52,545 bases of DNA from Bdellovibrionales bacterium. Its GTDB lineage: Bacteria; Bdellovibrionota; Bdellovibrionia; Bdellovibrionales; JAUICD01. Made by a program: the position numbers and the translations under genes. Positions within the stretch are counted from its first letter, which is position 1. Every line of letters starts with the position of its first letter. The stretch spans positions 1 to 52,545 of the forward strand of contig CBDANC010000011.1 in assembly GCA_965197425.1 (NCBI GenBank), given 5' to 3'. This document shows positions 1 through 52,545 of this stretch, piece after piece. The notes below the pieces were generated by a model, which had not been told where the DNA came from, ran no database searches, and was given only the letters and a program-made list of their open reading frames with translations.

Positions 1-520
1 AATAGAGATGAGGAAACTTCACTATTCGTAGCTGCTAAAAAAGGCTGTGTACTAGTTACAAGATTATTATTGGATATTGGCGTCGATCCTACCCTTGCAA
101 ATAAAGATAAAAAAAAAACCTTTGATGGCTAGTGTCGAAGCTCGAGTAAGAGACTTAAAAGCATTACGACTAACAGATATGTTCATGCCATTATTAATAG
201 AAGATTTAGGAGAGGGATATTCAGGAGAAGAGGAGGCGGATGAGATACCTCCGATCAATATAGATGTTCACTTAGAGGTTGCAGACCTACTGCTAAAAGC
301 TGGAGCTGACCCACGTGTCATAGATCAAGATGATTTTACACCTTTAATGACAGCGGCCATTGCAAATGATATAGAAATGGCCAAATTGCTGGTAGCTTAT
401 AATGCTGACCCTAGTTATATAAATTATCTGGATTATACAGCTGCATTGTATGCAAGCGATAATGGTGATAAGGATATGGTTCAATTAATTCAGAAAGCTT
501 TAGATGCAATGCAAAAATAA
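1..520 (+). pseudogene. Ankyrin-repeat protein, 5'-partial, frameshifted at an A10 tract (109-118)
   Basis: Frame 1 from base 1 reads NRDEETSLFVAAKKGCVLVTRLLLDIGVDPTLANKD, matching paralogue 9983-11161. It continues as PLMASVEA...DQDDFTPLM in the next frame after A10; the paralogue has 9 nt at this position. Confidence 0.8.
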
Positions 521-630
521 GCTCTCATCTATTTAAATAAGGTTAAAGATTGCTTTAACAAGCACCTGTTGTTCTAATAACACCCAAGTTGACCTACCTA
601 ATCACAGATTACCATAAGGAATCATCAATT

Positions 631-1782
631 ATGAAAAGGGTAAATCTAACCATCATAAGCGTATCTTGCATCTTTTGTCTTTCTGAAATGGCTACTGCTC
701 TTTCTAATCAACAAACACAAGAACCTTCTTTTTCTATGTTTCACGAAATACCAGCATGCCGGCAGCTTACTGAGTTTTATATAGAAAATGGTCAAAGAAA
801 ACCTATAGCTCAACTCTCCTTACCTTTGGAATATCATATTCATGAAAGTATTCCTTCCGAATATAGACCACGTATTCATGACCAAGCCGAAGATTGGAAT
901 AACACTCTAGGCAATGAGATGGTCAGGATCAATAGTAAAATTGATCGGGGTGATCCTACAGCAACAAACTCTGATCAAAAAAATGTTATTTATTTAGTAG
1001 ATAGTGAAGATTACACTGCTCATATATTAAACTCTCCTAATCATGATATCACTAAGGATCCGAGTGCTCTCATATCATCAGCAAATTCTGAAAGCATCAT
1101 TTCCCCAGAGCTTGCTCAGAATTTTTTACCTATCACTAATGCAGATATATTTATTAGAGAAGAAACCTTAACCAACATTGGTTTTTATAGACATCTACTG
1201 TTTGCAACTATGAGAGATTTAGGTATTGAAGGAGATTTCAGTAATGAACATATTGAAGTTATTAGAAGTGCAATAGTTGAGCACATCATCAACATGAGCA
1301 GTCAAGATGTTAAAACTTTTTTAATAGAAGATATTGAGGCTGGAAGAGAAGAACTTGAAACTTTTAGAGAGACAAGAAGCAATCAGAACCTCACATCTGA
1401 TGTATCAGATACAATTGATCGAAGATTAGACGAAATTGATCAAAGACTTGAAGAAATTCACAATATGACTGATGAGCAGATTAGAACATTTAAAATTAAT
1501 TTAACCTATAACCGTTTATCTGTAGATATGGATACTATGGAATCGGAATCTCAAAGCTCAATTACTTTTGAAAATGTTATAAGACATGAAATGGGACATG
1601 GATTAGGTTTAAGAGATTATGTCCTTTTTAATAATCACCCAATGAGAAATTTAAATATAATGGGACCTTATCTTGTTCAAGCCTATGGTCAAATTACAAT
1701 TCGTAAAGAAATCGGCACTTTTGCTATTTACGGTCTATATTGTCTTTACAGTGGATACCCTGACTTTATACAACATTATTAG
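631..1782 (+). CDS. Secreted zincin/matrixin-like metallopeptidase paralogue 1
   Basis: AAGGA RBS before ATG 631; signal-peptide-like N-terminus; HEMGHGLGLRD zinc motif and NIMGP Met-turn-like segment. Confidence 0.7.
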   Translation: MKRVNLTIISVSCIFCLSEMATALSNQQTQEPSFSMFHEIPACRQLTEFYIENGQRKPIAQLSLPLEYHIHESIPSEYRPRIHDQAEDWNNTLGNEMVRINSKIDRGDPTATNSDQKNVIYLVDSEDYTAHILNSPNHDITKDPSALISSANSESIISPELAQNFLPITNADIFIREETLTNIGFYRHLLFATMRDLGIEGDFSNEHIEVIRSAIVEHIINMSSQDVKTFLIEDIEAGREELETFRETRSNQNLTSDVSDTIDRRLDEIDQRLEEIHNMTDEQIRTFKINLTYNRLSVDMDTMESESQSSITFENVIRHEMGHGLGLRDYVLFNNHPMRNLNIMGPYLVQAYGQITIRKEIGTFAIYGLYCLYSGYPDFIQHY

Positions 1783-2013
1783 AAGCCATCTCAAAAATGT
1801 GCTAGAGATAAGAGTCTAACTTATAAACATCTCTTTAATATTATCTTATTTTTTATACGAAGTATTTATTTTGACAATCTTACTAAAATAGAAAAATAAC
1901 TCACTTACTATAATCTATAACTGAACTGATAAAATGAATTTATCTAAACAAATGTACTACCATGATTTACCAATATTAATCTACTTTAACTATATAATAA
2001 ACATATATTATGA

Positions 2014-2101
2014 TTAGGGTATTCAACTTTATGCAGACTTTAATGAAGATCAAGCTGTGATTGAGTTGATTCAAAAAGCTTTAGATGCAATGCAACAGTA
2101 A
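2014..2101 (+). pseudogene. Remnant 3' end of an ankyrin gene
   Basis: gagttgattcaaaaagctttagatgcaatgcaacagtaa matches the 3' end of the gene ending at 520 (IQKALDAMQ*). Confidence 0.7.
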
Positions 2102-2157
2102 TCTATAAATTTCAATAGTATTTTACATAATATAGGGTTACTTTAATAAAAAACTAC

Positions 2158-2249
2158 TAGAAGCCATCTCAAAAATGCTCCTAGAGAGAAAAGTTTTAAA
2201 AAAGATACCAGTTTTGCATTATACAACACAGCGCATGAGATGGCTTCTA
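2158..2249. mobile_element. MITE-like element with TAGAAGCCATCTCA terminal inverted repeats
   Basis: tagaagccatctca (2158) and tgagatggcttcta (2236-2249) form a perfect 14-bp inverted repeat; the same end recurs at 1780, 12390, 28894 and 28966. Confidence 0.6.
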
Positions 2250-2342
2250 CTCAAAATGAATAGGCTTTCTAGGCGCTGACCGATGGTTTTTCACCATCAG
2301 ATCAGTGCCAGAAAGCACGCTAGCGGCGTGATTCATTTTGAG
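2250..2342 (+). repeat. Structured three-way-junction element, copy A
   Basis: P1 CTCAAAATGAAT/ATTCATTTTGAG; P2 GCTTTCT-A-GGCGCTGA...TCAGTGCC-AGAAAGC; P3 CACGCT/GGCGTG. Confidence 0.75.
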
Positions 2343-2545
2343 GAAGACAGCCCTTTTATATAAGAAGTTAGAGGTAATAGGTACAAACGTTTATAGACGA
2401 AGGTGAACACAGAGATATATTATAGTTAGATAAAGTTATGAATTTCTGGCAATATTTATTAAACTTTTATTTTTGAAGCCGCTACTATTAAATTATAAGG
2501 TTTATAGCTTATTCATTCACAAATCATCATAGAGGAGTAGCAATT

Positions 2546-3712
2546 ATGAGGAAAACATATTTAACAAAAACAGTATTCATTATTAATATATTTTGCATTC
2601 TTTGTTTTTCTAAAGTAGCTACTGCTTTTTTTAATCAACAGGTACAGCAGCAACTTTTTTCTATGTTTCATCAAGAGCAAATGTGCAAGTCATTAGTTGG
2701 ATCACATATAACAAACAATTTTGAAATTAAGCCAGTAGCTCAAGCCTCCTTACCATTAGAATACTATATTCATGAAAGTATCCCTAAAGGACATAGGCCA
2801 TTTATTTATGATCAAGCAGAAGCATGGAATAACACCGCCGGCAATGAAATTGTTAGAATCAATAGTGAAATTGATCGAGGTGTTTTTAATCGTCGAGTGA
2901 ATAGCTCTGATCAAAAAAATGTTATTTACTTAATTGATGCATCTAATGACCCCAACAATAACATTACAACAAATGCAGATACTGTTGTACCAGGAGCTTC
3001 TGGCGTCATAACTTCTAAGGCAGAGTTTGATCTTAACACTTCTTCTTTTATACCTATTACTGATTCAGATATAATGATTGGAGAAGGAACGTTAACTGAC
3101 ATTGGCTTTTATAGAAATCTCTTACTTGTAGACATGAAAAGCTTAGGCATTGAAGGAGACTTTAATGATAAAAGTACTGAGACGATCAGAAGAGCAATAT
3201 CTAGTCATATTATAAATATGACTGACGAAGATGTTAAAGCTCTTTCAATAAAACTCCTTGAAGTTGAAAAAGAACGACTTGAAGCCTCCAGAAATACAGG
3301 AAGTACCCATGATACTATATTTGATGCACTAAATGAAATGGATCAAAGAATTGAAGGCATCCAAAATATGAGCACTCGGGAAGCTAGACAATTTAAAAAT
3401 AACATATCTCGTACACTCTTATTTGTAGATATGGACCTTATGGAATCTCAAAGTTCAGTTATCTTTCAAACCATTGTAAAGCGTAAAATAGGTGATGGAT
3501 TAGGCTTAATGGGCTATGTTCTTCCTGATAACCATCCTATGAGACATTCAAACATAATGAGACCTCATTATGTTGAAGATTATGGTCAAATTACAACTCA
3601 TAAAGAAATTGATCCTTTTGCTATTTTGGGTGTATTTTGCCTTTATAAAGACTACCCTACTATTACAAACTATGATGTCTTACATGCTGCTATTAGCTAC
3701 ATTAACAGATGA
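2546..3712 (+). CDS. Secreted zincin-like paralogue 2, zinc motif lost
   Basis: Aligns with 631-1782 over its length (SLPLEYYIHESIP, WNNT, SDQKNVIYL); HEMGH is replaced by RKIGD. Confidence 0.75.
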   Translation: MRKTYLTKTVFIINIFCILCFSKVATAFFNQQVQQQLFSMFHQEQMCKSLVGSHITNNFEIKPVAQASLPLEYYIHESIPKGHRPFIYDQAEAWNNTAGNEIVRINSEIDRGVFNRRVNSSDQKNVIYLIDASNDPNNNITTNADTVVPGASGVITSKAEFDLNTSSFIPITDSDIMIGEGTLTDIGFYRNLLLVDMKSLGIEGDFNDKSTETIRRAISSHIINMTDEDVKALSIKLLEVEKERLEASRNTGSTHDTIFDALNEMDQRIEGIQNMSTREARQFKNNISRTLLFVDMDLMESQSSVIFQTIVKRKIGDGLGLMGYVLPDNHPMRHSNIMRPHYVEDYGQITTHKEIDPFAILGVFCLYKDYPTITNYDVLHAAISYINR

Positions 3713-4144
3713 TTCTAATAAGGTTGTCTCCTTATATTTCTTAAGTGAAATATTTATTTAGATAATCTTTTAGCACTTATCATGCAATATAATAGGAAAT
3801 AAATAATCTGTTAAATCAAATGCTAATCTTATTGGTAATAATTGATTTATCCAAAAGCATAATATCAAGATACATAAATATCAATTTAGCTTATGAACCA
3901 GATAATAAAAAGTTGTAAAATTTAAATATTGACTTTAGGAATAAGCCTTTATTTAATTTTAGGAAATGTATAGTTAGGGTTTTATCATATATCTCTGCCA
4001 AATTACATTTTCATCTGTTTTACTTATGTAACAGAAGAAAATAGCATGACTGCTTCAATGTATACAGTTAGAGATGATGACGGTCATCTCAACAATACTT
4101 GATGTTTTTTGTTATTTATTCCGGTTATTGGGGAGGGGGAACAA

Positions 4145-4699
4145 ATGAAAACTCTTTTATCTATTTTGACTCTATCACTTTTATTATTTTTATATAGTTT
4201 TGCTTATGCAAACCAACTTGCTAATGATCCTCGTATGAGTTTAAGTTTTAGGTTTGCTCAAACCCTTGAAAGTGAAGATATTGCATCTATAGAAGCATTC
4301 ATAAGAGCAGGAACTGATGTAAACTCTCCTGAGATTGTGACTTACTTAGGAAAGACTCCTTTACACCATGCAGTCTTTGTAGAAAATATTCCAATGACCT
4401 ACATTCTTCTTGAGGCCAATGCCAGTGTTCACGCCTTGAATAATGCATGGAGAACCCCTCTCTTTGGAGTCGCTTTCAATGGAAATGAAACAATTGCTTG
4501 TATGTTATTAGCAAAAGGAGCACGTCTTGATCACCTGGATTATTTTGGTCGTAAAGCCTCTTTTTGGGCAAAGCAGAGCGGCCATGAAGGAGTAGCAAAT
4601 ACCTTAGAGACTGCAGAAAACACCAACACCAATGTCAACATCAACGGTGAGCAGAGAACAAATATTACTGACCTAGATGATTGCTTTAGACCAAAATAA
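4145..4699 (+). CDS. Secreted ankyrin-repeat protein
   Basis: GGAGGGGG RBS, signal peptide ending AYA, GKTPLHHA and RTPLFGVA ankyrin motifs. Confidence 0.85.
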   Translation: MKTLLSILTLSLLLFLYSFAYANQLANDPRMSLSFRFAQTLESEDIASIEAFIRAGTDVNSPEIVTYLGKTPLHHAVFVENIPMTYILLEANASVHALNNAWRTPLFGVAFNGNETIACMLLAKGARLDHLDYFGRKASFWAKQSGHEGVANTLETAENTNTNVNINGEQRTNITDLDDCFRPK

Positions 4700-4856
4700 A
4701 GCATATTTGATCCTTTATAAATTCATAGCTTCTAATAACATATTCTTATGAGAGCATTAAGTATTTATTTCTGGATATTTATACAAGCTTTAGAGAAAGA
4801 TTAAGTGTTACAAAGTATATAAGACTTACCGCTATTGAAAAATGACAAGGATCAGA

Positions 4857-5733
4857 AGAAAGGTGAACAATGGAGTTTTCTACAAAATTCTTTTTGATAT
4901 TCGTTCTTATAAACTTCAATACTCAATTGACTTTTTCTAATGATGTTCTTATAGAGGCTATTGGAGACAGGGATAGGGATATAGTAGAAGTTCAGGCACT
5001 ACTTGATGATGGAGTAGATCCTAACTCTTCAGATGATTACGGAAATACAGCTTTACAAATAGCGGCTTCTATTTGTTATGTAGAGGCAATGGAAGCATTG
5101 TTAAATGCTCATGTTGATCCTAATGCTACAAGTCATCGTGGAAACACACCTCTACAAATTGCATCTAAAAATGGCTGTATAGAAGGAGTGAGGTTATTAC
5201 TAAGTTTCAATGCTGACCCTTACCACAAAACTAATATTGGAATTACAGCCCTCATGTCAGCATCCCTTAATAATCATCCAGAAATGGTAAGATTATTATT
5301 ACAGATTGGAGCAGATCCTAATGCTGCAAATCACCATGGTAGGACAGCTTTAACAATGGCGGTCTTAAATCGTCGCCTAGAAATAGCAGCCGATTTATTG
5401 GCATGGGGTGGAGATCCTAATTATATAAATAGCAATGGTGATATAGCAGTTTTTATATCGGCAGTTCATAATTGTGATGCAGAGATGATGCAGCTATTAT
5501 TAGACTATGGAACTGATCCCTATTCTATCAATAAAGAAGATAAGGAAGCTGCTCTATTGATAGTTATTCAAAGAGGTTGTGTAGCAAGTACAAAGTTATT
5601 ACTTAGTATGGGAGGTATCGATGTCAATCGTATAGAAGATAACAGAACTTCTTTGATAATTAGTGTTGAATCTCGTTTAAAAGCATTACAGCACTTAGCA
5701 GAAGTAGAAATGAAAAGAAAAAATTTATTAAAT
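4857..5733 (+). repeat. 877-bp direct repeat, left copy flanking the IS1634 element
   Basis: No differences seen from 7683-8559 (constant offset 2826); abuts the left TIR exactly. Confidence 0.92.
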
Positions 5734-5751
5734 CCTGAGTTTGACAGTTGA
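4870..5751 (+). pseudogene. Truncated duplicate of the ankyrin gene 7696-8859, ending inside the IS TIR
   Basis: Same protein sequence to ...RKNLLN, then PEFDS* encoded by the IS end. Confidence 0.9.
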
Positions 5752-7682
5752 AAAAATAAAGTTGAGTAATTTTAATTACTTAAAGCTGTATTGGAATTTT
5801 GTGCCACTACATTTTCATTTTGTGGTAGAAATTTGAGAGATTTTTTTTAAGATTAAGTAGACTCAATTTTAAGTTGTTTAGAGGGTATCTTTGCTCCTAT
5901 AGCTTTAAATACATCAGCATTGTTACCGTTAATATCTGTTCTGATCCAAAGTGTCTTATCCTTTACCCTCACAGGTATAGCTCGTACTTCTTTCAGCTTT
6001 GACATAGCTTCTGCCACACTCAATGGCCTTGACTTTATTCTCTTGTCTGTAATTGCTTTATCTTTTAATGTGACGTTTCTCTGATGTAACTTCTTTGAAA
6101 AATAAGCCTCACATAAGTAAGATAAAAAACACACAACTAAATGTCCTAAGATCCTCTTATCTGTCCAGTGGAACATAGGACGTGTCTTTAATGTACCCTT
6201 CAACTCTCTAAATGAATTCTCTACCTTCCATAACTGCTTATAGTTCGTTATAATCTCTTCAGAACTTAAATTATCTGTATTTGTAATGATTCCAAAAAAA
6301 CCATCTGTCCTCTCTGATTGTTCTATGGCTGACTTATTTAAAGTAGGCTTGCTTTTACTCTTAGGATGAACAATATACTTCTTATAATTACTATTAGATA
6401 AAAAAGATCTTGTGCTTATAGACTTCTTTGATAATTGAGTTTCTATCTTAGATAGAATATCTTCTCTTACTTTCTTATCTCGTTCTGCTCTCTTTCTCGA
6501 CCAGGTAATTATACAACGATCATTATTATAACTTGTTTCGTATATAGCTAAATCTTCATTTATAAATTTAAAATTCTTTAAATTGTATATCTCTGAATGA
6601 CGATCCTTTAATAAACCTAGCTTTAATCCTACTATAAATTCATCTCCCTTTGCTTTTAATGATTGGAGATTCTCATTAGAAAATAAACCTCTATCTCCTA
6701 CTAATATAAATCTTCTGATCTTAAACTTCTCTTTTAGTTTCTCCATAACTGAAGGTATGGTTTTACCTTCAAAGGTATTCCCAGGATAAACATCAAAGCC
6801 TAAGGGCATACCTTCTGTATCTACTAAAAGTCCAAATACCACTTGTGTACAATCACTCCTCTTCTCTTTGCTATAACCAAATCTTCGAAGATTATCTAAA
6901 TCCTCTCGGGTACTCTCAAATCTCAATGTCGTTAAATCATACAAAATAACATCACACTCATTGAAAAAACTTAACTGAGACTTACCTTGTGTATAAAGAG
7001 TCTTCTCTATATCTTCCTTATGTTTAGATAGAATATCTAAAGAACGATAAATGTCTTGAAGATGAAGCTCCTCTTCTAAAAAATCAGGGTAAAATAACTT
7101 CTGCCAATGTGAAAATACTTTAAGCTTAGAACATGGCTCTACAAAACGACTTATAACCAATGTAAAAATAATCTTAACAAAATCAAATTGTACTTTAGGA
7201 TGCTTCTGTTTTAAATCTGTTAATAACTCATAGAGGTTTAATTGTTTAAAAATAGCGTCTATAATAAGCAGTGGACCTAATATAAATGTGTTCTGTACAT
7301 CAATCTCTTTAGCTATTTCACTGGCAGATGCAACATCTAAATGACGGCCTATAAGATCAAGAAGCTCTTCTAAGCGAGTATCTTTTACTCGACCTAAAGA
7401 CATAAGTGTCCTATGTCGACTCTTACCATCTTTGCGATAGCTTTCCACAATATGATAATATTTCTGACCTCTGCCGTTTTTAGTCTCTTTTATAAACATA
7501 AAATTAGACTACATAGAAAATTTAAAAAATCAAGAAAAAATAAGCATATGATGCAGAGTGTATAATAAATTGTTTCACTACACTTTTGACGAAAACTCAA
7601 ACTCACTGACCGCTAATACCTATAAATAAAGCATTCTTTAAAGAAAATGTTCCGAAAATTTGAATTAAGTGTCAAACTCAGG
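5734..7682 (-). mobile_element. IS1634-family insertion sequence, about 1949 bp
   Basis: TIRs CCTGAGTTTGACAGTT (5734) and AAGTGTCAAACTCAGG (ending 7682) enclose a DDE transposase. Confidence 0.92.
5853..7499 (-). CDS. IS1634-family DDE transposase
   Basis: Motifs VESYRKDGK, YDLTTLRFE, FGYSKEKRSD, GNTFEG, VGDRG, YKQLWKVENSFRELK, RPMFHWTDKRI. Confidence 0.93.
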   Translation of the reverse strand: MFIKETKNGRGQKYYHIVESYRKDGKSRHRTLMSLGRVKDTRLEELLDLIGRHLDVASASEIAKEIDVQNTFILGPLLIIDAIFKQLNLYELLTDLKQKHPKVQFDFVKIIFTLVISRFVEPCSKLKVFSHWQKLFYPDFLEEELHLQDIYRSLDILSKHKEDIEKTLYTQGKSQLSFFNECDVILYDLTTLRFESTREDLDNLRRFGYSKEKRSDCTQVVFGLLVDTEGMPLGFDVYPGNTFEGKTIPSVMEKLKEKFKIRRFILVGDRGLFSNENLQSLKAKGDEFIVGLKLGLLKDRHSEIYNLKNFKFINEDLAIYETSYNNDRCIITWSRKRAERDKKVREDILSKIETQLSKKSISTRSFLSNSNYKKYIVHPKSKSKPTLNKSAIEQSERTDGFFGIITNTDNLSSEEIITNYKQLWKVENSFRELKGTLKTRPMFHWTDKRILGHLVVCFLSYLCEAYFSKKLHQRNVTLKDKAITDKRIKSRPLSVAEAMSKLKEVRAIPVRVKDKTLWIRTDINGNNADVFKAIGAKIPSKQLKIEST

Positions 7683-8559
7683 AGAAAGGTGAACAATGGA
7701 GTTTTCTACAAAATTCTTTTTGATATTCGTTCTTATAAACTTCAATACTCAATTGACTTTTTCTAATGATGTTCTTATAGAGGCTATTGGAGACAGGGAT
7801 AGGGATATAGTAGAAGTTCAGGCACTACTTGATGATGGAGTAGATCCTAACTCTTCAGATGATTACGGAAATACAGCTTTACAAATAGCGGCTTCTATTT
7901 GTTATGTAGAGGCAATGGAAGCATTGTTAAATGCTCATGTTGATCCTAATGCTACAAGTCATCGTGGAAACACACCTCTACAAATTGCATCTAAAAATGG
8001 CTGTATAGAAGGAGTGAGGTTATTACTAAGTTTCAATGCTGACCCTTACCACAAAACTAATATTGGAATTACAGCCCTCATGTCAGCATCCCTTAATAAT
8101 CATCCAGAAATGGTAAGATTATTATTACAGATTGGAGCAGATCCTAATGCTGCAAATCACCATGGTAGGACAGCTTTAACAATGGCGGTCTTAAATCGTC
8201 GCCTAGAAATAGCAGCCGATTTATTGGCATGGGGTGGAGATCCTAATTATATAAATAGCAATGGTGATATAGCAGTTTTTATATCGGCAGTTCATAATTG
8301 TGATGCAGAGATGATGCAGCTATTATTAGACTATGGAACTGATCCCTATTCTATCAATAAAGAAGATAAGGAAGCTGCTCTATTGATAGTTATTCAAAGA
8401 GGTTGTGTAGCAAGTACAAAGTTATTACTTAGTATGGGAGGTATCGATGTCAATCGTATAGAAGATAACAGAACTTCTTTGATAATTAGTGTTGAATCTC
8501 GTTTAAAAGCATTACAGCACTTAGCAGAAGTAGAAATGAAAAGAAAAAATTTATTAAAT
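7683..8559 (+). repeat. 877-bp direct repeat, right copy
   Basis: Starts immediately after the right TIR; includes the RBS (AGAAAGGTGA) and the first 288 codons of the ankyrin gene. Confidence 0.92.
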
Positions 8560-8859
8560 GGGAGAGAGGATGCATTTTATGACGAAGTGACACAGATATA
8601 TCCAGAAGTTCATTTAGAAGTCATGGATTTATTATTAAAAGCTGGAGCTAGCCCAGATGTCACAGATCAAGATGACTTTACACCTTTAATGTCAGTAGCT
8701 ATTGAAAATGACATAGAAGCAGCTAAAGTGTTGCTAAATCATGGAGCTGATACTGGTTATACAAATTACTTGGGTTATTCAGCTTTAAACATTGCCAGTC
8801 TTAATGGTGACGGGGGTATGATTGAATTAATTAGAGGATCAGACGAAGTACAAAAATAA
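7696..8859 (+). CDS. Secreted ankyrin-repeat protein, intact copy
   Basis: Signal-like N-terminus; repeats GNTALQIA, GNTPLQIA, GITALMSA, GRTALTMA, FTPLMSVA. Confidence 0.92.
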   Translation: MEFSTKFFLIFVLINFNTQLTFSNDVLIEAIGDRDRDIVEVQALLDDGVDPNSSDDYGNTALQIAASICYVEAMEALLNAHVDPNATSHRGNTPLQIASKNGCIEGVRLLLSFNADPYHKTNIGITALMSASLNNHPEMVRLLLQIGADPNAANHHGRTALTMAVLNRRLEIAADLLAWGGDPNYINSNGDIAVFISAVHNCDAEMMQLLLDYGTDPYSINKEDKEAALLIVIQRGCVASTKLLLSMGGIDVNRIEDNRTSLIISVESRLKALQHLAEVEMKRKNLLNGREDAFYDEVTQIYPEVHLEVMDLLLKAGASPDVTDQDDFTPLMSVAIENDIEAAKVLLNHGADTGYTNYLGYSALNIASLNGDGGMIELIRGSDEVQK

Positions 8860-8909
8860 TTGACAAGCTTTCAAACAATTAAGACTGTTAGAAAGACAGA
8901 GGGAAATAT

Positions 8910-9710
8910 ATGAAAAAGTATACTGCAAAAGCATTTACCCACCAAGGTAAAGGTGGAAACACTGCGGGTGTTGTATTGGATGCTGCTCATTTAAGCCCTT
9001 TAGAAAAACAAAGAATAGCTAAAAATTTTGGGCATTCAGAAACAGCATTTCACATTCAATATCAAGACGGAAAAGAAGAGCTAGAATTTTATACTCCAAC
9101 CAAAAGAATTGACTTTTGTGGACATGCAACAGTAGCTACCTATGGCATTTTATCTAAAGATTATTCTGCTGGAACTTATACAGTACATATCTCAGGGCAA
9201 AAAGTCAAAGTTAAAATAGAAAATGATAAGATTGGTCTTCAACAAAAGCTTTCATTCATCAATGAGGTTTCAAATTTTAAAACTTTGTTATCTTCATCTT
9301 TTTCAAATTTTTCCTTAGAAAACTTAATTGATGTAAAACACATTAACAATGGAGTCTCATTTTTTGTTATTGAGGTTACTGATTGGAATTCTATTAAAAG
9401 TTTAAAACCAGTTCATCCTGAAATTGAAAAAGTAAGTCAAAAATATGATTTAGTAGGTTACTATTTGACATCACCTGTTGAAAATCATCAAAGTATGACT
9501 AGAATGTTTGCACCTTATTACGGAATACCAGAAGAGTCTGCAACAGGTATGGGAGCAGGATGTTTAATGGCCTACTTAAATAAAAAATATGGAATTACAT
9601 CACATACAGCTATTCAAGGTATGGCTATGCAACCGGAACAACCTTCACGTTTAGACTCAGAAATTGAAGAAAACAATATTTGGGTATTTGGCAGATTTCA
9701 AGTTACTTAA
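8910..9710 (+). CDS. PhzF-family (DAP-epimerase fold) protein
   Basis: AFT...GGNTAGVV, SETAF, FCGHAT, RMFAP, EESATG motifs. Confidence 0.9.
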   Translation: MKKYTAKAFTHQGKGGNTAGVVLDAAHLSPLEKQRIAKNFGHSETAFHIQYQDGKEELEFYTPTKRIDFCGHATVATYGILSKDYSAGTYTVHISGQKVKVKIENDKIGLQQKLSFINEVSNFKTLLSSSFSNFSLENLIDVKHINNGVSFFVIEVTDWNSIKSLKPVHPEIEKVSQKYDLVGYYLTSPVENHQSMTRMFAPYYGIPEESATGMGAGCLMAYLNKKYGITSHTAIQGMAMQPEQPSRLDSEIEENNIWVFGRFQVT

Positions 9711-9982
9711 ACCTACCAAATACTCCAGTGGTCTTGTTACACAAATATATTGAGAGTTATGGTAGCTCTCTTTCTTCTGGCAATCAGGCATGGCCATTTA
9801 AGTTCAACTTGTCATGTATTGACACAAAAGAAAATCCTTAGTAAAAATGGGTAGGAGATAGCTGTATTCCTAAAGTAGGTTCATCAGGCAATCCATGATC
9901 AGTTTCCAGATCCGTTCTGTAATCTATGTGTCTAGAATGGGTCCAGTATTGAAAGATAATAAGAACTGGAAAAGAGACGGCA

Positions 9983-11161
9983 ATGATAAAGTTTTTTATA
10001 AAGTTATCTTTGATCTTTTTCTCTATAAACTTCAATCATCAACTAGCTTTATCCAATAGAGACCTTATAAGGGCTATTAAAGAAAGAGATATAATAAGTG
10101 TTTATACCCTGCTTAATAGCGGTATAGATACTGACTCTCCAGACCGTTATGGCGACACAGCTTTGGAAATAGCAACTTCTAATTGTTATATAGAGGGTAT
10201 GGAAGTGCTGCTAGATGCGCATGCCAATCCTCATGCCTTATACAATAAGGGAAGCACACTTTTAAGAACAGCAGCTGTAAGTGGCTGTATGGAAGCTACA
10301 AAATTATTATTAAGTCTCAATGTGGATATTTATCATAAAAATAACCATGGAGATACGGCTCTCATAGCTGCAACCGTTAATGGTCATGCAGAGATAGTAA
10401 GGTTATTTTTAGAACTTGGAGCAGATCCTAACTCTGTAAATCATTATGGCAGAACAGCTTTAATGATGGGGGTTTCAGGAAATCACTTAGAAATAACAAA
10501 AGATCTACTGGCATGGGGTGGAGATTCTAATTCTGTAGATATTAATAATATTGATAATAGTGAAACAGCAGTTTTTCTATCAGCAGCCCATAATTGTAAC
10601 ATAGAGATGATGCAATTATTGTTAGAATATGGAGCCGATCCTTATGCTGTTAATCACAATGAGGAGACATCCTTATTTATAGCGGCTAAAAGAGGCTGCA
10701 TAACAGCTACACAGTTTTTATTGGATATTGGTATCGATCCTGATCTTGCAAATAAAGATAAGACAACTCCTCTGATGGCCAGTGTTGAGGCTCACTCTAA
10801 AGTATTACAAAATCCAGAAGAAGCAGAGATGAACAGAGAAGCCTTATTAAAAGCACATGAGTCAATGATATCAGGCCCGTTATATGATGAAGTTACTCAG
10901 GTATCAGAAGTTCATTTAGAAGTTATGGATTTATTATTAAAAGCTGGGGCTAACCCAGATGTCACAGATCAAGATGACTTTACACCTTTAATGTCAGCAG
11001 CTATTGAAAATGATATAGAAGCAGCTAAAGTGTTACTGCATCATGGAGCTGACACTGGTTATACAAATTACTTAGGTTATACAGCTGCATTGTATGCGAG
11101 CGGTAATGGCTATGGAGGTATGGTTCAATTAATTGAAGGATCAGGTGAGGTACAAAAATAA
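9983..11161 (+). CDS. Secreted ankyrin-repeat protein
   Basis: Paralogue of 7696-8859 with multiple ankyrin motifs (GDTAL, GRTAL, TTPLM). Confidence 0.92.
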   Translation: MIKFFIKLSLIFFSINFNHQLALSNRDLIRAIKERDIISVYTLLNSGIDTDSPDRYGDTALEIATSNCYIEGMEVLLDAHANPHALYNKGSTLLRTAAVSGCMEATKLLLSLNVDIYHKNNHGDTALIAATVNGHAEIVRLFLELGADPNSVNHYGRTALMMGVSGNHLEITKDLLAWGGDSNSVDINNIDNSETAVFLSAAHNCNIEMMQLLLEYGADPYAVNHNEETSLFIAAKRGCITATQFLLDIGIDPDLANKDKTTPLMASVEAHSKVLQNPEEAEMNREALLKAHESMISGPLYDEVTQVSEVHLEVMDLLLKAGANPDVTDQDDFTPLMSAAIENDIEAAKVLLHHGADTGYTNYLGYTAALYASGNGYGGMVQLIEGSGEVQK

Positions 11162-11303
11162 TTGACAAATCGTCATGTCTTAATACAGTTTGAAGTTAAA
11201 GGTTGCTTTAATAAAAAACCCATTTATTATACACAATTAAAAGTGACCCATTAACTTACAGGTCTTTAGGTATTAAAAAAGTCATCATAAAGGAGTTATA
11301 GTT

Positions 11304-12392
11304 ATGAAAAAAGCACATTTAACCAAAGTAGCACTGATTATGAGCGTGTTTTGTTTTTTTAAGATGACTATGGCTTTTTCTTATCAACAAGCACAACAAC
11401 CCTTTTCTATGTTTTATCAACAGCCAATATGTCAATATCTTGTTTATTCTTATATAGAAGAAAATGAAGTTAAACCCATAGCGCAAGAATCTTTGCCATT
11501 AATATATTATTTTCATGAGAGTGTTTCTAGAGAACATAAGCCTATTATTTACGATCAAGTAGAAGCTTGGAATAACATTACAGGTAATGAAGTTGTTAGG
11601 ATTAACTCTGAAATTGAATATGGTGCTTTTGATCCTCGCACAGATAATCCTGATCAAAAAAATGTTATTTATTTAATTGATGAGGAAGATTATGCTCGCG
11701 TTTTAAATTCATCTGGCAATGATACCATAAAAGGAACTTCAGACATTTTCCTACCAGGAATGTCTAGGATAGCAATCTCCACAACAAATAATGATCAGGA
11801 TGCTTCCCTATATATTACCGGTTCAGACATTCTCATTAGAGAAGAGGTATTAACTGATATTAGCTTTTACAGATATCAGTTACTCATAGATATGAGGAAT
11901 TTAGGTATTGAAAAAGATTTCAGTAATGAAAGTATTGAAGTTATAAGAGATGCAATAGTAGATTATATGACAAACGTGAGCGATGAAGATTTGAAAGCTG
12001 GCTTAGTAAGAGATATCTATAGGGCAACAGCTATTCAAAATCCTAATCCTGATTCTAGCCAGTTAGATGAAATCAATGCATATGTTGAAAGCTTCACCGA
12101 TGAGCGGCTTAGAGGTATCAGAACTGATGCAATGAATAATCTCTTATCTATAGATATAAGTTCTCAGGACTCAATTGTCTTGCAAAATACTATAAGACGC
12201 GAAATGGGACACGGGTTAGGTTTAGGAAGCTACATGCTTCCCGATGGTCACCCAATGAGGGATTTAAATATAATGAGTCCTTACCGTGGCGCGCAAGCTT
12301 ACAATCAACGAGTTCTTAAAGAAATTGACCTTTTTGCTGTTCAAGGTATACGTTGTCTCTACAGAGGGTACCCTAACTTCACACGTTATTAG
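11304..12392 (+). CDS. Secreted zincin-like paralogue 3, first His lost
   Basis: AAGGAG RBS; aligns with 631-1782; motif reads REMGHGLGLGS. Confidence 0.75.
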   Translation: MKKAHLTKVALIMSVFCFFKMTMAFSYQQAQQPFSMFYQQPICQYLVYSYIEENEVKPIAQESLPLIYYFHESVSREHKPIIYDQVEAWNNITGNEVVRINSEIEYGAFDPRTDNPDQKNVIYLIDEEDYARVLNSSGNDTIKGTSDIFLPGMSRIAISTTNNDQDASLYITGSDILIREEVLTDISFYRYQLLIDMRNLGIEKDFSNESIEVIRDAIVDYMTNVSDEDLKAGLVRDIYRATAIQNPNPDSSQLDEINAYVESFTDERLRGIRTDAMNNLLSIDISSQDSIVLQNTIRREMGHGLGLGSYMLPDGHPMRDLNIMSPYRGAQAYNQRVLKEIDLFAVQGIRCLYRGYPNFTRY

Positions 12393-12551
12393 AAGCCATC
12401 TCTCCTAAGCTGCTAGCTTAGGCCTATTGTTTAATAGCCTGTTACAGAGTTCTTTAGAAAGATAATTCGTTATTTCTTTTGTTTGCCTCTATTTATCTGG
12501 CAGTTAGATAAACAGGACGATTTGACATCTGTCTGTATTGATTTTTTTATT

Positions 12552-13272
12552 TCAGATATGCAGTTTATCTGCATTAAAAACCTTAATATCCGATCCTTTA
12601 GCAAAAATAACTGAGTGAGGTTCTTGCTGACTTAAAAAAACTAAATCGAGGCCCAAAGATTTCCCAATCCACTTTAATTTTTGCGTTGACAATAGGATAA
12701 ATCTCCCAATAGGGGTGACTGACTTTATATGTAAGAGTTTCTCCTGCTCGAGATTTTCCTACTCCAAGTTCATGTTCCTTAAAAAAATGTTCCATAGAAG
12801 TTGGCAAAGGTAGGTGAGGAGAGTTTTTTGCAGTGATATCTAATAACATGGACTTACCATGAGAGGTGAGTTGGTATAAAGCATTTATTTGTTCCTTGGT
12901 TTTATTGATTGTACCAGAGATAGGCGCATACTTATAAGGCTCATTATAAATCATTCGTGCAATTCCAACAATAACATAAGAAGGAACATATTCACGAACA
13001 AAACACACTCCTCTCTGTTCTCCAAACTTAATATAAAATCTTAAATTGACCTCAAAAAAGCAAGTAAACCCTGGCCATTTAAGCCCAAATACCTTAGTGT
13101 TTAAAAACTGAAAAGCCACTAGGCTGACAAAAGCTTTATTTTCAAAATAATCTAACTTGCAACCTTTTGGAAGATAAGGTTTAAGGATGGCATCATCCAC
13201 AGGATAGTTACACAATATAAGATTATGCCATTTTGCAGAAAGAAAAACTCGATTTGAATTTGTCATTATCAC
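12552..13272 (-). CDS. DUF2071/YqjF-family protein with a probable +1 frameshift near the C-terminus
   Basis: FL.A.W..L...NY, VSLVAFQF, EVNLRFY motifs. Removing one base of the A7 tract at 12634-12640 gives FLSQQEPHSVIFAKGSDIKV, a family-like ending with a stop at 12552. Confidence 0.75.
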
Positions 13273-14276
13273 TTAATATTAACATAACAGATACTATATT
13301 TAAAGTATTCTCTTTAATTCTTGCTATGTCAGAGTAGTATCTCATAAATTTTAAGCAAATTTTTATTTTGCCTTCAAACATGTTTAGAAGTGGTCAGGGA
13401 AATGAGATAATAGACGATCTTACCTATAACTCCAACTATGTATCTTTACTTATTGCACATCTTCTTAACATCTCAGCAGAAAATGCTGGGATTTTACGGA
13501 AACTTTATGTTGATTTTAAGTTTTTGGGCTCTGTGATATTGAGAAACTCACTCAACTTTCATGGTCAAAAACCTCTATTTTAGAAGCTTTAAAAAAGCAC
13601 AAAATCAAAAAGAATACTTATAAACAAATTTTTAAAACAGGAGGAAACAATGGAAACACTCATTTAAAATTATTATAAACATATCATTGATATTTGAATC
13701 GTGTTATTGTGCCAAAGAGCTTTTATTCAATGTCGAGAAAATGGTCATAAAGAGGATTAAAAAGGGATTTTCATCATCAGAGCAATTTACTAGAAGGCTT
13801 ACTGGCACAAAGTTGTCTTTCTGAAGTGGGATTTTAGTCTTGTCTAATAGAATAAAGTTGGTTCATAACTTGTAGATGTATTTATCTAATCAAGATGAAA
13901 TAAGAAGGTTATAGGTTCTTAATATACTAATTATCAAAGCGAATGACAACAGACCCTATATAATTATTTGTATTATTGGGGATCAATATCTTTGTAGGAT
14001 GCAAACTGTAATGTCATAAGTGCTCTATGTCGATAAGTAACTTATAGATATTAAAAAATAATCTTTTTACAAAAACAGTTTAAATATTAAAATAACCTGA
14101 GAGCATAAAAAAAAATTCATTATAGTGTTAAAAATTCTAATAGATAAAATAATAGAGTAACATAAAAAAAGATTGTTTAAGAATTCTTCAATATTACATT
14201 GCATTGATGCAATACATTTAATATAATAGTTTTTTATGAATTTCACCTTTTTTAAAATAAAGAAAACAAGGACTTT

Positions 14277-14934
14277 ATGGAAAAAATAATATTAGTAAAT
14301 AGCGTGATAACCTTGATTACAAAAGATCAATTGAAGTCTATCACTCATGATTTTCTAGTTCAAAAAAGATATTGTTCCTGAAGACTTTGAAGTTATCAGA
14401 GAAAAAACTTTTTATGCTTTTCCTATAAGCCAAATAAGTTATACAAATGGACTTAATATAATGATTGAACCAAATAGGGCTTTATTTCAAATATTGAATA
14501 TACCTAACTCCGAAGAAAAAAGAGAGAAAGCTTTAAACTTGTTAAAGAAGATTTCATCAAAATATGTAACTTTTTTTAGAGAGATATTAGAGTGCGAGTT
14601 TATAGGCATTAACTTTGATTTTATAAAAGATGACTTACATTTTGAAACTTTTGTTAAAAAATCTATAAATCTAAACAGTCCATTTTTTAATTTTGAAGGT
14701 AAAAAAAGTGATATTCAAAAAATTGATACATCTTATAGTTCACAAGGTAAAAAATTCAATATAACTATTAGTAAAATTTCAAAAAGAAATATTAAAACAA
14801 ACGTTGAAGATTTTATTACATTATTTAAAATAAATGTACATTATGATCGCAAATATGACGATAATATAGTAAAGATTATTAATGAATTAAAAGAAAACTA
14901 TGAAAAATCATTAAAGTTTATAAGTGAGGTTTAA
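14277..14934 (+). pseudogene. Hypothetical protein, frameshifted at A6 (14362-14367)
   Basis: AAGGA-ATG at 14277 (MEKIILVNSVITL...); removing one A joins it in frame to ORF 14461-14934. Confidence 0.65.
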
Positions 14935-15589
14935 TGAATTTTGAAATGTCTCAAATAATATTTAAATTATTTCTAGAAAATAAATTTTCTAATGAAGAAC
15001 TTGATTCTAAGGTTTTTAAAGAAATTTGTAAAGTTATCAAAGAAAAGCCCTTTGATGGAGATATATTTTCTCATTATGGTGTTTTTTTATAAAGAACCTA
15101 TAAACTATTCTTCTAATAAAGATACAAAACCAGATATAGAGATATATAACAATAGAAAAAGAGAACTAAATAATATTCCAAAAAAATTTATATGAAGAAT
15201 GTAAAGAAGAAGGTTATGAAGTCTTTTCTGATGAAGCAAAAAAGAATGCTCTTGAGATGTTAGATTTTGTAAAAAATAACTCTAAATATAATTGGAGTAT
15301 CTATCCGACAAAAGATCGGGAAATTGCGATAAATTGCACACCAGAAAAAGGAAAAGGGTTATTGATACTTTGTGATTCAAGAGGGAGTATAGCTTATTTT
15401 AAAGTATTTGATGGAAGAAATGCTGGATATAATAGATCCACGAACATTAAAGACTTTCCTTTTAGTTTATTGAAAACAGAGTTGAGCCTTTTAGATCCTT
15501 ATATATATGGTGATAAAAAATTAATTGATACAAAAGTACAACTCAAATCTTCTTATTCTATATTGAACAATGAATATCAAATTGCCTAG
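14934..15589 (+). pseudogene. Hypothetical protein split by two homopolymer frameshifts
   Basis: ATG overlaps the upstream TAA; single-base removal at T7 (15082-88) and A7 (15180-86) fuses three ORF segments. Confidence 0.65.
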
Positions 15590-16046
15590 TTATATAAATG
15601 ACGATGATAAACTTGGGAGGTTTAGTTTGTCTAGCAACCAAGCAAAAAGAGCTATTTCAGGTAATATAGACCCTCAGATTTTTTTTGACACAAAAGGCAA
15701 GCAAATTATTTCTGTAGACCGTCTTTTTTTGTCTCACTTAAAAAAGCTAACAGAAATTCAAGACAAAAATGCTGAAGAACGATCTAAAAGTGAAATCCAG
15801 AAATGGGAAAAAGGAGAACTAAAACAAAAGGGTCAGCCTAAACAAAGAAGTTTTTATGGATGGGCGAGTTTAACAACTTTAGATGCTCAACAAGATGACA
15901 GACAGGTTAAACCAAACCCTATTCCAGAAAATCCTTATCATGCTGATATTACTCTACCTGAAAATACACATGATGCATGTATATTACATGCAAAAGCACT
16001 TGCCGCAAAGTCTGAATGGGTTGGAAGATACAATAAAGAAAATTAG
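15570..16046 (+). CDS. Hypothetical protein, possible RES/ADP-ribosyltransferase-like fold
   Basis: Intact ORF overlapping the upstream gene; R...SVDR...NPYHADI pattern is reminiscent of RES/ART-like proteins (recognition only). Confidence 0.45.
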   Translation: MNIKLPSYINDDDKLGRFSLSSNQAKRAISGNIDPQIFFDTKGKQIISVDRLFLSHLKKLTEIQDKNAEERSKSEIQKWEKGELKQKGQPKQRSFYGWASLTTLDAQQDDRQVKPNPIPENPYHADITLPENTHDACILHAKALAAKSEWVGRYNKEN

Positions 16047-16261
16047 TAACTCAATAGAAAGAACAAAAGCGTTGCACTTGCTATCTGAAGCTATGTTATT
16101 AAATATCGGCTTTTTTTATGAAAAATCAAGACATAAATTCAAATCGCAAGTGTAACACTTTTGTGTTTATAGATATTTTTGTTTTTATTCATGTTAACAT
16201 GAGTCAATAATTGTTGGTTCAATTTGGAGCGATGAAAAAATATTATCTAAAAAGATTTTGA

Positions 16262-16552
16262 TTATTTTTTTTTAGAATAGTTAGGGATTTGCTTTCTTCC
16301 ATAAACTAAGGCCTCAATGGAGATATCTTCATCGAGTGAGTTAAAATGAATAGCTGTACCATCTCCAAAAATTCTAAAGTCTTCTCTTGCTTTTCTTGGA
16401 GCATTGAGGAGCAAAGGATAAAAAGAGAGAGGTACAAGTATAACTCGGCCATCTGTAAGCTGCACATTGATTGTATTTTCTGTGAACCAAACTTTTTTTG
16501 CTTGTGGTTCATCTTCTTTTATTTCATTTATGTTTTGGGTTGATAAACTCAT
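16262..16552 (-). CDS. DUF2442-domain protein (putative antitoxin)
   Basis: LTDGRVILVPLSFYPLL...AIHFNSLDEDISIEAL. Confidence 0.85.
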   Translation of the reverse strand: MSLSTQNINEIKEDEPQAKKVWFTENTINVQLTDGRVILVPLSFYPLLLNAPRKAREDFRIFGDGTAIHFNSLDEDISIEALVYGRKQIPNYSKKK

Positions 16553-16761
16553 AATATTTCTCCAAAAACTCTTTTCGATATTCTAGCATAATTGCTTTTG
16601 CTATGGATATATCTTTTTGGTTTAGCCCTCTACTTTTTTGAAGATATACACTTGGTTCTAGCCAAAAAATGGCTAAACCACCTCCTATACCTTTTTCAAC
16701 ATGAATATGAGGAACTTTATATTGATCTTAAATTTTCCACTCGCAATATTGAAGAACTCAC
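16524..16761 (-). pseudogene. DUF4160-domain putative toxin, frameshifted near the 5' end (absent from the ORF track)
   Basis: Minus strand reads PHIHVEKG...IFWLEPSVYLQKSRGL...EFLEKYYEF; its GTG-SSSILRVENLR start is in another frame; typical position upstream of DUF2442. Confidence 0.75.
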
Positions 16762-16816
16762 TCAATTTTCATGGTCATAACAATAAGTTAAACACTCTAG
16801 AAGTCAACTGATGGTG

Positions 16817-17545
16817 TCATGAACCTTCTTTTTTATCATACACTACTAGGTCAGGAAGTTTCTCATATAATGTTATAGGAATACCTATAGCTTTTAATTG
16901 TTTTTTTTCTAATACCATAAATTTACCACCTTCATTTCGACTTTTAGCTGTATCACCTATATAAAGTATTACTCCTGAATTTCCAATAAAGCGTGAGCAA
17001 AACTCATGTACAATATCTTTATGCAATTGATTGTGTTTTCCTGGTGATAGTTTTATTTCTTTACCACTAAGCAGTCTTACTGGAATTTTTGTTTTGTTTA
17101 AAATACGCTTATATATCTTTTGGAGTTTTGGTAAATCCTTCTTATATTCCTTGATTTTTTGTTTCCAATTATTGTTTGGATATCTCTTTAGCACTTCTAT
17201 AACAGGCTTGTTTAGTGAATAATTATTATTCTTACTATTAGTTGCTCTAGAAGGGTTGTCACGATTCCTATCAACTATTCTTGCTTGTTCAAATTGATGA
17301 AGTGTTTGACGCCTGATAGTTTCTCTTGTATTTGGTTTGTAGTTTTGGTCATAGTATTTACGGATGAATTGCATAATATCCACAGTTGGTGACAAAGGAG
17401 CTTTTGCGTCTTTCCATTCATCTTTTGGACGTATATGAGCTAATGCTAAAAACACCCATGCAGATCGATTATTGTATTGTTGTTTAGGTAGTCCTAATGC
17501 TTTAAGTATTTCTTGAGCTTGAGCTAACTTTCTTTTTTTACTCAT
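16817..17545 (-). pseudogene. BsuBI/PstI-family type II restriction endonuclease, C-terminally truncated
   Basis: [17 protein letters not shown] and LSPGKHNQL motifs; ends just after LPDLVVYD, lacking the downstream catalytic segment. Confidence 0.8.
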
Positions 17546-19035
17546 GTGATTATTGCTTCTTCTAGATAGAAATCTATAATACTATCAATTTTATTCTGAG
17601 TAGTTTCCATATTTTTTAGAAATAATTCTCCTATTTGATGAATAGTTTCTCTAGTTGGCATTTTTAATAATTTAATCTCTGTAGCATTTACTTGTGTGTT
17701 GCCAGATAGACATCGAAAATATTTGTCCATAAGTGTAGAGTTAAAAAGAGTGGCAAGACCATAAGCTTCAAATAAGTTTAATGGTCCATTTTTTCTTCCT
17801 ATATAATTAATATGATTTTCCATAGCTAGTAAGTGGCTTTTTATAATTTGCGGGTTATGGACTGCAGCGATAAGACGCCGTTTTTCATCTTTTGAGCTGA
17901 ACCTTTTTAAAATTACATATAATTGATTGTTAGAAACATGTTTTTTGTAATCTCCAATTAATTTGAAATAAGCATCTTTTTTATTACTTCCAGTCCATTT
18001 AGTTTGAAAAGCTTTAATATTATGCATTTTTAATAGAGGTATAGAATGTTTTTCTTCCTTTGAGTTAGTTATATATTTTCTAGCACGATATTCAACAACC
18101 GGTCCTGTTGATATAAAATAGCCATTTTCTTGAAAACTAGTTGGCCATTTTTCCACAGTTTTTAATATTTTTGCGTCTTCTAAAGTTTCAGGAATCCTAA
18201 TTATTTCGTATTTTGTAGACCTATCAATAATTTGCTTTGCTGAATATCGGTTGTTTTCTATTTGTTTTAAGTCTTTGTATCCAGTAGAAGCACAAATTTC
18301 AATATGTGATTGCTGGTTATGTTTAGTATAACAACAAATGATATTCTCTTGTAATACAGATAACTCTTTAAACACCTGATTTCTTGCTTTGAAAATATGA
18401 ATTTTATTTAAGCTCATTACTTGATTCATGTATTGGCGAAAGCCTTTGAAATAGAGACCGTTAGTAAAGCTACGAGGGACAATGGCAATCATTTGACCAT
18501 TAGGGGTTAGACAGGAAGAGACTATAGCCATAAATGAAGCATAAATGTTAGGGTTTCCTTTATATAGATCAGAAGTGGCCTTTGCATAAGGGGAAGTCTT
18601 AGAATTATATTTAAAGTAAGGAGGATTAATTGAAGAGATATGGAAGGCCTCTTCAGTTTTATCTGGTCTAGCTAATACAAAATCTTTATTGTAAATTTTG
18701 AAAGTAAATTGGCATCCCCGTTTTTTTAATATATGGGCCAAGTACTTCATATTTGCTGTGAGATTTGGAAGAATATCTTCATCAATCTCATATAAAACAG
18801 CATGAATATGTTTGTGTCCTAATTTCAAACAGTGTATAGCAGAAAAAATAGTGAGTACCCCTGTCCCTGCTCCCGCATCTAAGATACGAACAATAGGTGC
18901 ATTTATTGGATGAATCATTTCGGCCATATAATTAGCTATTGTCTGATTTGTAAAATACTGCCCTAAATTTCTTTTTATAGTTTCAGGTTTTTGTATTAAA
19001 CGTTTATTTTGTGAAAAAGTAATGGTTTCTATCAT
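17542..19035 (-). CDS. N6-adenine DNA methyltransferase (BsuBI/PstI/Eco57I-like)
   Basis: [14 protein letters not shown] (motif I), NPPY (motif IV), [10 protein letters not shown]; overlaps the REase start. Confidence 0.9.
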
Positions 19036-19341
19036 TAGTTAGCTCATTGAGTGGATCTAAGTTGTAAGTGCAACTCCTTTTAAAGTTGTTTAAAGAGGGT
19101 TAGAGGAATACTCTAATCAATTCCTTAAAAAAACGAAAGCGACCAAAAAGCCGCCTCGTGCCCCGTCATTCGTAAATCACAGGGGTAGCTAACTAATAAT
19201 ATGATATAAAACAATAAAAAAAGTCAAATTAAAAGCTTTAATATAGGAAATCTATAATCCTTTTTTATTCACCAGAGTCTTACAGTTCGCCTAATATTAG
19301 AGGTGGTCGGCACGACTGGATTTGAACCAGCAAATCTCTTC

Positions 19342-19440
19342 CTCAAAATGGTCTCGCAAGCGACTTTCTGATTGTTAGCCAAGAGGGTTTATACACCCTC
19401 TTTAAAAAGCTAACAATCTAGAAAGCATGACCATTTTGAG
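19342..19440 (-). repeat. Structured three-way-junction element, copy B1
   Basis: Reverse complement: CTCAAAATGGTC/GACCATTTTGAG; GCTTTCT-A-GATTGTTAGC...GCTAACAATC-AGAAAGT; short TCGC/GCGA hairpin. Confidence 0.75.
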
Positions 19441-19587
19441 TATTTTATTATCATACGGACAATAGACATGAATTACCTAACTTCTTTAACTTTGTGTATA
19501 GATAATCTCGTTGTTAAAAGCGAATCTAAAGTGATGAATTCTCTTATGATGGTCGGCACGACTGGATTTGAACCAGCAAATCTCTTC

Positions 19588-19686
19588 CTCAAAATGGTCT
19601 CGCAAGCGACTTTCTGATTGTTAGCCAAGAGGGTTTATACACCCTCTTTAAAAAGCTAACAATCTAGAAAGCATGACCATTTTGAG
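19588..19686 (-). repeat. Structured three-way-junction element, copy B2
   Basis: Same sequence as B1. Confidence 0.75.
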
Positions 19687-19795
19687 TATTTTATTATCAT
19701 ACGGACAATAGACATGAATTACCTAACTTCTTTAACTTTGTGTATAGATAATCTCGTTGTTAAAAGCGAATCTAAAGTGATGAATTCTCTTATGA

Positions 19796-19872
19796 TGGTC
19801 GGCACGACTGGATTTGAACCAGCGACCCCATGCACCCCATGCATGTACGCTACCAGACTGCGCCACGTGCCG
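19796..19872 (-). tRNA. tRNA-Pro(GGG)
   Basis: 77-nt cloverleaf CGGCACG...CGTGCCG-A-CCA; anticodon arm CATGC-ATGGGGT-GCATG; GGTTCAAATCC T-arm. Confidence 0.97.
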
Positions 19873-19881
19873 ACTGACATT

Positions 19882-21291
19882 TTAATCTTTTGATGGATCT
19901 TTTACTCTCTGAGATTTATTATTAGCTGTTCTATCTGTTTTAATAACTTGCTTTGCCCTTGCTATAGCTAAACTATTTGGAGGAATCTCATTTGTAATTG
20001 TAGACCCACTACCTATAACAGACCCCTTTCCTACCCTTATAGGAGCTATAAGTTGTACATCACTGCCGACGAAAACATTGTCTTCTATAAGAGTCTTATA
20101 CTTTTTATGATCTTCCCGGTAATTGCAAGTGATTGTCCCACAACCTATATTAACATTTGATCCTATTTCAACATCACCTAAGTAACTCAAATGAGAAGCT
20201 TTCACATGATCTGCAATAATCGCTTTTTTCGTTTCTACAAAATTGCCTATTTTACAATGGCTTCCAATATGAGTTTCAGATCGCAGTCTAGCATAAGGAC
20301 CAATCAAACTATGAGATTCAACAATAGCATTTTCTAAATAACTTCCTGCTTTGACTTTGACACCACAACCTATTTTAGAATTACGAATAATAGCATTAGG
20401 CTCAACTTCACAACCTTCAGCTATTTGGGAATTTCCTAAAATATAAGTGTTCGGATAAATAATAGTCGTTGGCTTGATATCAACATCATCCTCAATATAA
20501 GTACTTTCAGGATCAATAATCACTACACCCCTATCCATAAGCTGCATGGCTTTTTTATAAAAAACCTTCTTTGTAGCTGTTGCAAGCTCTTGTTGCGATT
20601 CAACTGGATAAGAAATATCTTCGCTCAAAGGAAGATAAGAGACTTTTTCTGGATTTTGTTGCGAAAACCTAAAAAACATATCCGCTAAACTAACTGTCAA
20701 GTCATCTTTTTGATGTGAATGAGACAATGAAAATATATCATTAATAATTGTTTTTTCGAGGATATAAATATTGATTTTTCTAGAAAAATCACTAACTGTA
20801 TTATTCCTTGCTGCTTGCTCCATCTGATGCTTTAAAGCTAAGTTTTGAGTAGATAAAGCTATTGTTAAATCCTTAGAAGATTTCTGAAAACTTTTTATGA
20901 TAGATATCAAATCATTGATTTGTAAAAGAAAACTATCTGCACTCACAAATAAAACGGCTTGACTATCACATCTGGCTGTTAAGGCTGACTTTATACTATC
21001 TATTACATTTTTTAAGTGACTGTGTTGAATATAAGAAACAGAATGTGATGATAAAGACTCTTTGATTTGTGAATGCGTATCTTTCGTAGTGACAATATTT
21101 ATATCCAATTCAATAGGTAGCTCTTGTTGATCTGACAATCCTCTTAAAGCTTTGAAAACCCTCAAAACCATTGGAATGCCTGCAACAGGGTGCATGTATC
21201 TTGAAAGAGGAGAATGCATACTACTATCCCGATCAAATGCTAATATAAATGCGGTAAGCTTTGTTTTTGAAAAAGAATTTGATGTTTTCAT
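19882..21291 (-). CDS. glmU: GlmU-like protein with intact acetyltransferase domain and degenerate uridyltransferase domain
   Basis: GPYARLR, IGNFVETK, KASHLSYLGD, NIGCGTITCNY hexapeptide domain; N-terminal LAAGxGTRM is replaced by LAFDRDSSM. Confidence 0.85.
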   Translation of the reverse strand: MKTSNSFSKTKLTAFILAFDRDSSMHSPLSRYMHPVAGIPMVLRVFKALRGLSDQQELPIELDINIVTTKDTHSQIKESLSSHSVSYIQHSHLKNVIDSIKSALTARCDSQAVLFVSADSFLLQINDLISIIKSFQKSSKDLTIALSTQNLALKHQMEQAARNNTVSDFSRKINIYILEKTIINDIFSLSHSHQKDDLTVSLADMFFRFSQQNPEKVSYLPLSEDISYPVESQQELATATKKVFYKKAMQLMDRGVVIIDPESTYIEDDVDIKPTTIIYPNTYILGNSQIAEGCEVEPNAIIRNSKIGCGVKVKAGSYLENAIVESHSLIGPYARLRSETHIGSHCKIGNFVETKKAIIADHVKASHLSYLGDVEIGSNVNIGCGTITCNYREDHKKYKTLIEDNVFVGSDVQLIAPIRVGKGSVIGSGSTITNEIPPNSLAIARAKQVIKTDRTANNKSQRVKDPSKD

Positions 21292-21427
21292 TATGATCTT
21301 TCATCTATTTTTAGATTGTGCTTGTTTGTTGTATAGTAATCTATTATTTTCATAAAGGAAATGTATTTTTAAGAACTTTGTTAAATAAGGTAAATTTTAG
21401 AATAAGCAGTCAATTTTCATAGAATTC

Positions 21428-23287
21428 TTGCCATGGAGGTGTTACTTGCAATCAAGTGCGCTCATTATAACTGACAAAAAAGCTAAAGACTTAACAATAG
21501 GAGTGGAAAGCATTTCAGATAAAAAAATGGCATTTCCGCTTGCTGTCAATCAGTTTGAAACAATCATTATTGATTCTGATCTTTTTAAGTTTAAGGAACT
21601 TCAAGATTTATTAAAAAATGTAGAAGATCAGTCACCTTATACGCAAAAAATCATCTTAATGTCATCTTTAAGCTCCGAACAGCTCTTGCAATTAGTCAAT
21701 CAATTTGAAATTTTTAAAATCTTAGAAACATTTGATAATAAGGAATTAGAAAAGGCTATCGTAGAGTCTAAAGAAGCATTTTATTATTTGAAGCAAAATG
21801 AGGATCTCATTAAGCTCTACGATGAACAAAACGAAAAACTTCGAGATTCAAAAAAATCACTTGAAACTCGCATTAAAAAAAGACAAGAACATTTAGAAGC
21901 GCTTAAGCAAAAAGCCTTAGAAAGTAGTGAGCAGTTAAAAACTTTAGTACAAACAATTATACGTATTCAAACTGCTGATTCCTTTGAAGATATAGAGATG
22001 GGAATCACTCAAATGCTTTCTTCCTTTATGTATCTAAGAGAAGTAAAAATTATATTTAACTTGAATAAATCAGAGTCTTTGAAAAAAAACGATCGAAATT
22101 CTAATCTATCAAAAGATCAATATATATTTGACTTGGAGTTAGAGCCAGGTCTTCCAGGTCATATTTTATATCGTAAACAGGGAAATTTTAAGTCATCTGA
22201 AAAAAAAATTCTCAGGCAAATAAGTGAAGCTGTTGCTTTAACCATCAATAAAATACTAGTCAGACAAAAAACAGAAACTCTAAAAAGACAATGGGAAAGT
22301 ACTTTTCAATCCATTAGTTACCCTATTGCAATTATTGATGAAAACTTTAACCTTCTTCAATTCAACAAAAGTATGGCTGCTGCACATCAAGAGAAATGTT
22401 TTCAAATTTTATTTAATCGTAAGCTCCCTTGTGAAAACTGCCAGATGAAAAAATCTGGAGGAAGTTTTAAAATTTCAGATTCCAATAAACATATTGAAGT
22501 TTTAAGTCGAGAGTTTTCTGCGACTCCTTTATCTTATGTAAATGTTTATAAAGATATTACAGAAGAGGTGCTTTTAGAAAATCAAATTTTAGAAAAAGCC
22601 AAAGTATCAGAGTTAGGTATTATTGGTAGTAGTATTGCACATGAGCTAAATAATCCTTTATCTGGAATCATTGTGCTCTTACAGATGATTGACAACGAGA
22701 TTTCTAAAAATAGTAGATATGGAGAGGATATCTTGCAAATGAGGGATGCAGCAGAAAATTGTCGAAGGATTATTGATAACTTACTAAACTTTTCTAGGGT
22801 ATCACCCTCTACTCAAAGCTCATCTATAGATATTAAAGATCTAATTTATAAAATTATTCATTTAACAGAGCTAAAAACCAAACCTAGAGGTATTTATATT
22901 AAATTAACAGATAATAGCAGCCATCATGTTCTCACTTTACAAACAGAAATAATACAACAGGTTTTGACAAAGTTTCTTACTGTTATTTCTGAAACAGTTA
23001 TTAAAGATATGGAAGTAGACTTTCCTAAGATATTGGAAGCAGATAAAAGTATAAGAAGTAAAGAGCAAATTGCCATTTCATTAGTTACAAAAGACTCTTT
23101 TTATAAGATCATAGTTGATGTGTTTTTAACTCATGACGAACCACTACTTTCTGATATGGACATAAGCTACATTACCAGTCTAATGGCTTTTTTGAAAGGT
23201 GGCTTGACCTTAAGGCCTTATGATGGAGAAAAAGCCCAGGCCGAACTGAGGATTCCCTTTACCAAAGAACCAAAAAGCCTCAATTGA
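21428..23287 (+). CDS. Histidine-kinase-like sensor with degenerate receiver, coiled coil, PAS-like region and HisKA
   Basis: SIAHELNNPL H-box; C-x2-C in the PAS-like region; no recognisable N or G boxes. Confidence 0.75.
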   Translation: MPWRCYLQSSALIITDKKAKDLTIGVESISDKKMAFPLAVNQFETIIIDSDLFKFKELQDLLKNVEDQSPYTQKIILMSSLSSEQLLQLVNQFEIFKILETFDNKELEKAIVESKEAFYYLKQNEDLIKLYDEQNEKLRDSKKSLETRIKKRQEHLEALKQKALESSEQLKTLVQTIIRIQTADSFEDIEMGITQMLSSFMYLREVKIIFNLNKSESLKKNDRNSNLSKDQYIFDLELEPGLPGHILYRKQGNFKSSEKKILRQISEAVALTINKILVRQKTETLKRQWESTFQSISYPIAIIDENFNLLQFNKSMAAAHQEKCFQILFNRKLPCENCQMKKSGGSFKISDSNKHIEVLSREFSATPLSYVNVYKDITEEVLLENQILEKAKVSELGIIGSSIAHELNNPLSGIIVLLQMIDNEISKNSRYGEDILQMRDAAENCRRIIDNLLNFSRVSPSTQSSSIDIKDLIYKIIHLTELKTKPRGIYIKLTDNSSHHVLTLQTEIIQQVLTKFLTVISETVIKDMEVDFPKILEADKSIRSKEQIAISLVTKDSFYKIIVDVFLTHDEPLLSDMDISYITSLMAFLKGGLTLRPYDGEKAQAELRIPFTKEPKSLN

Positions 23288-23406
23288 AGTCCAAATCTTA
23301 AAGTGTTCAATCTACTGTAAATTGACAAAAAAAACAAAACGCCTTTACTCTGATCTAAGCCTCAGTGATTTTCTTAAATATATTTTAGGCTAGGAGATAA
23401 GACTAG

Positions 23407-24489
23407 ATGGATCAAATAAAAAAAGAAACGACTCATGACTTCCAAAAAAATACTATCTCTAAATTAGCTTCATCTATGCAAACCTCGAATGTTCAGCGAT
23501 CATCATATAATAAATGTAATAAGAAATTAGTGAATATTATTGGGCAGAGTTTAGAAGTCATAAAGCTTCTAAATTTAGTTGAACGTATAGCCAACGTTAA
23601 TTCTAATGTATTGATTACTGGTGAGACTGGAACAGGTAAAGAACTTGTTGCTCGTAGGATCCATAGTCTTTCTTCACGAGTAAATAAACCATTGGTTTCT
23701 GTCAATTGTGGAGCCATTCCTAGAGAGATATTAGAAAGTGAGCTTTTTGGTCATGTTAAAGGAGCTTTCACCGGAGCTATCTCAGATCGAAAAGGTCGTT
23801 TTGAAATGGCAAATGGTAGTAGTATCTTTTTAGATGAAATAGGGGATATGAGTTGTCATCTGCAAGTTAAGTTATTGCGAGTTTTACAAGAAAAAGAATT
23901 TGAACCTGTAGGATCTGATAAAACTCTGCGTGTAGATGTTAGAATTATTGCAGCTACAAATAAAAACTTGGAAAAAGCAGTTGCCGAATCTCGATTTAGA
24001 GAAGATCTTTTTTATCGTCTTAATGTTCTTCCTGTACATGTGCCTTCTTTAAGCCAGAGACGTTCTGATATTCCTCTTTTGGTTGAACACTTTATAGAGA
24101 AGTTTAATCAACTCAACCAAAAGAAAATTGAAGATATTTCTGTTGATGCTATGAATTTACTATATTGGTATGCTTGGCCAGGTAATGTTAGAGAGCTAGA
24201 AAATCTTGTAGAAAGGTTGGTTTTCTTAAAAGATGGAGGCCTCATTGATGCTCATGATATTCCACCACGATATCAAATGACACCTAAATGTAATGATCCT
24301 GTATCTGCTGTTATATCTGATTTATCTAGAGGGATTGATTTGAATTCTGTTATAAACCAATATGAGAGTAGTTTGATTTTAAAAGCCTTAGAAAAAACAG
24401 GGTGGAATCGCAATCAAGCTGCCTTACTTCTTAACATCAATCGCACGACTCTTATTGAAAAGATGAAGAAAAAAGGTCTTAAAAATTAA
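23407..24489 (+). CDS. Sigma54-dependent AAA+ activator with Fis HTH and no receiver domain
   Basis: GETGTGKE, ESELFGH.KGAFTGA, FLDEIG, FREDLFYRLNV, WPGNVRELEN, C-terminal HTH. Confidence 0.95.
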   Translation: MDQIKKETTHDFQKNTISKLASSMQTSNVQRSSYNKCNKKLVNIIGQSLEVIKLLNLVERIANVNSNVLITGETGTGKELVARRIHSLSSRVNKPLVSVNCGAIPREILESELFGHVKGAFTGAISDRKGRFEMANGSSIFLDEIGDMSCHLQVKLLRVLQEKEFEPVGSDKTLRVDVRIIAATNKNLEKAVAESRFREDLFYRLNVLPVHVPSLSQRRSDIPLLVEHFIEKFNQLNQKKIEDISVDAMNLLYWYAWPGNVRELENLVERLVFLKDGGLIDAHDIPPRYQMTPKCNDPVSAVISDLSRGIDLNSVINQYESSLILKALEKTGWNRNQAALLLNINRTTLIEKMKKKGLKN

Positions 24490-24563
24490 AATATACTTTT
24501 TTTAATTCATAACTGGTTAAGAGAAAACATATTCATCTCATATCATATTAAAGGAGAGGCTTT

Positions 24564-25589
24564 ATGAGAAAATCGATTAAAAAACTCATTTTATTGCCTT
24601 TGTTAATCATGCTAGTTGGATGTTCAGAACGCCTTAGAAAATATGCAACTTTTAAAGATAGAGGATCACAAATTCAAACATTTGTAGAAAATATTCAAGA
24701 CTTTCTTGGAAATGAAGTTATGGAGAGTGATAACCTTCAATGTCAAATAGAGATAAATGATGCGTTTAAAGATATGGATATGAGAATATTTTTGGAAGAA
24801 CTTCTTTTTAGTGTAGAGTTGAAAAGTGTTGTTGAAGCCTTACACAATGTAGTTGAAGGTGATGATATAAAACCAGTAGATATTGAAAAAATAATTACTG
24901 CAGAAGTTGATCCATCTATGTATGAAACTCAAACATTTCTTAGTTTTTTAGAAAGAACTTCAGAAGGAGGTATCAATAATTATAATTCGGAACTAAATGC
25001 ATTGAAAAGTTTATGGTCTAATTGTCAAGAAAACCCACAGACTTCCTTGTCACGTGAAGATCAGCTTATAAAAGATGTATTTACATTTTGGAGAGATCAC
25101 ATGGTATCCATAAATCATATTAACAATTGTCAAGAGGAGATTAGAAACTATGTATTTAATAATGATGAATTATCTTTATACATAGAAAACTACATAAATC
25201 CTCTACAGACTGGCACTCAACAAAATGCTGATCAAGTGATATTAGAATTTAATGATATAAAAGAAATACAAGATAACTGTATTGTAAATGAGGACTTGGA
25301 GCTAACCGATCCTCAAAAAGAAGCTGAACAGCTTATAAGAGAGATGTTTGCATTTTGGATTGATAAAATGATACCTCTTAATAATAATGTTTGTCAGCAG
25401 GGTGTGGTAGACTATATAGCTGGTAATGATGAGTTAATACTCTTTATAAATGATTTATTCAATGTTACTCTTGATCCTCTTAATACTATATATGATGATA
25501 TCAGTGAACCTGAGAGTCCATTTCGAGATCGCATGAGGGGCCACTTGGATGAATTGGAGAGCAGTTGGGATATGTGTATAGATGGTTAG
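24564..25589 (+). CDS. Hypothetical acidic lipoprotein
   Basis: AAGGAGAGG RBS; LVGC lipobox; internal repeat (DQLIKDVFTFW / EQLIREMFAFW). Confidence 0.75.
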   Translation: MRKSIKKLILLPLLIMLVGCSERLRKYATFKDRGSQIQTFVENIQDFLGNEVMESDNLQCQIEINDAFKDMDMRIFLEELLFSVELKSVVEALHNVVEGDDIKPVDIEKIITAEVDPSMYETQTFLSFLERTSEGGINNYNSELNALKSLWSNCQENPQTSLSREDQLIKDVFTFWRDHMVSINHINNCQEEIRNYVFNNDELSLYIENYINPLQTGTQQNADQVILEFNDIKEIQDNCIVNEDLELTDPQKEAEQLIREMFAFWIDKMIPLNNNVCQQGVVDYIAGNDELILFINDLFNVTLDPLNTIYDDISEPESPFRDRMRGHLDELESSWDMCIDG

Positions 25590-25600
25590 GATTTGTTGTC

Positions 25601-25729
25601 GTTTCGAGATCACGTATTGAAATTACAGGCTATATCTTATTAAACTCTTTGTATGAGTCAGGCAAACTGGCAATCCGGCAGTCCGGTAAACTGGCAGCAG
25701 TATCAGGGATCCATTTTAAATTTTTGCAC
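25601..25729 (+). repeat. Dispersed repeat of about 130 bp, inverted relative to 27561-27685
   Basis: ctatatcttattaaactctttgtatgagtcaggcaaactggcaatc versus the reverse complement of the second copy ctatatcttactaagcccctttgtatgactcaggcaaacaggcaatc. Confidence 0.75.
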
Positions 25730-25800
25730 CTTAAAATTAACTTGTTAAGTTGACGTGAAAGTATCGGCTATGGTTGTTCACCTTCTTCTACCTCTGCCGT

Positions 25801-26442
25801 TTAAAGCTGAAGGACTTCTTCTGCAATTTGAAAATAAAAACTGCTGATAGGTTTGCGACCATAATCATTTTCAGCATGTGGATTTGCTCCAAACTCCTCC
25901 ACTAAAACTTTTGCTAAATTAATATCAGCGTCATGTATTGGTGTGTTGCCGCTCTCGTCTCGAGCCTCTACTCTTGCTCCTTCCCTTATTAAGATTCTTG
26001 CTATGTATAGATTGTTAGTATCATGTAGTGGTGTTCTACTTTTTTTATTTTGAGCATGTATATCTGCTTTTTCCCTTATTAAGATCCTTGCTACATGCGG
26101 ACTTTTATTGTAATGTAGTGGTGTGTCGCCGTTGTTGTCTTGAGCATTTATATCTGCGCCTTTTTGAATTAAAGCTTCCACTACATCTAAAATATAAGCA
26201 TCAGGTTCTAATTCTGACAAATAAATCATAAGGATTGTTTTGCCGGTATCATCTCGAGCATCTACATCTATCTTATCAGATTGCAATAGAGAATTAACCT
26301 TTTCTTGATTACCTTCTAGAAGATACATTACAAGTCTGCGGCTCTCATCATCAGAGAGTCCTCTAGCACATACATCTGCATATGATGTCTCAGAAATAAA
26401 AATAAATAAAAAGATGGGTATAAAGTGCTTATATTTCGTCAT
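25801..26442 (-). CDS. Secreted ankyrin-repeat protein
   Basis: Signal peptide (SYA); GKTILM, GDTPLH, RTPLH, GNTPIH. Confidence 0.9.
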   Translation of the reverse strand: MTKYKHFIPIFLFIFISETSYADVCARGLSDDESRRLVMYLLEGNQEKVNSLLQSDKIDVDARDDTGKTILMIYLSELEPDAYILDVVEALIQKGADINAQDNNGDTPLHYNKSPHVARILIREKADIHAQNKKSRTPLHDTNNLYIARILIREGARVEARDESGNTPIHDADINLAKVLVEEFGANPHAENDYGRKPISSFYFQIAEEVLQL

Positions 26443-26715
26443 AAAATGCCTCTTTCCACTTAATTCATTGGATTTTGGATTGATTATTGAGGGATGTTAA
26501 ATTAAGAAAATATCTTTGTCAAGGAGGTAGAAAGGGTTTTACCAAGTTTTGTTAAATTGCCGTTTTCCTGGAGAAAAAAGAAATCTTTCAAAAGAGATAC
26601 TAATTACGTTGAATGTACTACTTAAGAGTGAGCGCAGAAATTCAAAATAAAACTTGAATAAAATAGGGTAATGACAGTAAAAACAATAGATCGAAGATGA
26701 ATTATCGAGTATAGA

Positions 26716-27561
26716 GTGATGAGAATGAATAAAAAGTTAGAAATCTCAGAATTATTAGAACAGGCAAGAAAAAGTCGTATTTTAATTTTACGTATGCTTG
26801 AAAAGGCTGGTAGTGGTCATCCAGGAAGCTCTTTATCTGCTATTGACCTTATTACGGCACTTTTTTTTAGGCAAATGCGTTTTAACCCTCAAAATCCGAC
26901 TTGGCCGGATCGGGATCGGTTTATTTTGAGTAAAGGGCATGCAGCTCCTGCTATTTATGCTACTTTAGGTTACTGTGGATATTTTGATCCAGAAGATACA
27001 TTATCTTTACGCAAACTCAATAGTCCTTTTCAGGGTCACCCTGATCATATAAGGCTCCCTGCTGTAGAGGCTTCTACAGGCTCTTTAGGCCAAGGTTTAT
27101 CTGTATCTATTGGAATGTCACTTTGCGCGCGTATGGATAAAAAAGATCACCGTATTTATTGCCTTATAGGAGACGGTGAAATGCAGGAAGGGCAAATATG
27201 GGAAGCTATTATGTCAGCTGGAAATTTTTCTTTAGATAACTTATGTCTTATTATAGACTGCAACAAATATCAGATTGATGGTCGAGTAGATGATATTATG
27301 AGTTTATCTCCTCTTGTGGAAAAACTTCAGGCTTTTAAATGGAATGTCTTGCAAATTGATGGGCATGATATGCCTCAAATTGTAGAAGCTTTTGAAAAGG
27401 CTTCTTCTCATAAAGGGCAGCCTACTGTGGTTGTTGCTCATACAATTAAGGGCAAAGGGGTAAGTTTTATGGAAGATGACAATCACTGGCATGGTGTAGC
27501 TCCCAATCCACAGGAATTAAAGAAAGCTCTTGATGAACTCAACTCGCCATCTGCAAACTGA
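26716..27561 (+). CDS. Transketolase, N-terminal TPP-binding subunit
   Basis: SGHPG, DRFILSKGH, STGSLGQG, GDGEMQEG, TIKGKG. Confidence 0.95.
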   Translation: MMRMNKKLEISELLEQARKSRILILRMLEKAGSGHPGSSLSAIDLITALFFRQMRFNPQNPTWPDRDRFILSKGHAAPAIYATLGYCGYFDPEDTLSLRKLNSPFQGHPDHIRLPAVEASTGSLGQGLSVSIGMSLCARMDKKDHRIYCLIGDGEMQEGQIWEAIMSAGNFSLDNLCLIIDCNKYQIDGRVDDIMSLSPLVEKLQAFKWNVLQIDGHDMPQIVEAFEKASSHKGQPTVVVAHTIKGKGVSFMEDDNHWHGVAPNPQELKKALDELNSPSAN

Positions 27562-27685
27562 TGTAAAAATTTAAAGTTACTGACAACAGATACAGCTTGC
27601 CGGATAACTGATTGCCTGTTTGCCTGAGTCATACAAAGGGGCTTAGTAAGATATAGTTTGTAAATTTAGTATGTTGTCTTGAAAT
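27561..27685 (-). repeat. Dispersed repeat of about 125 bp, inverted partner of 25601-25729
   Basis: See the partner copy; lies between the two transketolase genes. Confidence 0.75.
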
Positions 27686-27802
27686 GGTAGCACACTCTAG
27701 TAATAAGAAGAGGTACATATCAGTAACGAAGATGAGGAGATACAAGTTTATCAGATAACCTTTTTTTGAAACCTAAAAATGCAATTTAAATAGGGGGTAC
27801 AT

Positions 27803-28744
27803 ATCAGTAGCGAAAAGTCGACGAGGGTGAGTTTTGGGGAGTCTTTGTTAGAGTTAGGGGAGGAGTTTCCGGGCATTGTTGTTTTGGATGCGGATTTATC
27901 TAAGAGCACGCAATCTGCCTTATTTGCTAAGAAATTTCCTGAAAGGTTTTTTCAGATGGGTATTCAGGAGGCCAATATGATTGGAGCGGCTTCTGGTATG
28001 GCTTTTGATGGGAAAATTCCTTTTTTATGTTCATTTGGAGCTTTTTTGACGGGCCGGTTTGACACCATACGTGTAACTGTTGGTTATGGTGAGGCGAATA
28101 TTCGATTAGTGGGTACTCATGCTGGTATTGGTATTGGAGAGGATGGGACGACACAGATGGCTTTGGAGGATTTAGCTTGTATGCAGGTTATACCTGGGAT
28201 GAGCGTATTTTCTCCGGCGGATGATATAGAGACGAAGGCTCTTATGAGGTATTTAGTGGAGCATAGAGGGCCTGTTTATTTAAGGTTAACTCGTCAGAAG
28301 GTTCCTCAGGTTTTTGGAAAGGATTATCAATTTCGTTATGGAAAATTTACAGAGGTTAAGGAAGGAAAGGATGCTCTTTTGTTGACGACGGGTCATCAGA
28401 CGGGGCTAGGCTTGCGAGCGGCCAATTTATTAGAAAGAGAAGGAATAAGCCTTGCTGTTATGAATGTTTGCAGTATTAAACCTATTGATAGGGAGGCTAT
28501 TGAATCTTGGATAAATCGGGTACCTTTTATTTTTACAGCAGAGGATCACAATGTGGTAGGAGGTATGGGCAGTGCTGTGGCAAATGTCATGGCAGAGAAG
28601 GCTTCACAAGCTAGGCTTGTTAAAATTGGAGTTCCCGACACTTTTGGAGAAAGTGGTTCACCTAGTGCTCTTTATGAAAAGTATGCTTTAGATGCAACAG
28701 GTATAACCCGCACTGTCAAAAGTCATCTTTCTTTGATATCTTAA
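27803..28744 (+). CDS. Transketolase, C-terminal subunit
   Basis: DADLSKST, GIQEANM, GEDGTTQ, FGESG; start uncertain (ATC 27803 or GTG 27827). Confidence 0.93.
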   Translation: MSSEKSTRVSFGESLLELGEEFPGIVVLDADLSKSTQSALFAKKFPERFFQMGIQEANMIGAASGMAFDGKIPFLCSFGAFLTGRFDTIRVTVGYGEANIRLVGTHAGIGIGEDGTTQMALEDLACMQVIPGMSVFSPADDIETKALMRYLVEHRGPVYLRLTRQKVPQVFGKDYQFRYGKFTEVKEGKDALLLTTGHQTGLGLRAANLLEREGISLAVMNVCSIKPIDREAIESWINRVPFIFTAEDHNVVGGMGSAVANVMAEKASQARLVKIGVPDTFGESGSPSALYEKYALDATGITRTVKSHLSLIS

Positions 28745-28824
28745 GTTATTGGGTGTTTTTTCAAAAAAGTTATTAGAACTCATCTCAAAATGATTTCCTG
28801 TGTTCACAAAACAAACCTGTTTCA

Positions 28825-28892
28825 CTCAAAATGAACGCTTACGACTTTCTTAAAGCGTGCATGCTCGCTTTAAGAGAGTCCGTCTATTTTGA
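28825..28892 (-). repeat. Structured three-way-junction element, short degenerate copy C
   Basis: Reverse complement TCAAAATAGACG...TAAAGCG...CGCTTT-AGAAAG-TCGTAAGCG-TTCATTTTGAG. Confidence 0.55.
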
Positions 28893-28893
28893 C

Positions 28894-28979
28894 TAGAAGC
28901 CATCTTTAGCTATATTATGTTTTGTATTTTGCAATTTTGTATTATTTACTGCTATCATGTATTTTTGAGATGGCTTCAA
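28894..28979. mobile_element. MITE-like element (AGAAGCCATCT / AGATGGCTTC ends)
   Basis: Same terminal inverted repeat as 2158-2249 and again adjacent to a structured element. Confidence 0.5.
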
Positions 28980-28996
28980 TAATAAGGAGATCCTCA

Positions 28997-29746
28997 ATGA
29001 TAAGAAAATTTATCCAATTATTCATTCTTTTTATAATAGGGTTATTTGCAAATCTTTCTTATGCAAAGATAGATGTAGCTATTTATGGAGGCATGAAGCG
29101 GTTTAATGGGACAACAGTGAATATGCCAAGTGAAGCTGGGCCAAAGACAGATTGGGAAAACCACTCATGGATTTTTGATACAGATATTCTTTATAGGTTA
29201 CCTGCGGGTTTTAGTGTTGGTGTAAGGTATCAACATCTTTTATCGTCGGGCAGGTATATCAAGGTGCCAGGTACACAGTCTTCTTCTGATGATACGCAGT
29301 CTAGTTCAGAGGCAGAGGATGTTGAAGCAGAATCAGGTCCATTACAGGCATTTCATTCTAACGCTGGTCGTATAGCTCTTTTGGGACGCTATAGGTTTAT
29401 CAATGGCTCAGATGCAGAGGGTTTTTTTACGGGGGTTTTGGTTGCATTGGATGTATTTAAATTTTTTATGTTTGATATGAAAAAGACAGAGGATGAAGTT
29501 TCTGTTGATAAAACGATGACAAGTTACCCATGGTTATGGGAAAAACTGACAGGTCAGGTTGGTTTTGAAGTGGGTTTTAAGTGGTCTCATCTTTTTTTAA
29601 AGGTAGAAGTGGGGTATGATTTATTTTCTTTTAATTATTTAAGTTGCAGTTCTCAATCGGAGCAGTGTGCAACCCATACTCCGGAGGATTCTTTTAATTT
29701 TAATTCTTTTTACGGGATGTTAGGGATAGGCTATGCCTTTAAGTAA
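28997..29746 (+). CDS. Putative outer-membrane beta-barrel protein
   Basis: AAGGAG RBS, signal peptide (SYA), alternating beta strands, C-terminal GMLGIGYAF. Confidence 0.7.
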   Translation: MIRKFIQLFILFIIGLFANLSYAKIDVAIYGGMKRFNGTTVNMPSEAGPKTDWENHSWIFDTDILYRLPAGFSVGVRYQHLLSSGRYIKVPGTQSSSDDTQSSSEAEDVEAESGPLQAFHSNAGRIALLGRYRFINGSDAEGFFTGVLVALDVFKFFMFDMKKTEDEVSVDKTMTSYPWLWEKLTGQVGFEVGFKWSHLFLKVEVGYDLFSFNYLSCSSQSEQCATHTPEDSFNFNSFYGMLGIGYAFK

Positions 29747-29773
29747 ATGTCATAAAAGGTCATATAACAAACA

Positions 29774-30871
29774 ATGAAACCGACCATTCTGTGTGTTGAT
29801 GATGAAATTGACAATGTTGAGGTCTTAGAAAGGACTTTCCGCGCATCTTATCATGTGATGACAGCTACTTCTGGCTTGGAAGCTCTTAAATTATTAGAGC
29901 AAAAGGAAGTGGCTGTTATTATTAGTGATCAGAGAATGCCTCAAATGACGGGAGTGGAATTTTTACAAAAATCTATTTCTTCACATCCTGATACCATACG
30001 CATATTATTGACGGGTTATAGCGACATAAACTCTGTTATTGATGCTATTAATACAGGTCAGGTTTATCGGTATATCACAAAACCTTGGGATATCCATGAT
30101 TTAAAGTCTACTGTTGCAAGGGCTATAGAGCGTTACTCTATGCACAAAGAGCTTCAACAAAAGACAGAAGATCTCAAAAAGGCGTATGAGGAGCTTAAAA
30201 GTTTAGATCAAGCTAAGTCTCATTTTATGCTATTAATTCACCATGAGTTGAGGACTCCATTAACAATTATTTCCAATTTTTTAGAATTATTGGCACAATC
30301 TGGTTTAAATTCAGATCAGGCTCTTTATTGTGAAAAAATCCAATCTGGAGCAGATCGTTTGAACGAGCTGATTTTCTCTGTTTTAGAGATTATGGAAGCT
30401 GAGACAGGACGATTAAAGCTTGTTAAAGGTTCTATTCATTTAAAACCTATTATAGAAGACCTTCTCTTAGAACTTCAGAGTTCTGCAAAGGATGGGAAGC
30501 AAGCGTTTGACCTCCAAATTTCAGAAGATTCTGTGTGTGCAGATCAAAAAATTATAAAAAAAGTACTGAAAAAGTTACTTCAAAATGCTATTGAGTTTTC
30601 AGAACCTAATAAGACAATCTCTATTCGATCTGTTCATAAGGAAGATCAAAACATAGAGGTTTCTATAACAAATACTGGTCCAACTCTTTCTGAAGAGACT
30701 ATTAGGAGTATTTTAAAACCGTTCACGCTTAATGAAGACAGCATGAAGCATAGTAAGGGGCTTGGGCTTGGGCTTAGCCTTTGTCAGTCTTTATTAAAAT
30801 GTCATGACTCCAAATTGCAGATTATCAGTCAGAACAACACTATAAAAGTTAGCTTTGTTCTTAAAAAATGA
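29774..30871 (+). CDS. Hybrid receiver-histidine kinase
   Basis: VDDE, SDQRMP, KPW receiver; HELRTPL; NAIEF; GLGLGL. Confidence 0.93.
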   Translation: MKPTILCVDDEIDNVEVLERTFRASYHVMTATSGLEALKLLEQKEVAVIISDQRMPQMTGVEFLQKSISSHPDTIRILLTGYSDINSVIDAINTGQVYRYITKPWDIHDLKSTVARAIERYSMHKELQQKTEDLKKAYEELKSLDQAKSHFMLLIHHELRTPLTIISNFLELLAQSGLNSDQALYCEKIQSGADRLNELIFSVLEIMEAETGRLKLVKGSIHLKPIIEDLLLELQSSAKDGKQAFDLQISEDSVCADQKIIKKVLKKLLQNAIEFSEPNKTISIRSVHKEDQNIEVSITNTGPTLSEETIRSILKPFTLNEDSMKHSKGLGLGLSLCQSLLKCHDSKLQIISQNNTIKVSFVLKK

Positions 30872-31003
30872 GTTTCAATCAATAGAATGATTGTCAGGAC
30901 GTGATATTCTCATTATAATGATAAAAGTGCTTTACAAATACCAAAATTTAAATTTATATTCTTATAATTTTTTAAAATAAAAAAGGTTGAGGAAAAATAA
31001 TTT

Positions 31004-31336
31004 ATGGCAACTCAAAGTGTTCAAAGTCAAAAAATTCATATTCGCCTTAAGGCGTTTGATTACAGACTACTTGATCAATCGACAAAGGAGATCATAGAAA
31101 CTGTTCGAAGGACAGGCGCGAAAGTTGCGGGACCTATACCACTTCCTACTAGAATTAATCGCTATACTGTTTTAACATCGCCGCATGTAGATAAAAAATC
31201 GCGTGAACAATTTGAAATTCGCACTCACAAGCGAGTTTTAGATATTTTAGACCCAACACAGCAAACTGTTGATCAGTTGATGAAGTTAGACCTTTCGGCG
31301 GGAGTAGATGTAGAGATCAAATTATCGGTAGTTTAG
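31004..31336 (+). CDS. rpsJ: 30S ribosomal protein S10
   Basis: [33 protein letters not shown]. Confidence 0.98.
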
Positions 31337-31445
31337 ATAAAAAAAGTGATTTGATAAGACTTTATAGTAGCTTAGAAAACTCGATAGACGTTTCTTTCAA
31401 ATAATGAGAATATAATTTTTCAATCAGGGATTAGGGATAATAATA

Positions 31446-32498
31446 ATGGTAAATGACAACCAGAAAGACAATGATTCGAAGGCACCTTCTTTAGAGGATT
31501 CTCAAGGAAGCCGTGTATCTGCGGCAGATTCTTCTGCTAAAGATTCTGTAGCAGAGGGTGAACAAACGAAGCAAGTCGAATCATCAAGTGTAGAGGTCAA
31601 GGTGGGAGATGACTTGAAGCCAGAGGTTTCAGCGCAGGACTCACAATTGCAAGCAGATAGTCCTGATCAAGTAGCAGAGTCTTCTTCTAAAACTTCAGAT
31701 CAGGTTGTAAAAACGCAGAAGCAAGATGAAGACAAAGATTCGGAGTTAGCAGATGAGGAAGCTACAGCACCCGAAGAAGAGCAAATTATAGAAGAGAAAT
31801 TACCAGAACTCTATTTAAATGGTCTTTATGCTATTAAGCTAGGTATGTCTTCTGTTTACAATGATCAAGGGCAAGTTGTTCCTGTGACAGTTTTAAAATT
31901 TGATACTTGGAAGGTCACACAGATAAAAACAAACGAGAAGGATGGATATATTGCTATTCAATTAGGATCGGGTCCAAAGTCTGAGAAAAAGTCGAATCTT
32001 CCTCAAAAAGGTCATTTGAAGCCTTCTGGTTTTCCAACTAATGTGACTTTTTTATGTGAGATTAGAGGAGAAATTCCACATCAACCTTCTGAAGAAGGTG
32101 AGAAGGATAGTGCAACTTCTCAAGATGGCCAGACGATCAATTGCCAGTTAGGTCAAGTTTTATCCATTCATAGCTTAGCAAAAGGTGATCGTGTACATCT
32201 TTCAGCTACTTCAAAAGGGCGTGGTTTTGCAGGTACAATAAAACGTCTAGGTTATAGTGGAGGCCCTGCTTCACATGGATCTCAATTTCACAGAAAACCA
32301 GGTTCTATAGGAATGTGTGAAGAGCCTGCACGTGTGCATCCTGGAAAGGGCATGCCAGGTCATCATGGAAATCGGAATGTGACTTTAAAGCATGTGGAAA
32401 TCGTAGATGTGATTCCAGCAAAAAAGGTTTTATTAGTTAAAGGCGGTGTTCCTGGTGGGCGCTGGCAGCTTGTTAAGTTAATGAAAGAGAGTGTTTAA
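31446..32498 (+). CDS. rplC: 50S ribosomal protein L3 with a long acidic N-terminal extension
   Basis: KLGMS, VPVTV, DGYIAIQ, SKGRGFAG, GPASHGS, LLVKGGVPG. Confidence 0.96.
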   Translation: MVNDNQKDNDSKAPSLEDSQGSRVSAADSSAKDSVAEGEQTKQVESSSVEVKVGDDLKPEVSAQDSQLQADSPDQVAESSSKTSDQVVKTQKQDEDKDSELADEEATAPEEEQIIEEKLPELYLNGLYAIKLGMSSVYNDQGQVVPVTVLKFDTWKVTQIKTNEKDGYIAIQLGSGPKSEKKSNLPQKGHLKPSGFPTNVTFLCEIRGEIPHQPSEEGEKDSATSQDGQTINCQLGQVLSIHSLAKGDRVHLSATSKGRGFAGTIKRLGYSGGPASHGSQFHRKPGSIGMCEEPARVHPGKGMPGHHGNRNVTLKHVEIVDVIPAKKVLLVKGGVPGGRWQLVKLMKESV

Positions 32499-32501
32499 AC
32501 C

Positions 32502-33266
32502 ATGCCTCAGATAGATGTATTACATTGGAATCGTCAAAAGATGAAAAGCATAGAGCTTCCTGATGTTATATTTGCAGGACCCATTAAAAAGCATATTTTA
32601 CATGAGGTTGTGAAGTGGCAACTTGCTAAAAAGCGTCAAGGGACTCACAAAGTAAAAACTCGCGCTGAAGTTTCTGGAGGGGGTAAAAAGCCTTTAAAAC
32701 AAAAAGGTTCAGGGCGTGCGCGTCAAGGCTCTACACGCTCTCCTTTGATGAGGGGAGGAGGGGTGATATTTGGTCCTTCTCCAAGGAGTTACAATTACAC
32801 TCTTGGTAAAAAGGTTAAGAGAGCGGGTTTGCGATCAGCACTTTCTTATCTTTTTAAGGAAAAGCGTTTCTATGTTGTGCCAGAGATGACATCTGAAGAC
32901 GGAAAGACAAAAGATCTTTTAAAAAAATTACAAGGTTTTGGTGTTTCCAAAGCAGTGTTGATTGACAATTTAGAAGTACCGCTTTTTAAAAGAGCAGCTA
33001 GAAATTTACCTTACTTCAGGTATTATTCTACAGATGGTTTGAACGTGTATGATCTTTTAAAATATGATACGGCCATTGTTACAGAGGGTGCATTAAGTGG
33101 TATTATGGCAAGATGCATGCCTCATCATGAGGACGGACAAACTAATGAAGATAAAATGAGCCATCACGATGGGGACCATCAAGATGGGGACCATCAAGAT
33201 GAGGCTCATCAAGATGGGGACCATCAAGATGGCGATGGCAACGATCAAGATAAACGGAGTGATTAA
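32502..33266 (+). CDS. rplD: 50S ribosomal protein L4 with a His/Asp-rich C-terminal tail
   Basis: RQGTHKVKTRAEVSGGGKKP.KQKGSGRARQGS, GGGVIFGP. Confidence 0.97.
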   Translation: MPQIDVLHWNRQKMKSIELPDVIFAGPIKKHILHEVVKWQLAKKRQGTHKVKTRAEVSGGGKKPLKQKGSGRARQGSTRSPLMRGGGVIFGPSPRSYNYTLGKKVKRAGLRSALSYLFKEKRFYVVPEMTSEDGKTKDLLKKLQGFGVSKAVLIDNLEVPLFKRAARNLPYFRYYSTDGLNVYDLLKYDTAIVTEGALSGIMARCMPHHEDGQTNEDKMSHHDGDHQDGDHQDEAHQDGDHQDGDGNDQDKRSD

Positions 33267-33268
33267 GT

Positions 33269-33562
33269 ATGTACAATATTATAAAGGAGCCTCTCACAAC
33301 AGAGAAAAATGCAAAGCACCAGGCCCAAAACACTTATGTTTTTAAGGTAGATAAAACAGCTACTAAGCAACAAATCATGAGAGCTATTGAGCAGTTATTT
33401 GAGGTTAAGGTTATAGGTATTCGGACTCTTATTTCTAGGAGGCGCAGGCATAGAGGACGAGGACAACGTACAGGTAAGAATACAAATAAAATTCATTATT
33501 GGAAGAAAGCTTTTGTGAAGCTATCGTCTAATAGTAAAATTCGACTTTTTGAAGGAGCTTAA
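33269..33562 (+). CDS. rplW: 50S ribosomal protein L23
   Basis: IIKEPLTTEK, ATKQQI, WKKAFVKL; operon position. Confidence 0.95.
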   Translation: MYNIIKEPLTTEKNAKHQAQNTYVFKVDKTATKQQIMRAIEQLFEVKVIGIRTLISRRRRHRGRGQRTGKNTNKIHYWKKAFVKLSSNSKIRLFEGA

Positions 33563-33587
33563 ATTAATTGTTTAAGGACATAGTACA

Positions 33588-34424
33588 ATGACTCTTAGAA
33601 ACTATAAACCATTCACACCTTCTCGAAGAACTATGACGAAGTCTGATTTTTCTCAAATCACCAAGGCATTTCCGGAAAAATCATTAGTTACAAAGAAAGA
33701 TCAAAAAGCAGGTCGTAATAATACAGGCCGTATTACTGTACGTTTCCGTGGATCTGGGCATAAGAAGCGTTATCGGATTATAGATTTTAGGCGATCTAAA
33801 ATGGACATTCCTGCAGTTGTATCTGCTATTGAATACGATCCAAATCGTTCTGCTTTTATAGCTCTTTTGTATTACAAAGATGGAGCAAAGTCTTATATTG
33901 TTGCTCCTTTAAATTTAAAAGTTGGTGATACTGTTTTATCTTCTCAATCAGCGGATATCAAACCTGGTAATAATATGACTTTATCAAAGATTCCATTAGG
34001 AACAATGATTCACAATATTGAAATCAAGCCAGGCAAAGGTGGACAGCTTGCTTTGTCTGCGGGATCTTATGGCACATTGGTTGCAAAAGAGGGTCGGTAT
34101 GTTTTAGTGAAACTGCCTTCGGGAGAGGTCAGGAAGGTGCTTACTGTTTGTAGGGCTTCTATAGGTCAGGTGGGTAATATAGAAAATGAAAATACGAAGA
34201 TAGGTAAAGCAGGTCGAACACGTTGGCTTGGTTGGAGGCCTCATGTTCGAGGCATGTGTCAAAATCCAATTGACCATCCTATGGGAGGGGGAGAAGGTAA
34301 AGGTAAAGGAAATCATCCTCAGACTCCTTGGGGTAAGCCTTGTAAGGGGCATAAAACACGTCATAGTAAGAGAGATGCTCACCTTATTGTAACTGCAAGA
34401 AAACCAAGAAAGAAAAAGAAATAA
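33588..34424 (+). CDS. rplB: 50S ribosomal protein L2
   Basis: [33 protein letters not shown]. Confidence 0.98.
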
Positions 34425-34437
34425 TAGGGAGGCTTAA

Positions 34438-34719
34438 GTGGGACGTTCTATCAAAAAGGGGCCATTTGTTGATGATCATTTGTTAAAGAAAATACAGAAA
34501 GCTAAGGCTGAGGGAGATCGTAAGGTCATAAAAACTTGGTCAAGACGTTCGACTGTGATTCCAGATGCTGTGGGCTTGACATTTGCTATTCATAATGGCA
34601 AAAAATTTATTCCTGTTTATATAACAGAAAACATGATTGGCCATAAATTGGGAGAGTTTGCTCCAACTAGAATCTTTAAGGGCCATTCTGGGGATAAGAA
34701 AATGAATGTGACTCGATAA
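34438..34719 (+). CDS. rpsS: 30S ribosomal protein S19
   Basis: [28 protein letters not shown]. Confidence 0.98.
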
Positions 34720-34760
34720 GAGTTAGAATATAATTTTTATTTAGGGAAGAGGATAAGATT

Positions 34761-35093
34761 ATGGAAGTGAAGGCTTCTTTAAAATTTGCAAGAGTAGGAA
34801 CGCAAAAGGCCAGGCTTGTTGCCAACTTGGTGAGAGGGCAGCATGTAGAAAAGGCATTAAAGCAACTTGTTTTTTTAAACCGCAAGCCAGCAAAGGTTAT
34901 AAAAAAACTCATCTTATCCACGCTCGCAAATGCTAGGCAGAATAGTTATATTGATATAGATACTTTATTTATTAAGAAGATCATTGTAAATGAGGGGCCT
35001 CATTACAAACGTCAGATTCCTAGAGCGCAGGGACGTGCTTCTTTAATTAGAAAAAAATCAAGCCATATCGATTTGGTGTTAGCTGAGAGGTAA
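34761..35093 (+). CDS. rplV: 50S ribosomal protein L22
   Basis: [16 protein letters not shown]. Confidence 0.97.
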
Positions 35094-35101
35094 AATATAT
35101 T

Positions 35102-35770
35102 ATGGGTCAAAAAGTAAATCCAATTGGATTGAGATTAGGTATTAATAGGACATGGGATTCTCGTTGGTATAGTAAGGGACCTAGTTTTGCTAAGAACCTA
35201 CATGAAGATTTTAAATTGCGAAAATATGTAAAAAAACAATTAAAACATGCTGGAGTTTCAAGAGTTGAAATTGAGCGTATTGCAAGTAAGGTGAAGCTTA
35301 TTGTTTTTTCTGCAAGACCTGGTGTTGTGATTGGGAAAAAGGGAACTGGTATTGATGCTCTTAAAGCTGATGTGCAGCGTTTTACAAAGGACGAAGTTTT
35401 TATCAATATTCAGGAGGTCAGAAAGCCTGATATTGATGCTCATTTAATTGCTAAGAGTATTGCTATACAGTTAGAAAAACGTGTTTCTTGGCGTAGAGCA
35501 CTTAAAAAAGCTTTAAAAGCTGCTGTTTTAGGTGGAGTTAAAGGGATTAAGGTACAAGTTGCAGGCCGATTAGATGGGGTAGAAATTGCAAGAACAGAAT
35601 GGTACACTGAAAAAAGTGTGCCACTTCACACTTTAAGGGCTCAAATTGACTATGAGACAGCAGAGGCACTGACAACTTACGGGATCATTGGAGTGAAGGT
35701 ATGGATTTACAAAGGGGATGTTATGTCACTTAAGGCATTACGTCAGGAGACACAGCGTGCTCAGTCCTAA
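35102..35770 (+). CDS. rpsC: 30S ribosomal protein S3
   Basis: [31 protein letters not shown]. Confidence 0.98.
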
Positions 35771-36170
35771 GAAGGTTAAATGGAGAAAGCAATTTCGACC
35801 TTACTTAAGTGGTAAGGCTCATTCGGGGGACAAAATTTCCTTTGGTGATTTTGGAATGCAGGCTCTTACAGCAGGTAAATTAACCTCTCGTCAGATTGAG
35901 GCGAGTCGTATTGCTATTAGTCGTTCTGTGAAGAGAGGCGGGCGGGTTTGGATTCGTATATTTCCTCATATTCCTGTGACCAAGAAGCCAGCAGAAACAC
36001 GTATGGGAAGTGGTAAAGGGTCTCCAGAGTATTGGATTGCTCATATAAGACCTGGCACAATTCTTTTTGAAATGGTTGGGGTGACTATAGCGCAAGCAAA
36101 AAGAGCTTTTGAATTAGCTGGTCATAAACTACCTATTAAAACAAGGTTTTTAAAGAGAGAATCTTTATGA
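35757..36170 (+). CDS. rplP: 50S ribosomal protein L16
   Basis: GTG start at 35757 ([12 protein letters not shown]), WIRIFP, RMGSGKG, KLPIKT. Confidence 0.97.
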
Positions 36171-36391
36171 AATATAAAAATATAAAAAACTTAGAACAGG
36201 AAGAGATTTTAAAAAAGATGACTGAGTGTTTAAATGAGCTCTTTCAATTAAGAATGACAAAAAAACTAAATCAGGTGACCAATCCTGTAAAGATTAGAAC
36301 ATTGAGGCGAGACATTGCTCGTTTGAAAACAGTATTATCTCAAAGAAGGCTATCAAAAGATACAAACTTAGAGGCAACTGCAAAAAATTAA
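36167..36391 (+). CDS. rpmC: 50S ribosomal protein L29
   Basis: [19 protein letters not shown]; operon position. Confidence 0.95.
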
Positions 36392-36407
36392 TATTTGGAG
36401 ATAAAAG

Positions 36408-36956
36408 ATGGCAGAGAATCAGGATGAAAAGAAAGAGCAGAAGACAGATGATGTAGTAGTAGATCAGGCGGCTTCAGATCAAGATCAGGCGGTAGCATCA
36501 GATAAAGATCAGGTTAAAGCAGATAGCGTGGAACCTAAGGGTGGTGCAGATAAAGGTGTTGATGACAGCAAATCATCTGATCAAGTGCCTTTAAAAACAG
36601 AAGAGAAAAAGAAAGTCCGAAAGCCAAAACCAAAAGCAGATATAAGAGTTCAACAGGTGGGTCATCGAAGAAAGGTTCTTGATACAGATAAAGTGAAGGA
36701 GCGTGGACGCAAGATTGAGGTTATTGGTGATGTGATCAGTGATAAGATGAACAAGACGATCACTGTGCAGATATATAGAAAGGTTCGTCATCCTCGTGTT
36801 GGCAAGTACATTAAGAGGAGTACAAAATTCAAGGTTCATGATGAGAAGAACGTAGCGCATATAGGGGACAAGGTTTTAATTCATGCTACTCGCGCCCTCA
36901 GCAAGACAAAGTATTGGAAGTTGTCGAAAGTTGTAAAAGCCGGTGAAAGATTATGA
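36408..36956 (+). CDS. rpsQ: 30S ribosomal protein S17 with a long N-terminal extension
   Basis: VISDKMNKTITV, VHDEKN, GDKV, TRALSKTK; GGAG RBS before ATG 36408. Confidence 0.95.
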   Translation: MAENQDEKKEQKTDDVVVDQAASDQDQAVASDKDQVKADSVEPKGGADKGVDDSKSSDQVPLKTEEKKKVRKPKPKADIRVQQVGHRRKVLDTDKVKERGRKIEVIGDVISDKMNKTITVQIYRKVRHPRVGKYIKRSTKFKVHDEKNVAHIGDKVLIHATRALSKTKYWKLSKVVKAGERL

Positions 36957-37321
36957 TGTTAAGAGTAAGATTTCCTTAACATGATGTAAAAAGATGAGGA
37001 GAATCTCCCTCCTAAAAATAGTCAGGCTTTCTAGGTAATGACCTATTTGCTGAAGGCGTGAGCCTTCAGGGTCATTACCAGAAAGTGGCTAGAGGCCAGA
37101 TTATTTTTAGGGAGACAGCAGTTATCGAGGATTATAAAAGCCGGTGAAAGGTTATGATGTTAAGGGTAAGATTTCCTTAACATGATGTTAAAAAGTGAGG
37201 AGAATCTCCCTCCTAAAAATAGTCAGGCTTTCTAGGTAATGACCTATTTGCTGAAGGCGTGAGCCTTCAGGGTCATTACCAGAAAGTGGCTAGAGGCCAG
37301 ATTATTTTTAGGGAGACAGCA
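36920..37321 (+). repeat. 201-bp tandem duplication including the rpsQ 3' end and structured elements D1 (37012-37110) and D2 (37213-37311)
   Basis: Constant 201-bp offset; LSKVVKAGERL* versus LSRIIKAGERL*; P1 CTAAAAATAGTC/GATTATTTTTAG. Confidence 0.9.
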
Positions 37322-37356
37322 TTAGAAAAAACAAAGGAAAAAATCTTCGAAGTAAT

Positions 37357-37455
37357 GATTTGATATTTTAAGCCAATCCTCGAAGTCCTCGAGTAAACCG
37401 CTTGGTAGCGGTTTACCCTGCGGAAGATCTCGTCTTTGGCTTAAAACATCAAATC
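37357..37455. repeat. Second type of long palindromic element
   Basis: gatttgatattttaagccaa/ttggcttaaaacatcaaatc outer stem; gtaaaccgc/gcggtttac inner stem. Confidence 0.65.
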
Positions 37456-37550
37456 TTGTTTTATTATAAAGATTTGTGGATGATTTGTAAGGGAAGGATG
37501 GAAGGAAATTTTCCTTAACATGATGTAAAAAGATGAGGAGAATCTCCCTA

Positions 37551-37648
37551 CTAAAAATGAACAGGTTTTTGAGGCAATGAGCATTTTACGAGGGCGTTAG
37601 CCGTCGTGCTCATTGGCCAAAAATGGTCAGAGACCAGTTCATTTTTAG
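37551..37648 (+). repeat. Structured three-way-junction element, copy E
   Basis: CTAAAAATGAAC/GTTCATTTTTAG; long P2 with bulged A; TGGTC/GACCA hairpin; preceded by the same leader of about 40 bp as D1 and D2. Confidence 0.75.
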
Positions 37649-37668
37649 TGAGATGGAAAGGTGAAAAG

Positions 37669-38037
37669 ATGATACAGATGCAAACTTGGTTAAAAGTCGC
37701 AGACAATTCAGGCGCTAAAGAGGTACAGTGTATAAAAGTGCTTGGGGGTTCTAAAAGGATGATTGCCTCAGTAGGTGATATTATAGTTGTTTCTATAAAA
37801 TCAGCAATTCCTAACTCCAAGGTTAAAAAGGGAGAGAAGGCAAAGGCGGTGATTGTTAGAACGATACACAAACAACGCAGACCGGATGGGAGTTATATAA
37901 GGTTTGATGAGAATGCTGTGGTCTTAGTCAATGCCAATAAAGAGCCTATAGGCACACGTATTTTTGGTCCAGTTGTTCGAGAATTAAGAGCTAAAAAATT
38001 TGTTAAGATTGTTTCCTTAGCTCCAGAAGTTCTATAG
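37669..38037 (+). CDS. rplN: 50S ribosomal protein L14
   Basis: [16 protein letters not shown]...RIFGPV.RELR...SLAPEVL, 122 aa. Confidence 0.98.
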
Positions 38038-38202
38038 CAATATTTATTTTTTAGACAGGCTCTAATATTTAGGCAAATAAAAACGGTAAACAACGGCTAA
38101 ACTTTTTAGGCTAGTTGGGATCTCTACTTTTCTCTAATTCTCTATAATCATAACAGAGGGGACTTCCGAGCATGGTGCTGACTTTCCACCATTTAACCCT
38201 TG

Positions 38203-38689
38203 CCTGAGTTTGGCAGTTGAAAAAATAAAGTTGAGTAATTTTAATTACTTAGAGGCGTATTGGAATTTTGTGCCACTAGGTTTTTATTTTGTGGTAGAGA
38301 TTTGAGAGATTTTTTTAAGTTTAAGTAGATTCAATTTTAAGTTGTTTTGGTGGGATTTTAACTCCTATAGCTTTAAATACATCAGCGTTATTGCCATAAA
38401 TGTCTGTTCTTATCCAAATAGTTTTGTCTTTATATCTGACAGGTATAGCTCGTATTTCTTTCAGCTTTAACATAGCTTCCGCTAATCGAGCATTTTTAGC
38501 TCGGCCTAAAGACATGAGGGTTCTGTGATTACTTTTACCATCTTTCCAATAGCTTTCAGCTATGTGATAGTAAGTTTGTCCTCTGGAGTTTTTTGACCAA
38601 AACTCAAACCCAATAACCCCTAACTACTGTAAATAAAGCATTCCTTAAAAAAAATATCCCGAAAATTCAAATCAAGTGTCAAACTCAGG
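38203..38689 (-). mobile_element. Internally deleted IS1634-family derivative, 487 bp
   Basis: Both TIRs present (CCTGAGTTTGGCAGTT ... AAGTGTCAAACTCAGG); transposase 5' and 3' remnants are fused (MSLGR...EIRAIPVR...KQLKIEST). Confidence 0.9.
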
Positions 38690-38787
38690 ACTTAAAATGA
38701 GTTGTTGTATCTGGCTGATGTATGAAGGTTCCTTTAAGACATTCCCGTTAACAGCATTGTCACAGACTCCATTGATAGGTGTCTTTG

Positions 38788-41139
38788 TTATTGATTATTG
38801 ATTATTGATTTTACTTTTTGACAGTTTATTGCAGTAGTTCCGCCGTTTAAACCTAAACATTGCCATCTATAATATGTATTTGTATCTGCAATAGCATTAG
38901 AATTTGGAGTTCCTGCAATACATCCATATTTAATAGAATTGTCACAGACTCCATTGATAGGTGTCTTTGTTATTGATTTTGCTTTTTGACAGTTTATTGC
39001 AGTAGTTCCGCCGTTTAAACCTAAACATTGCCATCTATAATATGTATTTGTATCTGCAATAGCATTAGAATTTGGAGTTCCTGCAATACATCCATATTTA
39101 ATAGAATTGTCACAAACTCCATTGACCGGAGTCTCAAACACAGGTTCTATTTGTATAGAAAGCCACTTCGAACAATTATGACTGCTGCTATTCTTACTAT
39201 TCCTTTTGCTGTTGATACAGAATCTATAAAAATGAGCGCCAGGAGTTGAAGGGGCTTTTAACCTGATTTGTTCAAGGCTTGCTTCCCCTACAGCAAGGGC
39301 TTTAACAACACGGGTTTCCTTAACCGCCTTTTCATTTAATGGATAAAGATACAGGATTGACTCAGTAATATTCTTTATCAAGCTCGCACTTAATATCTTT
39401 TCATTTAATCGATAAAGATACAGGATTGACTCCATGGATGCATTCAACCCAATGTTATAAACAGTTGTAGATAAGGTAAAAAATTGTCCTGGGTGTAAAA
39501 CCATGTCTTTATAAATGTTTGAGGGCTGCTGGATCGCAACATTTGAATGTGTTAAGGGTGTTTCATCGACCTTTTTGTCTTCATGGATTTGAATTCTTTG
39601 AGCTTGGATCACAAGATCTGAACCGGCAGAACGTGTGCGAAAATTGGCTAAAATCACCTTTGTCTGATTTAGAATATTTTGAGCATGAGCTGGTCCTACA
39701 CGAAGATTGCTTTCATCTAATGTGCCGAGAGGATCACCGTTGTAAATCTGATTTGCATTTGAAAATCGCATGATAACCTCACAATAAAATCCACCTTCTT
39801 GTACACACTGATCAGGATAAGACATAATGGTCCGCCATTTGGCATCTGCTGGAGGAGATAGCTCATCAAATATTTTTTGATTCACATAACCATAATTGTA
39901 ATTCGGAGAAGGTAGAGCAGAGTAGATATATCGATCATGCAAGAGCCCCATATTATGACCCAACTCATGTGCAAAAAATGAACTTGGACAATACACAACC
40001 GTATAACCAAAAGCAAGATTCGGATCAGCCGATATATCAGAATTCGGATCTAATATATAAGCAAGACCGCACCGACTCTCAGTAAAGACAGAGATTAAGT
40101 GGACAATATCTGCTTTTAATTCATCACGTCTGATATGAACTTTATCCATAAATCCATCAGAAGGATCTCTAAGGCGTCTTAAGATATTTGGATTTTGTTG
40201 TGAAACGGTTAAGGTCATCTTTTTTTTATCGTCTGTTTTATCGTCTGGTGGATTCGTTTGCTCTTGTTCATTATACTCTACTTCTTCTTTTGTAACTGCA
40301 AAAATTCTTTGATTCACATCACTGTCTATGTAAGCTTGATTGGTTTCAGCCACCATAAGATCAATCAAGGTTTCTATTTGGTCATGTCCTCCTACTGCCT
40401 GTCGAGCTAACGGTGTATAAAAGATAGCCACATCAATACGTGATCCATCTTCTTTATTTAAGGATGATGAGGGTTGAGTAGAACGATCAGAACGATCAGT
40501 AGGAAAAGAAGGCGTTAATGGTTCTGCTCCTGATGGAAGTGCCGATGAATCAATTTCTTGAATTATATAACTTTTCTTATCAGGAGCGGTAAGAATCCTA
40601 TAAGTTGCGTTAGGTGTTTGTAGAGTTCCCGCCACTATATCACCATTGACTACCAGTGTCATTTGTCCCAATTGATTTTCTAATCGACCAAATAATGTGT
40701 ATCCTGTTAAGCTTGATTCTATCCTTTTGTCTATAGAAATTACAAAATTGGCATCATCGAACAAATTGAATAAAAGTGATGCAGGCCTGGATTTATTAAT
40801 AGCTTCATTTAAAACATCTATTTGTTCAAATTTGATTTGGACTTGCTGGCTACGTATAATGTAGTCATGATTTGTCTTATTATGCAATTCTTGTAGAGAT
40901 TCATTCTTTTTATTATCTGAATCAAGGCTTATAAATAAGCCACTTTCTTGGGTGGCCAAATTTCTATCAACACCAACTGAATCTGTTTCCGGATCTACTA
41001 GAGGATTTATTGTTTCTGGCTGTAGTGTCGTATCCAGGTTGAAACAATTTTGAAATCCAACACTTAATAATACGGCGCCTAGCACCAACGCAAAAAGATT
41101 AATATAAAGCAGGGGTTGCTTTTTTAATAATTTACCCAT
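38788..41139 (-). CDS. Lipoprotein reprolysin-like (M12-type) zinc metallopeptidase with Ig/CARDB-like and Cys-rich C-terminal repeats
   Basis: AGGAGA RBS, VGFQNC lipobox, CGLAY, FAHELGHNMGLLHD, RTIMSY Met-turn, two 56-aa NGVC...WQCLGLNGG repeats. Confidence 0.88.
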   Translation of the reverse strand: MGKLLKKQPLLYINLFALVLGAVLLSVGFQNCFNLDTTLQPETINPLVDPETDSVGVDRNLATQESGLFISLDSDNKKNESLQELHNKTNHDYIIRSQQVQIKFEQIDVLNEAINKSRPASLLFNLFDDANFVISIDKRIESSLTGYTLFGRLENQLGQMTLVVNGDIVAGTLQTPNATYRILTAPDKKSYIIQEIDSSALPSGAEPLTPSFPTDRSDRSTQPSSSLNKEDGSRIDVAIFYTPLARQAVGGHDQIETLIDLMVAETNQAYIDSDVNQRIFAVTKEEVEYNEQEQTNPPDDKTDDKKKMTLTVSQQNPNILRRLRDPSDGFMDKVHIRRDELKADIVHLISVFTESRCGLAYILDPNSDISADPNLAFGYTVVYCPSSFFAHELGHNMGLLHDRYIYSALPSPNYNYGYVNQKIFDELSPPADAKWRTIMSYPDQCVQEGGFYCEVIMRFSNANQIYNGDPLGTLDESNLRVGPAHAQNILNQTKVILANFRTRSAGSDLVIQAQRIQIHEDKKVDETPLTHSNVAIQQPSNIYKDMVLHPGQFFTLSTTVYNIGLNASMESILYLYRLNEKILSASLIKNITESILYLYPLNEKAVKETRVVKALAVGEASLEQIRLKAPSTPGAHFYRFCINSKRNSKNSSSHNCSKWLSIQIEPVFETPVNGVCDNSIKYGCIAGTPNSNAIADTNTYYRWQCLGLNGGTTAINCQKAKSITKTPINGVCDNSIKYGCIAGTPNSNAIADTNTYYRWQCLGLNGGTTAINCQKVKSIINNQ

Positions 41140-41165
41140 TTTTATAACACACTCTCCTATCATTA

Positions 41166-41415
41166 ACTTGATCTAAAAAGTAGAAGCTTATGCAAGCTTC
41201 ATTGAGGTCATTTGAGTACTGACTAGCCAGTTCGTTAACTATGTTTTGATAATTTGCAGGTTCTAATATTGAACTTTGTTGATTATTTAAATTATGGTTC
41301 ATAACTAGTTGAGAGGTCTTTTCGTTATCAAAATAGTTAAGTCAAATTGCATTAAAACAGTAGGAATTAGAAAAGATTTAGACAGTTTAGGGAGGTGCTT
41401 TTTAGGATTAAACAT
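41166..41415 (-). pseudogene. 5' remnant of a paralogue of gene 42127-44292
   Basis: 41166-41289 matches about 44029-44152; the start MFNPKKHLPKLSK resembles MLNPQKHIPKLPK and has the same GCAGGAG RBS. Confidence 0.85.
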
Positions 41416-41499
41416 ATAAATGACTCCTGCAAATTAAAGTTTAGGATAGAGTGTTTGTATTTATTTTGTTTCTTTTTACAATATATGAGGCTTATATAG

Positions 41500-41610
41500 A
41501 TTTCGGCTAAAACCTTAGATAACATTAGAAAAAGATTTGTCTTATTTTGGAATATTCTTAGACAGTCTCAAGGTTATTAATTTCTTGGATAACAAAACTC
41601 ATCCTATAAA
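41500..41610 (-). promoter_or_regulatory. Conserved cassette upstream region; candidate sigma28-like promoter
   Basis: Homologous to about 44394-44510 and 50885-50932; the minus strand has TAAT-N16-G(C/T)CGAAA, resembling TAAA-N15-GCCGATAA. Confidence 0.4.
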
Positions 41611-41621
41611 GAATAGACTTG

Positions 41622-41895
41622 TAAAAGGATTAGTGATGTTATAATTGTTTCTATAAAATCAGCAATTCCTAACTCCAAGGTTAAAAAGGGAGAGAAGGCA
41701 AAGGCGGTGATTGTTAGAACGATACACAAACAACGAAGACCGGATGGGAGTTATATAAGGTTTGATGAGAATGCTGTGGTCTTAGTCAATGCCAATAAAG
41801 AGCCTATAGACACACGTATTTTTGGTCCAGTTGTTCGTGAGTTAAGAGCTAAAAAGTTTGTTAAGATTGTTTCCTTAGCCCCAGAAGTTTTATAA
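41622..41895 (+). pseudogene. rplN: rplN 3' fragment, copy 2
   Basis: Near-identical to 37752-38037 with a deletion of about 12 bp at its 5' edge; no start codon; IGT changed to IDT. Confidence 0.92.
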
Positions 41896-41948
41896 AAAAT
41901 ACCCATATTTTTTTTCAATGTCATTGTCATGTTCAATAGGTATTTTAA

Positions 41949-42090
41949 TTACCTGCAAGCTAAACCGCCACTACATGAAGTTGATTGACCACCATTTACT
42001 CCGCTACATCTCCATGTGCATCCACCTGCACTACAGTGCCAGCCAGATGGAGTTCCAACGCTGCAATTTGGACCAACGATTACCAACGGC
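41949..42090 (-). pseudogene. Orphan Cys-rich C-terminal module
   Basis: Reads PNCSVGTPSGWHCSAGGCTWRCSGVNGGQSTSCSGGLACR* with no start codon. Confidence 0.8.
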
Positions 42091-42126
42091 TAAACTTTTT
42101 AGGTTAGTTGGGATCTCTACTTTCCT

Positions 42127-44292
42127 CTAATTCTCTATAATACTCTCTATAATAGGATCCTCATCTGAGCATGACGCTGACTGCCCGCCATTCAAACCTT
42201 GACATGTCCAAGTCCACCCTGAATTCGTTTGTTTAGTATTTGTAGCTCTTCCTCTAGTACATCCATAAGCATAAGGTTGGCAAGATCCGTCTTGGGGTGG
42301 AGCCTCTGGCTTAGCTTCTGCACAATGCACATTCAAGCCACCATTTAACCCAAAGCATCTCCAACTCCAATAATTAGGTCCATCATAATCACCGACAGAT
42401 GTTCCTCTAGTACATCCATAAGCATAAGGTTGGCAAGATCCATCTTCAGGTGGAGCCTTTGGCTTACCTTCTGCACAATGCGCATTCAAGCCACCATTTT
42501 TTCCAAAGCATCTCCAAGTCCATTTACTAGGTCCTTCATGAGTACCGACAGCTTTTCCTACCGTACAATTATAATGGTTAGATCCACATTTTCCATTGAC
42601 TGCAGGTGTTGGTATTAACCTAGAGCAATCAACACTGCTGCCACCTTTTGAGCCTGCACAATGCCACATATAATGAGTTGTTATATCTGGTCGATCGATA
42701 AAAGTACCTTGGTTACATCCATTTTTAACAGTAACGCTACAAGATCCATTGATAGGTATTATTTTAGAGCAATTGTCATTGGTGCCTCCATTTAAGCCTG
42801 CACATTGCCACTTAAAATGAGTTGTTGTATCTGGCTGATGTATGAAAGTTCCTTTAAGACATCCACCGTTAACAGTATTGTCACAGGCTCCATTGATAGA
42901 CGTCTTTGTTGTTGGTTTTACCTTTTGGCAATTTGTAGCAGTAGTTCCACCATTTAAACCTGAACATTGCCATCTATAATGAGTGCTTGTCTCTATACTT
43001 GATGTTGCAGTTCCTGCAACACATCCATATTTAATAGCATTGTTACAGACTCCATTGATAGGCGTATTTACTCTTGTTGGTTGTGGTATTGTTGTTGTTG
43101 GTTGTGGTATTGTTGTTGTCGTTGATTTAGGATGAGAGCAGGTAACTTCACGGTTAGGACTTGTGTGTGGAATACTTCTACAAGTCCATCGATAATGTGT
43201 ACTGTTATCTTCTGGGTGATTGTGGAAATTTCCAGCAGCACAAGAGTTTTCTGTGTTGCCACATCTTCCTATGATTTTTTGAGTTATGGTTGTCGTTGGA
43301 GAAGTTTCTAAGCTTGCTAAATCCTGTGAATTCTCTTCGCTTTGAGGCTCTCTTAAATTAGCAACAATTTGACTTATATTTTTGTAAATAGTTCTTGGAT
43401 ACCTCCATCCAACTTCTGCATCTGGATCTGTATCTATAAGATTTTGTGTGTCATCAATCCATGTGATTTGAGGACTATCTTGGTCACAATCAATGATTTT
43501 GATGATAGAAATTGAAAGAGCCGAATTATCGGTTCCACAGTTGTAAGCTATTGTATTTGTTGATAGGTTATTACAATCTCCATCTATGCAAAAATAACCC
43601 CAAAGGTTATCATTAGAATATAAACGATCTAAAGCTCTATCTATAAAACTCCAATCTTGGGTATCTTGGCAGGAGGTTGAAAAATCCTGAGAGTATGTAG
43701 TTGATAACTCTTGTAGTAATACTTCGTTATTTTCAGGACTACAATTAGAATCTGTGTTGATAGAATTTGTTTCTTGGCTTCCACTCATTCTGGGAAATTG
43801 CCATTTACTAACGGTATCTTCGCTTTCGATATTCCAGGCTGCAGATGGATCAGCATTGTCTTCACAGACATTATCAATAACTTTTATAACAAAGACATTG
43901 CTTAAATCTTTTTGAGTATCTGTTTGAGAGCCTTTATAGAAACTGACTGAATCTCTAGAAATATTTTCACAATCTCCTTGCTGGCAGCTATAACCAAAGT
44001 TAACATCTTTGGCTCTCAAGGCTTCAACAACTTGATCTAAAAAGTAGAAGCTTATGCAAGCTTCATTGAGGTCATTTGAGTACTGACTAGCCAGTTCGTT
44101 AACTATGTTTTGATAATTTGCAGGTTCTAATATTGAACTTTGTTGATTATTTACATTATTGTTATCTAAAGCTTCTGGATCTAATTTACAATTCATAAAG
44201 GCAACTGTTATGAACAATGAACTTAGAATTAAGACAGTAGGAATTAGAAGATGTTTAGGGAGTTTGGGGATGTGTTTTTGAGGATTAAGCAT
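42127..44292 (-). CDS. Cys-rich modular lipoprotein
   Basis: VAFMNC lipobox; duplicated N-terminal domain ending W.(F/Y)PR; Thr/Pro linker; about 7 NG.C...W.C.G.NGG modules. Confidence 0.88.
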   Translation of the reverse strand: MLNPQKHIPKLPKHLLIPTVLILSSLFITVAFMNCKLDPEALDNNNVNNQQSSILEPANYQNIVNELASQYSNDLNEACISFYFLDQVVEALRAKDVNFGYSCQQGDCENISRDSVSFYKGSQTDTQKDLSNVFVIKVIDNVCEDNADPSAAWNIESEDTVSKWQFPRMSGSQETNSINTDSNCSPENNEVLLQELSTTYSQDFSTSCQDTQDWSFIDRALDRLYSNDNLWGYFCIDGDCNNLSTNTIAYNCGTDNSALSISIIKIIDCDQDSPQITWIDDTQNLIDTDPDAEVGWRYPRTIYKNISQIVANLREPQSEENSQDLASLETSPTTTITQKIIGRCGNTENSCAAGNFHNHPEDNSTHYRWTCRSIPHTSPNREVTCSHPKSTTTTIPQPTTTIPQPTRVNTPINGVCNNAIKYGCVAGTATSSIETSTHYRWQCSGLNGGTTATNCQKVKPTTKTSINGACDNTVNGGCLKGTFIHQPDTTTHFKWQCAGLNGGTNDNCSKIIPINGSCSVTVKNGCNQGTFIDRPDITTHYMWHCAGSKGGSSVDCSRLIPTPAVNGKCGSNHYNCTVGKAVGTHEGPSKWTWRCFGKNGGLNAHCAEGKPKAPPEDGSCQPYAYGCTRGTSVGDYDGPNYWSWRCFGLNGGLNVHCAEAKPEAPPQDGSCQPYAYGCTRGRATNTKQTNSGWTWTCQGLNGGQSASCSDEDPIIESIIEN

Positions 44293-44539
44293 ATAGTAAA
44301 TAACTCCTGCAAATTAAAGTTTATGAAATTTACTTTTTAGGGTATTTGTATTTATTTTGTTTCTTTTTATAATTATGAGGCTTACATAAGTAGCTTTCGA
44401 CTAAAGTCTTAAATAACATTAGAGAAATATTGTCTTATTTTGGGATATTCTTAGACAGTCTCAAGTTCAAGGTTATTAATTTCTTGGATAACAAAACTCA
44501 TCCTATAAATACAGGTTCATTTTGAGTCACATAGACTTG

Positions 44540-44814
44540 TAAAAGGATTAGTGATATTATAGTTGTTTTTATAAAATCAGCTATTTTCTAACTCCAAAGT
44601 TAAAAAAGGAGAGAAGGCAAAGGCGGTGATTGTTAGAACGATACACAAACAACGAAGACCGGATGGGAGTTACATCAGATTTGATGAAAATGCTGTGGTC
44701 TTAGTCAATGCCAATAAAAAGCCTATAGGCACACGTATTTTTAGTCCAGTTGTTCGTGAGTTAAGAGCTAAAAGGTTTGTTAAGATTGTTTCCTTAGCTC
44801 CAGAAGTTTTATAA
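44540..44814 (+). pseudogene. rplN: rplN 3' fragment, copy 3
   Basis: Same 5' breakpoint as copy 2; more substitutions and a 1-bp insertion near 44585. Confidence 0.92.
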
Positions 44815-44866
44815 AAAATACTCATATTTTTTCAACTGTCATTGTCATGTTCAATAGGTATTTTAA

Positions 44867-45010
44867 CTACCTGCAAGCTAAACCACCACTACATGAAGTT
44901 GATTGGCCACCATTTACTCCGCTACATCTCCATGTGCATCCACTTCCGCTACAGTTCCAGCCAGAGGGGGTTCCAACGCTGCAATTTGGATCAACGATTA
45001 CCAACGGCCT
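44867..45010 (-). pseudogene. Orphan Cys-rich C-terminal module, second copy
   Basis: Reads DPNCSVGTPSGWNCSGSGCTWRCSGVNGGQSTSCSGGLACR*. Confidence 0.8.
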
Positions 45011-45043
45011 TATAGTGAGGAAAATGTTGATTTGATGAACATA

Positions 45044-48000
45044 CTAGTAGCTAAAGCAAGGTCCTTGTGTTGTGCCACCACATTCGCAATTCCATTCTTG
45101 GGTACCTTCGTTATCTATGAATCCAGTTTGTGATGTGCCTCTCACACAATCACTACTAGTACACCAATCTCCTTCAGGACAACTGTTTTCACAGCTTGCG
45201 TTACACCCACTGCCTACAAGGCTTTGATGGCTTGGGCAGGATGTTACTGGAGTCTTACAAGCATTACCACACCATATTTGATTACCACTACATCTGTTAA
45301 CACAAGTTGCGCTACATCCACTTCCACTAAGTCTTTGGTGGCTTGGACACGATGTCACTTGTGTTTTACAAGCATTATTACACCATATTTGATTACCACT
45401 ACATCTGTTGACACAAGTTGCGCTACATCTACTTCCACTAAGTCTTTGGTGGCTTAGGCAGGATGTCACTTGTGTTTTACAAGTATTGCTGCACCATATT
45501 TGATTACCACTACATCTGTTAACACAAGTTGCGCTACATCCACTTCCACTAAGTCTTTGGTGGCTTGGGCACGATGTTATTGGTGTTTTACAAGTATTGC
45601 TGCACCATATTTGATTACCACTACATCTGTTAACACAAGTTGCGCTACATCCACTTCCACTAAGTCTTTGGTGGCTTGGACATGATGTTATTGGTGTTTT
45701 ACAAGTATTGCTGCACCATATTTGATTACCACTACATCTGTTAACACAAGTTGCGCTACATCCACTTCCACTAAGCCTTTGGTGGCTTGGACATGATGTC
45801 ACTTGTGTTTTACAAGTATTGCTGCACCATATTTGATTACCACTACATCTGTTAACACAAGTTGCACTACATCCACTTCCACTAAGTCTTTGGTGGCTTG
45901 GGCACGATGTCACTTGTGTTTTACAAGTATTGCTGCACCATATTTGATTACTACTACATCTGTTGACACAAGTTGCACTACACCCACTTCCACTAAGCCT
46001 TTGGTGGCTTGGACATGATGTCACTTGTGTTTTACAAGTATTGCTGCACCATATTTGATTACTACTACATCTGTTGACACAAGTTGCACTACACCCACTT
46101 CCACTAAGTCTTTGGTGGCTTGGGCACGATGTCACTTGTGTTTTGCAGGTATTGCTGCACCATATTTGATTGCCACTACATCTGTTGACACAAGTTGCAC
46201 TACACCCACTTCCACTAAGTCTTTGGTGGCTTGGGCACGATGTCACTTGTGTTTTACAAGTATTGCTGCACCATATTTGATTACCACTACATCTGTTGAC
46301 ACAAGTTGCGCTACATCCACTTCCACTAAGTCTTTGGTGGCTTGGGCACGATGTCACTTGTGTTTTACAAGTATTGCTGCACCATATTTGATTACCACTA
46401 CATTTGTTGACACAAGTTGCGCTACATCCACTTCCACTAAGTCTTTGGTGGCTTGGACATGATGTTATTGGTGTTTTACAAGTATTGCTGCACCATATTT
46501 GATTGCCACTACATCTGTTGACACAAGTTGCACTACACCCACTTCCTGTAAGCCTCTGGTGGCTTGGGCACGATGTCACTTGTGTTTTGCAAGCATTGCT
46601 GCACCATATTTGATTGCCACTACATCTGTTGACACAAGTTGCACTACACCCACTTCCTGTAAGCCTCTGGTGGCTTGGGCACGATGTCACTTGTGTTTTG
46701 CAAGCATTGCCACACAGTATTTGTCCACTTGGACAATCTCTTACACATAAATTACCGCTTTTTGAGTAACCAGAGTTACAAGTCCAGCTATAACATCCCT
46801 TGCTATCCGCACTACAAGTAGAGTTTGTAGGTTTATTGTTGTTACATGAGGTAGAAGTAGAGCAATTAGGTATTCTCTTTAGACAACCTGTTGCAGAGGT
46901 GCCTTTAGGAGTTCCTGCTCCTGGGCAGTGCCATCGATCATATCCTCCACTGGCCGTTTTATTCGTAGCAGATGCAGATGAAGAGCAAGCGTATTTGACA
47001 TTGTTATTGCACTGGCCGTTCTCTGTAGCGGTGACACAGGAATTACCACTTTTTGTATAACCAGAGTCACAAGCCCAGCTATAACATCCTTTACTATCTG
47101 CGCTGCATGTTGAGTTTGTAGGTTTGCTGCTACTACATGAACTAGAAGTAGAACAATTAGGTATTCTCTTTAGACAACTTGTAGCAGTGCTGCCGGTAGG
47201 TGTACCAGCTCCCGGACAATGCCATCGATCATATCCTCCACTGGCCGTTTTATTCGTAGCAGATGCAGATGAAGAACAAGCATATTTGACATTGTTATTG
47301 CACTGACCGTTCTCTGTAGCGGTTACACAGGAATTACCGCTTTTTGTATAACCAGAGTTACAAGCCCAGCTATAACATCCTTTACTATCTGCACTGCATG
47401 TTGAGTTTGTAGGTTTATTGCTACTGCATGAACTAGAAGTAGAGCAATTAGGTATTCTCTTTAGACAACTTGTAGCAGTGCTGCCTTTAGGAGTTCCTGC
47501 TCCTGGACAATACCATCGATCATATCCCCCACTAGCGGTTTTATTCGTAGCAGCAGCAGAAGATGCACAACCATATTTCACATTGTTATTGCACTGGCCG
47601 TTCTCTGTTGCAGTGACACAGGAGTTACCGCTTTTTGAGTAACCAGAGTCACAAGCCCAGCTATAACATCCTTTACTATCTGCACTGCATGTTGAGTTTG
47701 TAGGTTTGCTGCTACTGCATGAACTAGAAGTAGAGCAATTAGGGATTCTCTTTAGACAACCTGTTGCAGTGGCGCCTTTAGGAGTTCCTGCTCCTGGGCA
47801 ATGCCATCGATCATATCCTCCACTGGCCGTTTTATTCGTAGCAGCAGCAGAAGATGCACAAGCATATTTGACATTGTTATTGCACTGGCCGTTCTCTGTT
47901 GCAGTGACACAGGAGTTACCACTTTTTGTATAACCAGAGTCACAAGCCCAGCTATAACATCCTTTACTATCTGCACTGCATGTTGAGTTTGTAGGTTTGC

Positions 48001-50836
48001 TGCTACTGCATGAAGTAGAAGTAGAGCAATTAGGTATTCTCTTTAGACAACTTGTTGCAGTGGTGCCTTTAGGAGTTCCTGCTCCTGGACAATACCATCG
48101 ATCATATCCCCCACTAGCGGTTTTATTCGTAGCAGCAGCAGAAGATGCACAACCATATTTCACATTGTTATTGCACTGGCCGTTCTCTGTTGCAGTGACA
48201 CAGGAGTTACCACTTTTTGTATAACCAGAGTCACAAGCCCAGCTATAACATCCTTTACTATCTGCACTGCATGTTGAGTTTGTAGGTTTGCTGCTACTGC
48301 ATGAAGTAGAAGTAGAGCAATTAGGTATTCTCTTTAGACAACTTGTTGCAGTGGTGCCTTTAGGAGTTCCTGCTCCTGGACAATACCATCGATCATATCC
48401 CCCACTAGCGGTTTTATTCGTAGCAGCAGCAGAAGATGCACAACCATATTTCACATTGTTATTGCACTGGCCGTTCTCTGTTGCAGTGACACAGGAGTTA
48501 CCGCTTTTTGAGTAACCAGAGTCACAAGCCCAGCTATAACATCCTTTACTATCTGCACTGCATGTTGAGTTTGTAGGTTTGCTGCTACTGCATGAACTAG
48601 AAGTAGAGCAATTAGGTATTCTCTTTAGACAACTTGTTGCAGTGGTGCCTTTAGGAGTTCCTGCTCCTGGACAATACCATCGATCATATCCCCCACTAGC
48701 GGTTTTATTCGTAGCAGCAGCAGAAGATGCACAACCATATTTCACATTGTTATTGCACTGGCCGTTCTCTGTTGCAGTGACACAGGAGTTACCACTTTTT
48801 GTATAACCAGAGTCACAAGCCCAGCTATAACATCCTTTACTATCTGCACTGCATGTTGAGTTTGTAGGTTTGCTGCTACTGCATGAAGTAGAAGTAGAGC
48901 AATTAGGTATTCTCTTTAGACAACTTGTTGCAGTGGTGCCTTTAGGAGTTCCTGCTCCTGGACAATACCATCGATCATATCCCCCACTAGCGGTTTTATT
49001 CGTAGCAGCAGCAGAAGATGCACAACCATATTTCACATTGTTATTGCACTGGCCGTTCTCTGTTGCAGTGACACAGGAGTTACCGCTTTTTGAGTAACCA
49101 GAGTCACAAGCCCAGCTATAACATCCTTTACTATCTGCACTGCATGTTGAGTTTGTAGGTTTGCTGCTACTGCATGAACTAGAAGTAGAGCAATTAGGGA
49201 TTCTCTTTAGACAACCTGTTGCAGTGGCGCCTTTAGGAGTTCCTGCTCCTGGGCAATGCCATCGATCATATCCTCCACTGGCCGTTTTATTCGTAGCAGC
49301 AGCAGAAGATGCACAAGCATATTTGACATTGTTATTGCACTGGCCGTTCTCTGTTGCAGTGACACAGGAGTTACCACTTTTTGTATAACCAGACTTACAT
49401 TCTAAACAGATGTCTGTAGTACCACCATTTTCACCTTCGCATTTCCAAGTCCATTGGGAAGTTTCACTCTTTCTGTTTATAGAAGTTCCAGCACTACAGT
49501 TGTAATGAGTAGAAGCGCATCTTCCGTTTATTTTTGTAAATGTTTGTGTTGTGGTTGTAACTGGAGGAGTTGTGACTGGGGGAATGGTTACTGGAACTGG
49601 GTCAAGTTCAAAGCCACTTCTTTTTTGATCTCCTTGAGGTTCACGCTCGCTTGCGCTTATGATTGGACATACATGTGATCCAACTCTCTCATTAGTAGGT
49701 CCAAAGTAACAATAATCACCATCCTCTTCACAATAATAATAATAACTTTGTAAAGCAGACTCCTGACTATTGGATGCAAAAAGAGTGATGACTCCTTCTA
49801 TGCAATCTGTACCTGAGCTTGCAGTGATTTCTATCAATTCTCCACCACAACTAAAAGGAAGTTTCCTGCCATTATTAGCCTGATATTGGCAGGTATCTGC
49901 ATTAAGCACTTCTATCTCTACAAAGCGAGTTGTCTCTGATCTTTCATATCTGTAAATATCATTGTTTTCTAATATTACAGGTATATTATTTGTGCTATCT
50001 GTAAAGTGTAATGGATTGAAATATGGTCTTGCATTTGAAGAGATAGTGACTTCTTTTTTTCTATAGGTCAGACACCCAGCAGCGTCAGAGCTTACAGCAG
50101 AGACTTCAATCAGCAATGTTCCAGAGCTTTCTTCAGAAAGATCTATTTCTAATGTATCTACATCTGTTTCATTTGTTGCAGTAGCTCCGGAAGGCAGTTT
50201 AGCTTTCCATTGGATAGAAGAGAAGCTTGTGCTATTTTTCAAGGCAAATGTAACAGAGTCGGATGCACCGGCCTTAAAAGAGGCAGCATTATCTGATGAG
50301 AGTTCTATTTCTAAAATATCATTAAGTGAGCACGAGTCTCCAACTACAAATCTTTTACTAGCCGTTGTTTTAAGCGTGGTTGATTGATAGGCGTTGGCAG
50401 ATACATCATAAGCCCCCAATCCTGAGGAGAACTTTGTTTGATATGTATCTGCTGTTGTTGAAGTGTTTGTTACGATAGGAGCAAAACCTCTTTGGATCGA
50501 CCACTTGTAATTGTCAGAAACTGGATCAGCACCGAGGAATTGAAACTTTATATCTGTATCAGCAGGAAGTAGACGATCTTCTTTAAAGGAACCATCTGTA
50601 GAGTCTATTTCAATGATTTGTCCTGTTTCATAGGTGACTTCTGCAGAGTTTGAGTCTCCTGATGATATATCTATATCGGTTGTTTTACAATTTTGAAAAG
50701 ACAGTAGAAAAATAGGGATAAAAGCGGTTAAAATGTATAGGATGTTTAAATATGTAGGATTTGTATTTCTAAAAAAAGAAACAAATTTTCTTTTTAGTTT
50801 GTTACAAGCTTTAGAATACTTTTGAAATTTATTCAA
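45044..50836 (-). CDS. Giant Cys-rich repeat lipoprotein (1930 aa)
   Basis: LSFQNC lipobox; beta-rich N-terminal region; Pro/Thr linker; nine 97-aa and about fourteen 37-aa Cys repeats. Confidence 0.9.
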   Translation of the reverse strand: MNKFQKYSKACNKLKRKFVSFFRNTNPTYLNILYILTAFIPIFLLSFQNCKTTDIDISSGDSNSAEVTYETGQIIEIDSTDGSFKEDRLLPADTDIKFQFLGADPVSDNYKWSIQRGFAPIVTNTSTTADTYQTKFSSGLGAYDVSANAYQSTTLKTTASKRFVVGDSCSLNDILEIELSSDNAASFKAGASDSVTFALKNSTSFSSIQWKAKLPSGATATNETDVDTLEIDLSEESSGTLLIEVSAVSSDAAGCLTYRKKEVTISSNARPYFNPLHFTDSTNNIPVILENNDIYRYERSETTRFVEIEVLNADTCQYQANNGRKLPFSCGGELIEITASSGTDCIEGVITLFASNSQESALQSYYYYCEEDGDYCYFGPTNERVGSHVCPIISASEREPQGDQKRSGFELDPVPVTIPPVTTPPVTTTTQTFTKINGRCASTHYNCSAGTSINRKSETSQWTWKCEGENGGTTDICLECKSGYTKSGNSCVTATENGQCNNNVKYACASSAAATNKTASGGYDRWHCPGAGTPKGATATGCLKRIPNCSTSSSCSSSKPTNSTCSADSKGCYSWACDSGYSKSGNSCVTATENGQCNNNVKYGCASSAAATNKTASGGYDRWYCPGAGTPKGTTATSCLKRIPNCSTSTSCSSSKPTNSTCSADSKGCYSWACDSGYTKSGNSCVTATENGQCNNNVKYGCASSAAATNKTASGGYDRWYCPGAGTPKGTTATSCLKRIPNCSTSSSCSSSKPTNSTCSADSKGCYSWACDSGYSKSGNSCVTATENGQCNNNVKYGCASSAAATNKTASGGYDRWYCPGAGTPKGTTATSCLKRIPNCSTSTSCSSSKPTNSTCSADSKGCYSWACDSGYTKSGNSCVTATENGQCNNNVKYGCASSAAATNKTASGGYDRWYCPGAGTPKGTTATSCLKRIPNCSTSTSCSSSKPTNSTCSADSKGCYSWACDSGYTKSGNSCVTATENGQCNNNVKYACASSAAATNKTASGGYDRWHCPGAGTPKGATATGCLKRIPNCSTSSSCSSSKPTNSTCSADSKGCYSWACDSGYSKSGNSCVTATENGQCNNNVKYGCASSAAATNKTASGGYDRWYCPGAGTPKGSTATSCLKRIPNCSTSSSCSSNKPTNSTCSADSKGCYSWACNSGYTKSGNSCVTATENGQCNNNVKYACSSSASATNKTASGGYDRWHCPGAGTPTGSTATSCLKRIPNCSTSSSCSSSKPTNSTCSADSKGCYSWACDSGYTKSGNSCVTATENGQCNNNVKYACSSSASATNKTASGGYDRWHCPGAGTPKGTSATGCLKRIPNCSTSTSCNNNKPTNSTCSADSKGCYSWTCNSGYSKSGNLCVRDCPSGQILCGNACKTQVTSCPSHQRLTGSGCSATCVNRCSGNQIWCSNACKTQVTSCPSHQRLTGSGCSATCVNRCSGNQIWCSNTCKTPITSCPSHQRLSGSGCSATCVNKCSGNQIWCSNTCKTQVTSCPSHQRLSGSGCSATCVNRCSGNQIWCSNTCKTQVTSCPSHQRLSGSGCSATCVNRCSGNQIWCSNTCKTQVTSCPSHQRLSGSGCSATCVNRCSSNQIWCSNTCKTQVTSCPSHQRLSGSGCSATCVNRCSSNQIWCSNTCKTQVTSCPSHQRLSGSGCSATCVNRCSGNQIWCSNTCKTQVTSCPSHQRLSGSGCSATCVNRCSGNQIWCSNTCKTPITSCPSHQRLSGSGCSATCVNRCSGNQIWCSNTCKTPITSCPSHQRLSGSGCSATCVNRCSGNQIWCSNTCKTQVTSCLSHQRLSGSRCSATCVNRCSGNQIWCNNACKTQVTSCPSHQRLSGSGCSATCVNRCSGNQIWCGNACKTPVTSCPSHQSLVGSGCNASCENSCPEGDWCTSSDCVRGTSQTGFIDNEGTQEWNCECGGTTQGPCFSY
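45190..46735 (-). repeat. 111-bp coding tandem repeat, about 14 copies
   Basis: Unit CPSHQRLSGSGCSATCVNRCSGNQIWCSNTCKTQVTS. Confidence 0.93.
46750..49392 (-). repeat. 291-bp coding tandem repeat, 9 copies
   Basis: Unit KSGNSCVTATENGQCNNNVKY...GCYSWACDSGY; shadow ORFs recur every 291 bp. Confidence 0.93.
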
Positions 50837-51023
50837 AATCTGAATTCCTATATTTTTTATTTTAAGATGTAAGGCTATAATAGGCTTTCGGCTAAAGTCT
50901 TAAATAGCATTAGAGAAATATTGTCTTATTTTCGCGCAAATCTAAGATGGTTAATGTCCCTTTTGGGGATGGTTGAAATCCCTCGCCTTCAGGCGACGCT
51001 CAATTTTTAACGATCTGAGATAT

Positions 51024-51179
51024 GGGCAAGGGGGTTTGCAAATTGAACAACGGCCATAAAAGCTGAGCATTCAATCAGTGCTAAACATTCTTAATCCATC
51101 GTATAACTCACAAACTTTATTCTTTATCTGTGACGAAGGTGGCCGTTATAGAGGGTTCAATTTACAAATCTCCTTGCCC
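51024..51179. mobile_element. MITE-like element with imperfect terminal inverted repeats of about 25 bp
   Basis: GGGCAAGGGGGTTTGCAAATTGAAC-AACGGCCA ... TGGCCGTT-N7-GTTCAATTTACAAATCTCCTTGCCC. Confidence 0.6.
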
Positions 51180-51330
51180 GTTTTAATAGCTTCTAGTCAA
51201 TTTCCAATTGACCCTTCTATTTGAACCCGAGGGCTTCAAGTCGAGGGTTGTTCAGTTTTTGAGACAACAAAGTTTATTTAAGAGGATAAGCGCAGATTTT
51301 TAGTGAGAAAAGCTCGAGTTAATCTGTTTT

Positions 51331-51415
51331 TAAGGTTTTTTGATATTATTGTTGTTTCTATATTGACTATTTGCTAACTCCAAAGTCAAAAAAGAGGCGA
51401 AGGCGGTGATTGTTA
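51331..51415 (+). pseudogene. rplN: rplN fragment, copy 4, highly degenerate and truncated
   Basis: tgatattattgttgtttctata...ctaactccaaagtcaaaaaagag..gcgaaggcggtgattgtta matches rplN 37776-37858 with indels; same 5' breakpoint. Confidence 0.8.
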
Positions 51416-52545
51416 TTATGGTGTGCAATCATGTATGTTACAGTCACAACCTTTGGGACCAAAAGTTCTAGGGAAACACCATTGTATTCTACAAGTACCT
51501 TTTCCTAGGTATTCAGCTGGTGAAGATGCCTTACACGTTGTGGGGAATGTTTGTACCGGCTCACATTCTTCTTTAATTTTTCCATCCGTTGTTGGTATTG
51601 TACACTGCATTTCTGTTGTAGTACATGAAGCTGTTTGATACCCTTGTCTTTCACAGCTCCAAGTCCATGGGCGTGTTGCATATACAAAGTGATTAGTTGT
51701 GGTTGTGTAAGAGTTTCTGTGCGGCCACCATGGAGGAGTAGTTTTGTTTGTAACAGTGCAGCCACTGCCACATCGATGGACAAGATTCCTTGCGCCGCAG
51801 GTACATTCTGGTTTAGCTCTTCTTTTCCAACAGCTACCACTTTGATAGCATTCTTGAGTAGATGGTAATCTAGATTGGCATAGAGCTGGTGAGGCATATT
51901 CACCAGAGCCAGTACATGATGGCTTCGCTTTACTGCATATTCCTGATGATTGATAACCTCTTTTTGTGCAAGTCCACTGATAGTGAGCGGTTGTATCATC
52001 TGGAGTTTGACTGGCACTGCAGTTATTACCACATCCATCGTTTATAGAGTTGTTACAAGTACAAGATGGTCTTGGCACATCACATTCAAGCTTTCTGTAA
52101 CCACAACTGCTGTCATATTGATTAGGCTCATTTCGACAAGTCCAGATTATGAGAGTATCTGTATCTTCAGGATGATTAACTTGTTCTCCTGCATCACAAG
52201 TGTTTGCTGATGAACCACATACACCGCATGTTACAGGAGTTGGTTTATTGACACAAGTTGCACTACATCCACTTCCACTGAGTCTCTGGTGGCTTGGGCA
52301 CGATGTTATTGGTGTCTTGCAAGCATTGCCACACAGTATTTGTCCACTTGGACAACTTCTTACACAAGAATTACCACTTTGTGTATAACCACCACTGCAT
52401 TTCCATGCATAACATCCATTACTACCAAAGCAATAGGAATTTTCAGGCTTACCAGAATTACAGGCTGGAAGAGAAGTATATGGACGATCACTTGGACAAT
52501 CTCTCACACAAGAATTACCACTCTTTCTGTAGCCAGATTGGCAGG
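51416..52545 (-). CDS. Cys-rich modular protein; 5' end lies outside the window
   Basis: Frame is open to the window edge (CQSGYRKSGNSCVRD); shares CPSGQILCGNACKT..CPSHQRL with 45044 and HPED...WTCR with 42127. Confidence 0.88.
   Translation of the reverse strand, partial: CQSGYRKSGNSCVRDCPSDRPYTSLPACNSGKPENSYCFGSNGCYAWKCSGGYTQSGNSCVRSCPSGQILCGNACKTPITSCPSHQRLSGSGCSATCVNKPTPVTCGVCGSSANTCDAGEQVNHPEDTDTLIIWTCRNEPNQYDSSCGYRKLECDVPRPSCTCNNSINDGCGNNCSASQTPDDTTAHYQWTCTKRGYQSSGICSKAKPSCTGSGEYASPALCQSRLPSTQECYQSGSCWKRRAKPECTCGARNLVHRCGSGCTVTNKTTPPWWPHRNSYTTTTNHFVYATRPWTWSCERQGYQTASCTTTEMQCTIPTTDGKIKEECEPVQTFPTTCKASSPAEYLGKGTCRIQWCFPRTFGPKGCDCNIHDCTP

Follow-up and report, generated by a model that had tools for sequence, protein, structure and literature searches.

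The three-way-junction repeat present in seven copies in the window (the whole stretch of 52,545 nucleotides analysed) is, with a probability of about 0.9, a selfish mobile element. The junction is the core of this selfish repeat and not a conserved regulatory RNA, and the repeat is uncatalogued and confined to one genus of Bdellovibrio relatives. It shows a high copy number, empty orthologous sites, insertions nested within older copies whose middle they replace, a constant 5' motif and a variable 3' tail.

Structure of the element and its copies in the window

The seven copies claimed in the initial annotation are all real. A core model run with filters off recovered exactly seven (37.9 to 115.6 bits), their matching being by construction because the model was built from window copies, and the next matches in the window were the reverse strands of the seven themselves or scored at most 17 bits. 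As claimed, there are five distinct sequences among them (37012 equals 37213, and 19342 equals 19588), with folding z-scores of -4.6 to -10.8; for none of the five did any of 200 shuffles fold as well.

The junction covaries strongly. Across 63 aligned copies both sides change in 31 of 41 pairs and 96 % of cells pair, which bears out the compensatory stem changes seen earlier and supports the proposed selection on a single-stranded fold. The 12-bp P1, the bulged A in P2 and the short P3 are as originally described. The P2 motif GCTTTCT/AGAAAG holds in five of the seven copies and fails at 37551 (GTTTTTG/CAAAAAT) and at 28825 (short and degenerate), and the consensus of the purine-rich tail was corrected to TGAAAC(AG). 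The G·T pairs on the given strand are real in the larger set (74 G·T against 25 A·C cells, counted after removal of one non-helix column). That this is the transcribed strand for six of seven copies is true but covers only four loci, and the genome-wide bias is weak (78 sense against 50 antisense sites, or 61 % sense, between co-directional genes).

The main form, type A, consists of the core (94-116 nt), a 41-nt leader beginning TTTCCYTAAC and a short TGAAAC tail, the full element being about 150 bases long. The leader, carried as 41 extra 5' nt by three window copies, had been overlooked. It is conserved in sequence without covariation, and its palindrome was ruled out as a hairpin on that ground; pairing of the element's two termini was not above chance. 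The 4 nt preceding P1 are YYTA on the top strand or TTCA on the bottom strand (167 copies), the linker varies (AG, GG, AA, AT, TT), and the tetraloops are GNNA, not strictly GNRA (8 GNRA and 8 GNYA among 19 in G002, one of the two single-contig genomes of the genus). P1, P2 and P3 types mix freely between copies as shuffled modules, and slippage repeats are seen in P3 and in the leader.

Table 1 Coordinates of the junction element and associated features in the window
Feature	Position	Strand	Details
Junction cores	2250-2342, 19342-19440, 19588-19686, 28825-28893, 37012-37110, 37213-37311, 37551-37648	+, -, -, -, +, +, +	
MITE-like shell	2158..2487	+	330 nt; TA on each side; imperfect terminal inverted repeats of ~18 bp; not present at the orthologous site in G004
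Type B1 junction core	2250..2342	+	inside shell 2158..2487; tail GAAGACAG; 71 bits
Second 246-nt unit	19304..19549	-	identical to 19550..19795; core 19342-19440; tRNA-Pro 3' copy 19304-19331
246-nt unit	19550..19795	-	109-nt spacer, type C core 19588-19686, tail, tRNA-Pro 3' copy 19550-19577 (last 28 nt)
tRNA-Pro(GGG)	19796..19872	-	target gene of the 246-nt units
MITE-like shell	28774..28979	-	206 nt; same family as 2158..2487; absent in G004 and relative X4 (joint 28768/28995)
Type B2 junction core	28817..28893	-	short and degenerate; tail TGAAACAG; 38 bits; inside shell 28774..28979
Type A element	36971..37118	+	leader 36971-37011 (41 nt), core 37012-37110, tail GGAGACAG; 159 bits
Diverged duplicate of rpsQ 3' end with adjoining downstream bases	37119..37171	+	joined to 3' tail of element 36971..37118
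Type A element	37172..37319	+	core 37213-37311 identical to 37012-37110
elem2, second long-hairpin repeat	37325..37490	+	unrelated to the junction element; folding z -5.9
Type A element	37510..37656	+	directly upstream of rplN; core 37551-37648; 154 bits
3' scrap of element	44510..44530	+	precedes duplicated rplN 3' part

The spacer equivalent to the diverged rpsQ duplicate is, in G004 (the other single-contig genome), a perfect copy of G004's own rpsQ end. The second repeat, elem2, has 45 matches in G004 and usually precedes a purine-rich string and then a type A leader, which follows in 24 of 29. The 3' scrap reported near 44515 was located as listed; it is missing ahead of the paralogous rplN-part copy at 41633, and a similar scrap lies ahead of the second rplN piece in G004.

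The copies at 2250 and 28825 are now passive passengers of a TA-flanked MITE. The shells are recognisable as MITEs by their inverted repeats at the termini, their discrete sizes and their many copies, the arms having 109 matches in G004, with pairs at 77-84, 238-239 and 329-330 nt; G002 has 423 type A matches and 0 MITE arms. TA stands at both ends, and the empty orthologues are too diverged to establish a target duplication. A search for a shell transposase gave no DUF772 or DDE_3 match. The shell around these two copies had escaped the initial annotation.

Distribution and marks of insertion

The window contig is mis-binned and belongs to a sister Bdellovibrionales genus. This origin in another genus had been missed. 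Exact pattern matches numbered 423 in G002 and 142 in G004, whereas none occurred in the 387 further genomes searched within the class. G004 holds 428 footprints at 213 sites in the 2.70 Mb scanned, and 144 distinct full copies occur in one genome. Pattern scans gave 0 and 0 matches in viral sequence and 0 and 2 in metagenomes, the two being without model score. Two non-Bdellovibrionales matches among the 80 genome stretches listed scored 25.6 and 14.2 bits and were taken as chance. A literature search, with most subscription papers outside its reach, found no description of the element.

Sites turn over between close relatives. Orthologous sites are empty for window copies 2250 and 28825, and the rpsQ-rplN site is occupied in both the window and G004, by different variants. 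Copies interrupt tRNA-like genes, four-helix-bundle genes and one another. Nesting is seen at G002 loci, where the two halves on either side of a complete copy form a perfect pair in 11 of 21 cases (2.3 expected by chance, and no more than 8 in any of 2000 draws). The corresponding figure for G004, 1 of 8 against 0.4, lacked significance, and 3' fragments occurred as self-repeats no more than by chance (2 of 56 and 3 of 28). The 3' tail lies at the mature end of 8 of 34 tRNA genes in G004 against 0.34 expected, five against CCA in antisense and three at the 5' end in sense, the latter leaving up to about 4 unexplained bases; exact abutment was found in 0 of the 3 tRNA genes seen at G002 loci. 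Stem-foot targeting on single-stranded DNA, together with selection keeping CCA, could account for this adjacency. Neighbouring footprints are oriented head to tail in 196 of 215 cases, divergent pairs number 17 and convergent pairs 2, and there is a slight leading-strand-sense bias (105 against 76 sites). There are 97 sites between convergent or divergent genes, and no tail end lies within 13 nt of a start codon (0 against 9.9 expected).

The junctions are sloppy, with 2-3 nt of microhomology or extra bases. The 3' joint takes one of two forms, C-AG microhomology or a tail of 9-11 nt that runs straight into unrelated bases; the tail often ends in C preceding A or T, and the target base 5' of the joint is not fixed. 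Duplications at insertion sites measure 0 or 30-150 nt, and at 8 of 14 duplication loci the duplication begins within a real gene or tRNA, in every case in the 3' part of one lying on the same strand. The 20 nt ahead of the leader are 68 % purine against a background of 50 %, and the strings after elem2 are distinct in 22 of 25 cases (A 50, G 36, T 12, C 3 %). Because the filler strings have a common GATAGTAA-like motif, filler may be inherited and not fresh. An origin of 5' filler as mutated target duplication was rejected (similarity 12.14 against a null of 11.97±0.23, 126 copies), and templating elsewhere in the genome was unconvincing (longest match 15.1 against 13.6 nt for shuffles).

Candidate enzymes and routes of movement

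No linked mobiliser was found among 335 G004 proteins scanned against Pfam and 78 against NCBIfam. The 335 were drawn from 354 filtered representatives of the 1230 G004 ORFs without a G000 homologue, the scan being confined to non-membrane proteins of up to 900 aa not shared with G000. Family searches for Y1_Tnp, RVT_1, IS110, Y2_Tnp, Ku, DinB, RtcB, DUF772 and DDE_3 gave no match common to G002 and G004. G002, which has the most copies, contained no reverse transcriptase (RT), Y1 or IS110 transposase detectable by family search; RVT_1 went unmatched there, and G004's retron-like RT had no relative in it. A linked HUH (RAYT/TnpA) transposase, suggested earlier as a check, was not found beside copies in G000, G002 or G004. 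Y1_Tnp had no match in G000 or G002, and its single match in G004 (searched whole, including the 8 % outside the scanned stretch) is IS200-like, 1.8 kb from the nearest copy and without flanking copies. Y2_Tnp gave no match, its control also matching nowhere. DinB and Ku were not found in the genus, RtcB occurs in G004 only, one GIY-YIG gene of 612-653 aa is present in all five genomes, and a TnpB search covered G000. Cas1 is present in both G002 and G004, as are XerD-like and small tyrosine recombinase genes, which G000 and G001 lack. The four-helix-bundle cassettes were ruled out as partner: there are 19 copies in G000, whose main contigs are without the element, so the cassettes are target and not partner. 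The termini of multi-copy families in G004 (seven; five IS and one Rpn family read; three without usable matches) are unlike the element.

Our preferred reading, held tentatively and at somewhat less than even odds, is that the non-coding repeat moves as a folded single strand joined sloppily by template switching, probably through an RT-like polymerase; an RT-type template-switching and end-joining step as such we regard as possible but slightly less secure. Read-through transcripts would supply the top strand, cut back to 6-10 nt beyond P1, the enzyme would recognise the A-tract stems and bulged A of the junction, and perhaps also the leader, and copying might begin at a break or nick beside a stem, whether a tRNA acceptor stem or the element's P3 loop. 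Jumps between templates would yield deletions, duplications and purine-rich filler, and only fold-keeping copies would be recopied, which may explain covariation inside one genome. RTs of the group II intron type join ends by microhomology and add bases without a template, with a preference of T=A>G>>C (10.1101/2022.03.14.484287). The filler is T-poor, unlike that preference, and speaks against the RT step, as do the lack of an RVT_1 match in the copy-richest genome and the restriction of RtcB to G004. Loops that are GNNA and not strict GNRA suit single-stranded DNA as well. The fullest form of the preferred reading is doubtful: a bacterial SINE, in which a 150-nt structured RNA would hijack an unrecognised template-switching polymerase, home to its own copies and tRNA ends, form a covarying quasi-species in one chromosome and drive tandem duplication of neighbour genes, including the giant surface-protein paralogues at rplN.

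Folded single-stranded DNA might instead be cut and joined by an HUH-type enzyme (REP/IS200/IS91-like rolling-circle), lost or unrecognised, the tail end acting as origin and read-through past the leader capturing upstream DNA. Bulged stems, GNNA loops, REP/BIME-like arrays, tails ending in C before A or T, one-ended upstream duplications and the leading-strand bias agree with this, but GTAG is absent, and the joints, with no constant base on the 5' side of the target and with added bases, differ from the exact C|T joins described in PMC8266576. The Y1_Tnp results, and the Y2_Tnp search (whose control matched nowhere), also speak against this route, which we regard as unlikely. Movement without a dedicated enzyme is also quite unlikely; hairpins would cause breaks or stalled replication, and the host's own repair, by microhomology template switching or by gene conversion, would fill the break with another copy, so that the repeat spreads as a by-product. 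Other hairpins as targets, the shuffled modules, the slippage repeats and the absence of a cognate enzyme from the 335 proteins and the family searches fit host repair, but the fixed 5' motif and tail, the G·T over A·C asymmetry, the conserved bulged A and the excess of divergent over convergent pairs point to specific recognition, and the genus has no DinB or Ku.

We give little credence to integration of the folded strand at secondary sites by the genus's sole XerD-like recombinase or by Cas1, with TTAACA-N3-TGTTAA in the leader as binding site. The distribution of the recombinase genes and of Cas1, and a leader conserved without covarying, would suit it, but conservative recombination is hard to reconcile with variable filler and deletions, the leader is without the spacing of the dif consensus, and G003 has a Xer-type gene and G001 has Cas1, both without the element. 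No convincing dif site was found in scanned G004, and a dif-like reading was set aside. It is very improbable that the element is a domesticated regulatory RNA, such as an mRNA stabiliser, a processing site or an sRNA, retained for host benefit, and the ncRNA or processing motif offered in the initial annotation was not upheld. The fold is very stable, 61 % of sites between co-directional genes are sense, rpsQ-rplN is occupied in window and G004, and tail ends avoid start codons; against this stand the empty orthologous sites, their turnover among close relatives, differing variants at the shared site, copies that break coding sequences and one another, the 97 sites where the neighbouring genes are convergent or divergent, and the confinement to a single genus.

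To our knowledge, how small enzyme-less bacterial repeats spread is largely an open question. Recent and diverse as it is, this family preserves a record of its insertion chemistry in nesting, filler, tRNA-end joints and upstream duplications, a set of marks that matches neither RAYT nor DDE transposition. Confirmation of an RNA step would make it a bacterial SINE-like element served by an unrecognised polymerase. The family also cautions that a selfish element can give near-perfect covariation in intergenic copies without a functional host RNA.

Comparison with known systems

The earlier statement that no known riboswitch or ribozyme core is recognisable agrees with Rfam, in which only tRNAs passed the cut-off for the window and 60 kb of copy-rich G004; HPnc0260 matched weakly (43 bits, below the 59-bit cut-off). 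Integron attC sites have RYYYAAC...GTTRRRY ends and are served by the IntI integrase. The element resembles them in variable sequence, a conserved strand-specific fold, an extrahelical base and a leader that starts YYTAAC, but a GTTRRRY end occurs in only 6 of 167 copies, there are no gene cassettes, and the integron integrase score of 75 against a cut-off of 265 indicates no IntI, which counts against the XerD reading too. Among bacterial MITEs, which include Correia and RUP, a likeness is confined to the shells at 2250 and 28825 (~18-bp inverted repeats, TA ends, fixed size classes); type A has neither terminal inverted repeats nor a fixed duplication.

SINEs are eukaryotic and use non-LTR target-primed insertion, and the Mauriceville retroplasmid switches template to tRNA. 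The element shares with them a non-autonomous structured unit, a variable A-rich 3' tail with imprecise joints, filler, deletions, variable duplications and tRNA-end chimeras; it differs in being bacterial, in its fixed 5' motif and in having no partner RT found, the RNA intermediate being a proposal. Lampson and Rice are said to have described, in 1997, msDNA-like repeats of Nannocystis exedens, which would be a precedent for an RT-made dispersed repeat in a predatory-type bacterium and likewise combine a closing stem with one long and one short hairpin. Unlike msDNA, the element lacks a conserved branching G and a retron RT beside it, and G002 has no RT at all. Nor does it qualify as a retron msr-msd, in which a branching G follows the closing stem and the unit lies upstream of an RT gene; near G004's RT there is only a downstream copy.

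The suggestion of REP-like mobile DNA stands for mobility (hundreds of copies, empty orthologous sites, nested insertions) and for behaviour, but the element is no REP. PMC8266576 defines a REP as a 20-50 nt palindrome after a conserved tetranucleotide, mostly GTAG, with exact C|T joins and arrangement as inverted pairs, whereas the element is a three-way junction of about 150 nt, three times longer, and lies head to tail. It has no GTAG before P1 (167 copies), its joints are not at a fixed dinucleotide (C|T, C|A) and often carry extra bases, and no tnpA is linked or flanking. With REP/BIME sequences mobilised by TnpA-REP (RAYT), as described in PMC8266576, it shares hundreds of intergenic, non-autonomous, strand-asymmetric folded copies, tandem arrays and a bulged stem.

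Structure and forms of the element

The seven cores and the 3' scrap proposed in the initial annotation were confirmed in the window, and a core model recovered the seven cores with no other match of note. The cores represent five distinct sequences, each folding far better than shuffles (z from -4.6 to -10.8). The main form, type A, consists in order of TTTCCYTAACATNNTRTWAA, a weak purine/pyrimidine hairpin, P1, a linker, P2, P3 and a tail. P1 has 12 bp and is followed by 3 to 4 nt of linker; P2 comprises 6 bp, a bulged A, 10 bp, a bulge of 5 to 6 nt, 7 to 8 bp and a GNNA loop; P3, stacked without linkers, has 5 bp and an AGA loop; and the tail reads TGAAAC(A/G). Across a sequence-only alignment of 63 copies, pairing was present in 96.2 % of 2562 cells, and 31 of 41 pairs vary on both sides, which bears out the compensatory stem changes described previously. 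None of 500 shuffles was as good, a result that is not a probability because the copies share descent and their structure was taken from one member; slid controls gave 34 to 48 %. The strand-specific wobble also held (74 G·T vs 25 A·C on the given strand after removal of one non-helix column). The leader shows sequence conservation without covariation, and P1, P2 and P3 variants occur in shuffled combinations.

Features of the element and of neighbouring repeats (G004, a single-contig genome of the sister genus; X4, a relative; L001 and L054, individual loci)
Location	Feature	Remarks
Window 2250, 28825	Cores inside shells 2158-2487 and 28774-28979	~18-bp terminal inverted repeats, TA at each end
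Window 19342, 19588	tRNA-Pro-linked cores	Same form also at a G004 tRNA-Pro
Window 37012, 37213, 37551	Type A cores	
Window 1780-1796, 2158-2487, 12390-12402, 28774-28979	TA-flanked MITE family	Uncatalogued
Window 5733-7683	DDE_Tnp_1 insertion sequence, presumably IS1634-like	>20 copies in G004; flanked by long direct repeats of ankyrin gene (4852 and 7678 onward)
Window 19458/19843	tRNA-Pro first 30 nt apparently fused directly to element in X4	Single contig
Window 37325-37490	elem2, second long-hairpin repeat	45 matches in G004
Window 37669-52545	Duplicated rplN 3' ends (41633, 44552) between giant Cys-rich repeat genes	Genes form paralogue array; one with M12 peptidase domain
L001:1295-1384	Minimal element: leader, P1, tail	No P2 or P3; 48.7 bits
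G004:858165-860990	Seven tandem 431-nt units	tRNA-Ser 5' part between opposite-strand element ends
G004:2198524-2198863	Four untyped tRNA-like calls, 88-89 nt period	Immediately before tRNA-Trp
L054 (G004:2649859-2652294)	590-aa reverse transcriptase (RT), N-terminal extension	Next to tRNA-Asp, a copy of the element and a pair of RtcB genes, all inside 12 kb

Shell arms number 109 in G004, in fixed size classes, and 0 in G002, the other single-contig genome of the sister genus. The inner arm of the TA-flanked MITE family, CTCAAAAAT, is similar to P1 of the element; a cognate transposase for this family was looked for and not found. The repeat elem2 inserts at P3, and hypervariable purine strings then follow.

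Distribution and origin of the contig

Exact matches to the leader-plus-P1 pattern numbered 423 in G002, 142 in G004, 8 in the window's own assembly (G000) and 0 in 387 other genomes of the class. Covariance models placed the element in 3 of 151 genomes of the order and in 0 of 150 other phylum genomes, a sample without G002 and G004. Over the 2.70 of 2.94 Mb covered, G004 contains 428 footprints at 213 sites, and 177 full copies, of which 144 are distinct.

Within G000 the element is confined to contigs C1, C4 and C11 (the window). Identity to G004 over long orthologous blocks is approximately 85-92 % for C11 and C4, 84 % for C1 and 67-70 % for C6, and C14 carries a second rplN and rpsQ (72 % and 52 % identical). 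Because the element-bearing contigs are near G004 and C6 is distant, the window contig, together with C1 and C4, is mis-binned from the sister genus. Two S10-operon ends are present in G000; judging by their ORFs, we take C9 to resemble a eukaryotic transposon and C10 a phage. Four-helix-bundle cassettes (PF05635) with degenerate CCGGCA-type repeats number 14-19 per genome in G000, G002 and G004, lying in G000 on C6 and C12-C15; no RT, Y1 or tyrosine recombinase was found in G000, though these cassettes are present. The ankyrin-rich gene content suggests a host-associated habitat.

Mobility and insertion joints

The orthologous sites of copies 2250 and 28825 are empty in G004, the latter also in X4, and rpsQ-rplN carries arrays of different variants in the window genome and G004. 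At G002 loci, an upstream truncated copy and a downstream 3' fragment pair perfectly around 11 of 21 full copies (2.3 by chance), and incoming copies therefore take the place of the central part of older ones; the same test in G004 loci gave 1 of 8, which is not significant. Of 215 pairs of neighbouring footprints, 196 run head-to-tail, 17 diverge and 2 converge.

The 3' joints fall into two classes, one with C-AG microhomology, usually located at the P3 loop, and one in which 9-11 nt of tail are fused to unrelated bases, while 5' joints bear purine-rich strings. The tail lies at a mature end of 8 of 34 G004 tRNA genes (5 against CCA, 3 at the 5' end), where 0.34 was expected from 514 tail ends; the G002 loci include three tRNA genes, none of them abutted exactly. 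The putative X4 fusion would replace the anticodon arm. In 23 of 126 copies, array-internal ones included, the tail connects to a point lying 30-150 nt upstream of the element, so that the intervening DNA is duplicated; flank comparison detected upstream duplication in 25 of 178 flanks, compared with 18 of 300 controls within 20 kb. Among 14 duplication loci, the start point falls within the final 61 nt of a same-strand ORF at 6, within a sense tRNA at 2 and in intergenic DNA at 5, and at 1 it overlaps a spurious ORF. The 44510 scrap, like its counterpart in G004, precedes duplicated rplN ends, which separate giant repeat-protein genes, and the element may have begun these duplications.

Candidate mechanisms and known systems

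A template-switching polymerase is the best fit in our analysis to the imprecise joints, the A-rich tails and the fusions to mature tRNA ends, and one of RT type would generate the insertions with a probability of roughly 0.4. Group II intron-like RTs are described as combining untemplated base addition with microhomology joining (10.1101/2022.03.14.484287). Against RT-type switching stand the GNYA loops and the lack of an RVT_1 match in G002, a single contig of 90 % completeness. Family searches of G002 also found no Y1_Tnp, IS110 or Y2_Tnp match (the Y2_Tnp positive control gave no match anywhere), nor any Ku, DinB, RtcB, DUF772 or DDE_3 match. G004 contains a group II intron RT, a partial one, an IS200-type gene, RtcB and Cas1, with no tie to the element found for its RTs or these other genes; its further RT, at L054, is presumably retron-like. 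DDE transposition requires inverted ends and does not fit the insertion marks. Movement by an HUH single-stranded DNA enzyme is unlikely, since exact strand transfer, as outlined for TnpA-REP (PMC8266576), yields neither filler nor free target bases. Spread by host repair is likewise rather improbable, and integration by Xer or Cas1 very much so, even with XerD-like genes and Cas1 common to G002 and G004.

The initial annotation had proposed an ncRNA or processing motif, or REP-like mobile DNA. Empty sites and nesting favour mobility, and a domesticated host RNA is highly doubtful: sites turn over, coding sequences are disrupted, orientation between co-directional genes is 78 sense vs 50 antisense, and 97 more sites lie between convergent or divergent genes. 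Individual copies may be stabilising hairpins even so. Membership tests rejected the REP part of that proposal, along with attC, retron and Rfam identity and, for type A, MITE identity; in an Rfam check of the window tRNA-Pro was the sole above-threshold match, in agreement with the earlier view that no known riboswitch or ribozyme core is recognisable, and no description of the element was found in the literature searched. The element is a genuine and uncatalogued repeat, very probably selfish, that is confined to one genus and bears unusual marks of insertion.

What the first reader, a model, noticed from the sequence alone, without database searches (positions are those of the whole stretch)
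37669..52545. rplN-anchored, polarised cassette array of Cys-rich surface lipoproteins
Seen: rplX does not follow rplN within 14.5 kb. The unit [antisense Cys-rich lipoprotein gene + conserved upstream region + rplN 3' fragment] repeats, with fragments at 41622, 44540 and 51331. All start at the same point in rplN and decay with distance from the intact gene: near-identical, then more substitutions plus an indel, then eroded. The four cargo genes differ but share module types. No integrase is visible. Inference: a variable-surface-protein locus that grows or exchanges at the rplN end, using a highly conserved essential gene as a recombination anchor. It would be integron- or CRISPR-like in polarity but homology-driven. 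I know of no described system like this.
Basis: partly seen in the sequence, partly recalled or inferred. Interest (0 to 1): 0.88.

Follow-up and report, generated by a model that had tools for sequence, protein, structure and literature searches.

The report
Lipoprotein gene array carrying dead rplN pieces
Four different cysteine-rich lipoprotein genes lie head to tail behind the ribosomal gene rplN, the second, third and fourth each preceded by a dead copy of the end of rplN; this is most likely the scar of one old tandem duplication that ordinary recombination then multiplied and reshuffled, not a new kind of cassette system.

Summary
An intact rplN (37669-38037) is followed by three dead copies of its 3' part, at 41633, 44551 and 51341. 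All start at rplN nt 107-108 and are progressively more decayed. Each lies between two convergently oriented, differing Cys-rich lipoprotein genes.

The "missing rplX" is not an anomaly. In this family rplE follows rplN directly, and in this genus an inversion split the S10 cluster from the spc cluster just after rplN.

The contig does not belong to the 1.6-Mb genome it was binned with. It is collinear at about 91% with a closed Bdellovibrionales chromosome (G004, OZ253553.1). G004 has the same junction but only one fragment and two cargo genes.

The junction, the upstream block and the terminal flank are shared. Relics of older cargo genes lie inside the units, identity is patchy, and there is no recombinase or inverted repeat. 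Together these point to one illegitimate tandem duplication clipped inside rplN, then unequal crossing-over, gene conversion, IS/MITE hits and cargo replacement.

The integron/CRISPR-like "system" is not supported, and the Rhs "tip displacement" model is a published analogue. This scan has found scars of this kind before on other DNA. Interest is modest.

The parts
37669..38037 (+). Intact rplN (uL14), last gene of an S10-type operon (rpsJ..rplN, 31004-38037)
   Evidence: Pfam PF00238 1-122/122, 180 bits; 98% aa identity to the G004 copy
38038..38202 (.). A1: spacer after rplN. 38082-38202 is a relic of the last ~22 codons, stop and trailer of a cargo-2-like gene (minus strand)
   Evidence: 78% to 42075-42201; reverse-frame translation shows the relic C-terminus
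38203..38690 (.). Internally deleted copy of the IS4-like element whose full copy lies at 5734-7683 (DDE transposase 5853-7499)
   Evidence: 38203-38482 matches 5734-6014 at 86%; 38482-38690 matches 7370-7683 at 76-84%; Pfam DDE_Tnp_1. A full copy sits in the G004 array in the other orientation
38788..41163 (-). Cargo 1: lipoprotein-type signal + metzincin/reprolysin-like protease domain + two 56-aa Cys modules. A foreign ~2-kb piece (about 39135-41163) sits inside the shell of a former cargo-2-like gene
   Evidence: Pfam Reprolysin_5/4/3; no homologue of the N-terminal 621 aa found in G004, G002 or G003; best database relatives ~40%; modules 76-81% to cargo 2 modules
41164..41632 (.). B1: upstream block of cargo 1. 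It contains the decayed start, signal peptide and codons ~44-88 of a cargo-2-like gene (41159-41430), then the conserved B core
   Evidence: 41165-41610 matches 44029-44509 at 82%, with a 125-nt exact patch; relic 77% aa to cargo 2 residues 35-90
41633..41894 (+). rplN fragment 1 (rplN nt 107-368): no indel; 6 synonymous and 3 non-synonymous codon differences
41895..42126 (.). A2: spacer holding a relic final Cys module with stop (minus strand, out of frame with cargo 2)
   Evidence: 93% to 44814-45008; translation
42127..44292 (-). Cargo 2: lipoprotein-type signal (FMNC), unique N-terminal half, seven ~48-aa Cys modules
   Evidence: N-terminal half has only ~30% relatives elsewhere in G004/G002; module region folds as a chain of small all-beta units, mean pLDDT 82.9
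44293..44550 (.). B2: upstream block of cargo 2 with the conserved B core
44551..44813 (+). rplN fragment 2: 1-nt insertion; 10 synonymous and 6 non-synonymous codon differences
44814..45043 (.). A3: spacer. Holds the same relic Cys module, here in frame directly behind the stop codon of cargo 3
45044..50836 (-). Cargo 3: 1930-aa lipoprotein-type protein (FQNC) with an N-domain of a genus-specific family, 9 x 291-nt and 14 x 111-nt in-frame tandem repeats; 5' end orthologous to G004 cargo A
   Evidence: 50700-50950 is 91% to G004 2850057-2850309; family has 21 matches in G004, 10 in G002, 0 in G001 and G003
50837..51340 (.). B3: upstream block of cargo 3, interrupted by a ~290-nt MITE-like insertion (about 50950-51235)
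   Evidence: the element's ends occur at five or more other G004 loci; contig depth ~840 there
51341..51415 (+). rplN fragment 3: eroded and truncated; orthologue of the single G004 fragment
   Evidence: 51237-51415 matches G004 locus 14299-14489 at 75%
51416..52545 (-). Cargo 4, 3' part (runs off the contig). Its 5' part, a last B block and ordinary flank genes lie on contig C1 (inferred from synteny with G004)

Best explanation
This is a head-to-tail array of four differing cysteine-rich lipoprotein genes that most likely arose from one illegitimate tandem duplication with a breakpoint inside rplN (nt ~107), later multiplied and reshuffled by ordinary homologous recombination, so that the second, third and fourth units each begin with the same dead 3' piece of rplN as a passenger.

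Shown: the repeats, their shared junction, their graded decay, the relics inside units, the difference from the sister genome, and the lack of any recombinase or inverted repeat.

Inferred, in order:
1. An inversion in genus g2 made rplN the last gene of its operon, facing a lipoprotein gene.
2. A duplication joined the region upstream of that lipoprotein gene to rplN nt ~107.
3. Unequal crossing-over between the rplN-derived repeats and the upstream blocks changed the unit number. Gene conversion, including from the intact rplN, kept patches nearly identical.
4. IS and MITE insertions, deletions and the insertion of a foreign protease gene into an old unit replaced cargo bodies.

The products are likely surface or secreted lipoproteins of a genus-specific family, so the locus likely diversifies the cell surface. 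It has no dedicated machinery.
For: 1. One inherited join-point. All three window fragments start at rplN nt 107-108. The G004 fragment lines up at about the same place, with a small deletion there. All are preceded by homologous 'B' sequence.
2. Homology spans the whole inter-gene block, not just rplN. 41165-42090 matches 44029-45008 at 86%; 41633-42090 matches 44551-45008 at 93%.
3. The last unit ends in a B block followed by ordinary genes with no further fragment, both in closed G004 and on contig C1. A tandem duplication predicts exactly this.
4. Copy number differs between collinear relatives (flanks 90-94% identical): three fragments and four cargo genes here, one fragment and two cargo genes in G004.
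5. Unit 1 is a decayed copy of unit 2. It keeps relics of the start, signal peptide, codons ~44-88 and last ~22 codons of a cargo-2-like gene, with a foreign protease piece and an IS remnant in between.
6. The fragments decay like pseudogenes (synonymous/non-synonymous codon differences from the window rplN): 6/3; 10/6 plus a frameshift; 14/12 plus a stop in G004. The functional G004 rplN shows 13/2.
7. Identity is patchy, which is typical of conversion tracts: 118 of 120 nt identical next to windows with 31 of 60.
8. Fragment 1 is closer to the window rplN (96.8%) than the window and G004 rplN genes are to each other (93.5%). This points to recent exchange with the intact gene.
9. No recombinase, no inverted repeat of 22 nt or more in the array, no homopolymer switch, no Rfam match.
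10. The gene family duplicates readily elsewhere. A second G004 cluster has four paralogues sharing a 90-96% identical 5' half plus upstream region.
11. All fragments and both intact genes form one clade (support 98/99) that excludes G002, so the array arose after that split.
Against: The cargo bodies of units 2 and 3 are unrelated, and their B blocks share only about 50-90 nt. Simple duplication therefore needs later cargo replacement, whose mechanism I did not establish except in unit 1.

The direction of change is open. G004 could have lost two units by one rplN x fragment crossover, rather than this lineage having gained them.

The exact ancestral breakpoint is blurred. About 40 nt between the end of B homology and rplN nt 107 could not be assigned, and no clean microhomology was seen.

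The order of units rests on one short-read-type assembly with exact repeats of up to 125 nt. The public contigs were too fragmentary to confirm it.

Only two genomes carry the structure, so population-level behaviour is unknown.
Confidence: 0.75

Rival explanations
1. rplN-anchored cassette exchange. After a founding event, single units (rplN 3' piece + spacer + cargo + B) would excise as circles by recombination between the rplN-derived repeats. They would re-enter, also from other strains or species, by one crossover in the nearly invariant rplN. New cargo would then always land next to the intact gene and older units would be pushed outward, as proposed for Rhs tips.
For: The extra units relative to G004 are the rplN-proximal ones and carry the youngest fragments. 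Cargo 1's protease part has no homologue in G004, G002 or G003 and only ~40% relatives in the database, so foreign DNA did enter. Fragment 1 has exchanged with the intact rplN recently. A circle of fixed content would reproduce the same junction each time. A published precedent for such a model exists (PMC2935791; abstract and section 10 read).
Against: The foreign protease piece sits inside the relics of an older resident gene. It did not arrive as a clean unit with its own rplN piece. No fragment is closer to another species' rplN than to the resident one. No circles or alternative junctions could be seen: the only odd joint in the public contigs has 23 letters on one side and non-homologous ends. 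Arrays of partial rplN were found in no other of 61 order-level and 400 phylum-level genomes. The same gene family forms near-identical duplicates elsewhere without rplN.
Confidence: 0.12
2. Assembly artefact. The repeated rplN pieces, or the order of units, would result from misjoined short-read contigs or from mixing two strains.
For: The contig was binned into the wrong genome. Exact repeats of 91 and 125 nt link units. Depth in the one public run is only 3-5x and its contigs are fragmentary. The contig ends inside a repeat-rich gene.
Against: The closed single-contig chromosome G004 independently shows an rplN fragment with the same junction and flanks. Each window fragment has its own substitutions and indels and its own flanking relics, which a collapse or chimera would not create. 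The longest exact repeat is shorter than common read lengths.
Confidence: 0.04
3. The rplN pieces are kept for a function. For example, read-through from the upstream cargo gene would make RNA antisense to rplN mRNA, or the pieces would act as spacer or terminator modules between cargo genes.
For: Each piece lies antisense between the stop of one cargo gene and the upstream block of the next. Fragments 1 and 2 are still 93-97% identical to the gene.
Against: The pieces decay with frameshift, stop codons and truncation: 75 nt are left in unit 4, and the G004 copy is 89.5% identical with a stop. The neighbouring spacer A is equally conserved (93%) without being rplN. The simple terminator scan found no more sites than in shuffled sequence, and Rfam found nothing.
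Confidence: 0.04

Closest known systems
Tandem segmental duplication with an inherited join-point, amplified by unequal crossing-over (bacterial gene duplication-amplification, e.g. E. coli lac and Acinetobacter baylyi cat amplification; PMC1428787 and PMC9997567 seen as search listings only; mechanism from general knowledge)
   Same: Head-to-tail units. One novel junction is repeated in every copy. The last copy runs into the original flank. Copy number differs between relatives. RecA-type homology is enough, and a clipped gene at the junction becomes a pseudogene stub.
   Different: The array is old and fixed, not a transient amplification. Units have diverged, carry different cargo and have been invaded by IS and MITE elements. 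The clipped gene is an essential ribosomal gene whose intact copy still converts the nearest stub.
Rhs C-terminal displacement arrays (Jackson et al. 2009, PMC2935791; abstract and section 10 read); orphan CdiA-CT/Rhs-CT modules (PMC3150448, listing and reference list only)
   Same: An integrase-free, homology-driven, polar array. An intact conserved gene is followed by direct repeats of its 3' part, each with a different downstream payload. The fragments degenerate. Circular intermediates and homologous recombination are proposed.
   Different: In Rhs the payload is fused in frame to the conserved core and the core fragments have varying lengths. Here the cargo is a separate, convergently transcribed gene, rplN has no functional link to it, and all fragments share one breakpoint plus upstream homology.
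Variable surface lipoprotein loci of Mycoplasma (Vpma, Vsp, Vlp; PMC2268961 and PMC5634654 abstracts seen in a search listing)
   Same: Clustered paralogous lipoprotein genes with conserved 5' and upstream blocks, variable repetitive bodies, and strain-to-strain differences in repertoire.
   Different: Those loci switch by a site-specific recombinase (Xer1) acting on inverted sites, or by promoter tracts. Here there is no recombinase, no inverted repeat and no homopolymer tract; all genes share one orientation and each has its own upstream block.
Integron cassette arrays
   Same: A polar row of differing genes next to a fixed anchor. In unit 1 a promoter-less foreign ORF was placed behind a resident upstream block.
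   Different: No IntI integrase, attI or attC sites. The repeats are 260-900-nt homologous blocks, not recombination sites.

Membership tests
Tandem duplication / amplification array | Head-to-tail direct repeats of a multi-kb unit | tested here: met
   Unit starts at 37775, 41633, 44551 and 51341; all repeats direct; no inverted repeats
Tandem duplication / amplification array | One novel join-point (unit end joined to unit start) identical in every copy | tested here: met
   B block joined to rplN nt ~107 in all three window copies and in G004
Tandem duplication / amplification array | The last unit continues into the original flank without a join-point | tested here: met
   The terminal B block is followed by ordinary genes in G004 and on contig C1; no further rplN match in either genome
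Tandem duplication / amplification array | Units homologous over their whole length | tested here: inconclusive
   Flanking blocks and relics are homologous, but the cargo bodies of units 2 and 3 are unrelated. This requires later replacement.
Integron | IntI tyrosine recombinase next to the array | tested here: not met
   Pfam scan of 42 window ORFs: only a DDE transposase. The G004 locus has an IS4-like element (a 548-aa transposase-sized ORF, 95% nt to the window's IS) and an IS1595 transposase (NCBIfam); the other G004 ORFs were not scanned.
Integron | attC-type imperfect inverted repeats bounding each cassette | tested here: not met
   No inverted repeat of 22 nt or more within 38038-52545
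Rhs-type C-terminal displacement array | Payload fused in frame to the conserved gene; fragments of varying length | tested here: not met
   Cargo lies on the opposite strand and is not fused. All fragments start at nt 107-108. Compared with PMC2935791 section 10.
Rhs-type C-terminal displacement array | Newest payload next to the intact gene, older ones displaced downstream | tested here: inconclusive
   The proximal units are absent from G004 and have the youngest fragments, but loss in G004 is equally possible
Recombinase-switched variable lipoprotein locus (Vpma/Vsa type) | Site-specific recombinase plus inverted recombination sites that move one promoter | tested here: not met
Bacterial lipoprotein (Lgt/LspA substrate) | N-terminal signal peptide ending in a lipobox with an invariant Cys | tested here: inconclusive
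   Cargo 1-3 have a basic n-region, a hydrophobic stretch and then FQNC or FMNC. [YF]QNC is the commonest tetrapeptide at that place in this bin (15 of 114 signal-like ORFs). The -1 Asn is non-canonical and no predictor or experiment was available.
M12B/reprolysin-like metzincin (cargo 1) | Match to the family profile over the catalytic domain | tested here: met
   Reprolysin_5 54 bits (cut-off 27), Reprolysin_4 51 bits (cut-off 22). The full-length Mep72 model is far below its cut-off (61 vs 645 bits), so the match is at domain level only.

The most novel reading that the evidence does not exclude
The array is a ribosomal-gene-anchored, integrase-free cassette site. Single units excise as circles through the rplN-derived repeats and re-enter, even across species, by one crossover in the almost invariant rplN. 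New surface-protein genes are always added beside the intact gene and older ones are pushed outward. This would be the Rhs tip-displacement logic applied to independent, convergently transcribed genes.
Probability: 0.1. Interest if true: 0.7.

Novelty: new member of a known kind. Interest (0 to 1): 0.3.

Why it matters
The locus is an unusually legible record of how a surface-protein gene family grows. One misplaced duplication breakpoint inside an essential, slowly evolving gene left dated stubs that order the units in time. The stubs show ongoing gene conversion from the live gene. They also show a foreign protease gene being grafted into the shell of an older paralogue, behind that paralogue's upstream region and in frame with its Cys modules.

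The finding has practical uses too. It flags a mis-binned contig. It explains an apparent break in the S10-spc ribosomal cluster by an inversion. It points to a genus-specific, 20-member family of Cys-rich lipoproteins whose repeat module has no relative in the Protein Data Bank or in Pfam.

It does not reveal a new recombination system.

Tried and rejected
- Public reads. One run (X1) holds 89% of the sampled words, but only as short contigs at 3-5x. They neither confirm nor contradict the unit order. A joint 44379>51338 has only 23 letters on one side and joins non-homologous positions, so I treat it as a k-mer path through repeats, not a deletion variant.
- Metagenome scan with an rplN 20-mer invariant in all copies. 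It returned one hit, an unrelated phage-like contig, so no further strains were found.
- Multi-copy rplN elsewhere. In the phylum sample only G369 (two full-length copies on separate contigs) and G212 (one frameshifted gene) had two matches. Neither is an array.
- Promoter and terminator consensus scans of the array gave no more sites than shuffled sequence.
- Rfam at gathering and at E <= 1 found nothing in 36900-52545.
- No homopolymer of 9 nt or more.
- Microhomology at the founding junction could not be resolved.
- Naming the Cys module. Pfam and NCBIfam gave nothing significant: a weak DUF5836 hit of 25.6 bits with no passing stretch. The protein atlas best score was 0.83, below the level that is informative. 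A profile search of PDB sequences gave 0 hits. Foldseek of the 392-residue model against PDB gave 0 hits at E <= 0.001. A single module was not folded or searched on its own.
- Literature. No paper with rplN + pseudogene + tandem duplication, or with 'truncated/partial rplN', 'rplN fragment' or 'rplN pseudogene', in the held library.
- Considered and dropped: that the second S10 operon is a true paralogue within one genome. Synteny of the contig with G004 at ~91%, and 60-80% protein identity to the bin's own copies, argue for a foreign contig.
Full report
WHAT IS THERE. The window is a whole contig (C11 of a 15-contig bin). An S10-type ribosomal operon (rpsJ to rplN, 31004-38037, all with full Pfam matches) ends with an intact rplN at 37669-38037. 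Three partial copies of rplN follow on the same strand: 41633-41894 (96.6%, 262 nt), 44551-44832 (91.5%, one 1-nt insertion) and 51341-51415 (77%, truncated). They start at rplN nt 107, 107 and 108. Four minus-strand ORFs lie between them, of 791, 721, 1930 and at least 375 aa. The first three have a basic N-terminus and a hydrophobic stretch followed by FQNC or FMNC. [YF]QNC is the commonest tetrapeptide at that position in this bin (15 of 114 signal-like ORFs), so they are likely lipoproteins with a clade-typical lipobox. This is inference; no predictor or experiment was available. All four contain Cys-rich modules of about 48-56 aa (nine clean instances). Cargo 3 adds 9 x 291-nt and 14 x 111-nt in-frame tandem repeats. 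Cargo 1 also has a reprolysin/metzincin domain. Its fragment starts are about 10 nt early.

WHOSE DNA IT IS. The bin holds a second, complete S10-spc-alpha cluster on contig C14, with rplN only 72% identical in DNA. The window's ribosomal proteins are 43-84% identical to those copies, and its split transketolase genes are 63-69% identical to copies on C13. In contrast, the window's L14 is 98% identical to that of G004, a closed 2.94-Mb chromosome of another genus of the same family, named 'MAG: Bdellovibrionales bacterium', OZ253553.1. The window is collinear with G004 at 90-94% nucleotide identity over at least 22 kb. So C11, and C1 which continues it, come from a G004-like organism and were mis-binned with a 1.6-Mb relative.

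WHY rplX DOES NOT FOLLOW. In the sister genera rplE directly abuts rplN: C14, and G001 and G003. The only L24-like ORF of the bin lies elsewhere, next to an L28-like ORF (52.2 bits against a cut-off of 53.7). In both genomes of genus g2, rplE is on the opposite strand: 18 kb upstream in G002 and 708 kb away in G004. It heads its own operon, with no rplN piece before it. An inversion breakpoint directly after rplN thus made rplN a terminal gene facing lipoprotein genes. G002 shows this state without any rplN fragment.

ANATOMY OF THE UNITS. Homology between units is not confined to rplN. The whole inter-gene block repeats: B (the region upstream of the cargo gene), the rplN piece, and A (the spacer up to the next cargo gene's stop). 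41165-42090 matches 44029-45008 at 86%, and 41633-42090 matches 44551-45008 at 93%. A conserved B core of about 50-90 nt occurs before every cargo gene, including the last one, in both genomes, and essentially nowhere else in them.

The spacers hold relics. A2 and A3 encode, on the cargo strand, a final Cys module with a stop codon. In A3 it lies in frame directly behind the present stop of cargo 3. A1 holds the last ~22 codons of a cargo-2-like gene. B1 holds that gene's decayed start, signal peptide and a near-identical stretch of codons ~44-88. Between those relics lie cargo 1 and an internally deleted copy of the IS4-like element whose full copy is at 5734-7683.

The N-terminal 621 aa of cargo 1 have no homologue in G004, G002 or G003, and only ~40% relatives among 5.8 billion proteins. 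Homology to cargo 2 resumes within a nucleotide or two of cargo 1's first ATG. I read this as a foreign, promoter-less protease ORF grafted into the shell of an old cargo-2 paralogue, behind its upstream block and in frame with its Cys modules. B3 carries a ~290-nt MITE-like insertion whose ends recur at five or more G004 loci.

COMPARISON WITH G004. The G004 locus reads as follows:
- rplN;
- cargo A, split by a full IS4-like element;
- B;
- one rplN fragment;
- an IS1595 transposase;
- cargo B;
- B;
- ordinary genes (methyltransferase, dcd, recG).

The 5' end and B of the window's cargo 3 are 91% identical to those of G004 cargo A, which is the level of orthologues. The window's fragment 3 and the 3' end of cargo 4 match the G004 fragment and cargo B, and contig C1 supplies the matching 5' part, the last B and the same flanking genes. 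The array therefore has four units and ends without a further fragment (no other rplN match in the bin). Relative to G004, the window has two extra units next to rplN. Because the junction and its upstream sequence are shared, the founding join predates the split of the two species. A tree of the 3' parts puts all fragments and both intact genes in one clade (98/99) that excludes G002.

AGES AND CONVERSION. Identity to the window rplN over nt 122-369:

| Sequence | Identity to window rplN |
|---|---|
| Fragment 1 | 96.8% |
| Fragment 2 | 92.7% |
| G004 rplN | 93.5% |
| G004 fragment | 90.3% |

The G004 fragment is 89.5% identical to its own rplN. Codon differences show pseudogene-like decay: 6 synonymous and 3 non-synonymous; 10 and 6 plus a frameshift; 14 and 12 with a stop. 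The live G004 gene shows 13 and 2.

The other relics of unit 1 are 18-22% diverged from unit 2, whereas fragment 1 differs from rplN by only 3%. Identity along the block also jumps from 118 of 120 to 31 of 60. Patchwise gene conversion, including from the intact rplN onto its nearest copy, is the simplest reading. Either proximal growth or distance-dependent conversion would give the observed polarity. I could not tell them apart, nor exclude that G004 lost two units by one rplN x fragment crossover.

WHAT IT IS NOT. Pfam scans of 42 window ORFs found no tyrosine or serine recombinase, only the DDE transposase. The array has no inverted repeat of 22 nt or more, no homopolymer of 9 nt or more and no Rfam match even at E <= 1. 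Partial-rplN arrays occur in 2 of 61 order-level genomes, this contig and G004. They occur in 0 of 400 further phylum-level genomes; the two double hits there are two full copies and one frameshifted gene. The cargo-3-type N-domain family is genus-specific: 21 matches in G004, 10 in G002, none in G001 or G003. It forms other clusters with a 90-96% identical 5' half plus upstream region and no rplN involved. The rplN piece thus looks like a passenger of a family that duplicates readily.

THE PROTEINS. The Cys-module region has 62 database relatives, five on the G004 chromosome and almost all unnamed. A 26-sequence alignment shows the family plan: FQNC signal, an N-domain of about 400 aa, then a string of ~54-aa modules. 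AlphaFold2 on that alignment gives a confident chain of small all-beta units (mean pLDDT 82.9; pTM 0.38, as expected for beads on a string). There was no PDB match by profile or by Foldseek at E <= 0.001, and no useful atlas hit (0.83). I infer surface-exposed or secreted, disulfide-stabilised proteins, one of them a protease. Their targets are unknown.

COMPARISON WITH WHAT IS KNOWN. The structure meets the defining features of a tandem duplication with an inherited join-point, later amplified. Only unit-wide homology is partly eroded. It fails the defining features of integrons and of recombinase-switched Mycoplasma-type lipoprotein loci.

Its closest conceptual relative is the Rhs C-terminal displacement model: homologous recombination with circular intermediates, with arrays of displaced tips each keeping a piece of the conserved core (PMC2935791; abstract and section 10 read). 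It differs in that Rhs fragments vary in length and are fused to their payload.

Earlier notes of this scan describe scars of the same kind on other DNA (e1-3393872, e1-2025541, e1-4551197). I did not test those. One of them led me to the Rhs paper.

No paper on rplN fragments was found in the held library.

VERDICT. A circle-mediated, rplN-anchored exchange remains possible (about 0.1) and would be worth testing with long reads.

Noticed in passing
whole window (contig C11), plus contig C1 of the same bin: The contig is mis-binned. It is collinear at 90-94% with the closed chromosome G004 (genus g2), while the bin's large contigs belong to a 1.6-Mb genus-g1 organism with its own complete S10-spc-alpha cluster on C14. 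C1 continues the array and its flank. C4 shares repeats with the window and may belong with it.
   Followed up: yes
G000 C14:165186-166096 and C15:406994-407597; G001, G003: In this family rplE follows rplN directly, with no rplX between them. The only L24-like (KOW) ORF, 89 aa, lies next to an L28-like ORF on another contig and scores 52.2 bits against a cut-off of 53.7.
   Followed up: partly
window 31446-32498 and 36408-36956: uL3 (350 aa) and uS17 (182 aa) carry long acidic, Ser/Lys-rich N-terminal extensions. The G004 orthologues (359 and 180 aa) have them too, and the g1 copy of uL3 has a shorter one.
   Followed up: no
window 36919-37653: The 700-nt gap between rpsQ and rplN is filled by two tandem 201-nt repeats (95%) and a third, 79% copy with a 23-nt hairpin (37550-37649). 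The same repeat family occurs on C4 and C1, and as eight tandem 235-nt copies in G004.
   Followed up: partly
window 4870-8859: A full IS4-like element (5734-7683, transposase 548 aa) separates two ankyrin-repeat genes whose first ~293 residues are 98% identical. The window holds at least six ankyrin-repeat ORFs.
   Followed up: no
window 50950-51235: A MITE-like ~290-nt insertion in the upstream block of cargo 3. Its ~60-nt ends recur at five or more G004 loci around variable interiors. Public-run contig depth is ~840 here against 3-5 nearby.
   Followed up: partly
window 16817-19035: A BsuBI/PstI-type restriction endonuclease and an Eco57I/N6-methylase pair. It is 92% identical to a non-syntenic place in G004 and 83% identical to one in G001, so the module seems mobile.
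   Followed up: no
G004 C1:50000-89999 (L039+L040): A second cluster of four paralogues of the FQNC lipoprotein family (780-1082 aa). They share a 90-96% identical 5' half plus about 590 nt upstream and are interspersed with transposase-like and other genes.
   Followed up: partly
window 589-1782, 2546-3712, 11304-12392: Three paralogous ORFs of 362-397 aa (43-50% identical) without any Pfam match, interleaved with the ankyrin genes.
   Followed up: no
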